Source: Dehalococcoidia bacterium (lineage in GTDB: Bacteria > Chloroflexota > Dehalococcoidia > SZUA-161 > SpSt-899). From it: a stretch of DNA of 64,000 nt. This document shows positions 1-64,000 of the stretch, piece after piece. The translations under genes were made by a program, and so were the position numbers. Position 1 is the stretch's first letter. Each line of letters starts with the position of its first letter. The notes below the pieces were generated by a model, which saw only the letters and a list, made by a program, of their open reading frames with translations, was not told the origin of the DNA and made no database searches. The stretch covers positions 1,704 through 65,703 of the forward strand of contig JAQTRE010000002.1 of NCBI GenBank assembly GCA_028711995.1. Direction: 5' to 3'.

Positions 1-2111
1 CCAGGGTCAAACTTATCGATATTGGCATAGGTCACAAAGAAAGAATAGGTGTTCCAAAGCGTCAGGAGGAAACGGCGCAAGCCTTCCAGAATGGCCTCGG
101 CGGAAAAACGGCGCACATTGCCCGGAGGCGATGAAGTTACCAGATACCAGCGCAAGGCATCGGCTCCGTAGGTGTTGATTACCTGCCATGGTTCGACCAC
201 ATTCCCCTTGGATTTGCTCATCTTCTCACCCTCGGCATCGAGGATGTGGCCCAGACAGATCACATTCTTGAAGCTGGGCTGATCGAAAACGAGTTCGGAA
301 ATGGCATGTAAACTGTAAAACCAACCCCGGGTCTGGTCGATGGCCTCGCAGATGTAATCCGCCGGAAAACGGCCATCGGTGAGCAGGGTCTTGTTCTCGA
401 AATTGTAGTGGAACTGCGCAAAAGGCATCGCGCCGGAATCAAACCAGCAATCGATGACCTCTGGAACCCGGCGCATTGTGTTGCCGCATTGGCAAGCGAA
501 CGTGATCCCATCCACCCATGGACGGTGGAAGTCCGGCTCACCCGCGATTCCGGCTACGCCAGGCTTGCTCTGAAGTTCCTCAAATCCGCCGATGCATTCC
601 ACTTTGCCGCATGCTTCGCATTTCCATACCGGCAGCGGAGTGCCCCAGTATCGTTCGCGAGAGAAAGCCCAGTCAACATTGTTTTGCAGCCAATCGCCAA
701 ACCTGCCGCGCTTAATATGATCCGGGTACCAGTTGATCTGCTCATTACCCTGAAGAAGGGCCCCTTTTCTGGCAGTGGTCTTGATGTACCAGGAAGGCTT
801 GGCGTAATAAAGAAGCGGCGTGGCGCAACGCCAGCAGAAGGGGTAAGTATGTTTGATGGTCTCCTTCCGATAGAGAAGGCCGCGCGATTTCAGGTCCTTC
901 AGAATAAGAGGATCGGCATCCTTAACGAACAGCCCCTTAAAGGAATATTCGCCCGCCATTTTCCCCTGCAAATCTACGGGCTTAACCAGCGGAAGGTTAT
1001 TCGCCTTCCCCATCTCGAAGTCGATCTCGCCAAAAGCCGGCGCGATATGCACAATGCCCGTGCCGTCGTCCATGGAAACGAAGTCGCCAGCGACCACAGG
1101 GAACTGGGGCGGGAAGTCTTCGACTCCCCATTCCCATACCCACTCGCCATCTCTGTATAGCCGGATATCGGGCACCTTGTATTCAAGCGGGTCGTACAGA
1201 GGCTCATAACGGATCCCAACGAGATCGCGGCCAAAGATTGGCTGATCAGTATCAACCCGATGATATCCTTCAAATCCTACACTTTCTACTCGCGCCAGGG
1301 CGAGAATGAGATACTCATTCTCGTTCTGCAATAAGATGTATTCCGAATCCGGGGCAACTGCCAGAGCCGTGTTTCCCGGAAGGGTCCATGGTGTGGTGGT
1401 CCACGCCAGCAAATATACGGGCTTGTCCTCCGGCAGACGGGGCAGGTTTTCTCCTTTGGATTCACTCCGATGGAGCTTAAACTTTATGTAAACCGAAGGG
1501 TCCGGCGTGTCATCCTTGTACCCCAGCGCTACCTCATGGGAACTGAGGGAAGTTCCGCATCGGGGACAGTGCGGAGTCACCCGATATCCCTGATAAACAA
1601 GTCCTTTATCCCAGAGCTGCTTGATCAGCCACCAACACGTTTCGATGTAGCTGTTATTGTAAGTGATATAGGGATGGTCTAGGTCAATCCAGAAACCAAT
1701 CCGCTCAGTCAAGTCATTCCACAGGCCGATATTCCCCGTTACCTTCTCGCGGCATTTGGCGTTGAAGTTCCCGATCCCGTAGGATTCAATCTCCGTCTTG
1801 GAAGAAAACCCCAGCGCCTCCTCGATTCCCAACTCCACCGGCAACCCGTGAGTGTCCCACCCGGCAATACGGGGAGTGTAATAGCCGCGCATAGCCTTAT
1901 ACCGAGGGAACACGTCCTTGAAGACTCGCGATAGTACATGATGGATGCCGGGGCTGGCGTTAACCGTCGGCGGGCCATCGTAGAGCATATAGAGAGGTCC
2001 GTCTGAGCGTTGCTTCACGCTTTTACGAAAAACATTCTCCTCCCGCCAGAACCGGAGAATGTTCTGCTCAAGATCAGGAAAATTAGGCTTGTTGGATACG
2101 GGTCGGAACAT
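1..2111 (-). CDS. ileS: Isoleucyl-tRNA synthetase, N-terminal ~700 aa. The gene continues past the window start, so the C-terminus is missing. It is not in the ORF track because it has no in-window stop.
   Basis: The reverse-complement reading frame is continuous from the ATG at 2111-2109 to position 1. Translation gives class I aaRS hallmarks: PPTVNASPGIHHVLSRV (HIGH-type motif), GWDTHGLPVE, TTTPWTLPGN, WAFSRERYWGTPLPVW, DQTRGWFYS and KMSKSKGNVV (KMSKS, encoded near 200-230). All plus-strand ORFs in 260-2100 are antisense shadows. Confidence 0.85.
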   Translation of the reverse strand, partial: MFRPVSNKPNFPDLEQNILRFWREENVFRKSVKQRSDGPLYMLYDGPPTVNASPGIHHVLSRVFKDVFPRYKAMRGYYTPRIAGWDTHGLPVELGIEEALGFSSKTEIESYGIGNFNAKCREKVTGNIGLWNDLTERIGFWIDLDHPYITYNNSYIETCWWLIKQLWDKGLVYQGYRVTPHCPRCGTSLSSHEVALGYKDDTPDPSVYIKFKLHRSESKGENLPRLPEDKPVYLLAWTTTPWTLPGNTALAVAPDSEYILLQNENEYLILALARVESVGFEGYHRVDTDQPIFGRDLVGIRYEPLYDPLEYKVPDIRLYRDGEWVWEWGVEDFPPQFPVVAGDFVSMDDGTGIVHIAPAFGEIDFEMGKANNLPLVKPVDLQGKMAGEYSFKGLFVKDADPLILKDLKSRGLLYRKETIKHTYPFCWRCATPLLYYAKPSWYIKTTARKGALLQGNEQINWYPDHIKRGRFGDWLQNNVDWAFSRERYWGTPLPVWKCEACGKVECIGGFEELQSKPGVAGIAGEPDFHRPWVDGITFACQCGNTMRRVPEVIDCWFDSGAMPFAQFHYNFENKTLLTDGRFPADYICEAIDQTRGWFYSLHAISELVFDQPSFKNVICLGHILDAEGEKMSKSKGNVVEPWQVINTYGADALRWYLVTSSPPGNVRRFSAEAILEGLRRFLLTLWNTYSFFVTYANIDKFDP

Positions 2112-2169
2112 CAGGAATCTTTACCTCTGCCAGAGTGACATCCTTATTGATTGCTGCTTCGCTTGGGGA

Positions 2170-2856
2170 TTATTCGGGGGATACAACAACCTTGCGATTA
2201 TCACCAAAACCGATGCTGCCAGTGGTAACCGCTGGCGTATCTTTCAGTGTGATGTGTATGATTCTCCGCTCCGACGCTGGCATGGCCTCCAGCGTTATGG
2301 GCCTCTTGGAGGAGCTCACTACATCCGCAACCCTCAGGGCCAGGGCTTCCAACTCCTTCTGCCGCCGCTTCCGATATCCGCCAACATCAATGGTGACTCT
2401 GGCATTGCTTTCAAACTTCCGGCTGACCATGAAATTCACAATATACTGCAATGCCATGAGGCTCTGTCCCCGTCGCCCAATTAGAATCCCGAGATCGCCA
2501 TCGCTAATCTCGATCACCATGGGAGACTGATCATTTCCCTCTCCAGTCACCTCAACAGTGGCTGGCACATCCATCAGGGAGAGGAGCTTCTCCGTCGCCT
2601 CTCTGGCCACATCCGCCAGAGCGCTGATTTCTACCGGTGACTCACTCTCTTCTATTATCTCGTCGTCTGCTGATATCAGCGGGGTCACTCTGACCTTTGC
2701 ATCCTCCCCTCCCCATCGAAAGATGCCGCTCTTCCCCTCCTGTAATACCTCGATCGTTACTTCAGAGCGGCTCAGTCCCAGCTTGCTTAAAGCCAGATTA
2801 ACGGCTTCATCAACGTTTTTTGCGCTTATTTCCAGCGGTTCCATCCCGTTTACCAT
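2170..2856 (-). CDS. khpB: Jag/KhpB RNA-binding protein (Jag_N + KH + R3H domains). The track ORF runs to 2961, but the true start is probably the internal ATG (MVNGMEPLEIS) just after the yidC stop.
   Basis: MEPLEISAKNVDEAVNLALSKLGLSRSEVTIEVLQEG matches the Jag N-terminal domain. The C-terminus ...ERRIIHITLKD... is an R3H domain. It sits immediately downstream of yidC, which is the conserved position. Confidence 0.8.
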   Translation of the reverse strand: MVNGMEPLEISAKNVDEAVNLALSKLGLSRSEVTIEVLQEGKSGIFRWGGEDAKVRVTPLISADDEIIEESESPVEISALADVAREATEKLLSLMDVPATVEVTGEGNDQSPMVIEISDGDLGILIGRRGQSLMALQYIVNFMVSRKFESNARVTIDVGGYRKRRQKELEALALRVADVVSSSKRPITLEAMPASERRIIHITLKDTPAVTTGSIGFGDNRKVVVSPE

Positions 2857-3703
2857 CCTCTGCAATTGTACTTGCTTTGGTTTTCTTATTGGCCGATTTG
2901 AGATTCTTTGTAATGTTGGCGGAATAAGGTATTTCCTTCTTCTTCTTGGGCTCCTTTGCATCCGGGCCAGACGAAGTTCTGCCAGGTAACACGTTTGCCA
3001 GCTCTCCCCAATTCCCCATCACAAAATACTGCATGATGATGCGGAAGAGGTTCCCAACTACCACATATAGACCCAGTCCGCTGGGGAAAGCCATAAAGAT
3101 TAATCCAAACATGATGGGCATCATCCATTGCATCATGTTCTGCATTTGCTGCTGCTGGGGATCTGTCGATGGTGTGGCGGACATCTTTTGAGAAATCCAC
3201 ATGGACGCCATAATCAGGAGGGTGATGAATAAGTTGGGAGCGGCCATATCCAGCCAGAGAAAACTGTTATCTGGAGGTACGGCTTGCTGAACAGGTGACC
3301 ATGAATAGAGGTTCTGGGACAGCCCAAAGAGGCGCTCCGGCGTCGTTGCGAGGGATTGCATAATAGCCTGGTAGAGAGCAATCAGAATAGGCATTTGCAC
3401 CAGCAGCGGAAAGACACAGCCTAGGGGGTTTACTCCAGATTCCTTATAGAGCTTTAGAGTCTCTTGTTGAAGCTTTGCTTTATCCTTGGCGTATTTTTTC
3501 TGCAGTTCCTTCATCTTGGGCTGCAGCATCTGCATTGACTTGGTGGCTCTAAGCTGGCGTAGCGTCAAGGGAAGAACCGCCAGATTCACCAGTATCGTCA
3601 GGGCGATGATCGCCATTCCGAAACTGCCTCCAAATACTCCGGATAACACCAAGAGGCCATTGATCAGCGGTTCAAGCAGGATTTTATGCCAGAGTTCAAT
3701 CAA
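2810..3703 (-). CDS. yidC: Membrane protein insertase YidC, short form (297 aa, Gram-positive/Oxa1-like)
   Basis: Multi-TM protein with the YidC/Oxa1 core, a lysine-rich C-terminal tail and the conserved position in the rnpA-yidD-yidC-jag operon. Confidence 0.9.
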   Translation of the reverse strand: MIELWHKILLEPLINGLLVLSGVFGGSFGMAIIALTILVNLAVLPLTLRQLRATKSMQMLQPKMKELQKKYAKDKAKLQQETLKLYKESGVNPLGCVFPLLVQMPILIALYQAIMQSLATTPERLFGLSQNLYSWSPVQQAVPPDNSFLWLDMAAPNLFITLLIMASMWISQKMSATPSTDPQQQQMQNMMQWMMPIMFGLIFMAFPSGLGLYVVVGNLFRIIMQYFVMGNWGELANVLPGRTSSGPDAKEPKKKKEIPYSANITKNLKSANKKTKASTIAEDGKRDGTAGNKRKKR

Positions 3704-3715
3704 GGTTCTTCCTCG

Positions 3716-4891
3716 CTATTTCTGATCCAGCGATGCTAACAAAAGCGAGACGCCTGTTTGGGCATCCAGCGCATAGAGATCATCATGCCGATTGAGATAA
3801 TAGACGGTATTGCCCTCGACCCACGGGTCGGCGTATATCTTTCCCAGATTCTGAGGCAGCCACTTCTCCTTGCCTGTTTCAAGGTCGATTCCATAGACAA
3901 AACCCTGATCAGACTTGCAGGCTACCAGTAGCAAATTATGTTCAGGAACAACGACTGTGGCTGACCTGATCGGTCCTGCAGTTGATACCGGTGGGCTCCA
4001 TCTGGATTTACCCGTAGCGGCATCGATGGCATAGACGTTTTTATCCAGCGAGCCAATATAGATCGTGCCGTTGTGGTATGCAGCTTTGCTCCAGAACCAG
4101 TCATTTGCCTTGAAAGGTTCATCCCACTTTTGATCGCCCGTTTCGGCATCAAGGGCATAGAATTTACCCTCGAAGGTGCCAACGTAGATGGTGCCATCGA
4201 CAATCAAGGGTTCCGCTGCAACTGGTGCGTCGAATCCCTTTTCCCAGAAGAGCTTGCCCGAGGCCAGAGTGACGGCATAAAGCTTGTGCCCGAGGCTGCC
4301 GAAATAGACTTTGTCGCCCGCAATAGCCGGGCTCGACCATATTTTACCGCTGGCTTTGAAGGGTTTAGCCCAGAGAAGGGTGCCATCCGAGGTATTGATG
4401 GCATACAGCTTGTTGTTGGACGCCACGACGAGCGTGGTCCCGGAAAGCACAGGGCTGGCGACAATGGGACCTTTTGTCTCTACAGGCCGCCACATCTCCA
4501 TGCCGGTTATTGCATCTACAGCGTAAATTTTCCCGTCATACGCAGCAATGTAGGCAATTCCGTCCGAGACAACGGGTGCACCGTAGTTGACCAGGTCCGA
4601 AGAGGTGGTCGATTCACATCCGAAGAAATTTGTTTGTTTTTCTCCGATTCTGGGGGTCAGATTGACGGGAACCTTGCCTGGATTTGACAGGTCTATGGCC
4701 AAGAACATGCCGTTCTTCTGCGAAGTGGCATAGAGGGTATTGTCGGATACTACTGGGCCAGCCCATCCGTCAGGGGTAGATATGCGCCCCACACATCCTA
4801 CAAGGAACAAGCTACAGAGGAGGAGGATGAACAGGAGCTTCGCGACTGGTTTAATTTGTGAAATTGGCATCGGTCTATATAAAAATTGCAT
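3716..4891 (-). CDS. PQQ-repeat beta-propeller lipoprotein, BamB-like (391 aa)
   Basis: Signal peptide with a lipobox (LFLVGCVG). Repeated YA.D..TG...W / G.VY.G blades are typical of PQQ-like/BamB beta-propellers. It is inserted between yidD and yidC. Confidence 0.7.
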   Translation of the reverse strand: MQFLYRPMPISQIKPVAKLLFILLLCSLFLVGCVGRISTPDGWAGPVVSDNTLYATSQKNGMFLAIDLSNPGKVPVNLTPRIGEKQTNFFGCESTTSSDLVNYGAPVVSDGIAYIAAYDGKIYAVDAITGMEMWRPVETKGPIVASPVLSGTTLVVASNNKLYAINTSDGTLLWAKPFKASGKIWSSPAIAGDKVYFGSLGHKLYAVTLASGKLFWEKGFDAPVAAEPLIVDGTIYVGTFEGKFYALDAETGDQKWDEPFKANDWFWSKAAYHNGTIYIGSLDKNVYAIDAATGKSRWSPPVSTAGPIRSATVVVPEHNLLLVACKSDQGFVYGIDLETGKEKWLPQNLGKIYADPWVEGNTVYYLNRHDDLYALDAQTGVSLLLASLDQK

Positions 4892-4902
4892 AAATTAAAA
4901 AC

Positions 4903-5112
4903 TTAAGGCACCGGGTCTACTCCGCCCTTGGCAAAGGGATTACATCGGACAATGCGCTTGGCGGTCAGCCACCCGCCTTTCAAAAACCCATATCGGCTGA
5001 TCGCTTCATACCCGTACTCCGAGCATGTTGGCTGATAGCGGCAGGCAGGTGGCAATACAGGGGAAATTGCTTTCTTATAGAAGCTGATCAAGGCCAGGGC
5101 AATCTTCTTCAT
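4903..5112 (-). CDS. yidD: Membrane protein insertion efficiency factor YidD
   Basis: 69 aa, ...[26 protein letters not shown]... is the YidD signature, and it lies directly after rnpA. Confidence 0.9.
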
Positions 5113-5460
5113 CTAGTTTCTCACCAGTAGATCGGCTCGATTCATTAGCCCGATCAAGGCTGCCTCTATATCATCATAGCGCGCCCCGGCAGCTCGATTT
5201 CTAGCGATGATCACGATGTCCCAGCCCGGTTGAATCGGATTCAGCCTCACCGCCTCACGCAAGAGCCGTTTTACCCTGTTTCGTAAGACGGCCTTTTTCC
5301 CTACTTTTTTGCTGACAACAAAGCAAAACCGACTGACCTCCAAGCCGTTTGGCATGGCTCTCAGGACCATAAAGTCATTAGCCGAAGCCTTCCCGCACTT
5401 GAAGACTGCATCGATTTGCGAACCCCTGTTAAGCCGTTCCCCTCTTCGCATCTGTGCCAA
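5113..5460 (-). CDS. rnpA: Ribonuclease P protein component
   Basis: 115 aa basic protein (…KKVGKKAVLRNRVKRLLREA…) in the RnpA family, immediately downstream of rpmH. Confidence 0.9.
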   Translation of the reverse strand: MAQMRRGERLNRGSQIDAVFKCGKASANDFMVLRAMPNGLEVSRFCFVVSKKVGKKAVLRNRVKRLLREAVRLNPIQPGWDIVIIARNRAAGARYDDIEAALIGLMNRADLLVRN

Positions 5461-5480
5461 GCGATGTATTCTTGCACAGT

Positions 5481-5618
5481 CTATACAGTCAATTTATGAC
5501 GACCTGCCAGTCGCCTTCGGCTCAAAACTGCTCGCCCGTCCTTTGTGCTCATCCTGTGCAAAAAACCGTGCTTGCGTTTCCTGGGAATTTTCTTTGGTTG
5601 ATAAGTTCTTTTTGGCAT
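5481..5618 (-). CDS. rpmH: 50S ribosomal protein L34 (45 aa). Absent from the ORF track because it is under the size cutoff.
   Basis: Hand translation of the reverse complement gives [45 protein letters not shown] followed by a stop. This is the canonical L34 sequence, in the canonical position ahead of rnpA. Confidence 0.9.
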
Positions 5619-5644
5619 TTCTCTTGTCCTTAAATACGTAGCGT

Positions 5645-5674
5645 ATTATACCCTTATATGAGTTCTCTTGGCAA
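5645..5674 (-). promoter_or_regulatory. Candidate sigma-70 promoter for the rpmH-rnpA-yidD-yidC-jag operon
   Basis: On the minus strand: TTGCCA (-35), 18 nt, TATAAT (-10; the plus strand reads attata at 5645-5650). The -35 lies in the loop of an 8-bp hairpin (gagttctc/gagaactc, 5660-5687) that may also terminate gyrB. Confidence 0.45.
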
Positions 5675-5703
5675 CCAATGAGAACTCAGTTCTTCATCAG
5701 TCT

Positions 5704-7695
<1,992 letters not shown>

Positions 7696-8137
7696 TTACA
7701 GTTCTACCCTGCGCGTATTGATTATTACCGAAACCATCACCTGCAATCCGATTTCCTGGTGAACGTTGCCGTAATCATTGTAGTATGAATGACTCCCATG
7801 AGTCAATTGGATACCGATATTATGTCATTTCCTCGATGGCTTTGTTCGGAACTATTTTTCAAAGTGTTCTAGTGGACTGACTCAAGCCCGTTTTCCCCCA
7901 CTTTTTTGGGGAATTCTACAAGGGCATATTGCGTTAAGCCCCTATAGATATATCGCGTACAGTCGGGATCAGGAATGTATCACCGCTCTCTCGAAAGCCT
8001 CCGTTGGGATTGACACCGATGATGTTACATGTCGCCGGTTTTGCATGAGGAATAGAGGCCGGGAAGTCAATTGAAAGTCTGCCGGAATCGGACGTTCATG
8101 CCATTTCAATCAAAAGGGTATATCCCTTAGGATACCA

Positions 8138-8440
8138 TCAGTGTCTGATTTCGAAATTGCTGAAACTCTTGGTGTACGCTTCCCACTTGATGTCTATTTC
8201 CTCTACCCTCGCTCCGGATGGCCCAGCCTTGAGACGAGTTGCGAGCTCTTCCAGCTTTGCTCTCTCTCCCTCAGCAACCACCTGAACCGATCTTTCTACG
8301 AGAAGGTTTCTCACGTATCCAGTGAGCCCCAGGCGTCTCGCTTGCTCTTCGGCGAAAGCGCGGAAGTATACTCCCTGCACTCGGCCGTGCACTATGGCTG
8401 ATAGGCAGGCGAGTTCAGTCAGGCTATGCCCAGTTACCAT
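8138..8440 (-). CDS. acyP: Acylphosphatase
   Basis: VHGRVQGVYFRAF…GLTGYVRN…VVAEGE match the acylphosphatase signatures 1 and 2. Confidence 0.8.
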   Translation of the reverse strand: MVTGHSLTELACLSAIVHGRVQGVYFRAFAEEQARRLGLTGYVRNLLVERSVQVVAEGERAKLEELATRLKAGPSGARVEEIDIKWEAYTKSFSNFEIRH

Positions 8441-8466
8441 GGGGATTCTACGGTTCTCCCCACCTA

Positions 8467-8631
8467 CTATCCCTCTTGCTCAGACTCAGTCTTCCTAGGT
8501 GGTCTTTGTTTCTTGATCACTTCCACCGACGGTGGAGGTGGCAGGATGCTGCTGACACTCTTGATTTTCTTGGTGTCCTTCTTGGGCTTCTTTGTTTCTT
8601 TATGCGGGTAGTCTCCCTTTTTTGCCGCCAT
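8467..8631 (-). CDS. Small lysine-rich hypothetical protein (54 aa). Speculative.
   Basis: Hand translation gives MAAKKGDYPHKETKKPKKDTKKIKSVSSILPPPPSVEVIKKQRPPRKTESEQEG. It is an intact ORF but has no recognisable family. Confidence 0.25.
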   Translation of the reverse strand: MAAKKGDYPHKETKKPKKDTKKIKSVSSILPPPPSVEVIKKQRPPRKTESEQEG

Positions 8632-8769
8632 GTTTGCACCTCATGTGTCTTATTGTGATTGGACGGAAGAAATAAGTGATTAGAGTGTAGCAAAGCAAGG
8701 TGACAGTGTAAAGAAGATCGGGATACGTCTGCGCTATTGGTTCCTCCGATGAAACGTCACACGGGCGAA

Positions 8770-10461
8770 CTAAATCCCGGAGGCTTTCTCCGGCTCCGAC
8801 CGTGGAGATGTGGACTCTACACTGATATTCCGCTTCCCCTGCAGGGGGATTTCTTTGAGGAAGACTGTGGCTGCCAATGCAATCAGCGCCACGATTAATC
8901 CTATAAGAAATACCTCGGTGATGGCCGAGGAAAGCGCGTGCCGTAGCGCGTCCACGAGTTGTTGGAACAGCCCTTCGCCTTGGGGGCCCAGCTGGTTGAA
9001 CTGGGAATGAAGTTGCTCCTGAGCTTCAGGACTGACAAGCGCTTGTGGGTTGTGTGCCATTGATGAAAGTTGCCCCTGCTGTAGGGCATCCTTGACACTT
9101 GGTGGGACTGCGTGCGTCAGGTCAGAGGAGAATCGGTTGGTCATCACCGAGCCAAAGACAGCCAGCCCCAGAGTGCCGCCAATAGAGCGAATGAACTGAA
9201 TGGACGATGTGGCCACGCCCATCAGGCGGTAGGGGACCGCGTTCTGAACAGCAATAGTAAAGACGGGCATTGTTATGCCAAGCCCGAATCCCATAAGCGC
9301 AATGTTAAAGATCGTCTGCCCGTGTGTGGTACCTACCGTCATCCGGGAAAGCAAGCCTGTACCAAGCGCCATGACCGTTAACCCCACCAGCGCTTGAGTC
9401 CGATAGTGGCCTCCCATGCGGGAAAGTGCCTGTCCGGAAAGAATACTGCCAGCTACCATTCCCAGCATCATAGGGGTGAGGAAACTACCGCTGCTGGTCG
9501 CCGATGAACCCAGCACCCCCTGGAAAAAGAGCGGGATGAACACAATACCGCCGAACATGCCGAATCCGGTGAGAAAAGTGGCGATCATCGAAATGCCAAT
9601 AATACGGCCCCGAAAGATACTAAGGGGGATAAGGGGCTCAACGGCACGCGACTCCACCCAAAAGAAAAGGCCGGCTGAAATTACTCCAAAGGCTAACGTC
9701 CCGATGATCTGTGCTGAAATCCATGCATATTCCGACCCACCCCAGGAGAGACCCAGTAGAATGGGTACCACCGCCAGCACCAGCGTAATCACGCCCAGAT
9801 AATCAAGGCGCTGTCCGGTGGCTGCCGGTTGCACCTTGGGAAAGAACAGGATAAAGAAAATGATCGCCGGGATACCGACCGGGATGTTGATGAAGAAAAT
9901 CCAGTGCCATGAAAGGTTATCGGTAACAAAGCCTCCGATCATGGGGCCGATCACAGCTGATAGGCCAAAGACCGCAGTGATAATCCCGGAATACTTACCC
10001 CGCTCTGCAGGCGGAAAGAGATCTCCGATAATGATGAAGGAATTGGCCATCATCACTCCAGCACCGATGCCCTGGAAGGCCCGGAAAAGAATGAGCTGGG
10101 TCATCGTCTGGCTGAGCCCTGAGAGAATAGATCCCAGCAGAAAGATGGCAATCCCGACGATGCAAATCCATTTTCTCCCGTAAATATCCGTCAGCTTGCC
10201 TATAATGGGTACTACCGTGGTGGAGGTTACCAAATAGGCTGTGGTCACCCAGGTATAATGGGCGAATCCGCCGAGGTCGGCGATGATACGTGGCATGGCA
10301 GTGCCCACTACTGTCGAGTCCATAGACGACAAAAACATGGCCAGCATCACTGCGGCCATGGTGAGCACTATCTGGCGTCTGGGTAAAGAGTGGAATCCTG
10401 CGGTGTCGCCCCCGTCCCAGCCGTGATCCTTTGTTTCTGTCTGATCCGTTTTCGGCATCAT
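8770..10461 (-). CDS. MFS transporter, DHA2 (EmrB/QacA-like, 14-TMS) drug:H+ antiporter family. The likely start is MMPKTDQ; the track ORF extends to 10530.
   Basis: Hydrophobic multi-TM protein with the MFS motifs (…[11 protein letters not shown]…) and about 14 predicted helices. Confidence 0.8.
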
Positions 10462-10596
10462 ATGCTTCTCTGAAGATGTCTTGATGCATTCTCCGGTGCA
10501 GAACGAGGAATATCCGCGCCGTTGTGTCAATACCCCATCTCAGATGCTGGTTTTCCGCATCAACGCTCCCCTATCTGAGGACTCTTCACATTGGTT

Positions 10597-10619
10597 GATA
10601 GTTTATCGAATAAACTATC
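10597..10619. promoter_or_regulatory. Perfect 9-bp inverted repeat GATAGTTTA-n5-TAAACTATC (candidate operator) in the divergent MFS/pfkA intergenic region
   Basis: The palindrome was read directly from the sequence. It lies about 100-150 bp upstream of the MFS efflux gene start. Confidence 0.35.
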
Positions 10620-10767
10620 TCGTGTCAAGCATTCTAAGACCACCTCAAAACAGGGATGAGTGAGCCCGCACATTTTTTGTCTTCAGGCTTGCGCAGTTAC
10701 CGTGGAGGAGGTTATGAGGAAAATCGGAGCATTTCAAAAACTTCAGCGGCTTCTTGACATGAAGTGC

Positions 10768-10796
10768 AGACAAAGCTAGAATTGCACCAAAGTGCA
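10768..10796 (+). promoter_or_regulatory. Candidate sigma-70 promoter for pfkA (TTGACA-17-TAGAAT)
   Basis: ttgacatgaagtgcagacaaagctagaat was read about 110 bp upstream of the pfkA start. A short tgcac-n4-gtgca palindrome follows it. Confidence 0.4.
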
Positions 10797-10906
10797 CAAC
10801 TGCTACAGTCGAATGTTGGTCTCAGGCAGTGGCTCTCTACTACAAGATCGGCTGGTTCGAGGAGGGTAGGGAGTGGGTAGGTTATGGGATTCCAGGAGGT
10901 TTTGAG

Positions 10907-11878
10907 ATGAAAAGAATTGCAGTGTTAACCAGCGGAGGGGATGCTCCCGGCATGAATGCTGCTATCAGATCTGTGGCACGCACCGCCGCGGATAAGGGTT
11001 GGGGCGTATTCGGCGTTCGAAATGGATATGCCGGCCTTATCAATGATACGATGGTGCCGCTCGGGGCTCGGGATGTGGGCGGTATTATGCAAATGGGCGG
11101 CACTATGTTACGCAGCAGCCGCTGTCCTGAATTCAGGACAGAGGAAGGACGAATCAAAGCGCTAAGGACGCTTCATGAACATGGCATCGAGGCGCTGGTT
11201 GTCATCGGAGGAAATGGATCTCAGACCGGGGCCCACGCTCTATCCAAGATGAAGTTCCCAGTCATCGGCATTGCCTCCACTATCGATAATGACCTCTACG
11301 GATCAGAGGTTACCATCGGGGTAGACACAGCCCTGAATATAGCCCTAGAATCCATCGACAGGCTGAAAGTCACTGCCTCATCCCATCAACGAGCCATCCT
11401 TGTAGAAGTTATGGGGCGCGATTGTGGATACCTGGCTTTGATGTCCGGGCTTGCCGGTGGAGCTGAAACGGTGGTTATCCCGGAGATGGAAACAGATCCT
11501 GAAATAGTGGCCAGTCAAATCATCAGCGCCTATGGACGAGGCAAACCACACGCCCTGGTAGTGGTGGCTGAAGGTGCCAAATACAATGGCATCAAGCTCA
11601 TGGAGCACTTCCAGAAACACCAGCATCGGTTGGGGTTCGATTTGCGGCTGACCACCCTGGGACACGTGCAGCGCGGCGGTGTACCCAGCGCCTTTGATCG
11701 ATTGCTGGCTACCCGATTGGGCGTAGCAGCAACGGACCACCTGGCCAAAGGTGAGCACGGAGTGTTGATGGGGCTGATAAAGGACGAAATTGTGCCTACA
11801 CCGCTGGAAGAAGTAGTCGCCACCAAGAAGCCACTGGATTTGCACTTGCTGGAATTGGTCAGAACCCTGGCACAGTAG
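10907..11878 (+). CDS. pfkA: ATP-dependent 6-phosphofructokinase. The start is taken at MKRIAVLTSGGD; the track ORF begins at 10829.
   Basis: MKRIAVLTSGGDAPGMNAAIRSV… and …GGDGS… are classic PFK-A motifs, and an RBS (ggaggt) precedes 10907. Confidence 0.9.
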   Translation: MKRIAVLTSGGDAPGMNAAIRSVARTAADKGWGVFGVRNGYAGLINDTMVPLGARDVGGIMQMGGTMLRSSRCPEFRTEEGRIKALRTLHEHGIEALVVIGGNGSQTGAHALSKMKFPVIGIASTIDNDLYGSEVTIGVDTALNIALESIDRLKVTASSHQRAILVEVMGRDCGYLALMSGLAGGAETVVIPEMETDPEIVASQIISAYGRGKPHALVVVAEGAKYNGIKLMEHFQKHQHRLGFDLRLTTLGHVQRGGVPSAFDRLLATRLGVAATDHLAKGEHGVLMGLIKDEIVPTPLEEVVATKKPLDLHLLELVRTLAQ

Positions 11879-11904
11879 CCAGATTCTTCACATATGGGGC
11901 TGGT

Positions 11905-13338
11905 TCAGGACTCACTCAATTCTTCTCTGCGCCGAATCCACATTGCCGGCACAAGCGCCAGCAGGCACACGATTGCAGCGGCAAGGAAGAAGTTGTGAAA
12001 GAGGTCCAGCACCAGCGGGGGGAGTTTATCCTCAATTTGTTGCAGTGACATCCCGGCTGCCATTACATGAAAATGACCCATTCCCCATGAATTCATCAGC
12101 GCCAGCCCGATGATCATCCCGATCATGCGCATTGATGTCACCAGTGCCGAGGCGACCCCCCGATCTCCCTCACCGACTGAGTTGAGGACAGCAGTGGTGA
12201 TAGGCGCGATGACCAGCCCAAATCCAAGGCCGCACATTACCAGGTGTATCGTGAGCCAGGGTTCAGCCACTGAATCTGTCCACCGCCACAAAAACAAGAA
12301 CCCCCCGGCGCTCAGGAGCAACCCCACAGCCGTGGGAATGCGATATCCCAATCGATGGCACAGAAAACCTCCTATCACCGCTCCGATAGGGATAGCAAAG
12401 GTAAGCCGCCCCAGCCTCAGTCCCAGTCCCACGCCTTCCACTCCCATAAGTGTAGCAGCCATTACGGGAACGATAACAATAGCGATGATAAGCGCGCCAC
12501 CGATGAACAAATGAGTGATGTTAGCCGCAGAGAAGGTGCTATCTCTAAACAGATGAAGTTTGACAAGAGGCTCTGCCGCCCTCTGTTCTCGAAGGATAAA
12601 CAACCCGAAGAGGAAGATGGAAGCTAACAGCAAACCAGCCATATAAAACTCGGCATTTGGACGGTGCAGTTGTTGCGAGAGCCCAATGCTCATGAAAGCA
12701 AGCGCCGCCGCAATCATCAGACCACCCCGGTAATCCACCGATGCCCGGACCTGCTGGCTCGGTTTTACAAAAAAGTATATCAGTGGAATAACTATCAGCC
12801 CCACAGGAACGTTGATCCAGAATATCCAATGCCAATCGAGATATTCGGCAATTACAGAACCATACAGAGGACCGAGCGCTCCTCCCAGTTCCACTGCCCC
12901 GCCGAGAATTCCCAGGGCGATGGCTCTTCTGGCTAGCGGATAGGTATCCCCGATAATAGCCATGCCAACTGGCACTACCGCCCCCCCCCCAATTGCCTGC
13001 ACCACCCGGGCGGCCAGAATATAGTTAAAGCTGGCCATCAATGCAATCAGTACTGAGCCTACCATAAAAACCAGCAGCGAGAGGATGTACATTCGACGAT
13101 GACCGTAGACGTCGGAGATTCGCCCCACCAGAGGCATCGCGAACGTATATCCCAGAAGATAGCCACTGACTAGCCATGACACTTGGTCCAGGCGGGTGAC
13201 ATTCATGTGAAGATCAAACATGATCTCATTGAGAGCGCCGTATATCACTGTCTGGTCAAGGGCAGCAACAAAAATGCCAGCACAAACAGCAAAGAGGATG
13301 AGATTATGGGAAGGGACTCTCGTCTTGGATTCTTCCAT
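11905..13338 (-). CDS. MFS transporter (DHA family; P55-like partner of the upstream LprG-type lipoprotein)
   Basis: 477 aa with 12-14 TM helices and MFS signatures (…GRISDVYGHRRM…). It lies directly downstream, on the minus strand, of the lipoprotein gene at 13380-14087. Confidence 0.8.
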   Translation of the reverse strand: MEESKTRVPSHNLILFAVCAGIFVAALDQTVIYGALNEIMFDLHMNVTRLDQVSWLVSGYLLGYTFAMPLVGRISDVYGHRRMYILSLLVFMVGSVLIALMASFNYILAARVVQAIGGGAVVPVGMAIIGDTYPLARRAIALGILGGAVELGGALGPLYGSVIAEYLDWHWIFWINVPVGLIVIPLIYFFVKPSQQVRASVDYRGGLMIAAALAFMSIGLSQQLHRPNAEFYMAGLLLASIFLFGLFILREQRAAEPLVKLHLFRDSTFSAANITHLFIGGALIIAIVIVPVMAATLMGVEGVGLGLRLGRLTFAIPIGAVIGGFLCHRLGYRIPTAVGLLLSAGGFLFLWRWTDSVAEPWLTIHLVMCGLGFGLVIAPITTAVLNSVGEGDRGVASALVTSMRMIGMIIGLALMNSWGMGHFHVMAAGMSLQQIEDKLPPLVLDLFHNFFLAAAIVCLLALVPAMWIRRREELSES

Positions 13339-13379
13339 AATGGCAGGCTAGAGGCACAGCGTGCGGTTCTTCTTTGGAA

Positions 13380-14087
13380 TCATTCGGGTAACTGGATGGT
13401 GACGGGCTGGTTGAATCTGGAAATGTCCAGTGTCCTGATGATGCCCTCCTTCTCGTCCTCACAAATTCGGCCATCGAAGACAACTTTGCGAAGCAGGAAA
13501 TCCTCGACGCCGATCCAGATATCGGTCCTGACAGGCAATCCTTCAGCAGCATGCCCCACGGCGATGGAATTCAGCGTTTCAGAAAACAGGGTTCCGCTCA
13601 TATGAAAGCATATGACCCCGCCTGACTTTTCGTCCGTCATCATCGAAAGTCCGGTGACGCTTTCCATCACCGCCTTGATGCCAGTACCAGGCTGGAACAG
13701 TGAGACAGCGTTAAAATCTTCCGAAAGAAGTTCCCAACTACTGTTCAGGGGATTGGTCATATAGGTCACCGTGCCGACGGTGATCAGTTCCGCCTCAACG
13801 AACATTCGGCCCCATGTGGCCTCGATCTTCATCTTGAGCTTATCGGGCGGCGCAATATCGCCAGAAGCTCCGGTCATCTCGAGTCCCATATTTATCGGGG
13901 TCCCACCACCTTCCTGGCTTAGAGCAAAATGGAAACTGGTCAGGTTATCCAGTTTGGGCGAGGCCGTAGCGATGATCTCTTCCGGCGTAAGGGAAGAGGC
14001 CGATAGTGTCGGAGTGGAGTCCTCATCCTTTCCGCAAGCGCATACCAAGAGCGCCAACATCAAACCGAAAAGGAGTATTTGTTTCAT
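13380..14087 (-). CDS. Lipoprotein of the LppX/LprAFG (LprG-like) family. The start is taken at MKQILLFGL; the track ORF extends to 14123.
   Basis: Signal peptide plus lipobox (LLVCACGK). The architecture and length resemble mycobacterial LprG/LppX (…TSFHFAL…, …FVEAELITVGTVTYMTNP…, …TDIWIGVEDFLL…). It sits in an operon with an MFS transporter, as in lprG-p55. Confidence 0.5.
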   Translation of the reverse strand: MKQILLFGLMLALLVCACGKDEDSTPTLSASSLTPEEIIATASPKLDNLTSFHFALSQEGGGTPINMGLEMTGASGDIAPPDKLKMKIEATWGRMFVEAELITVGTVTYMTNPLNSSWELLSEDFNAVSLFQPGTGIKAVMESVTGLSMMTDEKSGGVICFHMSGTLFSETLNSIAVGHAAEGLPVRTDIWIGVEDFLLRKVVFDGRICEDEKEGIIRTLDISRFNQPVTIQLPE

Positions 14088-14419
14088 TTGCCTTCCCCCG
14101 TTGCTTTTACTGTTGCTGGTCATGCCGCCGGCTCCTATCGAAGACGAGTCTTTGACTGGAAATCCTTCTTCTAGAAGTCATTGAAGGAGACTCCCTCTTC
14201 TTTCGGCCGATTTTCCCGAGCCCGGCAGAGAACCTCAGAGAATTGGGGCGGTACGCACCCGGCCATTGTTTGTATTATAATCGCCACATCCGCGGAAGTG
14301 AAGGAAACAGGGGCTGTGATATTTCATGGCCGAAGATGAACTAAATCTCTCGTCACAGAGATGCAGTGAAGTGCAGTGCCTGACCAAAGGACGGATGGCT
14401 GTACGGCGCATCCGTTATT

Positions 14420-15385
14420 CTACTTATCGCGTTCCAGTACGTAGTCAGCCAAGCTCAACAGCGAACTCTTGGCCGGGCTATCGGGCAGGGGATTGATAGA
14501 TTGCTTGGCTCTCTGAACGAGGTCTTTGGCTACGGAATAAGACTCTGCGATGAAAGGCGATTGCTGTATTTGCGTGATGGCATGACGCAACTCTTTTCCC
14601 TTCCCTTTGTTCTCGAATCCTCGCTTAACAGGGTTATCGTCCGGGCGCTGTTCAAGGTAGAGTAGGGCAGGCAGTGTCAATATGCCTTGGAGGAGATCAT
14701 TGCCTACTGGCTTGCCCATCACCGCCTCATCCCCGGTGAAGTCCAGCAAGTCGTCGATAACCTGGAATGCAAGGCCCAGATTCAGACCATACGACTTGAG
14801 AGATTGAACGTGCTCCTCGGGGCTATCACTGAGAATGGCGCCCGACTCGGCAGCCATGGCAAACAGGGCAGCGGTTTTTCCGGTTATTCGCCTGAAGTAG
14901 TCTTCCCGGCTCTGCTGCCAGTCATAGACGCTCAAATTCTCTTCCAGTTCACCTTTGGCCAATGCCATCAGCGTCTGGGCAAAAAGTCTGACCGCCCTTA
15001 GATTCCCGGGGACGGCGGCCAGTTCGGCAGATTTGGCAAAGAGGTAGTCGCCTGCTATGGTGGCGGCGCTATCGCCCCAGATGTTATAGAGCGTTGGAAG
15101 ACCTCTTCGGAGCGGCGACTTATCGATGGTATCATCGTGAACCAGAGAAGCCACGTGGAGCAACTCCGTGGCGGCAGCCATCGGGACCAGCCGATCCAGA
15201 TTGTATTGGTTAAACTTTCCGGAGAGCAGGGTAAGGGCTGGACGAATCCCTTTGCCAAGGCCGCTCATCACATGTCTGGCGATATCGGCAAGCTGCGGAT
15301 AATCGACATCGGCGACGCTTCCCAGCGTTTCCATCACCAGGGGCATCTCGTTTTTGACAGGCTCGAAAATGGTTTCGATCCTCAT
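14420..15385 (-). CDS. Polyprenyl diphosphate synthase (trans-isoprenyl diphosphate synthase, IspB/HepT/GGPPS family)
   Basis: Two aspartate-rich motifs are present: LVHDDTID (FARM) and VIDDLLD (SARM). Confidence 0.85.
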   Translation of the reverse strand: MRIETIFEPVKNEMPLVMETLGSVADVDYPQLADIARHVMSGLGKGIRPALTLLSGKFNQYNLDRLVPMAAATELLHVASLVHDDTIDKSPLRRGLPTLYNIWGDSAATIAGDYLFAKSAELAAVPGNLRAVRLFAQTLMALAKGELEENLSVYDWQQSREDYFRRITGKTAALFAMAAESGAILSDSPEEHVQSLKSYGLNLGLAFQVIDDLLDFTGDEAVMGKPVGNDLLQGILTLPALLYLEQRPDDNPVKRGFENKGKGKELRHAITQIQQSPFIAESYSVAKDLVQRAKQSINPLPDSPAKSSLLSLADYVLERDK

Positions 15386-15478
15386 AAGTCAGAACACCTT
15401 TGTTTCGATGCAAATCTCTGTGTCATTGCGATGAGATCAGGCCATCTATTCTGAAGAGGGTGAATCCTCCAAACCCTC

Positions 15479-17137
15479 TTAGCCCAATCTGCTCGTTTCT
15501 GCAGCGACGACATCTTCATCGAGCTTTTTGAAGAGGGGTTCAGGTTGGGCCAGCGCCTGTCCGGTAAGCGGGAATTTGAAATTCCAGCCGCCATCCCGGA
15601 TATCTCCGGCAGAACCAAGAAGACGATGGACTTTTTCTGAACTGAACGGCAGGTAGGGATAAAGCACTGTTGCCAGACAGGAGATCGCTCCGAGCGCTAC
15701 GGCCAGAGTTTGACCGGCAGCCTCTTTGTTCTGCTTGATAGCTTTCCACGGGGCTTTCTCGTCGAGATACCGGTTGGCCTCCTGGGCAAACGCAAACGCA
15801 GCCTTTATCCCTTCCTTAAAGTGGCACGCTGAGAGGGATTGGCCGACGCTACCCAAGGCGGCCCTTGCTTTTCCAAGAAGCGCATTATCGGCAGCATCGA
15901 GTTCTCCAACCGGTGGGATATGCCCATCGAAATTGCGATAGGTAAAGCTGACCACCCGATTGACGAGGTTGCCATAGGTAGCCACCAGTTCATCATTATT
16001 ACGCCGCACGAATTCTCGCCAGGAGAAATCGGTATCGCCGGTCTCCGGCATATTTACTGAAAGAATATAACGGAGCGGATCAGGATCATAGCGTTCTAGA
16101 TAATCGGGAAGCCAGACCGCCCAGTTGCGGCTGGTGGAGAATTTCCTGGCCTCCAGTGTCAAGAACTCGTTGGCTGGGACATCATAAGGTAAATTGAGTC
16201 CCTCGTAGCCCATCAGCATCGCGGGCCAGATGAGGGTGTGAAAAGGAATATTGTCCTTCCCGATGAAGTAATAGGCTTTAGCATCCTTTTGCCAGAACGG
16301 TCGCCACATCTCCGGATCGCCGTGGATCTGTGCCCATTCCTGGCTGGCCGAGAGATATCCGATCACGGCTTCAAACCAAACATAGATGCGCTTGCTATCA
16401 AATCCGGCGATTGGAACGGGAACACCCCATTCCAGGTCGCGAGTGATAGCTCGATCCCGAAGACCTTCATTGATATACCTCAGGGTGAAGCTGAGCACGT
16501 TCGGTCTCCACTGATTCTGTGTCCTTGCCCAGGATTCCAATTGTTCACTGAACGCCGACAGCTTGAAAAAGAAATGCTCTGTCTCCCGGATTTCAGGGGA
16601 TCCGCCGCAGAGGATGCAGCGCAGGTTGATCAACTCGCTGGGATTTATCGGCTTGCCACAGGCATCACACTGGTCTCCTCGCGCACCGGAAGCGTGGCAG
16701 TATGGGCACTCGCCTTCGACGTAGCGATCGGGAAGGAATCGCTGGCATTTCGGGCAGTAGGCAGACGGCATGCTGGCTTTGTAAATGTAGCCCTTTTGGT
16801 TGAGGGTGTTGAAAATGTCATGAACCACCCGGGTGTGATTGACTGTGTGGGTGGAAGTAAACAGGTCAAAGGAAATTCCTACCTTCTTCCATGAGTCCAG
16901 AAAGCTCTGGTGACTGGCGGTTGCCACCTGCTCAGGAGTCGTTCCCTCTTTCTCTGCTCTGACCGTGATAGGAGTGCCGTGCATGTCGCTGCCTGAAACC
17001 ATTAATACCCGATCTCCCTTAAGGCGATGGTATCGGGCGAAGATATCGGCTGGAAGATAGGCTCCGGCCAGATGTCCTAGATGAAGTGGGCCATTGGCAT
17101 AAGGCCAGGCAGCTGCCACAAGGATATTTTCAGGCAT
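15479..17137 (-). CDS. metG: Methionyl-tRNA synthetase (552 aa, with a C-terminal extension)
   Basis: WPYANGPLHLGHLAG (HIGH motif), the zinc knuckles CPKC…CPYC…CDAC…CILC, and KFSTSRN (KMSKS variant). Confidence 0.9.
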   Translation of the reverse strand: MPENILVAAAWPYANGPLHLGHLAGAYLPADIFARYHRLKGDRVLMVSGSDMHGTPITVRAEKEGTTPEQVATASHQSFLDSWKKVGISFDLFTSTHTVNHTRVVHDIFNTLNQKGYIYKASMPSAYCPKCQRFLPDRYVEGECPYCHASGARGDQCDACGKPINPSELINLRCILCGGSPEIRETEHFFFKLSAFSEQLESWARTQNQWRPNVLSFTLRYINEGLRDRAITRDLEWGVPVPIAGFDSKRIYVWFEAVIGYLSASQEWAQIHGDPEMWRPFWQKDAKAYYFIGKDNIPFHTLIWPAMLMGYEGLNLPYDVPANEFLTLEARKFSTSRNWAVWLPDYLERYDPDPLRYILSVNMPETGDTDFSWREFVRRNNDELVATYGNLVNRVVSFTYRNFDGHIPPVGELDAADNALLGKARAALGSVGQSLSACHFKEGIKAAFAFAQEANRYLDEKAPWKAIKQNKEAAGQTLAVALGAISCLATVLYPYLPFSSEKVHRLLGSAGDIRDGGWNFKFPLTGQALAQPEPLFKKLDEDVVAAETSRLG

Positions 17138-17347
17138 AACGTGCCTATTCTACCACAATTAGAGGGAGATAGGGATCGGTTTTCACAGAGGAGCAGTTGT
17201 TTGTGAGTATGCAGGTTGTCTTATTAACCAATCGTTGACCCGGTGTATATCACTTCTTAACCTTACTGTTACCTTCTGTTTATGCTCATTGACCCTTTCG
17301 TTGACCTTCCCTCCCTATACTAATTATGGTTGAAGGAGATATAGGTT

Positions 17348-17920
17348 ATGTTAACAACAGCGCAGAACGCCCCCAACGGAAAATACGCCATTGACGATCC
17401 CGAGATCTTCGCGGGAGATATGGAGATATACATTGCTCCGCCTTTTGACAATGCTCATGTAATAAACATCATGAGACAGATGAAGAAGCATAAATGCAGA
17501 TTTCAATACTCCAGCGGCTCGCACCGGGATGGTTGCTTGATCGCCGTTTATCTCGATGAGCCACAAGCCATGGTCAGTATTCTAGCCGATACCCCTGGCA
17601 TCAACGATGTCCGGATAACTCCGGTACTGGAATCTAAATTCGAACAGTCTCACGGGCAATCCCGGCAGTTGCTTATGTCTGGAAGAATGAATGTTCATCG
17701 GATAACGGTCACTGTGGAACCCCGCAAGGTAAGGGCCGTGGAAGGCGGGCGAGAAGGCATCGCCGACGGCCAAAATGTGAAGAGCCCCGCTCACAAGGCC
17801 AACGAGACAGGCATCTTTAATCCGGAAAGATCAACGGATAGTTACTCTCGACGTGTCACCTTTGATGCCCGAGGAGGAGCGTTCGGGGCAAGGGCGAATG
17901 CGATACCACGCATCGTTTAG
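17348..17920 (+). CDS. Hypothetical protein (190 aa) directly upstream of pilT
   Basis: A good RBS (aaggaga) precedes the ATG at 17348. There is no recognisable domain, and the C-terminal half is Arg/Gly-rich and of low complexity. Confidence 0.4.
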   Translation: MLTTAQNAPNGKYAIDDPEIFAGDMEIYIAPPFDNAHVINIMRQMKKHKCRFQYSSGSHRDGCLIAVYLDEPQAMVSILADTPGINDVRITPVLESKFEQSHGQSRQLLMSGRMNVHRITVTVEPRKVRAVEGGREGIADGQNVKSPAHKANETGIFNPERSTDSYSRRVTFDARGGAFGARANAIPRIV

Positions 17921-17967
17921 TGAAGCAGTGTTTGGCTTTTTCAATTCTGTTTCTCAGGGAGGGAAAA

Positions 17968-19059
17968 ATGGAAATCAATGAACTACTGCGTTTGGCGGAT
18001 CAGAAGAATGCCTCAGACCTTCACCTCATGGTCGGAGTCCGTCCGGCGCTGAGGGTCGACGGACAGTTGATAAATATTCAATGTGAGCCGATTACTCCTG
18101 CTGAGCTGATACAGGCTTTCAATTCGGTGACAGATGAGAATCAGCAGAGCACATTCTCTCGCGATTTGGAGCTGGATTTTGCCTATACTGTCCCACATGG
18201 ATCTCGCTTCCGGGCTAATGCTTGCCGGCAGAAGGGAACCATCAGCCTCGTCTTCCGACACCTAGAGTCACCCCCAATCAACATCGAGGCTATCGGTTTG
18301 CCCCTGGTCTGCAGGGACCTGGCCCTCAAACCGAATGGATTGGTGTTGGTAACCGGACCCTCGGGATGCGGCAAATCGACCACGTTAGCAGCAATGATAC
18401 AGCACTTGAATCAAACCAGGGAACGACGAGTTATCACCATTGAGGACCCCATCGAGTATGTTTACGCCAGCGATCGGTGCATGATCTCGCAGCGAGAGGT
18501 GGGATCTGACACCCATTCGTTCGCTCAGGCGCTGAAGCATGTGCTTCGGCAGGACCCGGAAGTCATTCTGGTTGGGGAAATGCGAGATGTTGATACGGCG
18601 ATGATGGTGCTGACGGCCGCGGAGACCGGCCAATTGGTGTTGTCCACGGGGCATGCTTCCAATGCTCCCAGTTCAATTGACAGGATAATTGATCTGTTTC
18701 CCCCGAATCAGCAGATCTTCGCCCAGGCAAGACTGGCCGAGGTGCTTCAAGGAGTATTATCCCAGAGATTGCTGGCTCGTGTGGATGGATCAGGACGAGT
18801 TCCCGCAGTGGAGGTCATGCTGGGAAACCCGGCGGTGAAGAGCCTCATTCGGGAAGGCAAGATACACCAACTAGCCAACGTTATCCGCACCGGTCAGCAA
18901 TTGGGTATGCGGTCTATGGATGAATCTCTGATACACCTTTACGATGCAGGGCTGATAAGCAGAGAGGCGGTATTGACGTACTGTGTGGATTACGGCGAAA
19001 CAGTAAGAATCGTTGGTGAGCCATTGACATCTGGTGTTACCGGGCGATTGCAGCTTTAA
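17968..19059 (+). CDS. pilT: Type IV pilus retraction ATPase PilT. The start is taken at MEINELLRL; the track ORF begins at 17920.
   Basis: Walker A GPTGSGKST-type (here GPSGCGKST), Asp box, Walker B, His box (LVLSTGHA) and the PilT-specific region are all present. An RBS (agggagg) precedes 17968. Confidence 0.85.
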   Translation: MEINELLRLADQKNASDLHLMVGVRPALRVDGQLINIQCEPITPAELIQAFNSVTDENQQSTFSRDLELDFAYTVPHGSRFRANACRQKGTISLVFRHLESPPINIEAIGLPLVCRDLALKPNGLVLVTGPSGCGKSTTLAAMIQHLNQTRERRVITIEDPIEYVYASDRCMISQREVGSDTHSFAQALKHVLRQDPEVILVGEMRDVDTAMMVLTAAETGQLVLSTGHASNAPSSIDRIIDLFPPNQQIFAQARLAEVLQGVLSQRLLARVDGSGRVPAVEVMLGNPAVKSLIREGKIHQLANVIRTGQQLGMRSMDESLIHLYDAGLISREAVLTYCVDYGETVRIVGEPLTSGVTGRLQL

Positions 19060-19086
19060 CAGGAGACTGTTTGTCAAGGCTCAGAG

Positions 19087-22000
19087 TTAGGCCATCGGGC
19101 TTTGCTGTTCTCCCATAACCCTGAAAAACACGCCAATGATGGCGGGATCAAACTGGCTTCCGCTGCATCTTTGCAATTCGGCCATCGCTTCTGTGTGCGA
19201 CATCACATCAGCATAGGATCGGGCAGAGGTCAGGGTATCGTAAGTATCAGCTACGGAGATGATCCTGGCACGGATTGGAATCTCTATGCTCTTCAACCGG
19301 CCCGGATATCCGCTGCCATCATACCATTCATGATGGTGGCGGATATCCGGCACAATGTCCGCCAGGTCTTTGACGTGTTCCACAATCTTCGCTCCCTCGG
19401 CAGAGTGCCTTGTGAGGAGCGCCCACTCTTCTTCCGTAGGTTTTCCCGGTTTGCTCAGGATCGCATCAGAGACGCCGAATTTACCGATATCGTGCAGGAT
19501 GGCGGCAGAGTGCAACTTTACCAGGTCCATCTGAGTCAACCCCATCGCCTTGCCAATCCTTTCACACAGACCTGCTACCCTTGTAGCATGACCATACATT
19601 TCTTTGTCCCTGGCATCTACTGCGGCGGCCAGAGCATAAATCTGGTCCAGCGTCGCCAAGCCCAAGACTCCCGAAGCTGCCAGCTCGTCCAGATCGGACA
19701 CCCGCGTGGTGGTAGCCCCCCCGCGTCGCTTTGACTGATAAAGAGCGATATCAACCAGATTCATCAGGCTGTCTATGGTATCTCCATCATCGGGGAAGTC
19801 AACTATCCCTGCACTGATCTGCAAAAGCATCTCTGAGGAAGGAAAACTGGACTTGACTCTCTCCTCCCATTTTTGTCTGATGCGCCTAGCAATCTTGTCT
19901 GCTTTTTTAACATGAGTTGAGCGCACCAGCAGGATGAACTCGTCGCCGCCGTAGCGAAAAACCATGTCATTGTTCTTAAGAGAAGTTTCCAGCAGTCGGG
20001 CGAACTCTTGAAGGACCTTATCGCCATTTGTGTGCCCGTAAGTGTCATTGTACAGCTTGAATCGATCGAGGTCGAGCATTACCAGCGAGAATGAACTGCC
20101 GTCTGCAAGGGCTCGGTTGATCTCCGTTTCGACCACATCGTAGAAACGGCGGCGATTCGGAACGCCGGTCAACTCATCGGTTACACTCAGGCGACGTAAT
20201 TCTTCCTCGGCCTGTCTACGCTCCGTGACGTCACGAATGACAGCAAGGTACGTCACTGCCTTTCCCTCGCTGAAAATTGGAGAATGGGTCACCTCGCCAA
20301 ATCGTACGGCTCCGTCTTTGGAGATGAATTTATAGGTTGGATTGGGAAGCGTCTCACCTGCGAAGATGTGATCTAGATTGTGATGCAGTTCCTGCAATGA
20401 ATCCTCTGCGATGACGCCTATCTCCAGCCATCTCTTTCCCATCAGTTCCGCGAGGACATATCCGCCAAGCCTCTCAGCCGAGGGCGAAACGTCAATAAGC
20501 CTGAGTTCCTGGTCAAACTCAGCGATGACATCGGATACATTCTCGAAATGGAGCCGGTATCGCTCCTCACTATGACGCAGCGCTTCTTCTGCAACCAGCC
20601 GGGCAATACCTTCCCCCACATGTCCTGTGATCTGCTCGAGTGCAATACGAGCGTGGACGGAAAATCTTTCTTCAGTGTGAGAAGTTACGTGGAGGCAGGC
20701 GACCAACCGGCCCTCATGAACAATCGGAAGTATTGCAATGGCCCGCAGACCCTCCATCTGCTCTGCTTCTTTTGAAGGTATGTTAACCTTCGAGAACTCA
20801 GTATACAGTGGCACCGCGTTCATCACCAGACGGGTATTGGGGGAATCGGGGCCATAGTATGAAACAGAATCAATGAAATCGGCTGATAATCCGTGGTGAC
20901 ATACCAGCCTTATTCCCCCTGTATCTTCATCAACGAGGTAGATGCCTCCCGAGTCCATTCCGGAGGCGGCGATGGCCGCCTCAAGGCACAGGGCGGCGCC
21001 CTTATCGAGTTCGTCGGTAGCAGATAAGGATTGAGCCAGATTCTGCTGAATGGCGGACTGTTTCTCTGCCCGTTTTCGGTCGGTGATGTCCGAGGTCAAA
21101 CCATAGAAATACCGTTTGCCGTCTTGCTCATAGGAATTAACGGCTCTGGTATATAACCATAGCCATTCCCCGTCCTTTCGCCTGAACCTGTGCTCGATAG
21201 CAAAGTAAATCCCTTCCTCATCGAGGGCCCTCAAAGCAATTTTCACATTGTTGAGGTCATCAGGGTGAACGTTTCCCAGCCAACCACGGATTCCTCCCTG
21301 ACGCAGTTCTTCCGGCGCACATCCCATGATTGCCTGCACATTGGGGCTAACGAAAGCGATCCCCTTTCCCTGCTCGACTATCCACACGGTATCCGGAATG
21401 TTGTTCACCACAGTACGGTATTTCTCTTCACTCTCGCGGAGCGCCCTTTCCGCTTGCCTTCGCTCCGTTACATCTCGCACCACAGAGGTATACGCTGTAA
21501 TCTTTCCTTCCACAATAAGGGGGGTATTGGTTACCTCGCCAAGTTTAATCGTTCCGTTCTTGCAGATGAACCTGTAGGTACGAGGCGGCATCGCTTCGCC
21601 GGGAAGGAAGTGGTTCAGGTTGAAAACGATCTCCTGCGCTGATTTCTCTGAGATGATGCCAACATCGACCGCCTTCCTGCCGATCAACTCGGATGGTGTA
21701 TATCCCAGCATCGTTTCGATTGACGGTGAGACATCGAGAATGCGAATCTCTGTGTCAAAGCTGACGATGATGTCGGACGCATTCTGAAAGTGGAGCCGAT
21801 ATCGCTCTTCGCTCGCGGCGAGCGCTTTCCAGGCTCGCGTCTTCTCCAAAGCATTGCCTATGATGTCGGCGGATAGCTGGAGCAGGGCTCTGTCATCCTC
21901 TTTCCACTTTCCGGCTGTGGAAACATTGTCAAAACCGATGAGCCCTGCCCACCGGTTTGCCATAAACAGAGGAACAATGATGAGTGATTTGATTTCCTGG

Positions 22001-23517
22001 CTCTCCAGAAGCAATCGGAGATTTCTCTCCCGGGTATTCTCAAGGGAAAGCATGGAAACATCTGGAATGTGCATCCCCTCTCCGGAGCGCATCTTGTCCA
22101 CACCTTCGAATTTATTGCAGGGTATTCCTTGCAGATTACTTATCTGGGGAGATACTCCCTCGGCGCACCACTCGTGGGTGTTGTCGATGATATTGCTATC
22201 TTCTCGCAACAGAAACAGATAAGCTCGATGGGCTCCGCTCAGCACAGCCATATCCTGCAGTGCCTCTTTGATGGCGCTGTCAATATCGTCATTCCCCACA
22301 AATCGAGCAGAGATGATGGCTATGGTCTTCTCGAACTCCAGCCGGCGGTTTATATTCTCCTGTGCGCGCTTACGTTCGGCGATTTCCACAGTTAATTTGT
22401 CGCGCGAAACGGTTGTTGTCCTGAGTGTCTCAGCCATCCGGTCAAACGAACGGGAGAGATCGCCGAGTTCATCCCTGTCCTTCGCGTTCATCCGGTAATC
22501 CAGATTGCCCCGGCTGATCTCCTCTGCTCCCTGCGAAAGACGACGGACCGGTAAGGTAATAGTACGGCTGAAAAACAGGGCCAGGAATATCACCCCCAGC
22601 GCCATACCGGCACCGATGATCAAAATTATGTTCCGTAAATTGCGGACCGGTGTAAATGCTTCGGCTTGATCTACCTCTGTCTGAATGTATAACTTCCACT
22701 CCGGTATCCATTGACCGGCTCCAATGACCGGCACGCCCCGGTAGTTATGGTACAGGCCGTGGAAAGCAATGGGTCCGCCCGGATTGGGGGGCGCTTCCCT
22801 GTTCACGGCCAGAACGGCTTGGTCCTGAACATTTCCCTTACCAAATTCCGGGACGGTGACAAACTGATAGGATTCATCAATCAGGCATGTGTTCTGGGTT
22901 TGCTTTGAATCGGCCCCTCTGGCCAGAATGTCGGAGGACAGCTCCTGTATATCGACGCGACCTGCAAGCACAGCGACAAGGTTGCCTTGATTGTCTTTGA
23001 CGGGCATTCCGATAACAATGGCGGAGGTTGACGACGGAGGAGACTGGCAGCAGACAGTCTGGACATACATCCCTTGCTTACCTTCCTCAAAAAAAGGCTC
23101 CCCCACCCCGTATTGTCCCTCTCTGGCCTCATTCGAGGAGACAAACACCAGTCCATCGCTGGCTCTGAGGAGAAACATTTCGTCCAAACCGACCCCTTCA
23201 ATTGCCGCCGCGAAGAGACGATCAACGATACCCTGACGGGCTTCCCGGTATGCTGGGTCCGTCCGGTCAAGTGATCCCATCGCTTTCAATTTCTCCAACA
23301 TGTAGGAATGGGCAGACAGTATATCGACCGCAGTCTCATTAGAATTCATCCAGCCTGTGAACTGTGTAGCCTTGTAGGCGTTGATTGAGATGAGGTTTTC
23401 CAGCGTGTCATCTTCGATGGTTTTCCGGCCATGGTCATAAGCCACGTAACCAACAATGATCACCGGGATGAGAGAAAGAAGGAGGAAAATCAGGATTAAC
23501 TTGGTGGCTAGTTTCAT
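19087..23517 (-). CDS. Multidomain c-di-GMP signalling protein (1476 aa): TM, periplasmic dCache-like sensor, TM, HAMP, GAF, PAS x2, GAF, PAS, GGDEF, HD-GYP
   Basis: An N-terminal TM helix, an extracytoplasmic region of about 260 aa and a second TM helix are followed by …RYGGDEFILL… (GGDEF) and a C-terminal …ILHDIGK…HHEWYDGSGYP… (HD-GYP). Several PAS and GAF signatures are visible between them. Confidence 0.85.
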   Translation of the reverse strand: MKLATKLILIFLLLSLIPVIIVGYVAYDHGRKTIEDDTLENLISINAYKATQFTGWMNSNETAVDILSAHSYMLEKLKAMGSLDRTDPAYREARQGIVDRLFAAAIEGVGLDEMFLLRASDGLVFVSSNEAREGQYGVGEPFFEEGKQGMYVQTVCCQSPPSSTSAIVIGMPVKDNQGNLVAVLAGRVDIQELSSDILARGADSKQTQNTCLIDESYQFVTVPEFGKGNVQDQAVLAVNREAPPNPGGPIAFHGLYHNYRGVPVIGAGQWIPEWKLYIQTEVDQAEAFTPVRNLRNIILIIGAGMALGVIFLALFFSRTITLPVRRLSQGAEEISRGNLDYRMNAKDRDELGDLSRSFDRMAETLRTTTVSRDKLTVEIAERKRAQENINRRLEFEKTIAIISARFVGNDDIDSAIKEALQDMAVLSGAHRAYLFLLREDSNIIDNTHEWCAEGVSPQISNLQGIPCNKFEGVDKMRSGEGMHIPDVSMLSLENTRERNLRLLLESQEIKSLIIVPLFMANRWAGLIGFDNVSTAGKWKEDDRALLQLSADIIGNALEKTRAWKALAASEERYRLHFQNASDIIVSFDTEIRILDVSPSIETMLGYTPSELIGRKAVDVGIISEKSAQEIVFNLNHFLPGEAMPPRTYRFICKNGTIKLGEVTNTPLIVEGKITAYTSVVRDVTERRQAERALRESEEKYRTVVNNIPDTVWIVEQGKGIAFVSPNVQAIMGCAPEELRQGGIRGWLGNVHPDDLNNVKIALRALDEEGIYFAIEHRFRRKDGEWLWLYTRAVNSYEQDGKRYFYGLTSDITDRKRAEKQSAIQQNLAQSLSATDELDKGAALCLEAAIAASGMDSGGIYLVDEDTGGIRLVCHHGLSADFIDSVSYYGPDSPNTRLVMNAVPLYTEFSKVNIPSKEAEQMEGLRAIAILPIVHEGRLVACLHVTSHTEERFSVHARIALEQITGHVGEGIARLVAEEALRHSEERYRLHFENVSDVIAEFDQELRLIDVSPSAERLGGYVLAELMGKRWLEIGVIAEDSLQELHHNLDHIFAGETLPNPTYKFISKDGAVRFGEVTHSPIFSEGKAVTYLAVIRDVTERRQAEEELRRLSVTDELTGVPNRRRFYDVVETEINRALADGSSFSLVMLDLDRFKLYNDTYGHTNGDKVLQEFARLLETSLKNNDMVFRYGGDEFILLVRSTHVKKADKIARRIRQKWEERVKSSFPSSEMLLQISAGIVDFPDDGDTIDSLMNLVDIALYQSKRRGGATTTRVSDLDELAASGVLGLATLDQIYALAAAVDARDKEMYGHATRVAGLCERIGKAMGLTQMDLVKLHSAAILHDIGKFGVSDAILSKPGKPTEEEWALLTRHSAEGAKIVEHVKDLADIVPDIRHHHEWYDGSGYPGRLKSIEIPIRARIISVADTYDTLTSARSYADVMSHTEAMAELQRCSGSQFDPAIIGVFFRVMGEQQSPMA

Positions 23518-24125
23518 CGTTTCCTCGGGTCGTAATCGGGAAAGGGTGAAATATCAGACATGCACTGTATACTCGACAATTTAGCCTTTTGATCTCCTGT
23601 TGTCAAGAGAGTCATTTTTTCCTTAATCCTTGGAGTATCGACCCTCTGCGGATCAGGTTGACGCAAAACAGAGAAATGCCTGGAAGATGATACTGCCTGG
23701 CTAAATTATAACCCTCCAACGCTTGTCTCGAAAATGAGTCGGCAGTAACAAATATCAAACCGTGTAAGTTTCCTGTTGATTATGTTTAACCATAAGGAAA
23801 ATTTGGGGGTAACCATCACAGAAAAATCAGTGTTCTCACCGTTTCGTATAGACGGGGTCTTGGTGTATTCTGCGTGTAACGTGTAAATGGGCCAACTCCG
23901 TCGAAGCTACAGCACCCTCGTGGCGGGTAGCGATGATGCTGTTGATTTTGCGAAGGCATCCTGAGCCGTGTATTTAGTAGGAACCTTCCGGGGTTAGCCC
24001 CATATATGGAGAATTCATGTGGCAACGGTTGAAAGCAGCAAGCTTTTTCCCCGAATCCGAGCCATGGTTTCCTGGAAAGTTGCTGCAAGAAGAGAACTGA
24101 ACATGACAGAAAGGAATTAGGCCAG

Positions 24126-24413
24126 ATGCATCTAGCGATTCAATTACTGATTCAATTAACGATACTTATAGTTGCCATTGTCATAGCCAGTTTGATTTTG
24201 CGCTGGATGACGAGCAATCCCGAAAAGCTCAAAGCCATATGGAGGCGCACTAAGAGATTTTGGGTAACACCCTTGATATACCTAAGGGCATTTCGAGCCT
24301 ATGTTAACTGGAAAAGGGTGGGGATGGGTTTCAGCCTTCGGGATTGTATGTGCCAGGAATGGGAGAAATATGATAAGGAACATTATCCCGATCAACCCTA
24401 CTATCGACTGTGA
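24126..24413 (+). CDS. Small hypothetical membrane protein (95 aa) in the 1-kb divergent promoter region. Speculative.
   Basis: One N-terminal TM helix and a weak RBS (aggaa), with no family match. Confidence 0.25.
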   Translation: MHLAIQLLIQLTILIVAIVIASLILRWMTSNPEKLKAIWRRTKRFWVTPLIYLRAFRAYVNWKRVGMGFSLRDCMCQEWEKYDKEHYPDQPYYRL

Positions 24414-24544
24414 AGAATAGTGAACTTGTAGCTGTTGTGTGATGGGAATAGAAGCATCAATGGAAACAAAGTTGGTACAAAAACGAAGGGCCGCTTCTGA
24501 GCAGTTTGGGTGATCTTCCATGAAGTTACCATAGGAGGAATTAA

Positions 24545-26164
24545 GTGAAAATGGTGGATAAGGTAGGCATGATAAAACTCAGTTTTCAATGGAAGCTGCT
24601 GTCTGTGGGATTGATGAGCATGGTTGCATTTGTGGTATTGTTGCTGGTCGGCGCCGTTCCCGACACAGCTAAGACCACTCTTATGACCATTGGCGGTGCT
24701 TTGGCTGCTGTGTCTCTGATTGCTCTGGTTATTCTCTCGCAATATGCGGGCAAGAATATTAAAGAGTTGGCCAAAACTGCCGATAGGATCAGCCATGGAG
24801 AGTTGGGTTTCAACATTGATCTCAAGTCCAAGGATGAAATAGGAGACCTAGCCACCTCACTGCGGAGTGCCGCCGTATATTTCAAGGAGTTGGCTTCCAC
24901 GGCTGAGAAGGTGGAGGCAGGGGATCTATCTCTGTCATTCACGGCGAAATCCGAGAGAGACGTCCTCGGTAATGCCTTTGCAAACCTGACCAAGTGCTTC
25001 AAAGACATCATCGGCAAAGTGGCCGGTGATGCCAAAGAGATGGATTTAGCTAGTGACCAACTCGCCGCATCGGCCACTCAGGCAGATTCCGCAACGCAAC
25101 AGGTTGCCAGCACCAGTCAGCAGATGGCGAAAGGTGCCAGCGATCAGGCCGCGAGTTGTCAGGAAACAGCCAAGGCGGTAGGTCAATTGACTGAAGTTGT
25201 TGCCCAGATTGCCAAGGGCGCTCAGGAACAGGCCGAGGGAGTCCATAAAGCGACTTCATCCATAGCGGAACTGTCCTCCGGGGCAGATCAGGTAGCGAAG
25301 AATGCCCTTGCTGCTGCCGGGGGATCCAAAGCAGCAACGGAGGCTGCCAACAAGGGTGCGGAACAGGCCAAACAGGCAGTCGAAGGGATGAAACGAGTCA
25401 GAAACAGTGTGGAAGCAGCCTCGCAGAAGGTTTCCGATCTGGGGCAGAAGTCCGAGGCGATCGGCAAAATTGTAGCGGTGATCGATGATATTGCCGCCCA
25501 GACCAATCTTCTGGCGCTGAATGCCGCCATCGAGGCGGCTCGGGCCGGAGAACATGGGCGGGGATTTGCGGTTGTGTCCGATGAAGTCAGGAAGCTGGCA
25601 GAGCGGACGGCCCAGGCCACCAAGGAGATTGCCGATCTCATCAGCAACGTGCAAAAGGGTGTGGGAGAGGCAGTGAAAGCGATGCAAGAGGGGACCAATG
25701 AGGTGAACGGAGGGTACAAACTGACCAGCGAGGCGGGCGAATCTCTGGAAGATATTCTGAAAGCGTCGACGGAAGTCAGTGTGCAAATCGAACAGATATC
25801 GGCTGCGGCCCAGCAGATGAGCGCCTCTGCCAATGAGATGGTAACCATCATCGATAGTGTTGGGAGCGTTACGGAAGAGAACACGGCAGCGGCCGAAGAG
25901 ATGTCCGCGAATGCGCAGCAGGTGAGCAATTTGATCGAAACAGTCGCCGGGGTGGCAGAGGAGAACAGCGCCGCAACCCAGCAGGTGTCGGCTTCCGCCG
26001 AAGAGATGAGTGCTCAGATGCAGGAAGTGGTGGCCTCATCCCAGTCGCTGAAGCAAATGGCTGAAGCGTTCATGATATTGATGTCCCTTTTCGGGAGCAC
26101 TGATGATGAGGGCGACTCACAGGAGACCGAACCTGAGCGTGACAAAGTGCTGGTTGGAGCCTAA
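24545..26164 (+). CDS. Methyl-accepting chemotaxis protein (539 aa: two TM helices with a minimal loop, HAMP, MA signalling domain)
   Basis: The highly conserved MCP signature …[39 protein letters not shown]… is present. Confidence 0.9.
25050..26075 (+). repeat. Paralogous repeat: the MCP1 signalling-domain coding DNA is highly similar to 27625-28655 in MCP2
   Basis: Long stretches are near-identical by eye. For example, 25441-25640 versus 28020-28220 differ only by scattered third-position changes, as do 25790-26070 versus 28370-28650. Confidence 0.8.
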
Positions 26165-26266
26165 GAGAAAGTGCGGAGGGGAGAGGATTGGGGAATGACT
26201 ATGAGTCAGGAGATTGTCCTTACTGCTTATTGCCATTGACCCCAGTATCACCCAAAAGGAGGGCAG

Positions 26267-28741
26267 GTGGGAAAGTTAATTAATCTGAAATGGCGGCCGA
26301 AATTGGGCGCTAAGCTGCAAAGGTTGACAACGCTTAACCTCGGACCGAAGTTGCTTATCGGTTTCCTGGTGGTTGTAGCCATGACCGGGGCTACGGGTTT
26401 TATCGGCATGCGGGGGATTTCTGGTGTAGCTGATGCTTCGCAAAGTGCCGATGAGGCCAATCTGACCGTGCAAAAGGTGCTGGAAATCAGGCAAGCGGAA
26501 AGGGAGTATGTGCAAACTGGGGATGATCGCTATCTTGTCCGGATTGATGCCATATTGGCTGACGCGAAGAATCTCATCGCAACGATGAAGGAATCGTCTG
26601 GAGGAGAGAACCTCGCCCTTCTCAATGTAATGGAGGCCCAGTTTGATAGCTACAGGCAATCAAAAGATGCCTATGCTGGTCTTATGAGCGCAGGAGCTGC
26701 GAAGCAACTTCAAATGGAAGAGGTGTCTGTTGCCGCCCAAAACGAGGTCAAAGATATGACAGGACAGCTGGAAGCACGGGCGCTTAGCGATGTTACCACG
26801 CTGTCAGTCTTCGTGGAGGGATCGTACGACACCAGTTCAATGGACGCTTCCGGAAAACTCAGCGTGCTAAACAGTGCTAACCGCCTCATGCGAAACATCC
26901 AGTATCTCAGAATGGCCGAGAAAGACTATCTGCTTAGCCATGATAAGAACTATTCTGATGAGTTCATGGTGCAGATATGGACTGCGCAGAGTGTGGTGAA
27001 CTATGATCTCGAGGCGAGCGTTGGCGATCTGATCGATCGGGCGCAAGCAGATGCGATCTTAAAGTCTCTGGATGCATATCAAGCTGCATTTGAGGCATAC
27101 GTCGATTTAGATCAGCAGAAAGAGGCTCAACTCTTGGTGATGATAGAAGCCGGAAATGTATTGATCGGCAGTCCGGATAAAGATAGCCAATACTACGGCG
27201 GGGCAGAATTACTGAAGGCAAAGGCTCAAGACGACTCCGAATCTGCCAAGAGTCTAGCCATCATGATGACATTGGCCTTCATAGGCGGCTCGATAATGAT
27301 AGGTATTGTTCTTGCCATCGTCATTTCCCGCTCAATCACCAAAAAGGTCCGGTTGATAGCGGAGAGGGCGGATGAATTTGCCACCGATCTCGAGGGGCTA
27401 TACGGCACCATGCAATCAGCTGCCCAGGGAGATCTCTCCGAGAAAGTTCGGATCAACACACAGGAGATGCCTATAACCTCGCGTGACGAAATCGGCGTTA
27501 CCATGACGTCTCTGAATAGAATGATTGCCAATTTGCACAACACTGGCGATGCCTTCGAAAACATGATGGTCAATCTGCGAGACTTGATTGCCAAGGTAAC
27601 GGACAACTCGACACAGTTGAATGCAGCCAGCGATCAACTTGCTGCATCGTCAACGCAGGTAGGTTCTGCCACCCAACAGGTGGCCAGCACCAGCCAGCAG
27701 ATGGCCACCGGAGCCAGCGATCAGGCTGCAGCCTGCCAGGAAACGGCCAAGGCAGTAGGGCAACTGACCGAGGTTGTCGCACAGATAGCAAATAGCGCTC
27801 AAAAGCAATCGCAGGGAGTTCAGGCGGCAATCACTTCGATCACCGAGTTGTCAACCGGAGCGGAGCAAGTGGCAAGCAGTGCCGCTTTTGCCGCCAGGAC
27901 GGCAAAAGGTGCGGCCGAAGGAGCGCAGAAATTCACGGAGACGTCAAAGCAGGGGGGAGATCGGATGAAACTGATCATGACCGCGGTCGAAACAGCCTCG
28001 CAGAAGGTTTCCGAACTGGGACAGAAGTCCGAGGCGATCGGCAAGATTGTGGCCGTGATCGATGATATCGCCGCCCAAACCAATCTACTGGCGTTAAATG
28101 CAGCCATCGAGGCGGCGCGGGCAGGAGAACATGGTCGGGGATTTGCGGTGGTATCTGATGAAGTAAGAAAACTGGCAGAGCGGACAGCCCAGGCTACCAA
28201 GGAGATTGCCGAGCTGATCAGCTATGCGCAAAGGGGTGTGGCAGAGGCAGTAAAGGCGATGGAAGAAGGCCGGAAAGAGATGAAGGGTAACTATAAAGGG
28301 ATCGCCGAATCCAAAGCATCCCTTCAGACTGTCCTGAATGCAAACTCGGAGCTTGGTGTGCAGATCGAACAGATATCGGCCGCGGCCCAGCAGATGAGCG
28401 CCTCTGCCAATGAAATGGTAACCATCATCGATAGTGTGGGGAAGGTTACGAAAGAGAATACCGCGGCGGCCGAAGAGATGTCGGCCAATGCTCAGCAGGT
28501 GAGCAATCTGATCGAAACAGTTGCCGGAGTGGCTGAGGAGAACAGTGCCGCGACCCAGGAAGTATCGGCTTCCGCCGAAGAGATGAGCGCCCAAATGCAG
28601 GAAGTGGTAGCGTCATCCCAATCACTGAAGCTAATGGCTGAGGAACTCCTGACGAAGGTCTCCGTTTTCAAAACGGGCGGCAACAGATATAGCGATCAGG
28701 GAAATGAGCTTGATCGTGAGAAGGTGTTGGTTAATAGCTAA
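26267..28741 (+). CDS. Methyl-accepting chemotaxis protein (824 aa: ~290-aa periplasmic helical sensor domain, TM, HAMP, MA domain)
   Basis: It has the same MCP signature, and its cytoplasmic domain is near-identical to the upstream MCP. Confidence 0.9.
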
Positions 28742-28859
28742 AGATGATGTGAAGGAAGAGGGACTAAGGAAAAACTCTTTCCCCCCAACTGGGCAGAAAC
28801 TTTGTGATAGCCAATAGAGCGGTGAGTTGACCGGGTGAAACAAGTGGAGGGCAATTGAT

Positions 28860-29363
28860 ATGAGCAGCGATGCAGGGAAGAAGCAGGCTGAGAGACAACT
28901 GGTGATCTTCAGCCTGGCCAATGAATCCTACGGGGTGGATATCGGCACGGTGAATGAAATCATCCGCATACAGGAGATATCAAGGGTGCCCAGAACTCCG
29001 GCATACGTGCAGGGAGTGATCAATCTCAGGGGCAGGGTTATCCCGGTGGTTGACTTGCACAAGGTTTTCGATTTTGCCGACAGAGAGACAACAAAAGAGA
29101 GCCGCATTATCGTGGTGGATATTCTGGAACAACAAGTGGGCATAATGGTTGACGCGGTGACGGAGGTGTTACGCATCTCTGCCGATTCTGTCGAGCCTCC
29201 CTCGTCGATGATTGCTACGGGTGATTCGGATTATCTGCTGGGGATAGCCAAAGTCGGACAGAGGCTGATCACTCTTTTGGACCTGGCAAAGGTGTTCACA
29301 AGAGATCAGGCTGAGAAGCTTGAAGAAGTGGAACTTGCTGCGATCGGCGCCGCCGCAGGGTGA
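28860..29363 (+). CDS. cheW: Chemotaxis coupling protein CheW
   Basis: 167 aa with a CheW-like fold (…FSLANESYGVDIGTVNEIIRI…VINLRGRVIPVVDL…). Confidence 0.9.
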   Translation: MSSDAGKKQAERQLVIFSLANESYGVDIGTVNEIIRIQEISRVPRTPAYVQGVINLRGRVIPVVDLHKVFDFADRETTKESRIIVVDILEQQVGIMVDAVTEVLRISADSVEPPSSMIATGDSDYLLGIAKVGQRLITLLDLAKVFTRDQAEKLEEVELAAIGAAAG

Positions 29364-29543
29364 AACGGCTACGCAGAATTCTAGAGGCCATGCATTGAGA
29401 GAAAGGGGCCTATCTGGTTATCGATAACCATCGATAAGGAAGGAACCCTGAGAATTGCCGAAAAACCGGTCACTGGATTATTGATCGGCTTGAAGCAATG
29501 GTGAATCGTAATCCCTCACTATCGCTTTGTGAGGAGGCTGGGA

Positions 29544-29933
29544 ATGAATCGGAAAGTATTGGTAGTTGACGATGACCCAACTATGCTCAAGACTGTGAAG
29601 GCAATCCTGAGCAGTAATGGCTTTGCGGTGACCACTGCCGCGGGGGGGCAACAGTGTCTTGCGGAGCTGAAAATGGGGTTCAAAGGGGTAATCCTTATGG
29701 ATGTAATGATGCCTGATATGGATGGGTGGGCCACTATCAGAGAGATCGTCAACCGTGGACTTCTGGAGGGAAATGTGATCACCATGTTGACTGCAAAACA
29801 TACTCCAGATACAGAGATGGAAGAGCTTGCCGAGTGCGTTCTGAACTACATCAGAAAGCCGTTTGAACTCCGCGAACTCAATTCAGTTGTGGAGGAATGC
29901 AGTTCTTATTTGGAATCACTGGAGAGTATTTAA
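29544..29933 (+). CDS. Stand-alone response-regulator receiver domain. It looks like the REC half of a split CheB. The start is at MNRKVLVVDDDP; the track ORF begins at 29529.
   Basis: The REC acid pocket DDD is present, along with the phospho-acceptor Asp in the LMDVMMP context and the K near the C-terminus. Its C-terminus overlaps the following methylesterase ORF in another frame. Confidence 0.75.
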   Translation: MNRKVLVVDDDPTMLKTVKAILSSNGFAVTTAAGGQQCLAELKMGFKGVILMDVMMPDMDGWATIREIVNRGLLEGNVITMLTAKHTPDTEMEELAECVLNYIRKPFELRELNSVVEECSSYLESLESI

Positions 29934-29965
29934 CCGGCCGCCTGCTGGCTGATCTAGGAGCAGAA

Positions 29966-30565
29966 GTGGAGTTTTCAAAAAACATCATCATAATCGGTTC
30001 TTCTAGCGGGGGACCTCTGACTTTGAGGAGGGTGTTGGCCAAGTTGCCGGTGCTCGATGCTTCCATCCTCATTGTTCAGCACATGCCCAAGTTTATCAAT
30101 GACACCATCAGAGAGTCTCTGTCACGAATGACGGATATGCGTGTCAGATTAGCAGAGGACAGGGCCATGTTGGAAGACGGGAAAGTCTTTGTCGCTCCCA
30201 GCGAAGTGCATATGGAGATAGAGGATAACCGAAGGATCAGGCTGCGTCAAAGCGAAAGGGTCAACTTTGTGTGCCCGTCGATAGACGTTACGATGCAGTC
30301 TATCAGACACGAACCTGGGTTGTCCACTGTCGGCGTCATTCTAACCGGCATAGGTCGAGATGGAGCACAGGGAATCAGCCATATCAAATGTTTGGGAGGC
30401 ACAACCATCGCACAGGATAGCAGGACATGCGTCGTATACGGTATGCCCAAGGCAGCCGTTGAGACCGGTAACGTGGACTTTGTGCTGACTCCTGAAGAGA
30501 TACGGGAGAAACTTATTGAGCTGGTAAAAGGATCAAGGGGGAAAAATGGTAACGTTAGCAGCTGA
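29966..30565 (+). CDS. CheB-type methylesterase catalytic domain only. A GTG start with an RBS is proposed; the track ORF begins at 29897 and overlaps the REC gene.
   Basis: IIIIGSSSGGPLTLRRVLAKLP…ILIVQHMP… is the CheB_methylest signature with the catalytic Ser-His-Asp. It is in a different frame from the upstream REC ORF. Confidence 0.7.
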   Translation: MEFSKNIIIIGSSSGGPLTLRRVLAKLPVLDASILIVQHMPKFINDTIRESLSRMTDMRVRLAEDRAMLEDGKVFVAPSEVHMEIEDNRRIRLRQSERVNFVCPSIDVTMQSIRHEPGLSTVGVILTGIGRDGAQGISHIKCLGGTTIAQDSRTCVVYGMPKAAVETGNVDFVLTPEEIREKLIELVKGSRGKNGNVSS

Positions 30566-32675
30566 TGTGACACCGGAAGAATTGCAGGTGTTTCTGCAAG
30601 ACACAGATGAACAATTGCAGGTCCTGGATGAAGATATCATCAAGCTGGAGAATGAAGGGGATAACCCGGAGGTGTTGCAGGAGATTTTCCGCGCCGCTCA
30701 TACGATAAAGGGATCCTCCGCCATGGTCGGTTATCACAAGATGGCCGATCTGACTCATGCCATGGAGAGCATACTGGACAAGCTGAGGAAAGGCACGCTA
30801 TCGGTCAATACCCAGATAGCCAATGCTCTTTTGCATAGCCTGGATAGTCTCCGAGTGCTGCGGAATAATCTGACCGCTAAGAAGGAAGAGAATATTGACG
30901 TCGATTCTGTCATTGCGACACTAAAAGAGCTCACCAGCGCTGAAGCGAAGCTCGCACAGGCCGGGAAGTCGGATCAGGAGACGCCCACAGCGGTGAGGAT
31001 ATCCCTGGATAAGAGTGAGTATAAGCGACTTCAGGAATCGCTGGCCTTGAGCCACAGGGTACATCAGATAGAGATGGCAATCAGCAAGGAAAGCCAATGG
31101 GCGGCGGTTCGCTGTCTTCAAGCATTAAACGAGCTGGATGAAAAAGGAATCGTCATTGCATCTAAGCCCTCCCGGAAAGAGATTGAGGCTGAGAAAGTGG
31201 AATCTCAGTTGATATTGATCTTTGCCGGATTGCTGGAGGAAGAAGAAATAAGAGCGCTGCTCTGCACAATATCCGATGTGGAGAATGTAAGAGTTGGTTT
31301 CTACGATCCTGGCGAAGACGGCTGCCCAGGTGAAAAAGCTGTGGAGGATGGGGCCCTTAACGCATTTGATGTAGAGAAGACCGTCAAAACTGATCGCCCG
31401 GCACAATCCCAGTCTTCGGGCGCTCCAGCCGAACGGGCTCCGGTTGAAGCCATTAAAGCAGCTGAGACGGTTCGGATTGATGTGGAACGGCTGGATAGCC
31501 TGATGAACATGATCGGCGAGTTGGTAGTTGCCCGAACCAGGATGAACCAGATCAGCCGGTCGCTGGACCTCAAATATAGAGAGGATGAAGATGTGGTGGC
31601 TCTGAGCAAGACCTTCACCCAGGTCACCAAAGTCATCGATCAGCTTCAACTGGATATCACCGTTGCTCGCATGCTGCCGGTAGGAACAGTGTTCAATCGC
31701 TTCCCTAGGATGGTCAGAGACCTGGCCCAAAAGATGGGGAAAAAGGTTGATTTCATCATCACGGGTCAGGAGACGGGGATTGACCGTTCGGTGATAGAGC
31801 ATATCCGCGACCCGTTGGTGCATTTACTGAGGAATTCGGTCGATCATGGCATCGAGACTTCGGAAAAGCGCGAGGCTGCTGGGAAGCCGGAAAAGGCAAC
31901 CGTTCGGCTTTCAGCAGCTCATGAACAAAATTTCATCATGATCACCGTAGAGGATGACGGCAAGGGAATCGATGGAGCGGTGATCAAAGAGGTTGCTCTC
32001 AAAAAAGGCCTGATAACCGCTGAGGCCGCATCGAGGATGAGTGATGCCGAGGCCATCGATCTCATCTTCGCATCCGGAGTATCAACCGTTGAAAAGGCCA
32101 CCGATGTATCCGGCAGGGGAGTGGGAATGGATATCGTGCGCAAGAATATTGAAGCGTTCAACGGCGTCATTTCTGTGGAGACGAAAGTGGGCCAGGGCAC
32201 CAAGTTTGTATTGAGGTTACCGCTTACCCTGGCAACCATTAATGCGCTGCTGGTTTCCTCTGGCAATACGATTTATGCCATTCCTCTGGTCACCATCAGC
32301 GAAACACTGAGACTCAGCCCGAAAGATATTAAGACGGCTGCTCAAAGGGAGGTGTTCAGCCTCAGGGACAGAGTGGTGCCGTTAATTAGACTGAACGAGG
32401 TATTTGATACGGATATAGAGGAATCCACTGACGCGGAAATGGTTCACATCGTTGTGGCCCGCGTCGGCGAGCGAATGGTGGGACTTTCAGTGGATTCTTT
32501 GATAGAGCCTCAGGAAGTGGTGGTAAAGTCTATGGGCAGCTTCATCGGCAACGTCCACGGCATAGCCGGAGCCACCATTCTTGGCAGCGGAGAAGTGGCA
32601 CTGATATTGGATGTGCCCAGTTTGATAAAGTCTTGCAGCGAATCGATGAAGTTTGGCGGGCAATCCATGAACTAG
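30546..32675 (+). CDS. cheA: Chemotaxis histidine kinase CheA (709 aa: Hpt, dimerisation, HATPase and CheW-like domains)
   Basis: The Hpt phosphorylation site is AAHTIKGSSAMVGY, the HATPase_c G-boxes are present (…GRGVGMDIV…), and the C-terminal CheW-like domain is intact. Confidence 0.9.
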   Translation: MVTLAADVTPEELQVFLQDTDEQLQVLDEDIIKLENEGDNPEVLQEIFRAAHTIKGSSAMVGYHKMADLTHAMESILDKLRKGTLSVNTQIANALLHSLDSLRVLRNNLTAKKEENIDVDSVIATLKELTSAEAKLAQAGKSDQETPTAVRISLDKSEYKRLQESLALSHRVHQIEMAISKESQWAAVRCLQALNELDEKGIVIASKPSRKEIEAEKVESQLILIFAGLLEEEEIRALLCTISDVENVRVGFYDPGEDGCPGEKAVEDGALNAFDVEKTVKTDRPAQSQSSGAPAERAPVEAIKAAETVRIDVERLDSLMNMIGELVVARTRMNQISRSLDLKYREDEDVVALSKTFTQVTKVIDQLQLDITVARMLPVGTVFNRFPRMVRDLAQKMGKKVDFIITGQETGIDRSVIEHIRDPLVHLLRNSVDHGIETSEKREAAGKPEKATVRLSAAHEQNFIMITVEDDGKGIDGAVIKEVALKKGLITAEAASRMSDAEAIDLIFASGVSTVEKATDVSGRGVGMDIVRKNIEAFNGVISVETKVGQGTKFVLRLPLTLATINALLVSSGNTIYAIPLVTISETLRLSPKDIKTAAQREVFSLRDRVVPLIRLNEVFDTDIEESTDAEMVHIVVARVGERMVGLSVDSLIEPQEVVVKSMGSFIGNVHGIAGATILGSGEVALILDVPSLIKSCSESMKFGGQSMN

Positions 32676-32745
32676 CAACGAGAAAAGGCAAGACAGAAGA
32701 CCTGGTAGATATTGATTATGCGCGAACACAGGCACTAATAGGAGG

Positions 32746-33393
32746 GTGAAATTGGAGAAAAGCAGCAAATCAGGACTCAAGGAGATTGATGTAGGGAAAT
32801 GGGCGGAACTCGTCGGGCAAGGAACTCAGAATGCGGTCCATGGCCTATCTGGAATGGTCGGGGTGGAGATTAAGACCGTTGCCCTTGATCTTAAAGTAAT
32901 CCCGGCAGCGAAAGCGGCAGATCTGGTTGGCGGGCCGGAGAATGAAGTGGCATCCATCTATTTGATGATCACCGGCGCAGCAACGGGTCATATTATGCTG
33001 ATCTATTCAAAGGAAGTGGCCTTTGGCCTGGTGGATATGCTGATGGGACAGCAGGTCGGAACCACCAAGGAATTGGGTGAGATGGAATCCTCTGCCCTGG
33101 GTGAGATGGGCAATATCACGGGGTCATTTTTCCTCAATTCAGTAGCCGATAACACCGGTCTGCGTCTGATGCCTTCGATACCAACGGTGATGATCGACAT
33201 GGCCGGATCGATCCTTGATTCAGCCGTAGCCGATGTCCTGCAGGATCATGATGAATTATTCGCCATGGAAGCCATCTTTGCCGTTGGAAATCAAGAGATC
33301 AGCGGAACACTCCTGGTTTTACCAACTGCGGAGTTTATGGAGGTTATGGTAGAGCATAGCAAACTGATCCCTAAGAAGGGGGCACAGTGCTAA
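32746..33393 (+). CDS. cheC: CheY-P phosphatase CheC (the start may be the TTG at ~32752)
   Basis: Two CheC-type repeats with E/N-containing active-site helices (…SALGEMGNITGSFFLNSVAD…). Confidence 0.8.
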   Translation: MKLEKSSKSGLKEIDVGKWAELVGQGTQNAVHGLSGMVGVEIKTVALDLKVIPAAKAADLVGGPENEVASIYLMITGAATGHIMLIYSKEVAFGLVDMLMGQQVGTTKELGEMESSALGEMGNITGSFFLNSVADNTGLRLMPSIPTVMIDMAGSILDSAVADVLQDHDELFAMEAIFAVGNQEISGTLLVLPTAEFMEVMVEHSKLIPKKGAQC

Positions 33394-33881
33394 CACTAAC
33401 TCAAGAAAGCACGGTCGTGGTGAGTTTGGGAGAGATCAAGTTGTCTAAGGATCCGCAAACAGTTTTGACGTGTCTGGGCTTGGGGTCGTGTATCGGCCTT
33501 TGTATGTATGACCCTATTGCCGGTGTGGGAGGAATGGCGCACATTGTTCTGCCATTCAGCAACAATGGGGCTGCGGGCAATGCGAAATTCGCCGATATTG
33601 CCATTCCCCAGCTACTTCAAGCAATGAGAGAACATAATGCCGTGAGATCTCGCCTGATCACAAAACTCGCCGGTGGCGCGCAGATGATCAAGCCGGGAAC
33701 GGCGGATAATTTCAATACGGGGCAGAGGAATATCGAGGCGGTCAAACAGATATTGGCAGACGAGGCCATCAGGGTTTCGGCCGCCGAGGTAGGCGGATCT
33801 CGTGGACGTTCACTTAAGTTATTCGTGGGGACTGGCAAGGTGATGGTGAAATCAGTGGGTTCAACAGATGTGGCACTGTAG
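33387..33881 (+). CDS. cheD: Chemoreceptor glutamine deamidase CheD
   Basis: 164 aa containing …LGLGSCIGLCMYD…, the CheD catalytic Cys region. It overlaps the cheC stop, which is typical of cheC-cheD pairs. Confidence 0.85.
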   Translation: MLTLTQESTVVVSLGEIKLSKDPQTVLTCLGLGSCIGLCMYDPIAGVGGMAHIVLPFSNNGAAGNAKFADIAIPQLLQAMREHNAVRSRLITKLAGGAQMIKPGTADNFNTGQRNIEAVKQILADEAIRVSAAEVGGSRGRSLKLFVGTGKVMVKSVGSTDVAL

Positions 33882-33908
33882 GCCCGAAGAAGGAAACAAG
33901 GAGAATAA

Positions 33909-34268
33909 ATGATGGCGAAAATATTAGTTGTAGATGATGCCCCCTTCATGCGCATGAGGGCCAGTAAATTATTGAGCGAGAATGGATTCCAGGTGATCGA
34001 GGCCGGAAACGGCGCCGAAGCGGTGAAGAAGTACAAAGATGAAAAGCCCGATGCGGTGATGATGGATATCACCATGCCTGAGATGGATGGGTTGCAGGCG
34101 TTGAAGGAGATGAGAAAGCTGGACCCGAATGCTAAGGTGTGCATGGTCACGGCCATGGGACAACAATCTATTGTGTTGGAAGCCATAAGCGCCGGAGCTA
34201 AGGACTTTGTGGTGAAGCCCTTTGATGCCAACCGGGTTCTGGCGACGGTTCAAAAGATGGTGAGCTAG
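33909..34268 (+). CDS. cheY: Chemotaxis response regulator CheY
   Basis: 119 aa single-REC protein with VVDDAPFMR, the phospho-acceptor Asp in the MMDITMPEMDG context, and the K at the KPF motif. Confidence 0.9.
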   Translation: MMAKILVVDDAPFMRMRASKLLSENGFQVIEAGNGAEAVKKYKDEKPDAVMMDITMPEMDGLQALKEMRKLDPNAKVCMVTAMGQQSIVLEAISAGAKDFVVKPFDANRVLATVQKMVS

Positions 34269-34391
34269 GAAACCTGTGATTAAGTGGTGCAGAACACCTC
34301 CTGCCGGGAATCCGGGGGTGCCCAACACTTGATGGCGCTTGCCTAGGGAAGCGCCATCAACACACAGGAATTCTGAAGAAAGGAACCTGCC

Positions 34392-35471
34392 ATGAGCAAT
34401 AGCATTAGCGTGCTGATAGTGGATGATTCTGCCTTTGCCAGGTTTGCTATTTCCAAGCAGATTGGCGCTCATCCGGAGATGAAGGTCATAGGTACTGCTC
34501 GCGATGGGATTGATGCCCTGGAGAAAATCAAGCAATTGAAACCGGATGTGGTGACACTCGATGTGGAAATGCCGAAGATGGATGGCTTGGCGGTACTCAA
34601 ACATGTCATGTCAGAGTATCCCACACCGGTGATCATGCTCAGCAGTCTGACCAGTGAGGGTGCGGAGACAACACTGAAGGCGCTGGATATGGGAGCTGTT
34701 GATTTCTTCCTTAAGCCTTCCTCGGCGGCACCGGCAGGGCTATCGCCCGAAATGGTGAACGATTTGGTAACCAAAATAAGGATGGCTGCCAAAACCGATG
34801 TGTCACGCATGAAGACGATTGCCACCGTCCCGAGAAAAAGTCAGGCGATGGAGAAGAAAGCACGCAAACCTCGTGCCAGTATACAGAATAAAGTGATCGT
34901 TCTCGGGTGCTCAACCGGAGGCCCGCGAGCATTGCACAGGGTGATTCCTTCGCTGCCCGGAGATTTGCCAGCAGCCATGCTGGTAGTGCAACATATGCCG
35001 CCGGGATTCACCAAGTCATTGGCCAATAGGCTGAACGACTTGTCGGAGGTGGAAGTCCGAGAGGCTCAGGAGGGAGATGCCCTCAAGCCCGGTCTGGTAT
35101 TACTAGCTCCCGGCGGCAGCCATATGACGGTGAATGAAGGTGGCCGGGTGAGCCTCAATCAGGGCCCGATGGAGTGTGGGCTGCGGCCTGCAGCCAATGT
35201 GACCATGGAGTCGGTGGCTAAGGCTTATCAAAAGACTGCTCTCGGTGTAGTGCTCACCGGCATGGGAAATGATGGTACCAGGGGGGCGGGTCTCATTAAA
35301 AAGTTCGGCGGTGAAGTGGTGGTGGAGGACGAATCTACCTGTGTGGTCTACGGAATGCCCAAAAGCATTGTTGATGCCGGGTATGCCGACAGAGTTTTGC
35401 CATTATCGCAGATAGCAGGTGAGATCACCAAAAGATGCCATGTAAATCTCGAAATGGCCCTTGAGGTATGA
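34392..35471 (+). CDS. cheB: Protein-glutamate methylesterase CheB (intact REC + methylesterase, 359 aa)
   Basis: An N-terminal REC (LIVDDSAF…LDVEMPKMDG) is followed by a methylesterase domain (…VIVLGCSTGGPRAL…LVVQHMP…). Confidence 0.9.
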   Translation: MSNSISVLIVDDSAFARFAISKQIGAHPEMKVIGTARDGIDALEKIKQLKPDVVTLDVEMPKMDGLAVLKHVMSEYPTPVIMLSSLTSEGAETTLKALDMGAVDFFLKPSSAAPAGLSPEMVNDLVTKIRMAAKTDVSRMKTIATVPRKSQAMEKKARKPRASIQNKVIVLGCSTGGPRALHRVIPSLPGDLPAAMLVVQHMPPGFTKSLANRLNDLSEVEVREAQEGDALKPGLVLLAPGGSHMTVNEGGRVSLNQGPMECGLRPAANVTMESVAKAYQKTALGVVLTGMGNDGTRGAGLIKKFGGEVVVEDESTCVVYGMPKSIVDAGYADRVLPLSQIAGEITKRCHVNLEMALEV

Positions 35472-35474
35472 ACT

Positions 35475-36311
35475 ATGGATGATGTGGAATACGGTTATCT
35501 GAAAAAGAAAGTGCTGGATCTGATTGATATCGATCTGGATAGCTATAAGGAAAAACAGATGCGTCGGCGGTTGGCCGGATTTCTGGAGCGATCCGGTGCC
35601 CCCAACCCCGCAGCCTACGTCAGCCGCGTCGAGCAGGATCAGCGGATGTTGGATGAATTACGGGATTTCCTGACGATAAACGTGTCCTCATTCTTCCGTG
35701 ACGAAACGCAGTTTGAGAAGCTCCAGACAACGATACTGCCTGAATTGCTGGGCCACAGCCACCGTCTCAATATCTGGAGTGCCGGCTGTTCCAATGGCTC
35801 TGAGCCCTATACAATGGCCATGATTCTAGGCGAACTCGCTGCCAAGCAGGAACACCGGATACTCGCTACGGATATAGATAAGACCATCATCGCGCGGGCG
35901 CAAGGCGGTGGGCCTTACACCGCAGCTGACGTTAAAACCGTGCCGCCAAACCTTCGGGACAGATACTTCAAGGAATCGGCAGGCGCCTATTGGGTGGTTG
36001 ATAGTATCAAGAAGAAGGTAGAGTTCAGGCAACATAACTTGCTGGCCGATCCATATGAAAATGGTTTCGACCTAATTCTGTGCCGCAATGTGATGATCTA
36101 TTTTACAGACGGAGCCAAGGATAAGATCATCACGCGATTCTCGAACTCACTGAAAGATCAAGGAGTTCTGTTCCTCGGAGGGAGCGAAATCGTCTTCCGC
36201 CCGGCAGAGATGGGGCTTAAGACTTTGTCCCCCTCCCTCTATCGTAAGACAATGATCTCTGGCAGCACTGGTGGCCAGTCTTTCTGGGGGCAGAAAACCT
36301 TTAAAGAATAA
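35475..36311 (+). CDS. cheR: Chemotaxis protein methyltransferase CheR
   Basis: A CheR N-terminal helical domain is followed by a SAM-MTase domain (…TINVSSFFRD…NIWSAGCSNGSEPYTMAMIL…). Confidence 0.9.
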   Translation: MDDVEYGYLKKKVLDLIDIDLDSYKEKQMRRRLAGFLERSGAPNPAAYVSRVEQDQRMLDELRDFLTINVSSFFRDETQFEKLQTTILPELLGHSHRLNIWSAGCSNGSEPYTMAMILGELAAKQEHRILATDIDKTIIARAQGGGPYTAADVKTVPPNLRDRYFKESAGAYWVVDSIKKKVEFRQHNLLADPYENGFDLILCRNVMIYFTDGAKDKIITRFSNSLKDQGVLFLGGSEIVFRPAEMGLKTLSPSLYRKTMISGSTGGQSFWGQKTFKE

Positions 36312-36334
36312 TGGCTCAATAAGGGGAAAATATC

Positions 36335-37435
36335 ATGCGTCGCATATCGGTTAAATACGCTCAACCCGAAATGGAGCTGGCAAAGCCTCTTTTTGATAAA
36401 TGGGGCAATATGCTGTTACCCATTGGCGCCAAACTGACGGAACGACAGCTGCGGTTATTGCCGAACAAGGGTGTAAGGGAATTATCCATTGAAGACTCGC
36501 GAGTCGATGATGTGCTTTGGGACCCACTTATAAAGCCGGAGACGCAGCAAGAAGCAGTCAAGGCAATCAGCGATCTGTTGACCATAAACCAGAAGGGTGG
36601 AGGGATCAAAAGTCCCAAGGACCCGAGAATGGTCTCCGCTCGACTGAACATCGAGAAAATGAGCTATATGATCACGCAAGAGGTTTTGACATCAGTTATG
36701 GGGGAGCCGGATCTCTCTGGCTGTCAATCCATCGAAGATTATCATTGCATTCAACCTGTGCAATCTACCATCCTGGCAGTGATGCTGGCAAAGGAGGCCG
36801 GCTTCAACGAAGGGGATATGCTGAGCGTGGCCAAAGCCGCCATGCTGCAGAACATTGGTTATACCTTTCTGCCTCAGGAGATATTGAGAAAAGAAACGGA
36901 GCTATCACCAGAGGAGACTCTGGAATTTGAAAAACATCCCATATATGGTGCTGAAATCCTCCGTCAGACCGGCCAGACTTCTCCTCAGATCATCGAAGCA
37001 GTACTGCAACATGAGGAACGGTGGAACGGGAGTGGTTATCCTAACAAGATAAGGGGCTGGGATATATCCCCATTTGCCCAGATTATAGGGATTGCACATA
37101 CCTACTACGATCTTGTGTCGGCGAGACCATGGAGGGAGCCATTCAAGCAAATGGATGCGTTTGAGTACATCATGGCATACGGGGGAGAGCTTTTCGATCC
37201 GGAATGGGTGCAGGTCTTCTCGCGTCGCGTTCCCATCTACCCCAGCGGGGTGAAGGTGAAATTGAGCACAGGGGAGATCGGAATCATTTCTGATGCCAAC
37301 CTCGGACATATCGGCAGACCGATGGTGCGGATCATCTCTGATAGTAAAGGCAATGATGTCAGCCGCCCATACGATATGGACCTCTCGAAGCCAAGTTATC
37401 AGGATCGACTGGTTATAGAACTCTTAGAGATTTGA
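36335..37435 (+). CDS. DUF3391-like N-terminal domain + HD-GYP-like domain with a degenerate HD dyad (366 aa), paralog 1
   Basis: The N-terminus MRRISVKYAQPEMELAKPLFDKWGNMLLPIGAKLTERQL fits the DUF3391 pattern that commonly precedes HD-GYP domains. The core has …YHCIQPVQSTILAVMLAKEAG… and KAAMLQNIGY where active enzymes have AALLHDIGK. The GYP motif is retained (HEERWNGSGYP). A C-terminal extension of about 100 aa follows. Confidence 0.7.
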   Translation: MRRISVKYAQPEMELAKPLFDKWGNMLLPIGAKLTERQLRLLPNKGVRELSIEDSRVDDVLWDPLIKPETQQEAVKAISDLLTINQKGGGIKSPKDPRMVSARLNIEKMSYMITQEVLTSVMGEPDLSGCQSIEDYHCIQPVQSTILAVMLAKEAGFNEGDMLSVAKAAMLQNIGYTFLPQEILRKETELSPEETLEFEKHPIYGAEILRQTGQTSPQIIEAVLQHEERWNGSGYPNKIRGWDISPFAQIIGIAHTYYDLVSARPWREPFKQMDAFEYIMAYGGELFDPEWVQVFSRRVPIYPSGVKVKLSTGEIGIISDANLGHIGRPMVRIISDSKGNDVSRPYDMDLSKPSYQDRLVIELLEI

Positions 37436-37455
37436 TTGTGGAGCGACATTAAGCG

Positions 37456-37899
37456 ATGACCAAGGGAGTGATTTCACCCGCAAAAACAGAGATCCGGAGA
37501 GCAACGGTACTGGTTGTAGATGATGCTCGCTTTCAGCGCATGAGGTCCGTCAGATTGCTGACCGAAAACGGGTTCCATGTAGTTGAGGCATTGAATGGCA
37601 TCGAAGCCATCAAGCGGTACAAAGAGGAAAAACCTGATGCAGTGATCATGGATATTACCATGCCCGAGATGGATGGATTGGCGACCCTGAAGGAGTTGAT
37701 TAAACTGGATACCGATGCCAAGGTGTGCATTGTCACCGCGATGGGCCAACAGTCCATAGTCATGGAGGCTATCCATGCTGGTGCCAAGGATTTTGTGGTA
37801 AAACCCTGTAGTGATGATCGGGTTCTGGCGGCGGTCAGGAAAATGATCGGCCAGGGTGAACTTCTTCAAAAGGGACAGGTGCAAGCCGCGCAGGAATAA
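37456..37899 (+). CDS. CheY-like single-domain response regulator (147 aa), paralog of cheY at 33909
   Basis: The REC domain is near-identical to CheY over its C-terminal two thirds (…DAVIMDITMPEMDGL…KVCIVTAMGQQSIV…AGAKDFVVKP…). Confidence 0.85.
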   Translation: MTKGVISPAKTEIRRATVLVVDDARFQRMRSVRLLTENGFHVVEALNGIEAIKRYKEEKPDAVIMDITMPEMDGLATLKELIKLDTDAKVCIVTAMGQQSIVMEAIHAGAKDFVVKPCSDDRVLAAVRKMIGQGELLQKGQVQAAQE

Positions 37900-37949
37900 C
37901 GAGTGGATAAGTTTCACCAGTAGGATAAAAAGGGATAAGGAAAGACACC

Positions 37950-39056
37950 ATGCGACGCATATCTGTTGAACACGCAAGACCAGGGATGCAACTGAGCAGC
38001 CCGGTCTTTGACAAATATGGGGACATGCTTTTGCCTGCAGGCACGGAGCTGGTGGACAACTACCTGAAGTCTCTGCAGAACAACGGAGTCTGGGAGCTTC
38101 TGATTGAGGACCCGCGAGTCAGCGATCTGACCATCAAGCCTCTGGTAAAGCTGGACATGCAGAAAGAGGCGGTCGAGGCAATGCGCCGATTGATCAACAT
38201 CAATAAGAACAAAAAAGGTGACCGAAGGAAGAATCTGGATGACGATGATATGTTCGCATCGAGGCTGGAAGTAGAGCGATTGACCTATGCCATAGTCCAG
38301 GCGATCCTTATCTCGCCTTTGGGCGAGCCGGACAGCTCAGGGTGTTTACTGGTGGAGGACTTCCATTATGTCCAACCGGTGCAGAGTACTACCCTGGCCA
38401 TTTTGTTGGCGAGGGAGGTCGGTTTGAGCAATACGGCTTTGCTCAATGTGGGAAAAGCAGCCATGCTGCAGAATATCGGCTATATCTGGCTGTCCTCTCC
38501 GCTGTGGGAAAAGAGGACTCCTCTGACTCAGGCGGAAAATACGGAGTTCGAGAAACATCCCCTATACGGAGCTGAGATTCTCGGCCAGTATGAACGCGTT
38601 CCTCCGGCAGTGGTTGAAGCCGTGGCTCAGCATCACGAGCGGTTTGATGGTACAGGTTATCCCAATGGTGTAAAGGGATGGGATGTATCGCCTCTGGCGC
38701 AGCTCATCAGCATAGCCGAGACCTATTATGGGCTTGTTTCCGCCCGGCCAGGGAAAAAACCTATTATGCCAGCGGATGCTTTTGACTATATTATGGCGGA
38801 GGGAGGGCGGATGTTTGACCCGGAGTTGGTAAAGGTATTTGCCAGAAGGGTTCCTATCTATCCCAGTGGTGTGATGGTTAAGTTAAATTCAGGGGAGACC
38901 GGCATCGTTACTAATGTTAATCTGGGACACATTGGCAGACCAGTGGTACGTGTTGTTAAGGATACCAACGGTAAAGACGTGAATCCCCCTATTGATATGG
39001 ACCTCACCACGCCCGTGTATCAGAGCAAGAAAATAACGGAGTTGCTGGAAATATAA
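37950..39056 (+). CDS. DUF3391-like + degenerate HD-GYP-like protein (368 aa), paralog 2
   Basis: It has the same architecture as 36335-37435 and the same substitution KAAMLQNIGY in place of the HD motif, followed by HHERFDGTGYP. The C-terminal extension is conserved. Confidence 0.7.
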   Translation: MRRISVEHARPGMQLSSPVFDKYGDMLLPAGTELVDNYLKSLQNNGVWELLIEDPRVSDLTIKPLVKLDMQKEAVEAMRRLININKNKKGDRRKNLDDDDMFASRLEVERLTYAIVQAILISPLGEPDSSGCLLVEDFHYVQPVQSTTLAILLAREVGLSNTALLNVGKAAMLQNIGYIWLSSPLWEKRTPLTQAENTEFEKHPLYGAEILGQYERVPPAVVEAVAQHHERFDGTGYPNGVKGWDVSPLAQLISIAETYYGLVSARPGKKPIMPADAFDYIMAEGGRMFDPELVKVFARRVPIYPSGVMVKLNSGETGIVTNVNLGHIGRPVVRVVKDTNGKDVNPPIDMDLTTPVYQSKKITELLEI

Positions 39057-39072
39057 CTTTGGGGAATAAACT

Positions 39073-39939
39073 ATGGCCGATGAAGTACTTTCGCAAGCTC
39101 AAATAGATGCCCTGATATCAAGAAGTGCCTCCCAGAAGGGGGCCGACATGTCTCCTGAGATAGAGGCTCTGCTGACGAAGGGCAGTGAAGCTCCCAGTGA
39201 AGGACTGTTTGCCAAAAGGATAGCCGGAAAGCTGGCCCAAAGTGAAGGCTCTAGCGCGGGTGTTCCTGAAAAGGGCCCAGCCGTTGCGGCACCCCCCGCA
39301 CCGAACACGTCCCCTGATAAAGGCGCTTCAAGTCAGCACGGCACGGCATCGGCTGCAAAGCCCGGTCCAAATGTGGCTCCAAATGCTGCATCGTCTAGCC
39401 CCTCGGGTGAAGTAGCGGCGACGAAAGCAGCGCCAAGGCAGATTGAACCGATGGGATCACCTAGGGCAAAAGGCCCTGGCAATGTTGGATCGGGGCAGGT
39501 GATGGCGAATTCAGATACGGAGAAGGCCATAAAGGCTTTGCAATCAGCAACAGATGCTCTGGCAAGGCGTATGGAGAAAGTTGAGTCCATCGCCGCGCGA
39601 GTGAGTCCTCTGGAAAGCGCTGTGGCCAATGGTGCTCAGCAGCCATCGCAACGGCCCGGACAAGACTCGGCAAAGGTTCGGCAAATGGAGATGGAAATAA
39701 AGAGCCTCAGATCGGAAATCCAAAAGATCACGGCGAGTATGCAGAACATCATGAATGTAACCAGGCAAAAGGAGAGCCAGATGAAGACCATCAACAAGGG
39801 GCTTCACAACAGTTTTGGTTACAATATTCGTGAAACTTTTGAATGCGAACATTGCGGTTCTCAGGGGCATGTTGTGGGACTGGTCAAATGCAGCCGGTGT
39901 GATGAAGAGAGTTGGTGGGGATGGTGGCCTCAGGAGTGA
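39073..39939 (+). CDS. Hypothetical protein (288 aa): N-terminal FliM-like CheY-P-binding peptide, Ala/Pro/Ser-rich disordered linker, coiled coil, C-terminal CxxC-x13-CxxC zinc ribbon
   Basis: The N-terminus MADEVLSQAQIDALISR matches the LSQxxIDALL CheY-docking motif of FliM/FliY N-termini. Residues 40-150 are of low complexity. Heptad-like segments are visible (…KSLRSEIQKITASMQNIM…). The C-terminus reads CEHCGSQGHVVGLVKCSRCDEESWWGWW. Confidence 0.55.
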   Translation: MADEVLSQAQIDALISRSASQKGADMSPEIEALLTKGSEAPSEGLFAKRIAGKLAQSEGSSAGVPEKGPAVAAPPAPNTSPDKGASSQHGTASAAKPGPNVAPNAASSSPSGEVAATKAAPRQIEPMGSPRAKGPGNVGSGQVMANSDTEKAIKALQSATDALARRMEKVESIAARVSPLESAVANGAQQPSQRPGQDSAKVRQMEMEIKSLRSEIQKITASMQNIMNVTRQKESQMKTINKGLHNSFGYNIRETFECEHCGSQGHVVGLVKCSRCDEESWWGWWPQE

Positions 39940-40453
39940 TATTTTCTATCGATCGATCTGCTGCTCTTGTTCACTAGATGAGGCGGTAAATCAAGACTTA
40001 TCTCTACAGAAACACAGAAACAATCGCTTGTTTCGGATGTGTCTTTCAATCGGGTCGCCATGAGGGTAGACTCCAATTGGTCGACGGACCGCGTGACTTT
40101 CCCACCGAGAGTTATCAGCGCCAGCCCACTTGAGTTATCCGCTCTCCGGGAAACCACTCGCAAGAACTGCATTCTGCCCATCTTATCCTTCGACGCATGG
40201 TTTCCAATCGCTGCCTCGTCAACCCCCTGTTTCTACCCCTCACAGGCATGGCAAGTATGAAATTGAGACATGGTAGAACCCCTTCCTGAGGCGAGTTTGA
40301 TCTCCCCGTTGTCAGAAATCGGTTCATATGTTAAACTAGACGGCGGTGAATAGCGCGGTAGCTGAATGATGCTGGTATCGAAACAGCCCAATCGCGTGAG
40401 TATCGCTATCAGACGCTTGGTGCGTCGCGAATGAAGGAGGGTATAATTTAGAT

Positions 40454-42439
40454 ATGGCAGAGCCGAAAAAAGCAGAAGAAAAAGCGATCACTTCGATGAT
40501 GGATGAAAGAAGAGTATTTCCTCCTCCGAAGAAGCTCGCCGAAACGGCATATATCAAGAGCATGGATCAGTACAAAGAAATCTACAAGAGATCCATCGAT
40601 GATCCCGAGGGGTTCTGGGGCGAACAGGCTGAGGCCGTAGATTGGTTCAAGAAATGGGACAAGGTTCTCATTGAGGACTTCAAGAACGCCAAGCACGAAT
40701 GGTTTGTCGGCGGGAAGCTCAATGTCTCCTATAACCTGTTGGACAGGCACATTAAAACATGGAGAAAGAATAAGGCAGCAATCATCTTTGAAGGAGACAT
40801 AGGCGATAGCAGAACGCTAACTTATCAAGAGATGCATCACGAGGTATGCAAATTCGCCAATGTCCTCAAAAAGCACGGTATCAAGAAGGGCGATCGCGTC
40901 ACGATTTACTTGCCCATGATTCCCGAGCTGCCCATTGCTATGCTTGCCTGCGCCAGAATTGGCGCTATTCATAGCGTTGTCTTCGGCGGTTTTAGTGCTG
41001 AAGCTCTGCGTGACAGGATTCAGAACTGCGAATCCACCATGCTCATCTGCACAGATGGCTACTTCCGGAGTGGCAAGGTTGTCAAGAGTAAGGATAATGC
41101 CGATGCCGCACTCAAGGAATGTCCCAATGTGAAGGATGTGATCGTATTCAAGAGAGCCAATGCCGATGTTACCCTTAAGAAAGGCCTTGAGTACTGGTGG
41201 CACGAAGAAATGGCTGCCCCCGATATTACACCCGTTTGTGAGCCGGAGTGGATGGATGCCGAGGATCCGTTGTTCATCCTCTATACCAGCGGCAGCACCG
41301 GAAAGCCCAAGGGAGTGCTTCACACCTGCGGCGGATATCTGGTATATGCTCAACTGACTACCAAGTGGATATTCGATATGCATGATGAGGATACCTTCTG
41401 GTGCACAGCCGATATCGGCTGGATCACCGGGCACACCTACATCCTGTATGGCCCGCTAGCTCTGGGTGGATCATCTATCGTTTTCGAGGGCGTTCCTACT
41501 TATCCTGCCGCCGATAGGGTATGGCAGATCATAGAGAAATACAAAGTCAATACCTTCTATACCGCGCCAACCCTCTTGCGCTCGCTCATGAAAGAGGGCG
41601 ATGCCTGGGTCAATAAGCATGACTTAAGCTCTCTTCGCATCCTGGGTTCGGTGGGCGAACCCATCAACCCGGAAGCCTGGATGTGGTACTACAACGTTGT
41701 TGGTAAAGGTAAGTGTCCCATTATGGACACATGGTGGCAGACAGAAACTGGCGGAGCACTTATTACTCCATTGCCAGCAGCCACGCCTCTTAAGCCAGGT
41801 TCAGCCACATTCCCGTTCCCCGGACTGAAGATGAAAGTGGTCCGAGAAGATGGCACTGAGGCCGCCCCGAATGAAGGCGGACAGTTGGTGATTCAGAGAC
41901 CCTGGCCCGGCTTGATGCGCAGGGTATATGGAGAGCCGGAAAGGTTCAAGAAGACTTATTTCGAGGCGTTCCCCGGCAGCTATACCAGCGGAGACGGAGC
42001 CAGAATTGATGACGACGGCTATATCTGGCTGATGGGACGAATCGACGATGTCATTAAAGTATCTGGACATCGCATTGGCACCGCTGAGGTCGAAAGCTCC
42101 CTGGTATCCCATAAGGCAATAGCTGAAGCCGCAGTTGTCCCCTTCCCGCATGCAGTCAAGGGAAGCGCCATCTATGCCTTCGTCACTGTAAAGACTGGAG
42201 TCGAAAAGACCGATGCTCTCAAGAAAGAGCTGGTTGCTCATGTCCGCGCAACCATTGGCCCTATCGCTTCTCCCGATAAGATACAGTTCGCTGATGCTCT
42301 GCCCAAGACGCGAAGCGGCAAGATCATGAGAAGAATACTGACCAAGATCGCCTCCGGCGATGTTGGGAATTTGGGCGATACCAGCACACTGGCTGACCCT
42401 GCTGTGGTTCAGGTACTGGTGGACACCAGGATCCCGTAA
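40454..42439 (+). CDS. acs: Acetyl-CoA synthetase (AMP-forming)
   Basis: 661 aa with the Acs N-terminal domain, the AMP-binding motif YTSGSTGKPKG, …WWQTETG… and the C-terminal …PKTRSGKIMRR…. Confidence 0.9.
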   Translation: MAEPKKAEEKAITSMMDERRVFPPPKKLAETAYIKSMDQYKEIYKRSIDDPEGFWGEQAEAVDWFKKWDKVLIEDFKNAKHEWFVGGKLNVSYNLLDRHIKTWRKNKAAIIFEGDIGDSRTLTYQEMHHEVCKFANVLKKHGIKKGDRVTIYLPMIPELPIAMLACARIGAIHSVVFGGFSAEALRDRIQNCESTMLICTDGYFRSGKVVKSKDNADAALKECPNVKDVIVFKRANADVTLKKGLEYWWHEEMAAPDITPVCEPEWMDAEDPLFILYTSGSTGKPKGVLHTCGGYLVYAQLTTKWIFDMHDEDTFWCTADIGWITGHTYILYGPLALGGSSIVFEGVPTYPAADRVWQIIEKYKVNTFYTAPTLLRSLMKEGDAWVNKHDLSSLRILGSVGEPINPEAWMWYYNVVGKGKCPIMDTWWQTETGGALITPLPAATPLKPGSATFPFPGLKMKVVREDGTEAAPNEGGQLVIQRPWPGLMRRVYGEPERFKKTYFEAFPGSYTSGDGARIDDDGYIWLMGRIDDVIKVSGHRIGTAEVESSLVSHKAIAEAAVVPFPHAVKGSAIYAFVTVKTGVEKTDALKKELVAHVRATIGPIASPDKIQFADALPKTRSGKIMRRILTKIASGDVGNLGDTSTLADPAVVQVLVDTRIP

Positions 42440-42484
42440 GGTAAAAGATACCTTTAACGGAGAAAACGGGCGAGTTAAGCGAAA

Positions 42485-42514
42485 CACCCACGGGAGCAAT
42501 CCCGTGGGTGTTTC
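42485..42514 (+). terminator. Rho-independent terminator after acs
   Basis: acacccacggg-agcaat-cccgtgggtgt hairpin followed by a T-containing tract (tttcag). Confidence 0.5.
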
Positions 42515-42624
42515 AGAGTGAAGGATGAGTTGACCACTGGCCAGTGCCCGTGCTATACTAGCTCGGTTTTTTAGAGCAGACCCAGAGGCAATTCTAAATA
42601 GCGAATCTAGGAGGTTAGACTACA

Positions 42625-43944
42625 ATGGCAGAAGCCACAAAAGACATGGGCCCGGAAAAACTGTTCGGGCTGCCCGTAAAGACGGGTCGTTGGGTATTCG
42701 TCATCGCGGGACTGGCAATTCAGCTGTGCTTGGGCGCGGTCTACGGATGGAGCGTTTTCAAATCAGCCGTTATGAGCCAGTACGATATCAGCACACTGAA
42801 GGGCAATGTTCCGTTCATCCTGTTCCTGGCTTTCTTTGCCGTGTTGATGCCCTTCGGCGGCAAACTGATCACCAAATATGGCCCTCGCAAAATCTGCTTC
42901 ATCGGCGGCATCATTGTCGGCGCAGGTTGGCTGCTGGCGGGTTATACAGATACCAACTTCGCCTTATTGTGTCTCACATACGGAGTAATCGGGGGAATCG
43001 GTGTCGGATTGGCCTACGGAGCGCCCATTGCCACTGCCGCAAAATGGTTCCCTGACAAAAAGGGCCTGGCTGTAGGGCTGACTGTATTGGGCTTCGGCGT
43101 TTCCGCAGCCATTGTTGCGCCGATAGCCAAACGGTTGATTGACTTTCAGAAAGTCGGAGGGGTGGTTGTCAACAACGACGTATCGGACGCGTTCAAAGTC
43201 TTTGGCATCGCGTTCCTCATATTGGTTGCCCTTATTTCCCTCTTCCTCAAATTCCCACCGACCAACTGGAAGCCGGCCGGATGGCAGCCTCCTGCCGCGA
43301 GCGCGGCTACGGCCACATGGAACTTCAGCCCCAAACAAATGCTCAAGAATCGCAGCTTCATCGTTCTCTGGTTGTGCTTCATGATCGGCTCTTCAGCCGG
43401 ACTGATGGCCATCGGCATGTGCACCCAGTTCGGTCGCGATGTTATCGGCATGACAAATGAGACCCTATGGGGCATGGATTATACGTTAGTAACCTTGGTA
43501 TCGGTCTTCGCCATATTCAACGGCGGCGGACGCCCGATCTTCGGCTGGCTCACAGACAGAATCGGGACACGGGGAACGGCCATCATTACCCTGTTCATGA
43601 TCGGAGCTGCAGCCCTTGCCTTGATTCCGGCAGGTATTGGCGATAATGGGATATATCTCGTCAGTTTCTCCGTTCTGTGGTTAGGCCTCGGAGCATGGCT
43701 CGCGATCGCCCCAACGGCAACCACCATTTTCTTCGGCCTCAAGAATTACACCGATAACTATGGAATAGTGTTCATCGCCTATGGTGCGGGTGCGATCATT
43801 GGCAATGTGGTATCCGGCTATGCCGCCGATGATGGAAATTATGATCCGGCACTCTGGGCGACAGCCGGTCTGGCAGCATTAGGAATCATAATTGCTGCCC
43901 TCTGGCTCAAACCGCCTGACAAAGCGCCTGAGGGAGAAGCATGA
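42625..43944 (+). CDS. MFS transporter, oxalate/formate antiporter (OFA)-like family
   Basis: 439 aa with 12 TM helices. The N-terminal region (…GRWVFVIAGLAIQLCLGAVYGWSVF…) is typical of OFA-family MFS proteins. Confidence 0.75.
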   Translation: MAEATKDMGPEKLFGLPVKTGRWVFVIAGLAIQLCLGAVYGWSVFKSAVMSQYDISTLKGNVPFILFLAFFAVLMPFGGKLITKYGPRKICFIGGIIVGAGWLLAGYTDTNFALLCLTYGVIGGIGVGLAYGAPIATAAKWFPDKKGLAVGLTVLGFGVSAAIVAPIAKRLIDFQKVGGVVVNNDVSDAFKVFGIAFLILVALISLFLKFPPTNWKPAGWQPPAASAATATWNFSPKQMLKNRSFIVLWLCFMIGSSAGLMAIGMCTQFGRDVIGMTNETLWGMDYTLVTLVSVFAIFNGGGRPIFGWLTDRIGTRGTAIITLFMIGAAALALIPAGIGDNGIYLVSFSVLWLGLGAWLAIAPTATTIFFGLKNYTDNYGIVFIAYGAGAIIGNVVSGYAADDGNYDPALWATAGLAALGIIIAALWLKPPDKAPEGEA

Positions 43945-44040
43945 CCGGCGGCAGCCCCGGCTCAAAAGAAACAGCTTAGAACAAACAAGGGATCTCGATA
44001 TGGGGGGCGTAAAATCCCCCCATATTTTTATGAAAGCGAG

Positions 44041-44433
44041 GTGGAAATCATGGGACACGGAAAATTCGGCACGGCCATCAATTGCATGGACGGAAGGACG
44101 CAACTGCCCGTCAACAACTGGATGAAACAGCAGTATCACCTGGACTATGTGGATACCATCACCGAACCCGGACCGGACCGGATATTGGCCGACCATGGCA
44201 ACCAAGTGGAGTCAATCAAATCAAGAGTGATGATTTCGGTCAAAGCTCATGGCTCCGAAACCATTGTGATCGTCGCTCATCACGATTGCGCCGGGAATCC
44301 GGTATCAAAGGAAGATCATTGGGCTCATGTGAAGAAGGCTATGGAGGCCGTTCGGTCGTGGAACCTGCCGGTAAAGAAAGTGGCCGGGGTTTGGGTGAAC
44401 GAGAACTGGACCGTGGAGGTCATCGAATCTTAG
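44041..44433 (+). CDS. Small beta-carbonic-anhydrase-like protein (130 aa). Speculative.
   Basis: It contains CMDGR (CxDxR) and HHDCAG (HxxC), the two zinc-ligand motifs of beta-class carbonic anhydrases, but it is shorter than canonical beta-CAs. Confidence 0.4.
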   Translation: MEIMGHGKFGTAINCMDGRTQLPVNNWMKQQYHLDYVDTITEPGPDRILADHGNQVESIKSRVMISVKAHGSETIVIVAHHDCAGNPVSKEDHWAHVKKAMEAVRSWNLPVKKVAGVWVNENWTVEVIES

Positions 44434-44449
44434 GGGGCAGATGACGGCC

Positions 44450-45907
44450 TCATGATCTTTTCGCCGCAGGCAGGCTAAAAATGATCGTGGAACCTTGGCC
44501 CAGCTTACTCTCACCCCATATACGGCCGCCATGTTCCTCCACGATCATTTTGCATATGTTAAGCCCCAGACCGATACCCCCTCTTCGGTGAGCCACACCG
44601 CTTTCCACGCGATAGAAGCGGTCGAATATCTTGTCGACGTGCTCGGGCGAAATACCGACACCCTCATCGGTAACGCTCACTGTGATCTCATCACCGATCT
44701 GTCTCGCATCTAGAATCACTCGACTTCCCCGATCAGAAAACGCCACCGCATTCTCTAACAGATTCCATATGACGTCTCCGATATAGAGTTGATCCACAAC
44801 AATGGGAGGCATGTTTGACTCAATACTCACTTCCAGCCGATGACTGGACGATACTTCCTTCAGACGGCTACTCAGATTAGCCGTAATGCTCGAAATGTGA
44901 GTCTTCCTCTTTTCCATCTTGGTGATTCCGGCTTCCAGCCTGGCCATCTTCTCTAGATTCTCCACCACATGAGTGAGCGTTTCTGACTCACGGCTGATCA
45001 TCCGCAGGAAGTCCTGCCGAGTAGCATCGTCCCACTCGACATCATGCAGAAGCAAGCTGTCCGACAATCCCTTTATGGCCGTGAGCGGGGTGCGCAACTC
45101 ATGCGATACGCTGGCCAGAAGCGCATTGCTAAGCCGATTGATTTCTTCCAGCTCTCGTGCCCGTAATTCAGCCGCTTCTTTACGCTTGATCTCGGTGATA
45201 TCATGCCAGATGCTGAGGCGATACGTTTTCCTTCGAAATCTTACGGGGCTGGATTGCACCAGAACATCCCGTATCTCTCCGCTCTGTGTCCTGTGCCGTG
45301 TCTCAAAGGTGACCGGACCGCCTTTACTGCCTTCCCTGGCATGACGGGCAGTATCCTCGACAGACTCCATAGCCTCAAAATCAGCTAGCTTTTTCCGCTT
45401 GAATTCCTCGCGACTATAGCCAAGGTTCTTATGGGCCTGATCGTTAAAATTAACCAATTCTCCAGTGGCCGTATCAATCAACACGATTGAGTCTACGGCT
45501 TGCTCAAAAATGGCGCGATACCACTTCTCGGAGTCGCGAACCGCCTCTTCAGCTTGCTTGCGCTCGGTGACATCGTGAATGACAGAAAAAAGGAGATGCT
45601 GCTCTCCGATCTCTATAGGGGACGAGTAAACCTCCACCGTGCGGATTTCGCCGCTGTGTATCCGGTGAGGGAAGACAAAATAGTCGCACTCTCCGTTCAA
45701 GGCCCGCTGCCTTTCCGCGGCGACCTGATCGGGTGGCAACTGGTTGATTTCACTGATATTCATGCTGCAGAGGACGTCGCGTGGGTAACCGTAGAATTTG
45801 ACCGCCGCCGAGTTGGCTTCTATGATTCTGCCGCTCTCCGGTTCGATCAGGAGCATGATTGCCTGGTGGCCCTCAAACATTTTCCGAAAACGTCTCTCGC
45901 TCAACAT
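44450..45907 (-). CDS. Sensor histidine kinase with two PAS domains (cytoplasmic, 485 aa)
   Basis: PAS signatures are followed by a HisKA domain (…LLASVSHELRTPLTAIKG…) and the HATPase_c boxes (…DEGVGISPEH…GGIGLGL…). Confidence 0.85.
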   Translation of the reverse strand: MLSERRFRKMFEGHQAIMLLIEPESGRIIEANSAAVKFYGYPRDVLCSMNISEINQLPPDQVAAERQRALNGECDYFVFPHRIHSGEIRTVEVYSSPIEIGEQHLLFSVIHDVTERKQAEEAVRDSEKWYRAIFEQAVDSIVLIDTATGELVNFNDQAHKNLGYSREEFKRKKLADFEAMESVEDTARHAREGSKGGPVTFETRHRTQSGEIRDVLVQSSPVRFRRKTYRLSIWHDITEIKRKEAAELRARELEEINRLSNALLASVSHELRTPLTAIKGLSDSLLLHDVEWDDATRQDFLRMISRESETLTHVVENLEKMARLEAGITKMEKRKTHISSITANLSSRLKEVSSSHRLEVSIESNMPPIVVDQLYIGDVIWNLLENAVAFSDRGSRVILDARQIGDEITVSVTDEGVGISPEHVDKIFDRFYRVESGVAHRRGGIGLGLNICKMIVEEHGGRIWGESKLGQGSTIIFSLPAAKRS

Positions 45908-46139
45908 ACGCGCCTCCTCGAAAGGCTGTGCTCATCTTCTGTTTGTTCAAATTCAGCGATTTCCCCTTCGGACCCGTGTACCCTGTTGGTCGATATGGAA
46001 ATACTATCGGGTTAACGCCAATATCACAAGGGGGAAAGCCCTCAGTTGGTCCGACTGTGCTATACTAGTTTTCAAATCAGAGAGATCGCCGCCGTGTAGA
46101 GTTGGATAGATTCATGGCGACTTTGAATGACAAACGCCA

Positions 46140-46862
46140 ATGTATGAGCCAAGAATATATCGCCATTCGATAAAGGATACTGATTTGGTCTCATTCGCTG
46201 CCGTTATCAAAGAGACCGATCTCCTCATTCGAGCCCGCAGAAACCTGAAGAGAAAAGCCCTGAAAGCAGTGATGAAATGTCGAGCTGCTATCGAGAGATA
46301 TATCGAGCAGCATCCGGCATTCCTCACCACTCTCGAACCTTTTTCAATTCAGGAGGATGCCCCTGCAATCGTGAAAGAGATGGCGCTTGCCGCGGAGACG
46401 GTTTCTGTCGGCCCAATGGCCGCCGTTGCTGGGGCCATCGCCGAACACGTTGGCAAGGAGCTGCTGGCATTTTCACCTGAAGTCATTGTAGAGAACGGGG
46501 GAGATATTTTTCTCAAAATCACCAAAAAGCGACTGGTTGGCATCTATGCCGGTGATTCCCCTCTGAGCGGTAAAGTTGCTATTGAACTGGTTCCGGAGGA
46601 GACGCCCGTTGGAATCTGCACGTCATCGGGAACAGTTGGGCACTCCCTCAGCTTTGGAAAAGCCGATGCTGTTGTTGTGGTGGCTTGCTCTGCTGCCCTC
46701 GCTGATGCGGCAGCAACGGCTATTGGCAACATTGTGAAAGAGAAGACTGATATACCCGGAGCAATCGAGACAGCTCAAGGCATTGAAGGCCTGAAAGGAA
46801 TAGTGATCATCAAGGATGATCAGATGGGAATCTGGGGTGAGATCAGAATTGCCTCACTCTGA
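46140..46862 (+). CDS. UPF0280 / ApbE-like family protein (240 aa)
   Basis: …GPMAAVAGAIAE… and the overall pattern resemble the ApbE/UPF0280 family. This rests on recollection only. Confidence 0.45.
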   Translation: MYEPRIYRHSIKDTDLVSFAAVIKETDLLIRARRNLKRKALKAVMKCRAAIERYIEQHPAFLTTLEPFSIQEDAPAIVKEMALAAETVSVGPMAAVAGAIAEHVGKELLAFSPEVIVENGGDIFLKITKKRLVGIYAGDSPLSGKVAIELVPEETPVGICTSSGTVGHSLSFGKADAVVVVACSAALADAAATAIGNIVKEKTDIPGAIETAQGIEGLKGIVIIKDDQMGIWGEIRIASL

Positions 46863-46871
46863 TTCAGGGAA

Positions 46872-47171
46872 CTACTTCAGCATATATGACAGCACAACCA
46901 GTAAAACGAACATCACTGCCATAATCGATGCAAGCCACTTTATGTCAGAGGTCACGTATGAATAAGAGCCTTGAGCCGCCAATCCGACCGTGGCCTTTTT
47001 GGGTGAAGGGGATACGGCTTTCGCTGGAACAGCGTCGGCCGCCTTTCCACTTTGCGATGCGGTAACAGTGGTTTTTTCGGCTGTGAGCGGTTGCTTAGGA
47101 GCCACGACATTTTTAGCCTTCGCGTTTTTTCGGGGTTGCGCCGGCGCTTTTCTTTGGGATTTCTTCGCCAC
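46872..47171 (-). CDS. Small Lys/Ala-rich tail-anchored hypothetical protein (99 aa)
   Basis: A histone-H1-like basic low-complexity N-terminus and a single C-terminal TM helix (…WLASIMAVMFVLLVVLSYMLK). Confidence 0.35.
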   Translation of the reverse strand: MAKKSQRKAPAQPRKNAKAKNVVAPKQPLTAEKTTVTASQSGKAADAVPAKAVSPSPKKATVGLAAQGSYSYVTSDIKWLASIMAVMFVLLVVLSYMLK

Positions 47172-47287
47172 TGAAATTCTCCTTGCAATAGGCTTTCGGC
47201 TAGTTTAGAGTTTACCGCCCCGGGGTTGTTTTTGCAACTGTCCCATGGTTCTTCATCGGGCAGAACCGGAATGATTCCACTCGCATC

Positions 47288-47917
47288 CTAATTACATAAA
47301 CGCGAGATCAACAATCGTCGAGCTTCGACTGCTGCCTTCCCTCGATGGCTGACCCTGTTCTTCTGCTCATCGCTGATTTCGGCCATGGTTCCGGCGAATT
47401 CCGGCATATAAAATATGGGGTCGTACCCGAACCCTTTTGTCCCCTTCGGCTCAAACCCGATAATTCCGGGGCATTCCCCCTGGCACAATTCGACCTTGCC
47501 ATCCGGAAACGCAATGGCGATGACGCATCTGAATCGGGCCGTTCTCTTCTCCCATGACACTCCGGCAAGTTTGCTCAAAAGAAGCTCGATCCTCTGCTTA
47601 TCTGAGGCCCCCATTCCAGCATAGCGCGCCGACTGCACGCCCGGCTCCCCGTTCAGGCCTTCCACTTCCAATCCGGAATCGTCGGCGATGGTGATCATAC
47701 CAGAAACCTCGGCATAGGCCAAGGCCTTCAGAGTGGCGTTCTGCTCAAAGGTTTTGCCCGTCTCCTCTACATCTATCTCGATACCTTCCAGAGAGGGCGT
47801 GGTAAGCTCCCATGCAGGGTGGGATATCAGAGACACGAATTCTCGAACCTTCCCTTGATTATTGCTGGCGAGTAGAATCTTCAATAATTCATCCTTTGAC
47901 TGTTTCCTTGCTGACAA
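47288..47917 (-). CDS. rdgB: dITP/XTP pyrophosphatase (RdgB/Ham1 family)
   Basis: …LLASNNQGKVREF… … …GFGYDPIF…ISDEQKNRVSHRGKA… are the Ham1 signatures. Confidence 0.85.
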   Translation of the reverse strand: MSARKQSKDELLKILLASNNQGKVREFVSLISHPAWELTTPSLEGIEIDVEETGKTFEQNATLKALAYAEVSGMITIADDSGLEVEGLNGEPGVQSARYAGMGASDKQRIELLLSKLAGVSWEKRTARFRCVIAIAFPDGKVELCQGECPGIIGFEPKGTKGFGYDPIFYMPEFAGTMAEISDEQKNRVSHRGKAAVEARRLLISRLCN

Positions 47918-48162
47918 GAACGCCCTGACCAGATTATGAGACTAACTAATGTTATGTCAACTACGTCGTTATTCTCACCCTTTCACATGCGGCCTCTTTT
48001 AGGGGCTGGTCGCTCGGCGAAAATGAACTACCCCGCCGCAAGCAGCGGGGTATCCGATGTCATGCCAGACTTGATCCGGCATCCAGTTTCTGGATTCTGG
48101 CCTTCGCCGGAATGACGATTCGTCGCAAGCGACGGGGAATTGAACCCCAAGTGATTAAAAAG

Positions 48163-48195
48163 GGGCGACCCCTTGCGGCCGCCCCTTTTGTATGT
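48163..48195. terminator. Strong GC-rich hairpin flanked by A- and T-tracts (bidirectional terminator) downstream of fbp
   Basis: aaaaa-ggggcg-accccttgcggc-cgcccc-ttttg. On the minus strand this directly follows the fbp stop. Confidence 0.5.
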
Positions 48196-48222
48196 TTACA
48201 CTACTTGATTTCCATCCAAGAC

Positions 48223-49314
48223 TTATAGGGGAGAGAATCGTTTATCCAGCTTCCTCAGAATTTGAGGCATGGTGGTATATTCCATCTCATCCATCGGCAG
48301 GCGATGGGGTTCGAAGGGGCCGTGGCGGCGCAGGTATTCTGCAACCACGTTAGCCTGATGACGCGCCTCATCAAAACTGACATCATCGAACATATCGACC
48401 GGGCCGACCAGTTTTCCTCCTGAAAGCTGGAACCCGGCACACACCACTCGCGGCGGCCCATCAAAGCGCGAAGGGTTCGAGTTGGGAATCGAGCACGGCA
48501 TCAACGGCCCATTATGTGATCCTCGCATCCATCCCTCTACTGATTGAGGGAAGGCGAACGGCTCAAGCACTTCTCCCACAGCCGGGAAGATTCCCTGCGA
48601 TCGAACAACCAGCACTGGATCGTCTTTGCCAACATACCGCCCCGCTACTGCAAAAAGCTTATCGGTAGAGGAAACCGCCGCTATTTCGCCCGAAGGTCGA
48701 TGACGGATGGATTTAACCGCATAGCGCGATGGAGATCCAATAAGCGCTAGCATATCGTAAAGTTCCTCCGGACAATTGAAGGTCACCTTCCGATGTTTCC
48801 GCACATCATGCACCTCGAAACTGAATCCGGAATGCATGTTTTCAGCGATGATCAGGCCAATGGTATTGAAGGGGTCCGCGAACATTTTGTATAAGGGCAT
48901 ATTCCATGCGCCGGAAGAAGTCTTGTCCGCCATGAAGATAAGTACCGGTTCGGAGCCTCGCTCCTCAAATTGCATCTCGGCAGATCCCGGACCCATCCCT
49001 TTCACATTTCCGGAGAAAGCATCACTCAGGAGATCTTGCCCCGCTCCGTGAAGTTTGAGCTTCTTGGCAACTTCTGTGCAGGCGATGAAGGTATCCCAGG
49101 CTAGTCGATGGATACGCCCATTTCCCTCGCCTTCTTGGTGCGTCATAATGAGCTGCAGATCATCCCCGCATCGGGTGACGCAAAAATCAACCAGGAGCCC
49201 TTGCCCCTTGGCTCTTATCATGTGCTCTTTGGCTTCCGCGATGAGATCAGGGTGCATACTGGAGTGCCCGACATAACCCCCGACATCTGCCTTTATTACG
49301 CTTAGTGTGATCAT
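48223..49314 (-). CDS. fbp: Fructose-1,6-bisphosphate aldolase/phosphatase (archaeal-type bifunctional, class V FBPase)
   Basis: The N-terminus MITLSVIKADVGGYVGHSSMHPDL… and the 363-aa length are characteristic of the FBP aldolase/phosphatase family. Confidence 0.9.
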   Translation of the reverse strand: MITLSVIKADVGGYVGHSSMHPDLIAEAKEHMIRAKGQGLLVDFCVTRCGDDLQLIMTHQEGEGNGRIHRLAWDTFIACTEVAKKLKLHGAGQDLLSDAFSGNVKGMGPGSAEMQFEERGSEPVLIFMADKTSSGAWNMPLYKMFADPFNTIGLIIAENMHSGFSFEVHDVRKHRKVTFNCPEELYDMLALIGSPSRYAVKSIRHRPSGEIAAVSSTDKLFAVAGRYVGKDDPVLVVRSQGIFPAVGEVLEPFAFPQSVEGWMRGSHNGPLMPCSIPNSNPSRFDGPPRVVCAGFQLSGGKLVGPVDMFDDVSFDEARHQANVVAEYLRRHGPFEPHRLPMDEMEYTTMPQILRKLDKRFSPL

Positions 49315-49392
49315 ATCCCCTCTTTTCGTTTAGTTTAATTGTACATCACAATTCAAACCGCATCTCATATTGCCCATCGACTTGGCCAGCGG

Positions 49393-49917
49393 CTAGTATT
49401 CGAACCCGGGTCTGGCTTGGATTCCCTTACGATAGGGGTGCTGGACTTCCACCATCTCCGTGACCAGATCAGCGCACGCAATCAGCAAGGGGTCGGCATA
49501 ACGGCCGGTGAGAATAAGTTCAACATTGGGCGGCTTTGATTTTACCAAGTCGATCACATCTTCAAGTTTAATCAGGTTCCAGCCCGCGGCGATATTTACC
49601 TCATCAAGTACGACAACATCGTACAATCCGCTAAAAATAGCCTCCCGGGCAGCCTCCAGGGCTTTGCAGGCCTCGTCCCTGTCGATTTCCAGTATGTTAT
49701 CAGGATCAACAAACTCGATTCGCCCAAATCTCATGACCGTGATCTCAGGCAAGCGCCGTAAGGTCTCGTACTCTCCATAAGGGTAATCGCCCTTCATGAA
49801 GGACACGATGCAAACCCTCAGCCCATGGCCAACAGATCGGAGTACAGTACCTAGTGCCGCAGAGGTTTTGCCTTTTCCGTTGCCAGTGTAAAGCTGAACC
49901 AATCTTTTCTGCATCAA
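49393..49917 (-). CDS. cobO: Cob(I)yrinic acid a,c-diamide adenosyltransferase (CobA/CobO/BtuR type)
   Basis: The P-loop YTGNGKGKTSAALG is characteristic of CobO-type adenosyltransferases. Confidence 0.85.
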   Translation of the reverse strand: MMQKRLVQLYTGNGKGKTSAALGTVLRSVGHGLRVCIVSFMKGDYPYGEYETLRRLPEITVMRFGRIEFVDPDNILEIDRDEACKALEAAREAIFSGLYDVVVLDEVNIAAGWNLIKLEDVIDLVKSKPPNVELILTGRYADPLLIACADLVTEMVEVQHPYRKGIQARPGFEY

Positions 49918-50456
49918 ATCTCCTCGTATCTTGCTAGGGTGAAAAGAAGGTCGGCAAGTCTGTTCAGATAAGGGAGGAGGAATTTGTTTTTGACATCCCC
50001 GCTTTCATGCAATGAGACAGTCCTTCTTTCGGCCCGCCTCAGCATGGAACGGGACAAGTCCAGAGCAGCTGACCCCGGGTTCCCCCCCGGAATGATGAAA
50101 GCCTTGGGCATCTCAATCCCGGCCTCCAGCTCATCGATCATGCTCTCGAGATCGTCCGCCATCTTTTCGGTGATGGGACTAAACTGGGAGATGAATCGCT
50201 CATAGTCAGCTGATTCAACAGCAAGCTCCGCACCCACCGAAAACAACTCTTTTTGAGCTTTCAAGATAATCTCTCTTGTCCGCTCCTTTTTTACCAGACT
50301 CCTCGCCAGCCCCAGAGCAGATACCACTTCATCCACAGTCCCATAGGCCTCACAACGGGGAGAGTTTTTAGAGACCCTTGCACCATAAAGCAGGCTGGTT
50401 GTACCCTTGTCTCCACGCTTGTTGAACGTCTTCATTTTAGGATCGACAGCAGCCAC
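49914..50456 (-). CDS. ATP:cob(I)alamin adenosyltransferase, PduO type (MMAB family)
   Basis: …KRGDKGTTSLLYGARVSKNSPRCEAYGTVDEV… matches the PduO-type N-terminal signature. It overlaps the cobO start by 4 bp. Confidence 0.8.
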   Translation of the reverse strand: MAAVDPKMKTFNKRGDKGTTSLLYGARVSKNSPRCEAYGTVDEVVSALGLARSLVKKERTREIILKAQKELFSVGAELAVESADYERFISQFSPITEKMADDLESMIDELEAGIEMPKAFIIPGGNPGSAALDLSRSMLRRAERRTVSLHESGDVKNKFLLPYLNRLADLLFTLARYEEI

Positions 50457-50630
50457 TTTCTCACTTCAGGGGCGGGTGTAAACACAAAGTATAAAGTTAC
50501 TTTAGCAGGCGTCAGATGCAGTGTCAAGAAAATTTAGAGCGTCAATCCCGGACTCTGAACGAAGATTGCGAGACTTCTAGTACCAATGTTTCCTCTGGAT
50601 TACGCGCTCCACGGAAGGATTGCAGTCGGA

Positions 50631-52058
50631 CTAGGCTCCGTTGGTGTGGAAGCGGTAGTAGTCCAGCAGTTTTCTGAGAGCATATGCCGATCTCTCATAA
50701 CTCAGATAGCTCGGTATTCCTGCCTGCTGCAGCCTCAGATTCAAGTCACCCAGCGCTTTGCCGTCTGCGTAGGGATCGGGAGAAAGCAGAAGCCCTACAA
50801 AAGGTTTTTCCACTTTGTCACGCGTTCCAATCAGCGCTCTGATGATGCGTGCCAGCCGATCTGGTCGAGTGGTGAAGGTGGATATTCCTCCAATTTGTAC
50901 TGCAACAATATCGATGTTCGCATCCTGGGCCACTATTTCTATAGAGGCCTCCATATTTTCATCGTTCATAGCGCCGAGGTCAATCGGGTTCTGGCAGCTG
51001 GCCCCGACTGTCCTGAGCATGTCCTCTAATTTGCTGTGGGTTGATTTCTGCAGCAATGGGACACGCAAACCCGCGCTGGCAAAGGCATCCGTCACCGATA
51101 CGGATTGCCCGCCTGACCATCCGATGACGCCCATTCCGTCTCCCGTGACCTCTGGCAGACAGGCCAACGCCTTGATCACATCGATCATCTGATCCAGGCA
51201 ACCCACGCCAATGGCTCCGCATTGCTTTATGGCGATATCCCACGTGTCTGTGGATCCGGATAGAGCTCCTGTGTGGGACAATGTGGCTCTCATGCCTTCA
51301 TCTGTCCGCCCTCCCTTCCAGATGACAACGGGCTTCCGGGGAGTAATTTCCCTTAGCAAGCGGAAGAACCGCTGCCCATCTTTCACATCCTCGACATACA
51401 TCCCTATGATCTTGGTTTCCTCATCGTGTGCGAAATAGTCCAGGAAATCCGTGCTTTCCAGGACCACTCCGTTCCCAACGCTGACGACCTTGTTGATCGC
51501 CACACCCTGGGCCTTTGCCGCAACCGAAAAACCCCCGCCATGTCCTCCACTCTGCGAGATGAATGATACCGGCCCCTTTTCGCCAACGGCTTGAATCGGC
51601 AAAAATCGCAACCCGATCTCCGGATTATAGACGCCCATGCAGTTGGGACCAAGGAGAGCCAGGCCAGCCTCTCTGGCCATTTTCCCGATATGCCGTTGCA
51701 AATTGATGCCTTCGACACGGCCGGATTCTGCGAACCCGGCCGTGAACATCGATACACCGCCCACTTTCTTTTCGATGCAATCCCTGATTACCGAAGAAGA
51801 CGCCTGCATGGGAACCGAAACCACTACATAGTCAATCTCTTCAGGAATTTCCAGAAGGCTCTTATAGTTGGGAATTCCCATCTTCTCAATGCCGGGAATC
51901 TCCCTGGGGTCAATCTGGACAGAAAACACCTTCCCCCTAAACGTGCTCATGTTAGTGAGCCACATGTAGCCAAACTTCTCCTTATCGCCTATTACGGCTA
52001 CAGTTCTGGGATTGAGGGCGCGGTCCAGCCTCTCTCTACTGACATGCATTATCGTCAT
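50631..52058 (-). CDS. ADP-forming acyl-CoA synthetase alpha subunit (CoA-binding + succinyl-CoA-synthetase-like domains, 475 aa)
   Basis: A CoA-binding Rossmann N-terminus (…TVAVIGDKEKFG…), a phosphohistidine loop (SHTGALSG) and a CoA-ligase flavodoxin-like domain. No beta/ATP-grasp partner is adjacent. Confidence 0.7.
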   Translation of the reverse strand: MTIMHVSRERLDRALNPRTVAVIGDKEKFGYMWLTNMSTFRGKVFSVQIDPREIPGIEKMGIPNYKSLLEIPEEIDYVVVSVPMQASSSVIRDCIEKKVGGVSMFTAGFAESGRVEGINLQRHIGKMAREAGLALLGPNCMGVYNPEIGLRFLPIQAVGEKGPVSFISQSGGHGGGFSVAAKAQGVAINKVVSVGNGVVLESTDFLDYFAHDEETKIIGMYVEDVKDGQRFFRLLREITPRKPVVIWKGGRTDEGMRATLSHTGALSGSTDTWDIAIKQCGAIGVGCLDQMIDVIKALACLPEVTGDGMGVIGWSGGQSVSVTDAFASAGLRVPLLQKSTHSKLEDMLRTVGASCQNPIDLGAMNDENMEASIEIVAQDANIDIVAVQIGGISTFTTRPDRLARIIRALIGTRDKVEKPFVGLLLSPDPYADGKALGDLNLRLQQAGIPSYLSYERSAYALRKLLDYYRFHTNGA

Positions 52059-52258
52059 ACTCCTTCCAGAGCTTTCAATTGCAGTGCCTGGCGCTCTTGA
52101 CCAATAGCAACTATGGATCAGCAGGGTTTTCTTGTCAAGGTCCGCACGCCAAAGTAGAATAGAGCCACTGGTTCGCCATCACTTCACTGACCAGCACAAT
52201 CGCTACGGCTGATATGACATGGTCCCGACAAATCCGAGGAATCCTGAGGAAAGCAACG

Positions 52259-52960
52259 ATGCGCATCGAAATCTTGACCCTTTTTCCCGAAATGTTCCAT
52301 GGCCCTTTTAATGAAAGCATCATCAAGAGAGCCATTGACAATAAGTTGATCGAAATCGTCTTTCATAACCTGCGAGATTGGGGTTTGGGCAGGCATAAAA
52401 CCGTTGATGACTACCCTCATGGCGGTGGGGCGGGGATGGTGCTCATGCCAGAGCCGCTCTTTACCGCCGTGGAATCCATAAAGGGATCGGAGGAATTTCC
52501 GGTGATCTTGCTCACCCCCCAGGGCAGGCTTTTTAATCAGAAGATTGCCGAGGAGCTTTCCTGTTATCCGCGATTTCTGCTCATCTGTGGACACTATGAG
52601 GGCGTCGATGAGAGAATCAGAGAGCATCTGTGTACTGACGAGATCAGCATCGGCGACTATGTTCTGACCGGGGGAGAGTTACCCGCCATGGTGGTTATCG
52701 ATGCCGTGGCCAGACAAATTCCCGGTGTTTTGGGCTCGTGCGAATCGTCAAAGGATGATTCGCACGCCAGCGGACTTCTGGAGTACCCCCACTACACTCG
52801 ACCCCGCACATTCCGCGGTTGGGAAGTTCCGGAGGTCTTGCTTTCTGGAAATCACGCCGAGATTGCCAAATGGCGTCATGAGCAATCGATCCTGCGGACC
52901 GCCACCCACCGGCCCGACCTTCTGGAAAAGGCCGATGTTAAGGAAAGCGAGACTTCTTAG
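52259..52960 (+). CDS. trmD: tRNA (guanine37-N1)-methyltransferase. The start is at [13 protein letters not shown]; the track ORF begins at 52214.
   Basis: [13 protein letters not shown]…GGGAGMV… …[12 protein letters not shown]… are the TrmD signatures. Confidence 0.9.
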
Positions 52961-54656
52961 TTCGGAAAGGTTTTGGTTTCTTTTCCTTTTCGACCCTCTG
53001 GAGAGCGTCCTTCTGCTCCTGGATCCCCTGCAAGGTTTTCTCGCAGGCTATACTGTTTCCTGCCATATCGGTTTCGCAGAAATACATCGTGGTGGAGATT
53101 GTTGACGGGGTGGGGGTGAATATCTGTACCTGCTCAGGGGTAAATCTCAGCCCGGTAGACAGAAAGTCCCTGAGGCGCTGCATATGCCCCATGGTACAGC
53201 CCGGATGTGCGGCGATGAAATAGTACGTCATAAAATAGCGTTTGCCTATTGCGGCGCAAGTGCTGTCAAACATTTCCTTGAATTGCAGCAGCGATTTCAC
53301 TGAAGGTTTGTTCATCAGCGTCAGGATTCTATCGTCGGAATGCTCCGGTGCCACTTTGATCTGCCCGGAAACATGATACCTGACGAGTTGTTCGATATAG
53401 CGTTTTGCGGTGTTCTTATCAGCCATAACCAGATCAGGCCGGATACCCGACGAGACAAAAACTCTCTTTATCCCTGTAACACTTCTAAGCCGTTCAAGGA
53501 GTTCGATCTGTGCCTGGTGTCCAAACTGTAGATTGGGACACGGTTTCGGCATTAGACAATGCTTATTGCTGCAGCGCCATCCCTTGAGGCATGTGGCGCC
53601 GTACATGTTGGCCGTCGGTCCTCCTATATCGGAAATTATTCCGTTGAACCCTGGAGTTCGGCTGATGCGAACAGCTTCCTCCATGATTGATTTCGTGCTA
53701 CGGGAAACAACCGTCCGGCCCTGATGAACAGCGATGGCACAGAAATTACATTGCCCAAAACACCCTCGATGGGTGGTGATGGAATACCGGATGGTATCGA
53801 GGGCTCTTATCTCACCGGTTTTGTAATAAGGGTGTGCATCCCTCTCGAAATCCAGGGCATATATCTCGTCGATTTCTGCAGAAGACAACGGCGGCTGAGA
53901 CGGATTATGAATCAGGAATCGATCGCCGTGCTTCTGTACCAAACCTGTGGACGTATTTTCGGCATTCCTCTCAAACAACTCCGACATCCGGCGAAATGCC
54001 GTCTTATCGCTTGAGACTTCCTCGAACGATGGGATCTCGATGAAATCCCCTTTGGGCAAGGTCTTGGCGATATAGCAAAGCCCTCTGATTTGTTTCCAAT
54101 CGGAGCCTTCTCTCAATGCATGTGCCAGTTCGATGACCGTCTTCTCCGCCATGCCATAAGCGAGAATGTCCGCTTTTGAATCAAAAAGGATCGATCTCCT
54201 AACGGCATCGTCCCAATAATCGTAATGCGCGATGCGCCGCAAACTAGCCTCAATCCCGCCAAGGACGATGGGTTTCGTCTTTTTGAAGTGCTGTCGGATA
54301 AGGCCGGTATAGGCGATCGTTGCCCGGTTTGGCCGGATATTGATGCCGCCGGGAGTGTAATCATCCTGATGGCGCCGCTTCTTCGTTGCGGTATAATTTG
54401 CCACCATGGAATCGATTGATCCGGCGGTCACTCCCCAGAACAACCGCGGTTCCCCAAGACGGGTGATATCCTTGCCATCGGTTATCGAAGGCTGGGCGAT
54501 AACAGCCGTTTTGAGACCCTGTTGAAGCAGGTACTTTCCTATTACTGCTATGCCTATATGGGGGCTATCTATATAGGTATCCCCTGTGACCAGAATAACG
54601 TCCGGCCTCTCCCAGCCGAGGGCTTTGAGTTCGAGTGCGGTCGTTGGCAAGAACAT
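52938..54656 (-). CDS. YgiQ-family (UPF0313) radical SAM protein
   Basis: 572 aa with an N-terminal YgiQ domain and a radical-SAM CxxxCxxC motif (CFGQCNFC). Confidence 0.85.
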
Positions 54657-54840
54657 GCGCGATTCCTTGCTGCCAGGGATACAAAGGGTAGCGCCGGGCA
54701 GAATTTCACCTGATTTGCAGACTAGTATAGCATGTCAGGCCGAGATTTGAAAAAGGAATGTCTCAATATACCCCGCCACTATTCCAAAGGAGAGACTTGA
54801 TCTTGACTTATGAGCTATCCAAGCTGTAGTCTAGGTAATT

Positions 54841-55491
54841 GTGAAAAGGGGACGGAAAGGGCCAATGGAAGGTGATATTCTGCCGGGTGAGATCGTTGAG
54901 GAAAAACCTCCTGACACAGTGGAGGTAAGCCAGCGAAAAAGACGATATTCCATAGCGATACTTATCATCGCGGTCGCCATCGTTGTGGCTGTTATTGTCC
55001 TGGTTGACAAGCCGGACGGCTCCACCGATTATTGGGAATACATCAGAAACACGGGCTATGTTGGTGTGCTGCTTATGGCCCTCATCGGGAGCACCTCCCC
55101 GATCTGGCCGCTGCCGGGTTCCTGGGCAGCATTCATCGCTGGCGGGCTGGGCTTAAATCCTATTATTCTGGGACTGGTTGCTGGTATCGGCGAAACAATA
55201 GGCGAGCTGACTGCCTACATGGCAGGATATGGCGGACAGGGAGCCATTGCTAAGTGGAAAAGATACAAGCAAATCGAGGGATGGACGGCCCGGCATGGCG
55301 CAATAACCATCTTCCTTCTTTCAGCCGTGCCAAATTTCTTCATCAAGCTGGTAGTTATGGCCGCGGGCGCCCTTCGTTATCCCTGGTGGAAATTCTTTTT
55401 CCTTTGCTGGGGAGGAAAGACAATCAAGGACTTCTGCTTTGCTCTGGCCGGCGCAGGCCTGTTCGGTGTGATCATGAGTCTCCTTGACTAG
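54841..55491 (+). CDS. DedA/VTT-domain (YqaA-like) membrane protein
   Basis: Four to five TM helices and the glycine-rich VTT core (…AAFIAGGLGLNPIILGLVAGIGETIG…). Confidence 0.55.
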   Translation: MKRGRKGPMEGDILPGEIVEEKPPDTVEVSQRKRRYSIAILIIAVAIVVAVIVLVDKPDGSTDYWEYIRNTGYVGVLLMALIGSTSPIWPLPGSWAAFIAGGLGLNPIILGLVAGIGETIGELTAYMAGYGGQGAIAKWKRYKQIEGWTARHGAITIFLLSAVPNFFIKLVVMAAGALRYPWWKFFFLCWGGKTIKDFCFALAGAGLFGVIMSLLD

Positions 55492-55976
55492 TGACCCTGA
55501 TTGTGGTGGCCATGGTGATGATGATAGTCATTCGGCTTTGGGGAGTGAACGCCTCTTTGTAATACATGGTATTTGCCTTCCAATGCCCCGATCCCGACCA
55601 GAATAGCCACCGTCAGGACAGCGATAACCATTGCCTCTGCATATTGCTCAAAGCCAACCACTGCGCCTATGGCAGCCAATACCCATATCACAGCCGATGA
55701 GGTTACCCCAGCAATCACGCCTTCGCGAGCAATGATAACGCCGGCCCCAAGAAAACCGATCCCTGTTACCACTTGCCCGAGCACACGGGTTCTATCCGTA
55801 TTGCCCCCTACCTCAGAAGATCCCAGATTAATAAACAAAGCCGTACCTAGGCAAATGAGAATACTGGTGCGCACACCGGCTGGCTTGCCCCTCATTTGGC
55901 GCTCAAGGCCAATGCCCCCACCGCATAATATTGATACGCCAATCATCTGCCAGAAACTGAGTGTGGTAACATCCAT
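55488..55976 (-). CDS. mgtC: MgtC/SapB family membrane protein. The start is taken at MDVTTLSF; the track ORF extends to 56051.
   Basis: …ILCGGGIGLERQMRGKPAGVRTS… is the MgtC family signature. Confidence 0.75.
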   Translation of the reverse strand: MDVTTLSFWQMIGVSILCGGGIGLERQMRGKPAGVRTSILICLGTALFINLGSSEVGGNTDRTRVLGQVVTGIGFLGAGVIIAREGVIAGVTSSAVIWVLAAIGAVVGFEQYAEAMVIAVLTVAILVGIGALEGKYHVLQRGVHSPKPNDYHHHHGHHNQGH

Positions 55977-56110
55977 TGGCCACCGCCTTTGTTCAATGAA
56001 TGAGGTATCTTTAACTACCTCAATTTGCGAAATAGTATAGCATATGGACATCCAGTGGGGTAAGGGGACTAAGAAGAATCAATCACGCAACGATGTGATA
56101 TATTTATGAC

Positions 56111-57418
56111 ATGGACATCATTCTCTTGGTCGCTCTTATCATCTCATCATCGGCATTGGCTATCCTGATTCTCAGAGGCAAGCAAGGGACTGATGGAAAC
56201 GAGCGCCTTGAGCGGACGATCCGTGAAGAATTTCGAGCTGCCAGAGAGGAGTCCGCTAAGACAGCAAGAGCCCTGCGTGAGGAAATATCGGCCGGGCAAA
56301 TGATTTCCATGGAAACTCTGGTCAAAACGATCAGCGAGATGGGGAAATCACAGAGCGAGAATCTCGAACTGGTGGCAAGGCGAATAAGAGAGCTCACCGA
56401 GTCCAACGAGTCCAGTATCGAAAGAATGCGCGGCATCATCGAAGCCCGGTTAAACAATCTCCAGGAAAGCAATGAGAAGAAACTCGATCAGATGCGCCAA
56501 ACAGTTGATGAAAAGCTGCAGAGCACCCTCGAGAGGCGTCTAGGCGAATCGTTCAAACTCGTCAGCGAGCGCCTGGAGGCAGTTCAGCGCGGCCTCGGTG
56601 AGATGCAGAGCTTGGCAACCGGCGTGGGAGATTTGAAGCGCGTGCTTACCAACGTGAAGGCACGCGGCACATGGGCTGAGGTACAACTGGGAGCTTTGCT
56701 CGAACAGATCCTCGCTCCGGATCAATATGCCAAAAACGTGCAGACTCGGGAAGGATCGCGCGAAATCGTTGAGTATGCCATCCGTCTTCCCGGAACAGAT
56801 GAGGGACCGGATTCACATGTGTGGCTGCCGATCGATTCGAAGTTTCCCCAAGAGGATTACTTGCGGCTTCTTGATGCGACGGATGCCGCTGATATCGAAG
56901 CGATACAAAGAGCAACTGCATGTCTCCTGCGCACCGTCCAGACCTCAGCCAAAGACATTTCCGGAAAATACCTCGATCCTCCGCGAACCACCGATTTTGC
57001 CATCATGTTCCTGCCAACGGAAGGTCTTTATGCAGAGGTGCTCCGGCAGCCGGGACAGGTGGAGGAAATGCAGCAGAAATACCGTGTTGTCATTGCCGGT
57101 CCCACCACACTGGCAGCGATCCTCAGCAGCCTGCGCATGGGATTTCAGACTGTGGCGCTCGAAAAGCGATCCCATGAGGTCTGGACCGTCCTAGCTGCAG
57201 TCAATACCGAATTCCGAAAATTCGGGGAGGCCCTGGGAAAGGTCAAGAGGCAGCTCGACACGGCCTCTAAGACGATTGACCAGACAGAGGTCCGGACCAG
57301 GGCCATGGTTCGAAAACTGCGCGAGGTACAGCAGCTTTCAGAGGTGGAATCGGCGCAACTTCTCGAGCTCGACGGGTTGGCAAAACAGGATTCAGCCGAT
57401 GATGAAATGGGACCGTGA
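56111..57418 (+). CDS. rmuC: DNA recombination protein RmuC
   Basis: An N-terminal TM anchor, a long coiled coil and the C-terminal RmuC nuclease-like domain (…DFAIMFLPTEGLY…). Confidence 0.85.
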   Translation: MDIILLVALIISSSALAILILRGKQGTDGNERLERTIREEFRAAREESAKTARALREEISAGQMISMETLVKTISEMGKSQSENLELVARRIRELTESNESSIERMRGIIEARLNNLQESNEKKLDQMRQTVDEKLQSTLERRLGESFKLVSERLEAVQRGLGEMQSLATGVGDLKRVLTNVKARGTWAEVQLGALLEQILAPDQYAKNVQTREGSREIVEYAIRLPGTDEGPDSHVWLPIDSKFPQEDYLRLLDATDAADIEAIQRATACLLRTVQTSAKDISGKYLDPPRTTDFAIMFLPTEGLYAEVLRQPGQVEEMQQKYRVVIAGPTTLAAILSSLRMGFQTVALEKRSHEVWTVLAAVNTEFRKFGEALGKVKRQLDTASKTIDQTEVRTRAMVRKLREVQQLSEVESAQLLELDGLAKQDSADDEMGP

Positions 57419-57613
57419 GTGGGAATTCATGACTATCGGCTATTGCACTTCTTCCGAATATCCCGTATACTCCAATCAGTGGCATGATCAAGGTTACCAA
57501 ATCTCCCAGAAACCCCTTAGACTTATCCCGGCAAAGGTCTTTTCAAGGAAAGGTTCCTCAAGATATTGGATGACCGAGGTTCAGTTCACGATATTCAAAA
57601 AGGAGGTCATCCA

Positions 57614-57946
57614 ATGAGTTTCACCGATAGGCAAATGCAGTGTGCGGATTGTGGGAGTACGTTCACCTTCACAGCAAGTGAACAGGAGTTCTTCGCCAAC
57701 AAGGGTTTCACCAATGATCCCAAGCGTTGTCCCGATTGTCGCACAACAAGAAAGCAAGCGCGCGGTGGGAGTGCTGGTGGAGGCGGAAGCTTTGGGAGTT
57801 TTGGCTCCCGCAGACAGATGTATCCGGCAGTATGCGCCGCATGTGGCACCAACACCGAAGTGCCGTTCGAGCCTCGCCTGGACAGACCTGTCTATTGTAG
57901 CCAGTGCTACAGCAGCCAGGGTGGCGGATCCAAGAGCAGGCGATAA
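57614..57946 (+). CDS. Zinc-ribbon protein with two CxxC…CxxC modules separated by a Gly-rich linker (~110 aa from MSFTDRQ)
   Basis: CADCGSTF…CPDCR and CAACGTNTEVPF…CSQCY, with GGGSFGSFGS between them. Confidence 0.5.
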   Translation: MSFTDRQMQCADCGSTFTFTASEQEFFANKGFTNDPKRCPDCRTTRKQARGGSAGGGGSFGSFGSRRQMYPAVCAACGTNTEVPFEPRLDRPVYCSQCYSSQGGGSKSRR

Positions 57947-58049
57947 CCTGACTGTTAGGTAGGTTCACATAGGGGCCGGGACTAGTTCCCGGCCCCTTTT
58001 TTGGGCATCGCTTTGATTTGACAGTTCTACCAACAGTAAACTACAATCC

Positions 58050-59360
58050 ATGAGCGGGTCAATACCCCGCTATACTCAAAAAAGGTGTGTCGTTGTGTAC
58101 CAGAAAACGGTTCTAAATAATGGGCTGCGCATTGTGACCGGTCATATGCCTCACGTTCGTTCGGTGAGCATCTGCATTTTTGTTGGGGCGGGTTCCCGCT
58201 ACGAATTGCCGGATCAGGCTGGAATATCGCACTTTGTTGAACATCTCCTGTTCAAGGGCACCCAGAGACGGCCGGAGGCCCAGACAATATCCGAAGCCAT
58301 CGAAGGTGTGGGCGGAGTTCTCAACGGGGGCACGGATAAAGAGATGACCGTCTACTGGGCCAAAGTAGCCCGTCCGCATTTAGAGCTTGCCTTTGATGTC
58401 CTGGGCGATATGATCCGCTGCTCCAGATTTGATCCCGTTGAGACGGAAAAGGAACGCCAGGTGATCATCGAGGAAATCAACATGAGCATGGATTCTCCAC
58501 AGCAACGTGTGAGCATGCTCATTGACGAAGTCATCTGGCCCGATCAAACGCTGGGACGGGATGTTGCAGGGAGCAAGGAAACGGTGAGTTCGCTCACCCG
58601 TGAGACCTTGTTTGATTATCATGCCCGGCAGTATACGCCTTCAGGTATTGTAGTTGCGGTTGCCGGTGATATAAGACATGAGGACGTAGTTCTCACTGCG
58701 GACAGGACGTTTGGTGACTGGGCTGCTACCACTCCCGGCCTATGGTTCCCTGCTGAAGATAGTCAAGAGGAGCCTCGCTATCGCAAAGAGTTCAGGGATA
58801 CAGAGCAGTCCCATCTCTGTCTGGCGCTGAGAGGTCTTTCCAATTCTCATCCGGATCGTTTCAACTTCGATATGTTGAACGTTGTCCTCGGAGGCGGAAT
58901 GAGCAGCCGCCTCTTTCTGGAGCTTCGAGAACGGAAGGGGCTGGTTTACGATATTCACAGCTACGTGAGTCACTTTCTGGACTCGGGTTCGCTCACGATT
59001 TACGCCGGGGTTGAACCGAAGAACATCGAAGCCACAATCGCGGTTATCCTTGAAGAACTGGCCAAACTTAAGGCGCGGGATATTCGCGAGGAAGAGTTTG
59101 CCAAGGTCAAGGAAATGGCTAAAGGCCGTCTTTTGCTTGGCATGGAGGATACCCGAAGCGTCTCCGGCTGGATCGGAAGCCAGGAACTTCTGCTAGGGGA
59201 AATCAAAACCATCGATGAGATGGTCTCCATCATCGATGCGATCACTATCGACGGGTTAAGAAGAGTGGCAGAGAATCTGTTTCAGCCCAAAGGATTGAGC
59301 ATGGCAATTGTCGGGCCGAAGTCTGATGAAGGACGGATCAGGCATCTGTTGAACCTCTGA
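58050..59360 (+). CDS. M16-family zinc metallopeptidase (insulinase-like)
   Basis: The inverted zinc-binding motif HFVEHLLFKGT (HxxEH) sits in the N-terminal domain, with an inactive C-terminal M16 domain after it. Confidence 0.85.
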   Translation: MSGSIPRYTQKRCVVVYQKTVLNNGLRIVTGHMPHVRSVSICIFVGAGSRYELPDQAGISHFVEHLLFKGTQRRPEAQTISEAIEGVGGVLNGGTDKEMTVYWAKVARPHLELAFDVLGDMIRCSRFDPVETEKERQVIIEEINMSMDSPQQRVSMLIDEVIWPDQTLGRDVAGSKETVSSLTRETLFDYHARQYTPSGIVVAVAGDIRHEDVVLTADRTFGDWAATTPGLWFPAEDSQEEPRYRKEFRDTEQSHLCLALRGLSNSHPDRFNFDMLNVVLGGGMSSRLFLELRERKGLVYDIHSYVSHFLDSGSLTIYAGVEPKNIEATIAVILEELAKLKARDIREEEFAKVKEMAKGRLLLGMEDTRSVSGWIGSQELLLGEIKTIDEMVSIIDAITIDGLRRVAENLFQPKGLSMAIVGPKSDEGRIRHLLNL

Positions 59361-59480
59361 TGAGAACAGTTGGGGAATTTTGACATGCCGTTTATCCGGG
59401 GATGTTGGCGATGATGGCTTGCTAAGGGTGTTTTTGGTGTGGAAGTAGGTGGGTGAGATTTGATATAATGGAAATTACTT

Positions 59481-59554
59481 GGGCTCATAGCTCAGTTGGT
59501 CAGAGCATCTGCTTTACACGCAGAGGGTCAGAGGTTCGAGTCCTCTTGAGCCCA
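59481..59554 (+). tRNA. tRNA-Val (anticodon TAC)
   Basis: Cloverleaf read by hand: acceptor gggctca/tgagccc, D-arm tagctcagttggtcagagca, anticodon stem-loop tctgc-tttacac-gcaga (anticodon tac), T-arm agaggttcgagtcctct, discriminator a. Confidence 0.85.
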
Positions 59555-59853
59555 TTGTCAAACACGCTGTTTTGATCCTCTCTATTACAGCGGTTATGGT
59601 CATTCAAGCGTTTTCCCCATGTCAACGGCAATCCTCTGAGAAATAGCCCCTGTTGCTCATTTATCGTGGGTTCGTTTATCGGGAATCGAGAGCAGGGCCT
59701 GTCTTGTCGAAGCGGTTCGGGCCTGACTCTCGGGAGTATCTACTCGCCATTAAGCCCCATGCTAAAGCTTGACTTCTTTGATGGGCGTGGATATCATCTT
59801 AATAACATCTTTCGGCAGGCTTCACGATTAAATGCCGTCAGGAGGCCAGACTC

Positions 59854-60276
59854 ATGAAGTATCAAACTCAGGAGTGGTTGGATGCTATCGTGGCGAAGAG
59901 CAGGACGGATGAAGCATATCTGAAGAAAGCCAAAGGGCTGACTGCCAAGCAAAGATCGATCACCCTGGATGCCCCGGGAGGCGTGGATATTCTTATCGCT
60001 TGGGAATGGGTGGACGGCAAGGTAGTGAAGGCTAACCGCCAGGAGAAACCCGCCCCCAGTGAGTGGCGCAACTGGAAGAATGAAGACGAATACCTCTCGA
60101 CTACCATGGGAACCTATGAAAACCTGTCCAAGATCGCCAAGGGAGAGATGAATGCCCAGGTTGCCATGGCCAAGAAGCAATATGTTGTCCATGGGAACAT
60201 GCTCAAGATATTTGCTAAAATGGGCAAATTCAACGCTTTCGCCGAATTAGTAGCCTCGATTCCGACCGAGTACTAA
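59854..60276 (+). CDS. Hypothetical protein (140 aa; a small alpha/beta SCP2-like fold is possible but unproven)
   Basis: A good RBS (caggagg) is present, but no firm family assignment can be made. Confidence 0.4.
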   Translation: MKYQTQEWLDAIVAKSRTDEAYLKKAKGLTAKQRSITLDAPGGVDILIAWEWVDGKVVKANRQEKPAPSEWRNWKNEDEYLSTTMGTYENLSKIAKGEMNAQVAMAKKQYVVHGNMLKIFAKMGKFNAFAELVASIPTEY

Positions 60277-60494
60277 ATTCACTTTTTGTGAGAGGCTTTC
60301 CGAATCAACCATGTCGGCCCTCGCCATGGCTTGGCAATCATGCAGGGACATAATGCACCACGCCCCTGAACAGTTGAGCCCAGGCAAGGGCTGGTTTTGA
60401 TCCATACCCTGCAGGGACAACATTATGCCCGGAGGGAAGCACCTCCGGCTGTTTAGGTGACTAAATCCGAGAAATTTAAAAAGGAGGCTAAACT

Positions 60495-60899
60495 GTGGAA
60501 ATCAAGAAGGAAATCATGGAAATGGTCAACAAGCCCGGAAGGATCGGAACACTGAGCACAGCGAACAAGCAAGGCCAACCCAATGTGGCCTATCTGGGCA
60601 GCCCCCGTCTTACGCCGGAGGGAACGATGATCCTGGCGCTGGGAAACAATCGAACGCTACGTAATCTGAATGAGAATCCCAATGCTGTCTTCTTCTGTAT
60701 CGCAGATGGGCCGGTTGCGTTTACAACGCCGGGCTATCGTCTGTATATGAAGGTAAAAGAGATTCAAAATCAAGGGCCGATCCTCGATGGCATAAAGAGC
60801 GCCATTGCCAAAATGGGAGCAACCGACGCCGCTAAAATGATGGTAGCCGCGGTGATCTTTGAGGTCACTGAGATTCGTCCAATGGTAGCCAGAGGCTAA
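60495..60899 (+). CDS. Pyridoxamine 5'-phosphate oxidase-like FMN-binding split-barrel protein (GTG start)
   Basis: …GRIGTLSTANKQGQPNVAYLG… is typical of the PNPOx-like/flavin-reductase-like family. An RBS (aaggagg) precedes the GTG. Confidence 0.7.
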   Translation: MEIKKEIMEMVNKPGRIGTLSTANKQGQPNVAYLGSPRLTPEGTMILALGNNRTLRNLNENPNAVFFCIADGPVAFTTPGYRLYMKVKEIQNQGPILDGIKSAIAKMGATDAAKMMVAAVIFEVTEIRPMVARG

Positions 60900-61006
60900 A
60901 ACACTCATCGTAACGATAATTCCTCGATTGGTATGGACGCCGGAGAACCGAAGAGGTTGTCCGGGGTTCATGCTATCGATAGTGTAGGGAATTCAGGGAG
61001 GGAAAA

Positions 61007-61795
61007 TTGATCGTCGCCGGATGTGATGTTGGTTCTTTGACGGGTAAAGCCGTAATTATGAAGGATTCGAAGATAGTCTCCAGCGCAATTATGCTGCGCA
61101 CCGTGAAACCTGAGGACACGGCTAGGATAATTCTGGATCAGGCGCTCACCAAGGCCAAGATGAAGCGGGAAGATATCGAATATCTCGTTGGCACAGGTTA
61201 TGGCAGAACGAAAATCCCGTTTGCCAACACCAATATTTCAGAGATCACCTGTCATGGGAAAGGGGCTCACTGGCTGGTACCTTCGATAAGAACCATCCTC
61301 GATATTGGGGGACAGGACAGCAAGGTAATCTCACTGGATTCAGAAGGGTTCGTTGCCGACTTTGTGATGAACGACAAATGCGCCGCCGGAACGGGAAGGT
61401 TTCTGGAGGGTGTGGCAAAGGCGCTGGAAATAAAACTGGAAGAGCTGGGGCCAGTGTCGTTAAAGGCGCACGCTCCATCTCAAATCAGCAGTCAGTGTAG
61501 CGTCTTCGCCGAGTCTGAGGTCGTTACCTTGCTGGCTGATGGGGTGGACATCGCCGATATTGTGGCCGGTATTCACAAGGCAATCGCCAGCCGACTCATA
61601 TCGATGGTCAAAAAAGTGGGCGTCAAGAAGGACTTCACCGTCACCGGCGGTGTGGCCAAGAATGTCGGTGTGGTTAAGTTCCTTGAGGAAGGCCTGGGTG
61701 AGAAAGTCATGCATCTGCCGGAGGATCCTCAACTTGTGGGGGCTATAGGCGCTGCTATCTTAGCCCAGGAAAAACTGACCAAAAGCCGCGCGTGA
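61007..61795 (+). CDS. BadF/BadG/BcrA/BcrD-type ATPase (CoA-substrate-specific enzyme activase, HgdC-like), TTG start
   Basis: IVAGCDVGSLTGKAVIM… (actin-like ATPase phosphate-1 motif), …ITCHGKGA… and …DIGGQDSKVI… with the cluster-ligating Cys (NDKCAAGTGRFLE), which is characteristic of archerase-type activases. Confidence 0.8.
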   Translation: MIVAGCDVGSLTGKAVIMKDSKIVSSAIMLRTVKPEDTARIILDQALTKAKMKREDIEYLVGTGYGRTKIPFANTNISEITCHGKGAHWLVPSIRTILDIGGQDSKVISLDSEGFVADFVMNDKCAAGTGRFLEGVAKALEIKLEELGPVSLKAHAPSQISSQCSVFAESEVVTLLADGVDIADIVAGIHKAIASRLISMVKKVGVKKDFTVTGGVAKNVGVVKFLEEGLGEKVMHLPEDPQLVGAIGAAILAQEKLTKSRA

Positions 61796-61825
61796 GATCA
61801 ATAACTTTTCAGGGAGGTTGGCGAT

Positions 61826-62584
61826 ATGCAAACCAAGGGAATCAAAATAGCCGTAACCGGCAAGGGCGGCAGCGGCAAGACAATGCTCACTGCCCTGATG
61901 ACCAAACTCCTGGCAGAGAGAAAAGACCTCAAGATTCTGGCCATCGATGCGGATTCCGCCATCAACTTACCCTACGCGCTGGGGACGAACTTCACCAAGA
62001 CCGTGGCGGAACTCCGAAGATACATTATTGAAGATCCTTCAGCCAAGGACGAAATGCAAGATAAGCCGATCAAAGCGGTGATGGAGCAAAGCCTTCAGAC
62101 AGGAAAGGGATTTCAACTTCTGGTGATGGGCCGGCCTGAAGGACCGGGATGTTTTTGCGGTGTCAACGAACTGCTCAAGCACGGAATTGAAACCCTCTCT
62201 AAAGACTTTGATGTAACGTTGATTGATTGCGAGGCAGGCCCGGAACAAGTAAACCGCAGGGTGGTTAAGGGGGTGGATTTCCTCATCATCGTGACGGACA
62301 CGTCGATCAGAGGCGCCCAGGTGGCAGGCGCAATCACCGAGGTGATGGAGCGGGACAAAGATATCCGACCCGCTCATGCAGGCTTGGTTATTAACAGATT
62401 CAAGGAAGACGACAAACTCATCAGGGAGATTGCCGACCGGCGCGGCATCGAAATTCTTGCCCATATTCCGGAGGATCCAAACATCACCGAATATGACGGG
62501 GCCGGCAAGCCAATCATCGATCTGCCCAATAGCTCGCCGAGCGTCCTGGCCGTTCAAGAGCTGCTTCGTAAGATGAAGTTGTGA
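61826..62584 (+). CDS. CooC/AcsF-type MinD-family ATPase (nickel-insertion/CO-dehydrogenase-maturation-like)
   Basis: A deviant Walker A (GKGGSGKT) and the conserved CxC motif (GPGCFCG) are typical of CooC. Confidence 0.8.
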   Translation: MQTKGIKIAVTGKGGSGKTMLTALMTKLLAERKDLKILAIDADSAINLPYALGTNFTKTVAELRRYIIEDPSAKDEMQDKPIKAVMEQSLQTGKGFQLLVMGRPEGPGCFCGVNELLKHGIETLSKDFDVTLIDCEAGPEQVNRRVVKGVDFLIIVTDTSIRGAQVAGAITEVMERDKDIRPAHAGLVINRFKEDDKLIREIADRRGIEILAHIPEDPNITEYDGAGKPIIDLPNSSPSVLAVQELLRKMKL

Positions 62585-62908
62585 AGTGCTCATTTCTTGC
62601 ATGTGAGGGCATGGTTTTAAGGGCTTGCCATGACCATCCGTTCCAGCCTGGGGAACTCTCCTGATTTAGCTTGGCGCTTTCATCAGCCCTGCTAAGAACA
62701 GGCCGCTCTTTGGAATCAAATTGGACGCTGTGCTGCCTTGTAACGGGACTATTGTTGGGATACAATGGATGCAGAGTTATCAGAATCGGACGGTCTCGTT
62801 TTTGAGTTATACGGGCCTTCACGTCCACTTTTAACAACGGCTGACGGTAGCATCAGAAGGCTACCGAAGTTATTGGGCAAGCAAAATTTCAGGAGTAGGA
62901 GCGCTGAC

Positions 62909-64000
62909 TATGGAAGCATTAGCTCCCTCAAAAGAAGGATCACAGTTCATCAAAGAGGCGGGGGGTGAGGCATTCAAGCTCTGTTACCAGTGCGGTCTAT
63001 GCGCAGCTACATGTCCGTGGAATATGGTCAGGAACTTTATTCCCCGGCGCATGATCCACGGAACACAACTGGGCTTGTTTGAATCGGACATCGAAGAGTT
63101 CTGGCAGTGCACTACCTGCGGGGCATGCGTCAAGCGATGTCCGCGCGGCGTAGAGATCATCGATGTAATGAAGTCGGTGCGACGCATTGTCACTGAGTTC
63201 GGTGTTGGCAAGGTCCCCGATTCACTGCGCATCACCGTTAAGAATATCTCCGCCCTGGGCAACCCGCCAGGCGAAGCTCCTGAAAAGCGGGTGGACTGGG
63301 CAAAAGGCCTGGACGTCAAATCCTTCACCAAAGACACTGACCTGCTCTATTTCTCCTGTTGCATCCCCGCTTATGACCCTAAAGCTAAGAAGATTGCCCA
63401 GTCTACAGCCAGCATCCTCAAGAAATGCGGAGTGGATTTCGGCATATTGAACGGCCAGGAAAACTGCTGCGGAGAGAGCGTCCGCAAGGCGGGGGACGAG
63501 CGTGTGTTCCAGACCCTCGCGCAGAACAATATCAATATCATGAATGAGAGCGGCGTCAAAAAGATCCTGGTCAGTTCGCCGCATTGCTATCATACCTTCA
63601 AGAACGAATACCCCGAGCTTGGCGGGAAGTTTGAAGTCGTTCATTACACTCAATACATGGCACAACTCATCAAGGAAGGGAAGCTAAAACCAACCAAGCC
63701 CATGGCGAAGAAGGTCATATATCAAGATCCGTGCTATCTGGGACGGCACAACGGTATTTATGACGAGCCGAGGGAAGTGCTCAAGAGTATCCCCGGCTTG
63801 CAGTTGGTGGAATTCCCTGACGTTCGGGAAAACGCGCTCTGCTGCGGTGGTGGGGGCGGCAGAGTCTGGATGGAAACTGCGGCCGGAGAGCGATTTTCCG
63901 AGATCAAGGTAAAGCAGGCGGTTGAAGTCAAAGCTGAGGTGATAGCCGTTGCCTGCCCCTATTGCAAGGTGATGTTTGAAGACGCCATCCTGGTGACCGG
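62909..64000 (+). CDS. HdrD/GlpC-like iron-sulfur protein with two 4Fe-4S ferredoxin motifs and CCG cysteine-rich domains. It runs off the window end, so the C-terminus is missing. It is not in the ORF track.
   Basis: CYQCGLCAATCP and CTTCGACVKRCP (ferredoxin motifs), then CCG-domain patterns …FSCCIPAY…CCGESV… and …CCGGGGG…CPYCK… An RBS (aggagtagga) precedes the ATG at ~62909. Confidence 0.8.

What the first reader, a model, noticed from the sequence alone, without database searches (positions are those of the whole stretch)
3716..4891. BamB-like PQQ beta-propeller lipoprotein inserted inside the universally conserved rnpA-yidD-yidC-jag operon
The rpmH-rnpA-yidD-yidC-jag gene order is among the most conserved in bacteria. 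Here a 391-aa lipoprotein with PQQ-like propeller repeats sits between yidD and yidC on the same strand, with only 11-12 bp gaps. That implies co-transcription with the membrane-protein insertase. BamB-type propellers assist outer-membrane protein assembly in diderms. A dedicated partner of YidC in this lineage would be new.
Basis: partly seen in the sequence, partly recalled or inferred. Interest (0 to 1): 0.5.

Follow-up and report, generated by a model that had tools for sequence, protein, structure and literature searches.

The report
Propeller lipoprotein fixed beside YidC insertase
In this Dehalococcoidia genome, and in every related genome or metagenome fragment that could be checked, a lipid-anchored eight-bladed propeller protein is encoded directly in front of the membrane-protein insertase YidC, which points to an undescribed outer-face helper of YidC, though no physical contact has been shown.

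Summary
On the minus strand the order is rpmH, rnpA, yidD, a 391-aa PQQ-repeat protein (3716-4891), yidC, jag, ileS. The gaps flanking the PQQ gene are 11 and 12 nt, and a GAGGA ribosome-binding site lies in the gap before yidC.

The protein has a signal peptide and a lipobox Cys33, conserved in 82/82 orthologues. It folds as an 8-bladed propeller (pLDDT 92). It belongs to Pfam PQQ_2 but is not a true BamB: it scores 126 bits against a 285-bit cut-off, and by sequence it is nearer to archaeal and Gram-positive surface propellers.

The insertion is not a recent accident:
- 77 of 79 evaluable propeller-anchored GTDB species loci have yidC directly downstream.
- All 74 evaluable YidC-anchored metagenome loci have the propeller directly upstream.
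- Propeller identity falls to about 30% and the outer flanks differ.
- In one rearranged genome the propeller stayed with yidC-jag, not with rnpA-yidD.
- A published D. mccartyi transcript network links DET1041 (PQQ protein) with DET1039 (Jag).

Most likely it is a lipid-anchored scaffold or chaperone on the outer face of the single membrane, working with YidC (confidence about 0.45). Physical interaction is untested. No paper found describes this. I rate it a new variant of a known kind.

The parts
3716..4891 (-). Gene for the PQQ-like 8-bladed beta-propeller lipoprotein (391 aa; mature part from Cys33)
4793..4891 (-). Signal peptide plus lipobox (residues 1-33, LVGC with Cys33). The start may be M1 (4891) or M8 (4870).
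   Evidence: Sequence. Cys33 is conserved in 82/82 orthologues, and a PROSITE-like lipobox is present in 74/82.
3704..3715 (-). 12-nt gap between the propeller gene and yidC, containing the Shine-Dalgarno GAGGA (3714-3710) 6 nt before the yidC TTG start
2810..3703 (-). yidC, short form without an N-terminal anchor or large outer domain. It has a conserved, lengthened extracytoplasmic loop at about residues 119-156.
   Evidence: PF02096 at 5.7e-52 and TIGR03592 at 188 bits. Insertion relative to E. coli and B. halodurans YidC. Loop conservation in 158 clade YidCs.
2170..2856 (-). jag/khpB (Jag_N, KH and R3H domains). The likely start is M36 or M40 of the listed ORF, overlapping the yidC 3' end by 35-47 nt.
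   Evidence: (NF041568, 185 bits)
4903..5112 (-). yidD (membrane protein insertion efficiency factor), 11 nt upstream of the propeller gene
5113..5460 (-). rnpA (RNase P protein component)
5481..5618 (-). rpmH (ribosomal protein L34), first gene of the conserved six-gene block
5645..5674 (-). Sigma-70-like promoter match (TTGCCA, 18 nt spacer, TATAAT; 11 of 12) just upstream of rpmH. This is a consensus match only.
   Evidence: The number of promoter-like sites in the region does not exceed the shuffled expectation.

Best explanation
The gene encodes a lipoprotein that is exported, lipid-modified at Cys33 and tethered to the outer face of the single cytoplasmic membrane. There its rigid 8-bladed propeller would act as a protein-binding scaffold or chaperone for the YidC insertase pathway. 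It is made from the same transcript as yidD, yidC and jag, so its amount would follow that of the insertase.

The YidC of this clade has no outer domain of its own. The propeller would supply one, for example by holding or organising exported loops and subunits of membrane proteins as YidC releases them. Candidate contact surfaces are the most conserved central blades 4-6 (W185, W265, W267) and the conserved, lengthened outer loop of YidC (about residues 119-156).

**Shown:** gene order, short gaps, lipobox conservation, fold, and conservation of the linkage across the clade.

**Inferred:** lipidation, co-transcription in this organism, physical contact with YidC, the contact surfaces, and the chaperone or scaffold activity.
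For: 1. **Linkage seen from the propeller side.** Of 80 GTDB species loci retrieved with the propeller, 77 of 79 evaluable have yidC directly downstream on the same strand. Almost all also have yidD upstream.
2. **Linkage seen from the YidC side.** Of 80 metagenome loci retrieved with YidC, so unbiased with respect to the propeller, all 74 with enough upstream DNA have the propeller directly upstream.
3. **Depth of conservation.** Linkage persists while propeller identity falls to 30-36% and the genes outside the six-gene block differ: gyrB, DegV, a metallo-beta-lactamase-fold protein and SLT upstream; ileS, ECH and PfkB downstream.
4. **Rearranged locus.** In L012 the rpmH-rnpA-yidD part is gone from upstream, but the propeller is still 11 nt from yidC-jag.
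5. **Short gaps.** The median propeller-to-yidC gap is 19 nt. In the window it is 12 nt and holds a ribosome-binding site.
6. **Expression.** In D. mccartyi 195 the transcripts of DET1041 (PQQ repeat protein) and DET1039 (Jag) are joined by a strong network edge (0.90; correlation 0.93) (PMC5102406).
7. **Topology.** Cys33 is present in 82/82 orthologues after a hydrophobic segment. The organism has other lipobox proteins.
8. **Fold.** The nearest folds are scaffold propellers: BamB, YxaL and Rv3035.
9. **Precedents.** In the E. coli holotranslocon-BAM assembly, removing BamB weakens the YidC density, and YidC cross-links to BamABCD (PMC7695460). Mycobacterial Rv3035 is an 8-bladed propeller predicted to bridge FecB to the membrane enzyme AftB (PMC13041763). 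Eukaryotic EMC pairs the YidC-superfamily subunit EMC3 with EMC1, which carries lumenal PQQ-like repeats (PMC7188443).
10. **YidC loop.** YidC in this clade has an extra 16-20 residues in an outer loop, with P122, Y133 and P143 at 95% or more in 158 sequences.
Against: - No physical, genetic or structural test of a propeller-YidC contact was possible.
- A mirror-tree comparison did not single out YidC. Partial correlations were 0.28 for propeller-YidC, 0.37 for propeller-Jag and 0.21 for propeller-RnpA.
- No natural propeller-YidC fusion appears among about 350 listed homologue clusters.
- Gene order could reflect co-regulation with growth rather than contact.
- The conserved partner could be Jag or YidD rather than YidC.
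- Actinobacterial YidC also lacks an N-terminal anchor without having such a neighbour (my own knowledge, not tested here).
- The propeller evolves faster than YidC (mean distance 1.24 against 0.92).
- The D. mccartyi complexome paper and its held supplements contain no mention of the protein.
Confidence: 0.45

Rival explanations
1. The propeller is an envelope scaffold or sensor whose real partners are other exported or membrane proteins, such as cell-surface, S-layer, wall-synthesis or respiratory complexes, or a signalling kinase. It sits in the rpmH-jag operon only so that its expression follows growth. It does not touch YidC.
For: - The closest multi-domain relatives are membrane Ser/Thr kinases with an outer PQQ propeller (PF00069 plus PQQ_2, 31-35% identity).
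- Rv3035 and YxaL show that such propellers serve varied partners.
- The mirror-tree signal is slightly stronger with Jag than with YidC.
- The published transcript edge is to jag.
Against: - Position directly upstream of yidC is essentially invariant in about 150 loci, with very short gaps.
- In the one rearranged locus the gene stayed next to yidC.
- Mere growth-coupled expression would not need this exact position over such divergence.
Confidence: 0.3
2. The position is a frozen accident. The gene was inserted once in an ancestor and is kept there because breaking an essential operon is costly. There is no functional relation to the neighbouring genes.
For: - The rpmH-jag block is very stable in bacteria generally, so anything inserted may be carried along.
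- The mirror-tree analysis gives no specific signal.
Against: - The gene itself is under clear purifying selection: the lipobox Cys and about 35 positions are conserved at 90% or more.
- It was lost in none of the 74 YidC-anchored loci.
- It remained with yidC after a rearrangement.
Confidence: 0.12
3. It is an enzyme: a PQQ-dependent dehydrogenase, or a tetrathionate-hydrolase-like propeller enzyme acting outside the cell.
For: - Pfam PQQ and TIGR03075 give partial matches.
- One source names a relative 'glucose dehydrogenase'.
Against: - TIGR03075 scores 102 bits against a 480-bit cut-off.
- The mature protein is about 358 aa, a bare propeller, whereas quinoproteins are 550-600 aa decorated propellers (target lengths).
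- The matches rest on the repeat motif.
- The best-conserved residues are structural repeat positions plus Trp residues, not an obvious catalytic set.
- The operon context is protein biogenesis.
Confidence: 0.08
4. It is a true BamB that assists BamA in assembling outer-membrane beta-barrel proteins, meaning this lineage is diderm.
For: - It is an 8-bladed lipoprotein propeller.
- BamB is among the best structural matches.
- Many sources auto-name relatives 'outer membrane protein assembly factor BamB'.
Against: - The BamB equivalog models are far below cut-off: 126.5 against 285.2 bits, and 106.6 against 423 bits.
- Identity to BamB is only 19-23%.
- Chloroflexi share the outer-membrane gene pattern of monoderm Terrabacteria and lack LPS genes, and Dehalococcoides is described as monoderm.
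- No outer-membrane biogenesis gene was found among the window ORFs scanned (mostly those of at least 180 aa), although 64 kb cannot exclude them.
Confidence: 0.03

Closest known systems
BamB (YfgL), lipoprotein of the BAM complex of Proteobacteria
   Same: - It is an 8-bladed PQQ-like propeller of about 360-390 aa, anchored by an N-terminal lipid.
- It acts as a scaffold next to a membrane-protein insertion machine.
- In E. coli, BamB lies close to YidC in the holotranslocon-BAM assembly.
   Different: - Identity is 19-23%.
- It fails the NCBIfam BamB equivalog cut-offs.
- The host lineage is reported as monoderm, without BamA.
- It would be anchored to the cytoplasmic membrane, not to the outer membrane.
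- It is encoded in the yidC operon, whereas E. coli bamB (yfgL) lies with yfgM.
EMC1 with EMC3 in the eukaryotic ER membrane protein complex
   Same: A YidC/Oxa1-superfamily insertase subunit (EMC3) is paired with a subunit (EMC1) whose large domain on the non-cytoplasmic side carries PQQ-like propeller repeats.
   Different: - EMC1 is a roughly 1000-aa transmembrane protein in a 9-10 subunit complex.
- The Pfam EMC1 N-propeller model is hit only below cut-off (25 against 34 bits), as expected for any PQQ-like repeat.
- No homology beyond the repeat is shown. The parallel is functional and possibly convergent.
Rv3035 of mycobacteria (BamB-like propeller bound to FecB, predicted to bridge to AftB)
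   Different: - Identity is 18%.
- Rv3035 has an N-terminal plug and an alpha-cap.
- Its partners are an arabinofuranosyltransferase and a binding protein, not YidC.
- Its gene context is different.
YxaL of Bacillus and archaeal PQQ-like surface propellers (PDB 7dxn/7eq5, 3hxj)
   Different: - The entries are described as membrane-kinase-associated or plant-growth-promoting proteins.
- None is noted in those descriptions as linked to yidC, although their gene context was not checked here.
- Their cellular function is poorly defined.
P1 periplasmic domain of Gram-negative YidC, and the lipid-anchored N-terminus of Bacillota YidC (SpoIIIJ/YqjG)
   Same: Both are extracytoplasmic additions to the conserved five-helix YidC core. 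The propeller could be a separately encoded counterpart.
   Different: - P1 is a covalently attached beta-supersandwich, not a propeller.
- In Bacillota, YidC itself is the lipoprotein.
- Here YidC has neither feature, and the lipoprotein is a separate gene product.

Membership tests
BamB (NCBIfam TIGR03300 / NF008351 equivalogs) | Whole-protein score at or above the curated equivalog cut-off | tested here: not met
   TIGR03300 scores 126.5 bits against 285.2. NF008351 scores 106.6 against 423.
BamB (NCBIfam TIGR03300 / NF008351 equivalogs) | Eight-bladed beta-propeller fold | tested here: met
BamB (NCBIfam TIGR03300 / NF008351 equivalogs) | N-terminal lipoprotein signal peptide with lipobox Cys | tested here: met
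   LVGC with Cys33. The Cys is present in 82/82 orthologues, and 74/82 match a PROSITE-like pattern. Lipidation itself was not shown.
BamB (NCBIfam TIGR03300 / NF008351 equivalogs) | Organism has an outer membrane with BamA, to whose POTRA domains BamB binds | not testable with these tools
   The whole genome is not available. No outer-membrane gene was found among the window ORFs scanned. The literature reports that Chloroflexi have the monoderm gene pattern and that Dehalococcoides is monoderm.
Pfam PF13360 PQQ_2 (PQQ-like repeat propellers) | Score above the gathering threshold, with repeats forming a propeller | tested here: met
   140.2 bits against 27.6. PF13570 also passes, at 145.6 against 133. 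The fold is confirmed.
PQQ-dependent dehydrogenases (TIGR03075 and relatives) | Score above the subfamily cut-off and a decorated propeller of about 550-600 aa | tested here: not met
   101.9 bits against 480.05. The mature length is about 358 aa, whereas the quinoproteins are 559-669 aa.
PQQ-dependent dehydrogenases (TIGR03075 and relatives) | PQQ and metal-binding active-site residues | not tested
   No residue-level comparison with quinoprotein active sites was made.
EMC1 N-terminal propeller (PF25293) | Score above the gathering threshold | tested here: not met
   25 bits against 34. The resemblance is at the level of the generic PQQ-like repeat.
Accessory subunit of a YidC insertase (functional class, proposed) | Conserved co-operonic linkage with yidC across the clade | tested here: met
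   77 of 79 evaluable propeller-anchored loci and 74 of 74 evaluable YidC-anchored loci. The gene was retained next to yidC after the rearrangement in L012.
Accessory subunit of a YidC insertase (functional class, proposed) | Physical association with YidC and an effect on insertion or folding of substrates | not testable with these tools
The D. mccartyi complexome paper and its held supplements do not mention the protein.

The most novel reading that the evidence does not exclude
The propeller is a stoichiometric outer-face subunit of a YidC holo-insertase found across Dehalococcoidia and neighbouring Chloroflexota lineages. It would dock on the clade-specific conserved YidC loop. That would make it a bacterial counterpart, convergent or ancient, of the EMC1-EMC3 pairing in eukaryotes and of the BamB-YidC contact seen in the E. 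coli Sec-BAM supercomplex. Propeller scaffolds would then be a recurrent solution for handling the exported parts of membrane proteins at Oxa1/YidC-type insertases, including in cells without an outer membrane.
Probability: 0.25. Interest if true: 0.8.

Novelty: new variant of a known kind. Interest (0 to 1): 0.55.

Why it matters
YidC/Oxa1 insertases are universal. [quoted passage not shown]

A lipoprotein propeller encoded directly before yidC in every evaluable locus of a large, environmentally dominant group (Dehalococcoidia and relatives, including organohalide respirers) would be the first candidate for such a subunit. It would give a simple system to ask how exported domains are handled after insertion in a cell with one membrane. 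It also offers a comparison for the EMC1-EMC3 arrangement in eukaryotes and the reported BamB-YidC proximity in E. coli.

On the practical side, hundreds of database entries in this clade are auto-named 'outer membrane protein assembly factor BamB', 'dehydrogenase' or 'serine/threonine kinase'. The window's own entry is annotated without its signal peptide. Both points deserve correction.

Tried and rejected
1. **Mirror-tree co-evolution.** I compared the propeller with YidC, Jag, YidD and RnpA (38 non-redundant loci). All pairs correlate through shared phylogeny, and the partial correlations do not single out YidC, so the test is uninformative.
2. **D. mccartyi orthologue.** A third homologue search with a Dehalococcoidaceae-type query returned only metagenome-assembled-genome proteins in its top 120. 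The link to DET1041 therefore rests on the paper's locus tags and names.
3. **Phylogenetic boundary.** Both collection scans return only the best 80 loci, and all evaluable ones carry the propeller. I found no lineage of this YidC type without it, and cannot say how far into other Chloroflexota classes it extends. The 'Anaerolineae' and 'Chloroflexia' labels are submitter names.
4. **Natural fusions.** I looked for propeller-YidC fusions in the Pfam columns of about 350 homologue clusters and found none.
5. **Complexome paper.** A text and supplement search of the D. mccartyi complexome paper gave no hits for PQQ, YidC or Jag.
6. **AlphaFold database.** The Foldseek library for it was not available.
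7. **Complex prediction.** It was not attempted.
8. **Internal promoter and terminator scan.** Counts equal the shuffled expectation. The hairpin at 3748-3767 is not evidence of termination.
9. **Rejected functional readings.** True BamB, and PQQ dehydrogenase.
10. **Paralogues.** There is no second propeller paralogue in the window.

Full report
**1. What is in the sequence**

On the minus strand the window carries, in order:
- gyrB (5704-7611)
- rpmH (5481-5618)
- rnpA (5113-5460)
- yidD (4903-5112)
- a 391-aa ORF (3716-4891)
- yidC (2810-3703)
- jag/khpB (2170 to about 2856)
- ileS, which runs off the window start

All the named genes except gyrB and ileS pass the curated Pfam or NCBIfam cut-offs. 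gyrB was named from its translation, and ileS from its translation and from the tRNA-synthetase gene that follows jag in related loci.

There are 11 nt between the yidD stop and the ATG at 4891, and 12 nt between the ORF's TAG and the yidC TTG. The second gap contains GAGGA six bases before the start codon. A promoter-like site with 11 of 12 matches lies just upstream of rpmH. Neither promoter-like nor terminator-like sites exceed the shuffled expectation in this region.

The organism is a Dehalococcoidia metagenome-assembled genome. The protein is identical to NCBI MDD5092875.1, which is annotated from V34 and therefore lacks the signal peptide.

**2. What the protein is**

It matches Pfam PQQ_2 (140 bits against a 27.6-bit cut-off) and Beta-prop_ACSF4.

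The N-terminus has a positively charged start, a hydrophobic stretch and LVGC. Across 82 operon-linked orthologues the Cys is invariant, and 74 fit a PROSITE-like lipobox. Another lipobox protein, an LppX_LprAFG homologue, is encoded in the window.

An AlphaFold2 model built on 76 homologues is confident (pLDDT 92, pTM 0.86). It shows eight blades and one poorly defined loop at residues 80-100.

By sequence, the nearest natural solved proteins are an archaeal PQQ-like protein (3hxj, 8e-37) and YxaL (1e-28). BamB is weaker, at 1e-18 to 2e-20.

The BamB equivalog models and the quinoprotein dehydrogenase model are far below their cut-offs. So it is a bare PQQ-like scaffold propeller with a lipid anchor. 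It is 'BamB-like' in fold and anchoring, but it is not a BamB family member and not a quinoprotein.

**3. Is the insertion conserved?**

Every context look-up of homologues from 67% down to 36% identity showed rnpA-yidD-propeller-yidC-jag, while the genes outside the block differed.

A scan of one genome per GTDB species with a propeller alignment gave 80 loci. I located the operon genes in them with phmmer:
- 77 of the 79 evaluable loci have yidC directly downstream on the same strand.
- One locus (L048) ends at the propeller.
- One (L080) has yidC adjacent but inverted at a contig end.
- One (L089, labelled Halobacteriales) is an unlinked paralogue.

That scan was anchored on the propeller, so it could not reveal absences. 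I therefore scanned metagenome contigs with an alignment of divergent YidC sequences. All 74 loci with enough upstream DNA have the propeller ORF directly upstream of yidC. The other six begin within about 250 nt of yidC.

Heuristic gene starts give median gaps of 34 nt (yidD to propeller) and 19 nt (propeller to yidC).

In L012 the propeller has acquired a roughly 330-aa N-terminal extension, and rpmH-rnpA-yidD are no longer upstream. It still sits 11 nt before yidC-jag. That single case suggests the link is to yidC-jag rather than to yidD.

Record labels are mostly Dehalococcoidia, Dehalococcoidales or Dehalococcoidaceae. A few are labelled Anaerolineae, Anaerolineales or Chloroflexia. Those loci have clearly more divergent YidC, so the arrangement probably extends beyond one order. 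I did not find its boundary.

**4. Expression evidence from a cultured relative**

[quoted passage not shown] The locus-tag spacing fits jag-yidC-propeller. That DET1040 is yidC is my inference.

No paper in the searchable library discusses a propeller next to yidC in Chloroflexi.

**5. Envelope type**

The window ORFs scanned with Pfam (mostly those of at least 180 aa) include no outer-membrane biogenesis gene, although 64 kb cannot settle the point. Published surveys report that Chloroflexi lack LPS genes and share the outer-membrane gene pattern of monoderm Terrabacteria. Dehalococcoides is described as having a monoderm envelope. A BamA-dependent role is therefore unlikely.

**6. How it most likely works**

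The clade's YidC is the short form. It starts directly with the amphipathic segment before the first core helix, and it has no signal anchor, no lipobox and no large outer domain. Compared with E. coli and B. halodurans YidC, it carries 16-20 extra residues in an outer loop. That loop is strongly conserved in 158 distinct clade sequences, with P122, Y133 and P143 at 95% or more.

In the propeller, the most conserved region is blades 4-6. Beyond the structural repeat motif, there are invariant or near-invariant Trp residues (W185, W265, W267) and a G-W pair just after the lipobox.

My best reading is a lipid-tethered propeller on the outer face of the membrane, made in step with YidC. It would serve as a docking or holding platform for exported parts of YidC substrates, or for partner proteins.

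Precedents exist:
- BamB lies near YidC in the E. coli holotranslocon-BAM assembly.
- Rv3035 is predicted to bridge FecB to the membrane enzyme AftB.
- EMC1, with PQQ-like repeats, is paired with the YidC-superfamily subunit EMC3.

Steps shown: gene order, fold, lipobox conservation, and linkage. Steps inferred: lipidation, co-transcription here, contact with YidC, the contact surfaces and the activity.

**7. Rivals**

| Rival | Confidence |
|---|---|
| Scaffold or sensor for other envelope partners, co-expressed only | 0.30 |
| Frozen insertion without functional relation | 0.12 |
| Enzyme | 0.08 |
| True BamB | 0.03 |

The mirror-tree test did not discriminate. No propeller-YidC fusions were found.

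**8. Verdict**

The functional claim is plausible but untested.

The protein family is known, and the genes are already annotated, often misleadingly. The apparently invariant coupling of a lipoprotein propeller to yidC across a large monoderm clade is not described in the literature I could search. I class it as a new variant of a known kind, with interest 0.55.

Noticed in passing
window 4793-4891 (-): The public annotation of this protein (MDD5092875.1, 358 aa) starts at V34, just after the lipobox Cys. It therefore omits the conserved signal peptide. Many relatives are auto-named 'outer membrane protein assembly factor BamB', 'dehydrogenase', 'glucose dehydrogenase' or 'serine/threonine kinase'.
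   Followed up: yes
L012 4011-5903 (+): This is a variant propeller of 630 aa. A roughly 330-aa N-terminal extension rich in G/N/S repeats, possibly a beta-helix (not tested), replaces the first blades. The locus lacks rpmH-rnpA-yidD upstream but keeps yidC-jag-ileS downstream.
   Followed up: partly
window 2810-3703 (-), YidC residues about 119-156: The extracytoplasmic loop of YidC is 16-20 residues longer than in E. coli or B. halodurans YidC. It is highly conserved in 158 clade sequences (motif TPE..GLSQ.LY.W...VP...FLWLDL). It is a possible docking site for the propeller.
   Followed up: partly
window 3748-3767 (-): A terminator-like hairpin followed by CGCTTTTGTT lies inside the last 50 nt of the propeller gene, just before yidC. 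The number of such sites in the region equals the shuffled expectation, so it may be chance.
   Followed up: no
window 11905-14123 (-): An MFS transporter gene is followed by an LppX_LprAFG-family lipoprotein (lipobox LVCAC). The pairing is reminiscent of the mycobacterial LprG-Rv1410c (P55) pair; this recollection is from my own knowledge. A second MFS gene lies at 8770-10530.
   Followed up: no
window 24545-39056 (+): This is a chemotaxis-type cluster in a Dehalococcoidia MAG. It holds two MCPs, a stand-alone CheB methylesterase domain, CheA, a CheX/CheC-like protein, CheB with a receiver domain, CheR and two HD-GYP-type (HD_5) proteins. A T2SSE-family ATPase lies at 17920-19059.
   Followed up: no
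window 19087-23517 (-): A 1476-aa multi-sensor protein combines Cache-like, HAMP, GAF, several PAS, GGDEF and HD-GYP (HD_5) domains.
   Followed up: no
window 1 to about 2110 (-): ileS follows jag and runs off the window start, so the ORF tool does not list it. The same jag-ileS adjacency occurs in L004, L005 and L012.
   Followed up: yes
window 48223-49314 (-): There is a strong match to PF01950 FBPase_3 (598 bits). As far as I recall, this is the archaeal-type bifunctional fructose-1,6-bisphosphate aldolase/phosphatase family.
   Followed up: no
propeller residues 68-106 (window about 4574-4690, -): A long, low-confidence loop lies between blades 1 and 2. It carries a Cys (C92) present in 51 of 82 orthologues, and invariant Y103 and P106. 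Its role is unknown.
   Followed up: no

Follow-up and report, generated by a model that had tools for sequence, protein, structure and literature searches.

An lprG-mfs gene pair in a Dehalococcoidia genome as a probable counterpart of the mycobacterial LprG-Rv1410 system

A two-gene lprG-mfs module carried by a Dehalococcoidia (Chloroflexota) MAG is probably, at about three chances in four, the equivalent in Chloroflexota of the LprG-Rv1410 (P55) system of mycobacteria. The module lies within the 64,000-nt stretch of DNA that was analysed (the window) and consists of a gene for an LprG-like lipoprotein followed by a gene for an MFS transporter. The genes themselves are ordinary and had been annotated before. 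Both proteins are already deposited in NCBI, the lipoprotein being identical to MDD5092885.1 and the MFS transporter to MDD5092884.1, and the yield for the window is a sound functional annotation, not a discovery. In M. tuberculosis, LprG-Rv1410 is a determinant of both virulence and drug tolerance, and discussion of its function turns almost entirely on the mycomembrane (TAG, LAM).

Both open reading frames are located on the minus strand, the lipoprotein gene (235 aa) at 13380..14087 and the MFS gene (477 aa) at 11905..13338, in agreement with the first-pass annotation, which had placed a lipobox protein at 13380-14087 with an MFS transporter next to it on the same strand. The lipoprotein gene is upstream and the MFS gene directly downstream. 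The two are separated by a spacer of 41 nt from the lipoprotein stop to the MFS start (13339..13379, minus strand), and the arrangement is a predicted operon. Neither a terminator-like hairpin nor a strong Shine-Dalgarno sequence ahead of the MFS gene was found in this spacer. A consensus scan of the 332 nt that precede the lipoprotein gene detected a promoter-like site, TTCACT-17 nt-TATAAT (14274..14302, minus strand; 10/12 matches). This is no more than a pattern match, and such sites are not more numerous there than expected from shuffled sequence.

The closest known systems are LprG (Rv1411c)-Rv1410c/P55 of M. tuberculosis and MHAS2167/MHAS2168 of M. hassiacum (8PNL; LprG 3MH8, 3MHA, 4ZRA). 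LprG-Rv1410c and the window pair have the same layout, with the lipoprotein first, the MFS second, one strand and a short spacer. The host differs, being a member of Chloroflexota (Dehalococcoidia) and not of Actinomycetota, and the lipoprotein is only ~19%, the MFS 33-36%, identical to its mycobacterial counterpart. If the hint of phylogenetic affinity drawn earlier from the pair was meant to point to Actinobacteria, it was wrong, as the MAG is from Dehalococcoidia.

By domain match, motif and model, the lipoprotein is a predicted member of the LppX_LprAFG family with an LprG-like fold and a lipobox, and these features (PF07161, lipobox and LprG fold) are the ones it has in common with LprG. 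PF07161 (LppX_LprAFG) matched at 52.2 bits (cutoff 24; E 8.8e-14) over profile positions 2-191 of 192. Since this match is above the cutoff, the family membership proposed in the first-pass annotation, which hung on such a match, holds. As profile scores, this match and that of PF07690 to the MFS (185 bits) are far above chance, and PF07161 is present in all 88 lipoprotein homologues. The protein begins with MKQILLFGLMLALLVCAC followed by GK, and an alternative in-frame ATG is located at 14123. A signal peptide with a lipobox (LVCA-C18) was read from the sequence at 14034..14087 (minus strand); in the context MKQILLFGLMLALLVCA-C18, the motif L-V-C-A-C puts the predicted lipidated cysteine at C18. 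All of the 21 closest homologues have this cysteine, and in a set of 52 its conservation is 90% or more. The signal peptide is followed by a low-confidence linker of ~17 residues, residues 16-29 having pLDDT <50 in the AF2 model.

The AF2 model of the lipoprotein (pLDDT 84.9) was compared with PDB structures by Foldseek. The nine best folds were those of LprG, LprF and LppX (E 3e-13 to 8e-11), with TMt of 0.78-0.80 for LprG, 0.74 for LprF (E 2.9e-12) and 0.73 for LppX (E 7.9e-11). LppX, LprF and LprA have the same Pfam family and fold as the window lipoprotein, but the lipoprotein family profile favours LprG (E 1.3e-13, 54 bits) over LprF (3e-6, 30 bits) and LppX (1.6e-4, 25 bits). To our knowledge, these paralogues are not encoded beside Rv1410-type MFS. 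As a single sequence, the lipoprotein is ~19% identical to LprG with an E of only 0.0086. In an alignment that is approximate at 19% identity, residues L69, M71, I88, W92, V97, W118 and F125 fall at the LprG pocket/entrance positions L71, L73, V91, L95, I100, F123 and Y130 respectively, so that the aligned pocket/entrance positions are mostly hydrophobic, but two of them are polar in the lipoprotein (N112 and D124). For LprG itself, pocket volumes of 900-1400 Å3 have been measured.

The MFS is predicted to be a DHA2 transporter of the Rv1410 type: it shares with Rv1410 the candidate residues for proton coupling (D28; E150-R404) and also has a periplasmic extension of TM11 and TM12. Among proteins of solved structure it scores highest against MHAS2168 (8PNL), a homologue of Rv1410, at 233 bits, the next being EfpA at 111. 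The model of the MFS (pLDDT 86, pTM 0.87) contains 14 long helices, and the segments 203-220 and 229-253 between TM6 and TM7 correspond to the DHA2 linker helices TMA/TMB. Foldseek matched this model to 8PNL with a TM of 0.86 at 33% identity. EfpA, EmrB and QacA also have the 14-helix DHA2 fold (TM 0.82-0.84) and the general D/R/Q/N motifs, but their sequence scores against the window MFS are about half of that of 8PNL. A fragment of 8PNL scored 177-239 bits against the 12 LprG-linked MFS and no higher than 123 against any other, and in a neighbour-joining (NJ) tree the clade of 8PNL contains exactly these 12. The analogy with lprG-P55 drawn in the first-pass annotation is thus supported: MHAS2168 is the closest relative of the transporter by both sequence and fold, the E-R ion lock is present, the transporter falls in the 8PNL clade, and the lipoprotein has an LprG-like fold with a profile preference for LprG over LprF and LppX. 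For the transporter, judging from sequence and model, the analogy can be raised to orthology.

The residues D28, R111, Q114, E150, N176 and R404 of the window MFS align with D35, R118, Q121, E157, N184 and R426 of MHAS2168. All of them except N176 are invariant in 56 homologues. D28 (codon 13255..13257, minus strand), the candidate proton-coupling carboxylate in TM1 with R111, Q114 and N176 as partners, corresponds to D22 of Rv1410. The predicted ion lock is formed by E150 in TM5 (codon 12889..12891, minus strand; E147 in Rv1410) and R404 in TM11 (codon 12127..12129, minus strand; R417 in Rv1410). The motif-A Asp is D76 (D70 in Mtb). The window MFS thus has in common with Rv1410/MHAS2168 the 14-helix DHA2 architecture, D(TM1), R/Q(TM4), N(TM6), the motif-A Asp, the E(TM5)-R(TM11) ion lock and a TM11-TM12 periplasmic helical extension of ~31 residues. 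Of these, D28, R111, Q114, N176 and D76 are not Rv1410-specific, as paralogues share them. The ion lock is conserved in 17 mycobacterial homologues and missing from 46 other characterised MFS transporters (PMC10576003). Its Glu was present in every examined LprG-linked MFS covering that position, whereas Gly occupies the position in the unpartnered DHA2 paralogues (79 loci) and in the second MFS of the window (8770-10455), which is of the EmrB-like type. In the aligned sequences of the loci examined, presence of the ion-lock Glu coincides without exception with presence of the lipoprotein partner.

The predicted TM11-TM12 extension comprises residues 416-446 (31 aa, NSWGMGHFHVMAAGMSLQQIEDKLPPLVLDL; 12001..12093, minus strand) and is built from the model helices 390-427 and 432-465, with a moderate confidence (pLDDT ~63-65). 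Extensions of 31-38 residues have been described in mycobacterial homologues (PMC10576003), and the window MFS is at the low end of this range. The extension carries W418, F423 and H424, with F447 adjoining it, and the positions conserved in it among 56 homologues are G419, M420, F423, H424 and L444. Unlike MHAS2168, the window MFS lacks the TM9-TM10 β-hairpin: the loop has 9 residues (RWTDSVAEP), no strands in the model and a 10-residue gap against 8PNL. The chain of 477 aa is ~65 residues shorter than the 543-residue 8PNL chain. The TM9-TM10 loop is equally short in all non-mycobacterial relatives compared. The β-hairpin was described as a feature of MHAS2168, and its necessity was not demonstrated there (PMC10576003).

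Conservation of the pair was followed in other genomes, using a metagenome scan for lipoprotein loci built from the 21 closest sequences. At loci found by the lipoprotein alone, an MFS gene lies directly downstream in 11 of 12 informative cases. At those found by the MFS alone, a PF07161 gene lies directly upstream in all four, two of which are from spore-forming Bacillota. Both searches together give a retained pair in 15 of the 16 informative loci, and the flanking genes vary between lineages while the pair stays. As far as gene order tells, the lipoprotein and MFS genes have stayed neighbours across the Chloroflexota and in some Bacillota; some PF07161 homologues lack an MFS neighbour. A genome scan with the MFS returned 79 loci, mostly actinobacterial and of ~30% identity, which served as a negative control. 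They were rejected as orthologues because they carry Gly at the ion-lock position and no LprG-like ORF was found in them by an iterated HMM from the lipoprotein family, a search that very distant relatives may escape. The pairing had been called rarely noted outside Actinobacteria. This stands for the literature searched (LprG in Chloroflexi/Firmicutes, LppX_LprAFG), where no non-actinobacterial lprG-mfs pair was found described, a weak evidence of absence given its incomplete coverage. It does not stand for sequence data, in which the pair is common in Chloroflexota and occurs also in spore-forming Bacillota.

Dehalococcoidia are not known to possess a mycomembrane or to make PIM or LAM. Therefore, the mycobacterial substrates and destination are not simply transferable; they may well differ in this host, and the substrate here need not be TAG, PIM or LAM. 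The steps of the proposed mechanism follow by homology from the mycobacterial system (PMC10576003; PMC4709180). The proton-driven MFS would pull a very hydrophobic lipid or glycolipid, probably one with several acyl chains, out of the cytoplasmic membrane and into the cavity at its centre. The lipid would then be let out at the outer face along the TM11-TM12 extension and enter the hydrophobic pocket of the LprG-like lipoprotein, which would be tethered to the membrane and pass it on to the envelope or the cell surface. In mycobacteria, too, a stable complex of LprG with Rv1410 has yet to be demonstrated (PMC10576003).

The same two-protein machine could work in the other direction, in uptake or retrieval of exogenous or surface lipids or in release control and not in export, which we consider unlikely. 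A monoderm would offer no obvious outer-membrane destination. In MD simulations TAG moves both ways between the transporter and LprG (PMC10576003), and an M. abscessus preprint, in which loss of lprg-mfs raises surface and secreted LAM, suggested an inverted transport direction. However, Rv1410 belongs to the DHA2 (drug:H+ antiporter-2) subclass and a likely TAG:H+ antiporter is favoured by the authors of the structural work (PMC10576003). Overexpression of the M. tuberculosis locus led to more TAG in the culture medium (PMC4709180). The sequence itself contains nothing indicating the direction of transport.

An alternative in which the MFS would be one more generic DHA2 multidrug/H+ antiporter, with a functionally unrelated lipoprotein as neighbour, is very unlikely. 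In NCBIfam the MFS comes nearest to the EmrB/DHA2 subfamily, at 207 bits and so short of the cutoff of 230, and many drug pumps are among the matches; homologues of it carry the JGI name 'EmrB/QacA subfamily drug resistance transporter', and Rv1410 itself was originally described as a drug pump. Such a pump would not account for a pairing retained at 15 of 16 informative loci despite varying flanks, nor for an E-R ion lock that is missing from 46 characterised MFS (PMC10576003) and here tracks the lipoprotein partner. Rv1410 conferred no drug resistance in L. lactis, and the EmrB-like MFS of the window behaves differently in the same tests.

A role of the lipoprotein as a LolA- or RseB-like chaperone or sensor, in lipoprotein handling or envelope-stress signalling to an anti-sigma factor and not as the lipid acceptor of the MFS, is very unlikely: LprG has been proposed as a lipoprotein carrier in the literature, RseB and MucB are among the weaker Foldseek matches, and two distant PF07161 homologues (P0080 and P0085, 39-42% identity) lie directly after ECF sigma and zf-HC2/RskA anti-sigma genes without an MFS, but no sigma or anti-sigma gene adjoins the window lipoprotein gene, the protein falls in the MFS-linked group, and the LprG, LprF and LppX folds match far more strongly than RseB (E 1e-13 vs 1e-4; TM 0.8 vs 0.4). 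LolA/LolB and RseB/MucB have a distantly similar half-barrel fold for hydrophobic ligands, with a weak fold match to the window lipoprotein (TM 0.3-0.45, E > 1e-6) and no sequence-level match.

Read as an LprG-Rv1410 counterpart, the module is conserved both in Dehalococcoidia and in spore-forming Bacillota, its ion lock and TM11-TM12 extension intact. This suggests that the combination of lipoprotein and transporter is not bound to a mycobacterial envelope and that the core hand-off is envelope-independent. A broader proposal is made tentatively, with slightly more doubt than belief. Rather than having arisen as an adaptation to the outer membrane of mycobacteria, the LprG-Rv1410 module may be an older lipid hand-off device of several Terrabacteria phyla (Actinomycetota, Chloroflexota, Bacillota), and in the single-membrane Dehalococcoidia it may bring to the cell surface a lipid or glycolipid of a non-mycobacterial kind. 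If this is true, the mycobacterial TAG/LAM role would be a later specialisation, and simpler systems could reveal the core mechanism and the native substrate class. The homologues also provide natural variants for testing which features are essential, for example the TM9-TM10 β-hairpin, which none of these non-mycobacterial proteins has. The ion-lock Glu could serve as a simple sequence marker to tell Rv1410-type lipid transporters from generic 'EmrB/QacA drug resistance' annotations.

Two observations concern the genes around the pair. A functional link to the upstream polyprenyl synthase was considered and rejected, the MetRS-pps synteny being confined to the sub-lineage of the window; seven loci (L087, L096, L097 and L100-L103) have neighbours other than MetRS-pps. 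In relatives, a 409-aa gene is present upstream of lprG, a remnant of which was sought in the window and not found. Its product matches nothing significantly in Pfam, NCBIfam or the PDB, the top PDB hit being a lectin (E 0.006 over 29 residues).

Both genes of the pair were found on the minus strand at the positions assigned by the first-pass annotation. The lipoprotein gene runs from 14087 to 13380 and encodes 235 aa; an alternative in-frame ATG at 14123 would give 12 residues more, and the 235-aa form is the NCBI-deposited version and similar in length to most homologues. Its TGA stop codon is followed by a 41-nt spacer, in which no terminator-like hairpin was found, and then by the gene for the 477-aa MFS transporter (13338→11905, minus strand). 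Upstream, a gap of 332 nt separates the lipoprotein gene from a polyprenyl synthase gene and holds a single promoter-like site, TTCACT-17-TATAAT (14302-14274, minus strand). Downstream, a phosphofructokinase gene lies convergent to the MFS gene, 26 nt apart. Given this upstream gap with its promoter-like site, the hairpin-free spacer and the convergent downstream gene, the transcription unit looks like exactly these two genes.

Closest relatives carry an additional gene of ~375-435 aa between polyprenyl synthase and lprG (L001:2066-3187, L084:3772-5001, L089:3859-4983 and L090:3883-4989). The L084 copy overlaps the lprG start and itself carries a lipobox, LSTGC. Pfam and NCBIfam gave no match for this gene and no PDB hit reached significance, and no remnant of it was detectable by tblastn in the 332-nt gap of the window (14088-14419).

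The lipoprotein begins with MKQILLFGLMLALLVCAC-GK, a signal peptide with a terminal lipobox, and the predicted lipidated cysteine, C18, does not vary among the 21 nearest homologues and is at least 90% conserved in a set of 52. Its suggested membership of PF07161 held in a profile search, which scored 52.2 bits (gathering score 24) with the whole profile covered. LprG of M. tuberculosis was barely detected by a single-sequence search (E 0.0086); a profile built from 52 members of the family matched it at E 1.3e-13 over nearly its entire length, with LprF (3e-6) and LppX (1.6e-4) ranked behind. The AlphaFold2 model built from the family alignment has a mean pLDDT of 84.9, with residues 16-29 as a disordered tether. 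The top nine PDB structures matched by this model each represent LprG, LprF or LppX, at E-values of 3e-13 to 8e-11 and with a TM on target of 0.73-0.80. As a proxy for the cavity, the pocket and entrance residues V91, L95, I100, L71, L73, F123 and Y130, named in the paper on the complex of LprG with TAG (PMC4709180), were mapped through the weak single-sequence alignment onto I88, W92, V97, L69, M71, W118 and F125, respectively; by the same alignment, LprG L115 and I129 correspond to polar N112 and D124. Such residues would fit a hydrophobic pocket but do not prove one.

The likeness of the transporter to P55 proposed earlier was borne out. Its best match among PDB sequences is 8PNL, the structure of the M. 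hassiacum homologue MHAS2168 (233 bits, E 5.5e-68), and the runner-up, EfpA, scores half of that (111 bits). 8PNL is also the best structural match of the AF2 model (pLDDT 86, pTM 0.87; TM 0.86, 33% identity). As 8PNL ranks best both by sequence and by model, the MFS is more than a generic neighbour of the lipoprotein gene. The features that distinguish Rv1410-type transporters have been listed (PMC10576003), and the DHA2 topology with two linker helices is common to the window MFS (14 helices in the model). MHAS2168 D35 (TM1), R118 and Q121 (TM4) and N184 (TM6) correspond to D28, R111, Q114 and N176, and the Rv1410 motif-A Asp D70 to D76. An ion lock between Glu on TM5 and Arg on TM11 is reported to be conserved across 17 mycobacterial homologues and missing in 46 further MFS transporters that have been characterised (PMC10576003); it is E157/R426 in MHAS2168 and E150/R404 here, both invariant across 56 MFS homologues. 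The TM11-TM12 periplasmic extension, 31-38 residues long in mycobacterial homologues (PMC10576003), is likewise present in the model (helices 390-427 and 432-465); it is predicted at residues ~416-446 (31 aa; 12001-12093, minus strand) with a pLDDT of only 63-65, and G419, M420, F423, H424 and L444 are conserved. It is 3 residues shorter than in four aligned relatives (SLQQI---EDKL vs SLQDIMDTPQKL), which places the window MFS at the low end of the mycobacterial range. Unlike MHAS2168, the window MFS lacks the TM9-TM10 β-hairpin; the loop has 9 residues and is equally short in all relatives.

Conservation of the pair was followed from either gene. Among 14 metagenome loci retrieved by the lipoprotein alone, the MFS lies directly downstream in 11, two stop at a contig edge and one is without it; in all four long contigs picked via MFS homologues (51-54% identity), a PF07161 gene lies directly upstream. 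Two of these four, L100 (in a MAG labelled Firmicutes) and L101 (a contig of 3.25 Mb), carry SpoVAD and SpoVAC genes close by and are therefore spore-forming Bacillota. The pair is flanked by MetRS-polyprenyl synthase in the sub-lineage of the window, by acyl-CoA dehydrogenase/ETF in L087, by Band_7/DEAD helicase in the Bacillota loci and by still others elsewhere. Only the pair stays constant while its flanks differ, a pattern characteristic of a functional two-gene unit. The window pair is a well-supported lprG-mfs module, and the module, which keeps both ion lock and extension, occurs at least in Chloroflexota and Bacillota besides Actinomycetota. This wide spread is of moderate interest to researchers of the mycobacterial envelope; for the window itself, the result is a correct, routine annotation. 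The operon has been described as conserved 'in' or 'across' mycobacteria, and no mention of the module in this phylum was found in the literature searched.

The analyses showed homology, fold, conserved coupling residues and a conserved adjacency of the pair. By analogy with the mycobacterial LprG-Rv1410 system (PMC10576003, PMC4709180), the MFS would use the proton gradient (D28; E150-R404) to draw a highly hydrophobic lipid out of the membrane core and into its cavity; the LprG-like lipoprotein would receive the lipid at the outer face, by way of the TM11-TM12 extension, and hand it onward to the cell surface. A Chloroflexota lprG-mfs lipid export pair is the probable overall reading (about 0.75). 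Dehalococcoidia are not known to have a mycomembrane, PIM or LAM. It is unlikely that the pair transports in the reverse direction or in a regulatory one, and quite improbable that the MFS is a plain drug pump and the lipoprotein an unrelated neighbour.

When genomes were scanned with the MFS, a single Dehalococcoidia locus (L001) was obtained, together with 79 loci at ~30% identity, most of them actinobacterial. In none of the 79 was an LprG-like ORF detectable within 4 kb, and in all 79 the residue corresponding to E150 is Gly. The window holds an internal negative control, a second DHA2 transporter (8770-10455, minus strand) that is 29% identical to the first and ~1.4 kb away, with the pfk gene between; EmrB is its best match (150 bits, 8PNL reaching just 117), it passes TIGR00711 (266 bits, cutoff 230), and it has Gly at the ion-lock position. 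Glu occupies this position in every PF07161-adjoining MFS that covers it. In a reverse search with an 8PNL fragment, the 12 LprG-linked MFS scored 177-239 bits and all others at most 123, and the smallest neighbour-joining clade with 8PNL and the window MFS contains exactly these 12. By these sequence comparisons, the mycobacterial protein is nearer to the LprG-linked MFS of Chloroflexota and Bacillota than to the remaining actinobacterial DHA2 pumps in the sample, and the window MFS and the mycobacterial Rv1410-type MFS are therefore taken as orthologues.

An RseB- or LolA-like role of the window lipoprotein is very improbable: LolA and RseB folds follow the nine best matches of its model after a clear drop (E > 1e-6, TM 0.3-0.45). 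The pairing has exceptions. More distant PF07161 proteins (39-42% identity) lie directly after ECF sigma and zf-HC2/RskA anti-sigma genes, with no MFS (L081:3498-5726, L082:3233-5576, L083:3075-5418). Because of this adjacency, and since the weaker of the window model's fold matches include RseB and MucB, the distant branch may partner an anti-sigma factor in the manner of RseB. In a close sub-lineage (P0023; L084, L085 and L093, ~5001-5867) the lipoprotein is 61% identical and no MFS lies downstream. These loci share MetRS-pps-p409 synteny, and the gene that converges on the lipoprotein gene encodes a large PAS sensor; with this gene in its place, the MFS appears absent or lost at the position downstream of lprG. 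Two of these bacterial contigs also have, a few kb away from lprG, a gene whose product contains an archaeal-type flagellin domain (PF01917; L084:1-232, L085:1-232).

The lipoprotein and the MFS are identical to MDD5092885.1 ('LppX_LprAFG lipoprotein') and MDD5092884.1 ('MFS transporter'), both encoded on the same 90-kb contig in a MAG of Dehalococcoidia; the nearest genome-scan locus (L001) is also from Dehalococcoidia. An actinobacterial affinity of the organism, if meant by the first-pass annotation, is wrong. As the identical NCBI entry is so named, the family assignment of the lipoprotein is already public; the specific link of the MFS to Rv1410 does not appear in the NCBI names.

Elsewhere in the window, a PilT-like T2SSE ATPase gene (17920-19059, plus strand) adjoins the gene for a 1476-aa multi-sensor protein with Cache-HAMP-GAF-PAS-GGDEF-HD-GYP type domains (19087-23517, minus strand). 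Chemotaxis genes on the plus strand (MCPs at 24545-26164 and 26267-28741, CheA at 30546-32675) are notable for a Dehalococcoidia MAG. They coincide with a region at ~24000-40000 (plus strand) in which GC skew (0.12-0.20) and AT skew stay positive throughout, an effect likely caused by the co-oriented genes.

Follow-up and report, generated by a model that had tools for sequence, protein, structure and literature searches.

A membrane-anchored sensor protein of a Dehalococcoidia bacterium with predicted c-di-GMP synthesis and degradation domains

One gene in the 64,000-nucleotide stretch of DNA from an uncultured Dehalococcoidia bacterium analyzed here (the window) encodes a real and intact membrane sensor of 1476 residues that carries both a predicted c-di-GMP-making and a predicted c-di-GMP-degrading domain. 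The reading that we favor, with some reserve, is that this protein is a membrane-anchored, multi-input, and signal-switched bifunctional c-di-GMP cyclase/phosphodiesterase. The pairing of GGDEF and HD-GYP domains is common in the phylum, and the protein is an ordinary though well-preserved example of it.

The coding sequence is a single ORF of 1476 codons with an ATG start and no internal stops, as the first-pass annotation had proposed. The Pfam hits and the predicted dCache fold together reproduce exactly the domain order given there (dCache-HAMP-GAF-PAS-PAS-GAF-PAS-GGDEF-HD-GYP), with one transmembrane segment (TM) on either side of dCache. Two findings that could have spoken against this architecture, an interrupted ORF and a failure of domain searches to support GGDEF or HD-GYP, were both looked for and not seen. 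HMM annotation supported GGDEF, HD_5, HAMP, GAF, and PAS but left Pfam dCache_1 below its cut-off. A GAGGA Shine–Dalgarno sequence lies 5 to 9 nt upstream of the ATG, and around 20 homologues align with the protein from Met1 onward, which confirms the start. The identical protein is already deposited from a Dehalococcoidia MAG (GenBank MDD5092890.1, "PAS domain S-box protein"); no full-length orthologue was found. The features of the gene and its surroundings are as follows.

19087–23517, minus strand: complete ORF, 1476 aa, GenBank MDD5092890.1
23437–23505, minus strand: N-terminal transmembrane helix, residues ~5–27 (hydropathy; helix in the AlphaFold (AF2) model)
22639–23436, minus strand: double-Cache (dCache) extracytoplasmic sensor, residues 28–293 (sub-cut-off Pfam score and predicted fold)
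22570–22638, minus strand: second transmembrane helix, residues ~294–316 (hydropathy)
22420–22575, minus strand: HAMP, residues 315–366 (Pfam PF00672, 58.6 bits)
21847–22287, minus strand: GAF1, residues 411–557 (Pfam; conserved DNTHEWCAEGV motif with Cys451)
21463–21807, minus strand: PAS1, residues 571–685 (Pfam)
21106–21426, minus strand: PAS2, residues 698–804 (Pfam, PAS_3 type)
20605–20997, minus strand: GAF2, residues 841–971 (Pfam)
20212–20547, minus strand: PAS3, residues 991–1102 (Pfam; followed by a helical linker and the DELTG start of GGDEF)
19717–20184, minus strand: GGDEF, residues 1112–1267 (Pfam PF00990, 153.9 bits, cut-off 23.8)
19627–19716, minus strand: linker between GGDEF and HD-GYP, residues 1268–1297 (low model confidence at 1279–1288)
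19138–19626, minus strand: HD-GYP, residues 1298–1460 (Pfam HD_5 PF13487, 127.3 bits, cut-off 27.2; model positions 5–170 of 170)
17920–19059, plus strand: convergent PilT/PilU-family type IVa pilus retraction ATPase (TIGR01420, 419.9 bits, cut-off 319)
23518–24544, no strand: divergent gap of 1027 nt to the che cluster
23578–23606, minus strand: promoter-like TTGACA-17-TAAATT, ~60 nt before the ATG (such sites are no more numerous in the region than expected by chance)

The extracytoplasmic part is bounded by hydrophobic segments at residues 1–28 and 294–324. Since Pfam dCache_1 scores only 31.7 bits at residues 33–227 (cut-off 45), the dCache call rests on the predicted fold: the AF2 model of residues 1–375 (pLDDT 75) has two beta-sheet modules and a long N-terminal helix, and Foldseek matches it to rpHK1S-Z16 and to the solved dCache ligand-binding domains of Mlp24, PctA, Tlp1, and DctB (probability 1.0, target TM-score 0.6 to 0.7), which supports the dCache identity of residues 28–293. 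The same front end (TM-dCache-TM-HAMP, the first 375 residues) occurs at 40% to 48% identity in sensor histidine kinases of Dehalococcoidia and Chloroflexi (P0015, P0034, P0040, and others), whose output is HisKA/HATPase instead of GGDEF-HD-GYP; given this identity, the ligand of these kinases is probably identical or related to that of our protein. In the cytoplasmic chain behind it, PAS1 and PAS3 align without gaps at 53% identity, an internal duplication.

At the GGDEF domain, which also scores 150.9 bits with TIGR00254 (cut-off 37.4), every catalytic residue is intact, making it a predicted diguanylate cyclase. The DELTGxxNRR motif at its N-terminus and the helix before it are both present, and residues D1149, D1151, K1154, N1157, D1166, R1188, 1190–1194, and K1263 match the consensus of 144 relatives. 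D1149, N1157, D1166, and K1263, which agree with 140 to 144 of these, presumably correspond to D327, N335, D344, and K442 of PleD (metal Asp, guanine-reading Asn and Asp, and phosphate-binding Lys). The RYGGDEF motif (1188–1194, preceding Arg included) had been read as intact at first pass, and that reading holds at the level of individual A-site, metal, guanine, and phosphate residues. The second phosphate-binding Arg (KxxGR) is missing: the sequence is KRRGG, with Gly1267 at what we take to be the position of PleD R446. This position is variable among the 144 relatives (G in 73, R in 48, K in 10), and Gly1267 is therefore not decisive against cyclase competence. The RxxD I-site, located five residues before the A-site, is typical of cyclases and dispensable for catalysis. 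The first-pass annotation had singled it out for checking, and the protein has KNND there (K1181-N-N-D1184). Among the tandem relatives the first position is Arg in 133 of 144 and never Lys, and the full RxxD is found in 132; D1184 and the secondary I-site Arg (R1212) are kept. With Lys1181 in place of the primary I-site Arg, the cyclase is probably less subject to inhibition by its product; speculatively, the attached phosphodiesterase may take over self-limitation.

The HD-GYP domain likewise bears out the first-pass description of an intact HD and HHEWYDGSGYP. Direct alignment to PmGH (PDB 4MCW) identifies the metal ligands E1306, H1310, H1342, D1343, H1371, H1395, H1396, and D1424, i.e., a full eight-ligand site of the trinuclear type, and the motif at 1395–1405 fits HHExxDGxGYP, so that the domain is a predicted c-di-GMP phosphodiesterase. 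Seven of these ligands are kept in 134 to 144 of the 144 relatives (all but E1306); the third-metal Glu1306, which aligns with Glu (E185) of the PmGH segment DPETQNH, is rare at its position (2 of 144, with Tyr in 90). A predicted model of the C-terminal part has pLDDT 85, and its two halves match known structures of GGDEF and HD-GYP domains, respectively, with probability 1.0; the mutual orientation of the two domains is not confidently predicted (pTM 0.51, linker pLDDT <50).

GGDEF-HD-GYP tandems are widespread: GTDB species genomes contain 534 such stretches, and clustering at 50% identity gives no fewer than 144 clusters. All GGDEF key residues are present in 128 of the 144 relatives, all HD-GYP key residues in 130, and both sets in 115, which indicates that selection maintains the two predicted activities together. 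Spacing between the domains is conserved as well (46 residues in 54 of 144; 47 in our protein). Close known counterparts are tandems of Chloroflexota and Dehalococcoidia (such as P0002–P0007, P0019, and the L038 gene at 8123–11143), which share the motifs and the inter-domain spacing and are 50% to 55% identical over the C-terminal ~370 residues in one continuous alignment. In contrast to our protein, they have a GAF domain immediately before GGDEF, a canonical RxxD, and Tyr or His at the position of Glu1306, and both the dCache-HAMP front end and this order of sensors are absent from all of them. Recognition of the fused architecture goes back to 1999, according to the preprint of Galperin and Chou; in the searchable literature we found no enzymology for any GGDEF-HD-GYP tandem.

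For a signal-switched bifunctional enzyme, we envisage that the extracytoplasmic dCache domain would signal through HAMP and that this signal would pass along the five sensor modules GAF-PAS-PAS-GAF-PAS to the C-terminal output pair, a predicted GGDEF cyclase followed after ~30 residues by a predicted HD-GYP phosphodiesterase. In a homodimer, the sensor chain would act via the helical PAS3–GGDEF linker, by analogy with bifunctional GGDEF-EAL enzymes, and would set the outcome as either productive GGDEF pairing (2 GTP to c-di-GMP) or HD-GYP dominance (c-di-GMP to pGpG/GMP). One protein could thereby raise or lower c-di-GMP according to cues from outside and inside the cell.

Several known systems resemble parts of this scheme. 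The GGDEF domain is 33% to 37% identical to that of PleD and ~34% to that of WspR (PDB 1W25, 2WB4, and 3BRE; rmsd ~3 Å), with like A-site, metal, guanine, and lysine residues; by contrast, these cyclases have receiver domains as input instead of a dCache-HAMP-GAF/PAS chain and RxxD instead of KxxD, and our protein adds a phosphodiesterase behind the cyclase. PmGH, the GAF-HD-GYP c-di-GMP phosphodiesterase of Persephonella marina, aligns over 181 residues (E 2e-29; 24% to 32% identity in structural alignments, fold match probability 1.0) and shares HHExxDGxGYP and all eight trinuclear ligands (E185, H189, H221, D222, H250, H276, H277, and D305 in PmGH), but it has a single N-terminal GAF-like domain and neither a GGDEF domain nor a membrane sensor. 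The same logic is found in bifunctional GGDEF-EAL enzymes such as CdgB of Azospirillum baldaniorum and MSDGC-1 of Mycobacterium smegmatis (PMC9683572, PMC2994820), which combine synthesis and breakdown domains with conserved active sites in one sensor-controlled polypeptide, though their degrading domain is EAL and not the metal-dependent HD fold of HD-GYP that is able to reach GMP. Finally, an extracytoplasmic dCache domain also controls HD-GYP in the dCache_1-HD-GYP one-component sensors cataloged by Galperin and Chou (bioRxiv 10.1101/2021.11.05.467447), which lack GGDEF and the long GAF/PAS chain; according to the authors, none of these had undergone experimental characterization.

An unlikely alternative, though one to be taken seriously, is that the protein is only a phosphodiesterase in practice and that its GGDEF domain binds GTP or serves as a dimerization or regulatory module gating HD-GYP, as is reported for Caulobacter PdeA (CC3396), where GGDEF gates EAL. 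HD-GYP is indeed the terminal output domain and fully intact, Gly1267 could reduce cyclase efficiency, and in GGDEF-EAL hybrids that retain both sites, one activity usually predominates (PMC12943098). However, regulatory GGDEF domains normally drift at GG[DE]EF, whereas the catalytic residues are all conserved in our protein and in 128 of 144 relatives, and the RxxD that most relatives possess is sensible only for a working cyclase.

The genomic neighborhood had invited a broader interpretation, a c-di-GMP signaling hub in which the gene would be co-regulated with che through the intergenic region that they share and would influence motility driven by PilT. The gene does converge on pilT, with 27 nt from stop codon to stop codon, and diverges from a che cluster that begins at 24545 on the plus strand and ends in two degenerate HD-GYP proteins. 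The degeneracy of these two relatives (at 36335 and 37950) is real, with QN for HD and GYP kept, and the intact HD-GYP of our protein can serve as the internal control that had been suggested; at only ~30% identity to it, however, they are distant family members and not recent paralogues. Moreover, five Dehalococcoidales loci have a different TM-GAF-GGDEF-HD-GYP gene 5 to 7 kb downstream of pilMN-pilT-pilD, but these probably represent one orthologous arrangement that differs from ours. The two closest syntenic che clusters found in metagenomes (L080 and L083), with Che proteins 55% to 65% identical and the degenerate HD-GYP genes included, have no counterpart of the 1476-aa gene, no GGDEF gene, and no pilT within 10 kb upstream of che, and none of 79 loci of relatives carries che genes nearby. 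Two hallmarks of a Wsp-like chemosensory output, a CheA-coupled input such as a receiver domain and conserved linkage to che, are both missing: a Pfam search of the protein gave no Response_reg match that could take CheA input. The gap between the divergent genes has no Rfam match, riboswitches included, and no DnaA-box cluster, and its promoter-like sites do not exceed chance. The hub thus comes down to proximity, and we regard it as improbable. A 95-aa ORF, hydrophobic at its N-terminus and so far without annotation, lies in the same gap (24126–24413, plus strand).

Less probable still is that the protein acts as a cyclase whose HD-GYP domain is a built-in product sink, or a c-di-GMP sensor standing in for the weakened I-site, and would limit output or remove pGpG instead of being an independently regulated activity. 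Its appeal lies in the I-site Lys that is unique to our protein and in the rare PmGH-type Glu1306, so that the protein differs from its relatives at two positions that matter for function. Yet both substitutions are possibly neutral, R1212 and D1184 are retained, and nothing points to coupling between the two sites. That the substrate is 3'3'-cGAMP, with a Hypr-type GGDEF and a V-cGAP-like HD-GYP, is very improbable: among PDB sequences, the HD-GYP half matches the cGAMP phosphodiesterase V-cGAP3 of V. cholerae best (5Z7C, E 1e-32), but the c-di-GMP enzyme PmGH matches almost equally, and the base-reading position holds Asp1166, Asp in 144 of 144 relatives. (Hypr GGDEF enzymes are defined by a Ser in place of this Asp.)

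A signal-switched cyclase/phosphodiesterase remains our preferred reading. A more far-reaching proposal, which we hold to be improbable as a whole, is that tandems that keep both sites (80% of the family) act not as simple either/or switches but as obligately coupled devices, such as a signal-gated flux from GTP via c-di-GMP to GMP or a pulse generator. Our protein would then be a derived form in which a trinuclear-type phosphodiesterase (Glu1306) replaces the disabled I-site (Lys1181) in self-limitation. An extracellular ligand would control the whole directly through dCache, which for HD-GYP is a never-characterized class of regulation, and a cofactor attached via Cys in the GAF domain of HEWC type might add a further layer.

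The gene at 19087-23517 on the minus strand encodes a 1476-residue protein that is very probably a c-di-GMP turnover sensor. Its reading frame runs without a break through 1476 codons from an ATG, with a ribosome-binding site (GAGGA) 5 to 9 nt ahead, and the start is correct because approximately 20 homologues align from Met1 of its N-terminus (MKLATKLILIFLLL...). An identical sequence is already deposited in GenBank as MDD5092890.1 ("MAG: PAS domain S-box protein [Dehalococcoidia bacterium]"; locus tags PHV74_..., contig of 90 kb), and its architecture is of a common kind in the phylum, so that as a genomic finding it is an expected one. Pfam searches recover the domain order given by the first-pass annotation, with a sub-threshold dCache_1 match as the sole soft spot:

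Domains and motif of the protein
Residues 33-227: dCache_1, 31.7 bits, below the cut-off of 45
Residues 315-366: HAMP, 58.6 bits (cut-off 25)
Residues 411-557: GAF1, above the cut-off
Residues 438-451 (22165-22206, minus strand): motif DNTHEWCAEGVSPQ with Cys451, in GAF1
Residues 571-685: PAS1, above the cut-off
Residues 698-804: PAS2, above the cut-off
Residues 841-971: GAF2, above the cut-off
Residues 991-1102: PAS3, above the cut-off
Residues 1112-1267: GGDEF, 153.9 bits (cut-off 23.8)
Residues 1298-1460: HD_5, a model of HD-GYP length, 127.3 bits (cut-off 27.2)

The extracytoplasmic dCache assignment is supported by predicted fold rather than by a curated HMM threshold, because the Pfam score falls short but an AlphaFold2 model that we built for residues 1-375 from 15 homologous N-termini (pLDDT 75) is matched by Foldseek with probability 1.0 to the solved double-Cache domains of Mlp24, PctA, Tlp1, DctB, and rpHK1S-Z16 (target TM-scores of 0.6 to 0.7). 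In this model, the N-terminal helix is long, and two beta-sheet modules are present along with a second membrane helix and a pair of helices resembling HAMP; hydropathy places membrane segments at residues 1-28 and 294-324. In the EPFF of the dCache domain, Glu140 precedes the P-aromatic-aromatic motif at the probable position of the carboxylate-binding Arg in the RPWY of amino-acid sensors such as PctA; Glu instead of Arg there would argue against an amino-acid ligand. Among the cytoplasmic sensors, PAS1 and PAS3 share 53% identity across 119 residues with no gap and therefore reflect an internal duplication; we rejected a duplication of the whole GAF-PAS module, as only these two PAS domains are related and GAF1 gives no BLAST match to GAF2. 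The H[EL]WC motif recurs in 76 of the 120 matches of the full-length search, including methanogen kinases (homologues P0038, P0088, and P0093), and may be the mark of a cofactor-binding GAF subfamily; GAF1 may be linked to the covalent-heme GAF domains of the MsmS/RdmS type, as in Methanosarcina MsmS, and a homology search with GAF1 alone returned just four matches. A bilin sensor can be dismissed, since the match to the cyanobacteriochrome GAF domain 6BHN is weak (E = 5.5e-4) and leaves the canonical chromophore Cys-His unaligned.

No full-length orthologue was found among 5.8 billion proteins, in GTDB species genomes, or by an exact-sequence contig look-up, and the best non-self matches are limited to either the C-terminal 25%, at approximately 53% identity, or the first 375 residues, at 40% to 48%. 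These front 375 residues resemble the N-termini of Chloroflexi histidine kinases at 40% to 48% identity, the GAF/PAS middle is approximately 31% like proteins such as the homologue P0013, and the output pair is 50% to 55% identical to Dehalococcoidia GAF-GGDEF-HD-GYP proteins. Because each piece has different closest relatives, the protein is, judged from these alignments, a modular mosaic made by ordinary domain shuffling. The output pair itself is abundant: when 1.84 billion cluster representatives were scanned in full with HMMER, the C-terminal 379 residues as query gave 24,952 proteins at E ≤ 1e-30, and 534 stretches encoding relatives occur in GTDB (one genome per species), chiefly in Dehalococcoidia, other Chloroflexota, and Dormibacterota and often several per genome. 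Both domains align in one stretch in 144 of 158 inspected relatives (147 new from the top-150 list of the scan plus 11 from the search of 5.8 billion proteins). Among these 144 tandem relatives, all key residues are intact in the GGDEF domain of 128, the HD-GYP domain of 130, and both domains of 115, and 46 residues separate the GGDEF Lys from the first HD-GYP His in 54 of them (47 in our protein).

The RYGGDEF motif is intact, as the first-pass annotation had claimed, and the catalytic residues of the GGDEF domain are present, namely the A-site R1188-Y-GGDEF(1190-1194), K1263 downstream of it, and, in the motif DLDRFKLYNDTYGHTNGD, the metal-binding D1149 and D1151, K1154, N1157, and the base-reading D1166, each the dominant residue at its position among the 144 relatives. 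Hypr-type cGAMP synthases follow the rule of a Ser at the base-reading position (PMC12943098), and we rejected this activity because D1166 is Asp. The primary inhibitory site departs from the RxxD motif for which it had been flagged: it reads K1181-N-N-D1184, with Arg at the first position in 133/144 relatives and Lys in 0/144, and the secondary I-site Arg is retained (R1212). The Arg of KxxGR is replaced by Gly1267, by alignment a clade trait of uncertain weight because 73 of the 144 relatives have Gly there and 48 have Arg.

The HD-GYP domain had likewise rightly been called intact. With phmmer (E = 2e-29), it aligns to PmGH, the GAF-HD-GYP c-di-GMP phosphodiesterase of Persephonella marina (PDB 4MCW), so that each of the eight trinuclear-centre ligands has its counterpart in E1306, H1310, H1342, D1343, H1371, H1395, H1396, or D1424—the PmGH residue numbers agree with a six-residue tag offset in the deposited 4MCW chain—and the HHEWYDGSGYP motif is complete. 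The third-metal ligand Glu1306 is unusual: of the 144 relatives, 90 have Tyr at that position, 17 have His, and 2 share the Glu. In a model of the output pair (residues 1098-1476; pLDDT 85), each half on its own matches solved structures, of GGDEF and of HD-GYP domains respectively, none of the top 50 structure matches in the PDB covers both, and their mutual arrangement is not predicted because the linker (1279-1288) has low confidence and the pTM is 0.51.

We lean toward the fuller statement that the protein is a signal-switched bifunctional enzyme. It would form a dimer whose helical PAS3-GGDEF junction governs the productive meeting of the two GGDEF domains, the HD-GYP domain would break down c-di-GMP, and the state of the sensors would set the balance of the two activities. 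Of the main rivals, a phosphodiesterase with a regulatory GGDEF domain appears unlikely, and a cyclase with a built-in sink less probable still. The well-supported parts are the intact ORF, the membrane topology and extracytoplasmic dCache fold, and the HAMP domain plus five cytoplasmic sensor modules, together with, at the level of sequence, the catalytic residues of both outputs and the family-wide co-conservation of both sites. Its particular traits (the I-site Lys, the third-metal Glu, the dCache front end, and the duplicated PAS) set it slightly apart from other members of its kind without making it a new one.

The first-pass annotation had joined this gene and nearby degenerate HD-GYP copies into a c-di-GMP signalling hub. 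The surroundings are as follows:

Neighbourhood of the sensor gene
17920-19059, plus strand: PilT/PilU-family ATPase gene, convergent, downstream of the sensor gene; TIGR01420 419.9 bits (cut-off 319)
23518-24544: unusually long non-coding gap (1027 nt) between the sensor gene and the che cluster
29529-29933, plus strand: receiver-domain ORF of the che cluster, overlapping the next ORF in a different frame
29897-30565, plus strand: receiver-less CheB methylesterase ORF
34392-35471: complete cheB
36335-37435, plus strand: che-linked degenerate HD-GYP copy 1
37950-39056, plus strand: che-linked degenerate HD-GYP copy 2

That these copies are degenerate holds: QN replaces HD in both with GYP kept, copy 1 has additional metal-ligand losses, and they are approximately 30% identical to the intact HD-GYP domain. 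The che cluster, which begins upstream of the sensor gene on the far side of the gap, runs from two MCPs, CheW, the receiver ORF overlapping the receiver-less CheB ORF (the pair may represent a second cheB, split or frameshifted), and CheA through CheC, CheD, CheY, CheB, and CheR to a degenerate HD-GYP, another receiver, the second degenerate HD-GYP, and a coiled-coil protein. Two metagenomic contigs, L080 and L083, carry syntenic che clusters (proteins 55% to 65% identical) that include HD-GYP genes of the (Q/E)N type at their end (L080 15834-16931; L083 17955-19052 and 19087-20181; 52% to 57% identity to the window copies), with EN for HD in 2/3 and GYP in 2/3 by a simple motif search that left the other copy of each without a match. 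Judged by sequence, these che-associated HD-GYP proteins seem to form a conserved family that is probably non-catalytic.

The hub itself appears unlikely. Within the 10 kb upstream of their che clusters, L080 and L083 both lack pilT, our sensor protein, and any GGDEF gene, no che genes occur at any of 79 loci holding relatives of the protein, and Pfam detects no receiver domain in it. The gap gave no Rfam match at E up to 1, and we rejected a riboswitch or other RNA there; it has one good promoter-like site for the sensor gene, the number of such sites being not above chance. GC skew and gene orientation both flip at the gap, and this switch and the nearby gyrB, yidC, and jag point toward a replication origin; we rejected an origin there, as DnaA boxes do not cluster (16 with one mismatch in the whole window versus 12 expected, only one of them near the gap). 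Because conserved che linkage, receiver domain, Rfam match, DnaA-box cluster, and promoter-site excess are all lacking, the hub amounts to a proximity argument. The genes jag/khpB, yidC, one for a PQQ-like beta-propeller protein, and gyrB lie at 2170-7611 (minus strand); such a gene set is often found close to the chromosomal origin region, but dnaA is absent from the 64-kb window. The gap also holds an unannotated 95-aa ORF (24126-24413, plus strand; automated gene call only) with a hydrophobic N-terminus, the sole member of its 90%-identity cluster and without a Pfam match.

On the other side, 27 nt separate the stop codons of the sensor gene and pilT. In five Dehalococcoidales MAGs (L038 633-11143; L031, L033, L039, and L073), a pilus set of a pilM/N fusion, pilT, and the prepilin peptidase gene pilD is followed 5 to 7 kb downstream by a different, shorter (approximately 1000 aa) TM-GAF-GGDEF-HD-GYP gene, and also by a LuxR-type response regulator gene. 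These loci are probably one orthologous arrangement and hint, weakly, that a link to pili recurs. A 190-aa ORF (hyp190, 17348-17920, plus strand; hypothetical protein MDD5092888.1; no match in Pfam or NCBIfam) ends where pilT starts, so that the two are probably co-transcribed; it is unrelated to the gene at the equivalent position in L038.

The GGDEF-HD-GYP fusion was noted at the first description of HD-GYP in 1999, and Galperin and Chou place Chloroflexi among the HD-GYP-rich phyla and report that none of the HD-GYP proteins carrying dCache, PBPb, or CHASE2 as an extracytoplasmic sensor had been characterised (bioRxiv 10.1101/2021.11.05.467447). General reviews touch on such tandems (PMC6205966, PMC4646962). 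In the searchable literature, we found the architecture only mentioned in passing, with no biochemical study or solved structure, and a member as well preserved as this one, its metal site complete, is therefore a reasonable target. To our knowledge, the second-messenger biology of Dehalococcoidia is essentially unstudied. The main practical use of the protein is as an intact reference for interpreting the degenerate HD-GYP copies of the che cluster, which lie 13 kb from it; if both of its output domains work, a single polypeptide would adjust c-di-GMP in either direction, guided by an external ligand as well as several cues from inside the cell.

Follow-up and report, generated by a model that had tools for sequence, protein, structure and literature searches.

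What is controlled by a complete set of chemotaxis genes that has no flagellar genes around it? The question is raised by DNA of an uncultured Dehalococcoidia bacterium (Chloroflexota), represented by a metagenome-assembled genome, from which a stretch of 64 kb (the window) was analyzed. The initial annotation had described a Bacillus-type cluster of core che genes, extended by unusual accessory genes, and had suggested that its output was twitching motility or c-di-GMP-dependent behavior rather than a flagellar motor.

Functional archaella are present in Chloroflexota, Dehalococcoidia included (PMC12488501). In archaea, the adaptor CheF connects CheY to the archaellum by binding ArlCDE. CheF is reported to be absent from Chloroflexota, and another protein component was postulated (PMC12488501). 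Of 226 archaellated Chloroflexota, 58 also had an F1 chemosensory system, the adaptor being unnamed (bioRxiv 10.64898/2026.05.11.724246), so the coupling of such systems to the archaellum is not obligatory.

Gene Content of the Cluster

Analysis of ORFs combined with a Pfam scan placed 15 co-directional genes at 24545-39939 on the plus strand. All genes named earlier were found, in a run of about 15 kb, and they made a complete core set of the Bacillus/archaeal type with CheC and CheD.

The cluster begins with two MCP genes. MCP1 (24545..26164, 539 aa; MCPsignal E=2e-48 and HAMP) aligned with the cytoplasmic domains of TM1143 and PcaY. In MCP2 (26267..28741, 824 aa; MCPsignal E=3.3e-41), an N-terminal sensor region of about 350 aa, with no domain assignment, is followed by HAMP and the signaling domain. 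Next come CheW (28860..29363, E=1.5e-39), a stand-alone REC of 134 aa (29529..29933, Response_reg E=2.8e-22) and a 222-aa CheB with the catalytic domain only (29897..30565, CheB_methylest E=3.1e-55). The REC keeps D14/D15, D58, T87 and K110, and its ORF shares 37 nt with that of the catalytic-only CheB, which shows 38% identity with the corresponding domain of the full-length CheB and retains the Ser/His/Asp positions. Judged by sequence, the stand-alone REC and the catalytic-only CheB are a split CheB-like pair, with the REC as its first half; a REC and a CheB_methylest domain are likewise encoded by two separate genes in the related locus L096.

Downstream are CheA with domains P1-P5 (30546..32675; Hpt, P2, H-kinase_dim, HATPase_c, CheW), a CheC-type CheY-P phosphatase (32746..33393, Pfam CheC/CheX; the match to NCBIfam CheC_Thtogales, E=1.7e-27, was under the family cutoff), CheD (33387..33881, E=4.9e-28) and CheY (33909..34268, 119 aa, REC E=3.8e-32). 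The closest PDB sequences to this CheY, at E=1e-39, were the CheY proteins of P. horikoshii and T. maritima. On alpha4-beta5-alpha5, the surface by which T. maritima CheY binds the FliM peptide in 4IGA, this CheY and that of T. maritima agree at 19 of 23 positions. Full-length CheB (34392..35471, REC and methylesterase by Pfam) and CheR (35475..36311, CheR and CheR_N) follow.

The 3' part of the cluster codes for HD-A (36335..37435, 366 aa, HD_5 E=1.8e-32), the CheY paralogue CheY2 (37456..37899, 147 aa, REC E=2.7e-28; 72% identity to CheY), HD-B (37950..39056, 368 aa, HD_5 E=4.7e-29) and protein X (39073..39939, 288 aa; N-terminus MADEVLSQAQIDALI). HD-A and HD-B are HD-GYP-like and belong to a family of Chloroflexota (HD*) whose active site is degenerate, with Q/M/E-N in place of HD. 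Protein X, with its FliM-like N-terminus, is MDD5092905.1 (PHV74_00785) at NCBI, where it is labelled a hypothetical protein. The accessory genes expected from the initial annotation (the second REC, the catalytic-only CheB, CheY2, the HD-GYP-like proteins and X) were thus all present.

From cheB to the last gene the intergenic gaps are 3-50 nt, several genes of the cluster overlap, and we found no terminator-like site on the plus strand inside the cluster except one within MCP2. It is therefore plausible that the whole cluster is a single operon.

Neighbors of the Cluster

The divergent sensor and the pilT gene reported earlier were both confirmed. The sensor is a 1476-aa dCache-HAMP-GAF-PAS-GGDEF-HD-GYP protein encoded on the minus strand at 19087-23517, 1 kb upstream of the cluster. 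At 17920-19059 we found a PilT/PilU-family ATPase (TIGR01420, 419.9 bits vs a cutoff of 319.1). There are no fli, flg or mot genes in the entire 64-kb window; arl genes are absent from it as well.

A bona fide PilT/PilU-family ATPase 5.5 kb upstream would fit a che system that steers twitching by type IV pili, and some Chloroflexota do have T4aP systems (PMC12488501). On the other hand, the divergent 4.4-kb sensor gene stands between pilT and the operon, and the window has no PilG/H/I/J-type or other pil genes besides pilT. By its P1-P5 architecture, which includes a P2 domain, CheA is a classical kinase and not one of ChpA type. Among about 90 related loci none had a PilT-like best match, so the adjacency to pilT, which is unique to the window, lends twitching no support. 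We regard this output as very improbable. Of the earlier reading of the output, the non-flagellar part agrees with the lack of flagellar neighbors, while the twitching part was not supported.

Protein X

Searches of Pfam and NCBIfam gave no family match for X; its family is unannotated and comprises about 300-490 clusters. From the N-terminal LSQxEIDAL peptide, the protein runs through a disordered linker and a coiled coil to a zinc ribbon at the C-terminus, which ends in WWGWWP. In the AF2 model, helices span 8-21, 146-185 and 195-248, the stretch 37-144 is disordered, and 255-281 contains four short strands.

Residues 5-14 (VLSQAQIDAL, 39085..39114, plus strand) were delineated by motif conservation and a profile as a putative CheY-P docking peptide. 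Close homologues all have L6, S7, Q8, I11 and D12, and the consensus of the family is L-S-Q-A-E/D-I-D-A-L/M. We searched a 22-column profile made from the N-termini of 39 X-family proteins against 177,635 distinct PDB sequences. The top match was FliM residues 3-19 (E = 4e-4), in accord with the FliM-like peptide noted earlier, and the third was the FliM peptide of T. maritima in its complex with CheY (4IGA). The assignment of a CheY-P binding site is drawn from this 10-residue motif, and is putative. In full-length cluster representatives the motif pattern was present in 85 of 134; 25 had an N-terminal transmembrane helix in its place, and the 24 classed as 'other' include several near-variants.

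Similarly to the 'EIDALL' peptide of FliM/FliY, the motif occupies residues ~5-15 and leads into a flexible linker. Unlike FliM/FliY, X has neither the FliM middle domain nor a FliN/SpoA domain by Pfam, and in related genomes it stands beside archaellum genes, not flagellar genes. Its zinc-ribbon-like tail, F-x-C-x2-C-G ... C-x2-C ... WWGWWP (residues 256-286, 39838..39930, plus strand), was defined by alignment; no variation was seen among 43 sequences at C258, C261, C273, C276, W281, G283, W285 or P286. A 161-aa membrane protein and a transmembrane X paralogue, found after X in the closest relatives, are absent from the window.

Related Loci and Linkage to the Archaellum

The order MCP-CheW-CheA-CheC-CheD-CheY-CheB-CheR-HD*-X recurs in Chloroflexota (L005, L006, L007, L022-L026, L030, L062, L063, L071, L073, L095-L098). 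HD* is immediately upstream of X in 49 of the 63 related loci with upstream sequence; HD* and X are a conserved tail of the che cluster throughout Chloroflexota. By gene set and order the operon would be of type F1. As in the F1 class of Bacillus, Thermotoga and archaea (Wuichet & Zhulin classes), it has CheA (P1-P5), CheW, CheY, CheB, CheR, CheC and CheD, and the order in the window is that of the arl-adjacent Chloroflexota loci. It differs from this class in the conserved HD*-X tail and, in the window, in the split CheB pair and the CheY2/HD* duplication.

Outside the view of the initial annotation, many relatives have the accessory genes HD* and X in physical linkage with archaellum operons.

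Fourteen metagenome loci extend for at least 6 kb past the 3' end of X, and in 10 of them genes of the arlB/G/F/H/I/J set adjoin X. Such genes were seen beside X in L042, L045, L051, L055, L061, L068, L069, L071, L073, L077, L078, L080 and L089. In L010, arlI (NF058587, 661.6 bits vs a cutoff of 550) and arlJ precede CheA...CheR-X. Minimal cheY-X pairs adjoin arl operons in L051, L061, L068 and L069, and a PilD-type peptidase is immediately 3' of X in L073. In L042 and L055, with the order arlH-I-J...HD*-X, the HD*-X pair directly follows arlJ without che genes, which ties HD* to the motor. For the subclade of the window (L005, L006/L048, L018, L095-L098), no arl genes were found within 8-10 kb of X, and the linkage would extend to it by phylogenetic bracketing only.

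This gap in the subclade is one of the points in favor of an ordinary flagellum encoded elsewhere, with X as an accessory CheY-P sink, a FliM competitor or a CheC scaffold. The X peptide is FliM-like, CheY resembles FliM-binding CheY proteins, and flagella are ancestral in Dehalococcoidia and kept in basal orders (PMC10284905). Still, X was never seen beside fli or flg genes in about 90 related loci and often adjoins arl genes; no flagellar family was among the 25 commonest Pfam families in 101 unannotated neighbor ORFs. Moreover, archaella and flagella are reported to be mutually exclusive in Chloroflexota (PMC12488501). A sink would have no need for the conserved coiled coil, the Zn ribbon, the invariant WWGWWP tail or a membrane-anchored paralogue. 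We therefore judge this alternative unlikely; the output of the cluster is probably not a bacterial flagellum.

Degenerate HD-GYP Proteins

HD-A and HD-B are 55% identical. HD-B has QN for HD and Y for K and retains H, HH, GYP and the acidic residue; HD-A has the same two replacements and HE for HH, with GYP retained. In the alignment of HD-A with PmGH (4MCW), 'mlQNigy' faces 'pmHDigk'. HD-B is the orthologue of the single HD* copy of relatives (72% identity to the L005 protein), and in a neighbor-joining tree both window proteins nest among clades holding arl-linked loci. In the AF2 model of HD-B (pLDDT 91.5), residues 1-60 form an N-terminal alpha/beta domain, 68-300 a helical core and 309-366 a C-terminal five-stranded beta domain; the best Foldseek matches were PmGH, DvhD, Bd1817 and PA4781.

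P. aeruginosa PA2572 is a degenerate HD-GYP protein with YN-GYP. DvhD (SQ for HD; PDB 9RBZ), a c-di-GMP receptor, shares with HD* the HD-GYP fold in which HD is replaced and GYP kept, but HD* retains HH and other His ligands lost from DvhD. Both proteins have non-catalytic signaling roles, as HD* putatively does; HD* differs from them in having a DUF3391-like N-domain and a C-terminal beta domain, and no PAS, REC or transmembrane region. Comparison with the YcgR/MotI-type flagellar c-di-GMP brakes is wholly inferential, a functional analogy of a possible second-messenger receptor on a rotary motor beside CheY; HD* has no PilZ domain.

These features bear on an ACF-like second-messenger output, in which phosphorylated CheY and CheY2 would regulate nucleotide binding or turnover by the HD-GYP-like proteins, with X as a scaffold; the nucleotide would be c-di-GMP or a related one, and the neighboring sensor could act jointly. 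CheY2 is paired with one of the two HD-GYP-like genes of the cluster, and a canonical GGDEF and HD-GYP sensor is divergently adjacent. HD* retains the GYP motif, four His and an acidic ligand, and the degenerate domain of DvhD is a proven c-di-GMP receptor. On the other hand, about 70 members of the family have other residues in place of the HD dyad, so phosphodiesterase activity is unlikely; HD* has neither a REC domain nor a FliM-like peptide, and the HD*-X pairs after arlJ lack che genes. We think it improbable as the principal output, although, as c-di-GMP gating of an archaellum, it is compatible with the explanation that we prefer. By analogy with DvhD, the HD-GYP-like proteins could serve as c-di-GMP receptors (PMC13090378), and a c-di-GMP link for the cluster, part of the original suggestion, is plausible, though indirect.

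Proposed Role of the HD*-X Tail

The explanation to which we give somewhat better than even chances is that, in this F1-type (CheC/CheD-containing) operon, the HD*-X tail delivers the output of the pathway and X is an adaptor between CheY and the archaellum. The MCPs would control CheA, which would phosphorylate CheY and CheY2. The alpha4-beta5-alpha5 face of CheY-P would dock on the FliM-type peptide of X, while the coiled coil and the Zn-ribbon/WWGWWP tail would hold X, probably with HD*, on the cytoplasmic side of a horizontally acquired archaellum motor. Occupancy by CheY-P would then alter rotation (switching or stopping). HD* would most likely be a regulatory subunit without catalytic activity, perhaps as a c-di-GMP receptor gating the same motor, and CheC, CheD, CheB, CheR and the split CheB pair would provide signal termination and adaptation. 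We infer the binding of CheY-P to X, the position of X at the motor, the role of HD* and an archaellum for this particular genome, whose 64-kb window is itself devoid of arl genes.

X would thus serve bacterial CheY as an adaptor, as CheF does in archaea. The genes of both proteins stand with che and/or arl genes, CheF is dimeric and X has a long coiled coil, and the role proposed for X, a non-enzymatic adaptor that sits at the archaellum motor and receives CheY-P, is the same. Yet the two are unrelated in sequence, and Pfam scans of X gave no CheF match. CheF has two PH domains and a C-terminal tail, and the mode in which this tail binds CheY-P differs from that of the FliM N-terminus (PMC9126983). 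X is made up instead of the FliM-type N-terminal peptide, disordered linker, coiled coil and Zn ribbon.

Since they stand beside archaellum genes in related bacteria, HD* and X are concrete candidates for the link between chemotaxis and the archaellum, and X, perhaps together with HD*, appears to be the best candidate for the postulated replacement of CheF. If this is true, X would be a hitherto unknown link between bacterial chemotaxis and a borrowed archaeal motor.

Gene content and class of the chemosensory cluster

Fifteen densely packed ORFs were called on the + strand between positions 24545 and 39939. Pfam assigned the genes of the first half to two MCPs, CheW, a receiver-only protein, a receiver-less CheB catalytic domain and CheA, and those of the second half to CheC, CheD, CheY, a full CheB, CheR, an HD_5 protein, a single-domain receiver and another HD_5 protein; the product of the last gene, a 288-aa protein designated X (39073-39939), matched no family. 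The initial annotation had described the cluster gene by gene, and the ORFs and Pfam assignments agreed with that description in every particular.

From cheB to the last gene the intergenic gaps were 3-50 nt, and several genes of the cluster overlapped. A terminator scan revealed no convincing terminators on the + strand within the cluster, and the counts of promoter-like and terminator-like sites did not exceed the shuffle expectation. Downstream of the gene for X, a gap of 514 nt was followed by an acetyl-CoA synthetase gene. We also observed a strong purine excess in the coding strand of the operon (24001-40000; GC skew from +0.12 to +0.20 and AT skew from +0.08 to +0.15 in 2-kb windows), which exceeded that elsewhere in the window.

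The F1-class core genes cheA, cheW, cheY, cheB and cheR, as well as cheC and cheD, were all present in this one cluster (seven of seven by Pfam). CheA had the classical P1-P5 architecture (Hpt, P2, H-kinase_dim, HATPase_c and CheW-like domains). The alignment of MCP1 to TM1143 (2CH7) had a single gap of 7 residues and that to PcaY (6S18) almost none; neither fixed the heptad class. The cluster is an F1-like chemotaxis operon, where the F1 features checked were the gene set and the CheA architecture. Its gene set had been called 'Bacillus-type', which could imply a Firmicute, while the host belongs to Chloroflexota. The system is of a known kind, and its association with archaella in Chloroflexota has already been published.

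Upstream of the operon, across a 1-kb gap and in divergent orientation, we found a gene for a 1476-aa sensor (19087-23517, - strand) with the architecture dCache-HAMP-GAF-PAS-GAF-PAS-GGDEF-HD-GYP. Its GGDEF motif was canonical, as were the HDIGK / HHHEWYDGSGYP motifs, and therefore the organism uses c-di-GMP. Within the gap between the sensor gene and the MCP1 gene lay an ORF of 95 aa (24126-24413), with a hydrophobic helix at the N-terminus. A gene for a PilT-family ATPase (pilT, 17920-19059) had a TIGR01420 score above the cutoff; its start was overlapped by the stop codon of a 190-aa ORF without a family (17348-17920). The remainder of the 64 kb was made up of housekeeping genes (jag, yidC, gyrB, metG, pfk, trmD and others), and no flagellar, pilus-assembly or archaellum genes were found in the 64-kb window.

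The proximity of pilT had been part of the basis for the earlier suggestion that the cluster controls twitching motility or c-di-GMP-dependent behaviour. Control of twitching was not supported. The CheA protein has a single Hpt domain and no REC domain (Pfam), so it is not of the ChpA type characteristic of the Tfp/Pil-Chp systems. Moreover, pilT is the sole pil gene in the window, its adjacency to the che genes was not conserved in relatives, and no PilT-like genes were present in the related loci that we annotated.

A split CheB and additional gene copies

The receiver-only ORF (29529-29933, + strand) and the catalytic-only CheB ORF (29897-30565, + strand) overlap by 37 nt in different frames, an arrangement that could be produced by a frameshift in a cheB pseudogene or in the assembly. 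Both explanations were rejected. Only 30 nt of open frame precede the ATG of the second ORF, its catalytic triad is preserved and the identity to the catalytic domain of the full CheB is only 38%. The same pair occurs as separate genes in the related locus L096 (2483-2884 and 2924-3535), which argues against an assembly frameshift. We regard the region 29529-30565 as a true split CheB, which presumably supplies a second activity for demethylation or deamidation under its own regulation. Unless the stand-alone REC protein controls it in trans, a CheB that lacks a receiver would be active constitutively.

The second CheY (CheY2) was 72% identical to CheY. The two HD_5 proteins, here HD-A (36335-37435) and HD-B (37950-39056), were 55% identical to each other, and HD-B was the orthologue of the single copy of this family in locus L005 (72% identity). 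CheY2 and HD-A look like additions to the cluster. Tandem copies of the HD gene were also observed in L006, L077 and L079-L081.

The X protein carries a FliM-type peptide

The protein X was identical to MDD5092905.1 (PHV74_00785), annotated as 'hypothetical protein' and encoded on a 90-kb contig of a Dehalococcoidia MAG. Its N-terminus, MADEVLSQAQIDALI, is a putative CheY-binding peptide of the LSQxEIDALL type, as in FliM and FliY; the 'EIDALL' motif is the docking site of CheY-P on the flagellar switch (PMC9126983). When a 22-column profile of the N-termini of the X family was compared with all PDB sequences, the best match was to FliM residues 3-19 (E=4e-4), and a further match was the FliM peptide of T. 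maritima from the crystal structure of its complex with CheY (4IGA). The motif, with the consensus L-S-Q-A-(E/D)-I-D-A-(L/M), was present in 85 of the 134 full-length representatives of the family. In a further 25 it was replaced by an N-terminal transmembrane helix, which defines a membrane-anchored paralogue, and the other 24 were classed as 'other', several of them with near-variants of the motif.

The window CheY was, over its full length, about equally similar to the CheY proteins of T. maritima and P. horikoshii. Its alpha4-beta5-alpha5 region, the one that holds the FliM peptide, was nearly identical to that of T. maritima, and the surface of the protein is predicted to be FliM-compatible.

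The C-terminus of X has the pattern F-x-C-x2-C-G-S ... C-x2-C ... WWGWWP, indicative of a zinc ribbon. Among 43 members of the family the four cysteines, W281, G283, W285 and P286 were invariant. An AF2 model of low confidence (pLDDT 55.7) placed a helix at residues 8-21, then about 110 disordered residues, helices at 146-185 and 195-248, and four short C-terminal strands.

A HMMER scan of 1.84 billion cluster representatives detected 486 members of the family at E≤1e-3, and a cutoff of E≤1e-10 retained 303. Word-indexed searches undercounted the family, with 4 homologues for a single sequence and 16 for a 43-sequence profile, since low-complexity words swamp the candidate list. All the named members came from Chloroflexota or Dehalococcoidia and were annotated as hypothetical or with spurious names.

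The families that Pfam listed for X, up to an E-value of 10, included neither the FliM middle domain nor the FliN/SpoA domain. A match to CheF (DUF439), the archaeal adaptor that connects CheY-P to the ArlCDE ring of the archaellum, was not found with Pfam or NCBIfam. CheF consists of two PH domains and a C-terminal CheY-binding tail (PMC9126983), whereas X is predicted, in the low-confidence AF2 model, to have a coiled coil and a small beta ribbon.

We also considered X as a relative of archaeal FlaC/ArlC. The matches to FlaC_arch and DUF7310 were of the coiled-coil type and below the gathering scores, and the idea was not accepted except as a lead. The X protein of L006 (11111-11914) matched DUF7310, a 'coiled-coil region of unknown function', with 30.1 bits (cutoff 40), and the transmembrane paralogue matched FlaC_arch with 23 bits (cutoff 27.8). 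These matches, which concern the coiled coil (residues 146-248 in the window protein), may reflect a generic likeness of coiled coils or a faint kinship to archaellum accessory proteins.

Degenerate HD-GYP proteins next to X

HD-A and HD-B matched the HD_5 family of Pfam with E-values from 1e-29 to 1e-32. In comparison with PmGH (4MCW), a tri-iron phosphodiesterase, the HD dyad was replaced by QN and the next lysine by tyrosine in both proteins; in HD-A, in addition, HH was changed to HE and the distal aspartate to histidine. The GYP motif was intact in both copies (HHERFDGTGYP and HEERWNGSGYP). About 70 clusters, with identities of 33-86% and exclusively from Chloroflexota where a name was given, had the pattern [Q/M/E/K]-N ... 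Y in common, and the canonical HD...K reappeared only in distant DUF3391-type proteins. Because it is conserved across so many clusters, the replacement of the dyad is ancient and selected rather than a sign of decay. We refer to this degenerate family as HD*.

The AF2 model of HD-B was confident (pLDDT 91.5): an alpha/beta domain at the N-terminus, the HD-GYP core of helices and, at the C-terminus, a beta domain of five strands. The top Foldseek matches were PmGH 4MCW, DvhD 9RBZ, Bd1817 3TM8 and PA4781 4R8Z. HD* proteins keep the fold and the GYP motif of HD-GYP phosphodiesterases, but the HD dyad is lost and the metal ligands are incomplete. A precedent is DvhD, a degenerate HD-GYP protein with SQ for HD, which needs no metals to bind c-di-GMP and does not turn it over (PMC13090378); compared to DvhD, the HD* proteins retain more ligands.

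A reduced form was seen in L002/L015 (5360-5683), where a 107-aa ORF, either a remnant or a stand-alone domain, corresponded to the N-terminal domain only and was 75% identical to the N-terminus of HD-A.

Linkage to archaellum genes in related loci

Complete archaellum loci, obtained from Methanotecta, are present in many Chloroflexota, including Dehalococcoidia, and one species was shown to use its archaella for swimming (PMC12488501, Sivabalasarma et al.). In this work, which gave the first demonstration of bacterial archaella in 2025, archaella and flagella were reported to be mutually exclusive in Chloroflexota, and the authors explicitly noted that CheF is missing there (PMC12488501). According to a preprint of May 2026, which classed the archaellum-associated systems mostly as F1 and named no adaptor, 58 of 226 archaellated Chloroflexota have a chemosensory system of the F1 type (bioRxiv 10.64898/2026.05.11.724246). 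Neither PMC12488501 nor the preprint names the link between the che system and the archaellum, and our search of the searchable literature found no paper combining archaellum, Chloroflex* and FliM. Among cultured members, Ca. Lucifugimonas marina is reported to possess an archaellum as well as an F1 system.

Related Chloroflexota and metagenome loci were collected by homologue look-ups, by a scan of species-representative genomes (with a 4-sequence alignment and strict patterns, which yielded 6 loci only) and by a scan of metagenome contigs with [EQ]xWWGWWP (80 loci). They were annotated by BLAST against the window Che proteins and NCBIfam-verified Arl proteins. The order MCP-CheW-CheA-CheC-CheD-CheY-CheB-CheR-HD*-X turned out to be standard in this part of Chloroflexota. 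The HD* gene was immediately 5' of the gene for X in 49 of the 63 loci with enough upstream sequence; in the window, the gap between HD-B and X is 16 nt.

When the sequence downstream of X covered 6 kb or more, 10 of 14 loci contained archaellum (arl) genes; at 4 kb or more, 11 of 17 did. Several arrangements were observed. In L010, arlI (661.6 bits at an equivalog cutoff of 550) and arlJ led straight into CheA...CheR-X. In L045, L071 and L073, ...CheR-HD*-X faced arlJ-I-H-F-G-?-arlB, while in L077, L078, L080 and L089 the HD*-X pair was followed by a two-component regulator set and then by arlB-?-G-F-H-I-J. In L042 and L055, arlH-I-J was followed by two further genes and HD*-X. Finally, in L051, L061, L068 and L069 only CheY (49-58% identical to that of the window) and X adjoined the arl operon.

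Among 101 unannotated neighbouring ORFs, flagellar families were absent from the 25 most frequent Pfam families, and type IV leader peptidases occurred twice. A PilD-type A24 prepilin peptidase was encoded directly 3' of X in the L073 region (13892-16241), with a PAS-HD-GYP protein nearby.

Some further features of the arl loci were recurrent. Directly after arlJ we saw two conserved genes, one for a protein of 208-276 aa and one for a TIG/Ig-domain protein of 509-578 aa (L042 5748-8089; L055 370-2732; L073 13892-16241). The arlI gene was tandemly duplicated in L042 (365-4122), L051 (6851-10396), L061 (12640-16146) and L071 (12734-16224). Between arlB and arlG, in the position of arlX/arlCDE, an intervening gene encoded a 241-490-aa protein without a Pfam match (L089 5648-6661; L078 4734-5696; L077 14827-15744; L071 17974-18699; L045 9411-10883). 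This protein is a possible docking partner for X. In L096 (5705-13142) and L098 (5604-14106) the order was CheW-CheC-CheD-CheY-CheB-CheR-HD*-X, with no CheA gene within the cluster.

The subclade of the window

In a neighbour-joining tree of HD* proteins, the window copies grouped with those of L005, L006/L048 and L018; L095-L098 had the same gene layout as this subclade. No arl genes were found within 8-10 kb of X in any of these loci, and in all of them X was followed by genes for a 161-aa membrane protein and for the transmembrane paralogue of X. In the closest relatives of the window these two genes are conserved, with a membrane protein of 151-174 aa (L005 9352-10531; L006 11998-13621; L009 953-2701; L095-L098). 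In the paralogue a transmembrane helix takes the place of the FliM-like peptide, the coiled coil and the zinc-ribbon/WWGWWP tail are kept, and an acidic tail is often added. Neither gene was found in the window by tblastn.

On the other hand, the sister and outer HD* clades contain arl-linked loci, and the transmembrane paralogue adjoins arlJ in L010, L043 and L088. The connection of the window to an archaellum is thus made by phylogenetic bracketing. A flagellar output would gain weight as an explanation if the MAG belonged to a basal, flagellated order. Bacterial flagella have been inferred to be ancestral in Dehalococcoidia and lost before most orders radiated (PMC10284905, Palmer et al.), which makes them a plausible source of the FliM-type peptide and of the matching CheY.

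A proposed output module

Taking the window as a whole, we lean toward the explanation that the che operon sends its output to an archaellum via the HD*-X tail. Its support at the sequence level is the conservation of this tail, the FliM-type peptide of X, the FliM-compatible surface of CheY and, in relatives, the location of cheY-X and HD*-X next to arl operons. More tentatively, we propose that X is the missing functional replacement of CheF and that it probably acts with its constant neighbour HD*. As part of this proposal, the bacteria that swapped the flagellum for an acquired archaellum could have grafted the CheY-docking peptide of FliM onto a new coiled-coil/zinc-ribbon protein at the motor. 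CheY-P would bind the N-terminal peptide of X, the coiled coil would dimerise X and the occupancy by CheY-P would alter rotation. A further layer of control, by c-di-GMP, may come from the degenerate HD-GYP subunit. HD* may signal the level of c-di-GMP that is set by enzymes of synthesis or breakdown, for example the adjacent GGDEF/HD-GYP sensor.

If the proposal is wrong, what the window documents is still a common F1 che operon whose uncharacterised tail is conserved. What is new here is this conserved, unannotated HD*-X output module, and above all the transplanted FliM peptide of X. X is a specific, testable candidate: the FliM-type CheY-binding peptide is the one functional element that can be recognised in it, and in many Chloroflexota its gene lies between the che and the arl genes. 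With this module, the published question of which protein takes the place of CheF in bacteria can be addressed by simple tests of binding, localisation and deletion. Confirmation would reveal how, following a transfer between domains, a signalling pathway is connected to a motor of foreign origin; X would be a second, independent solution to the coupling of CheY to the archaellum, and control of the archaellum by c-di-GMP might come to light.
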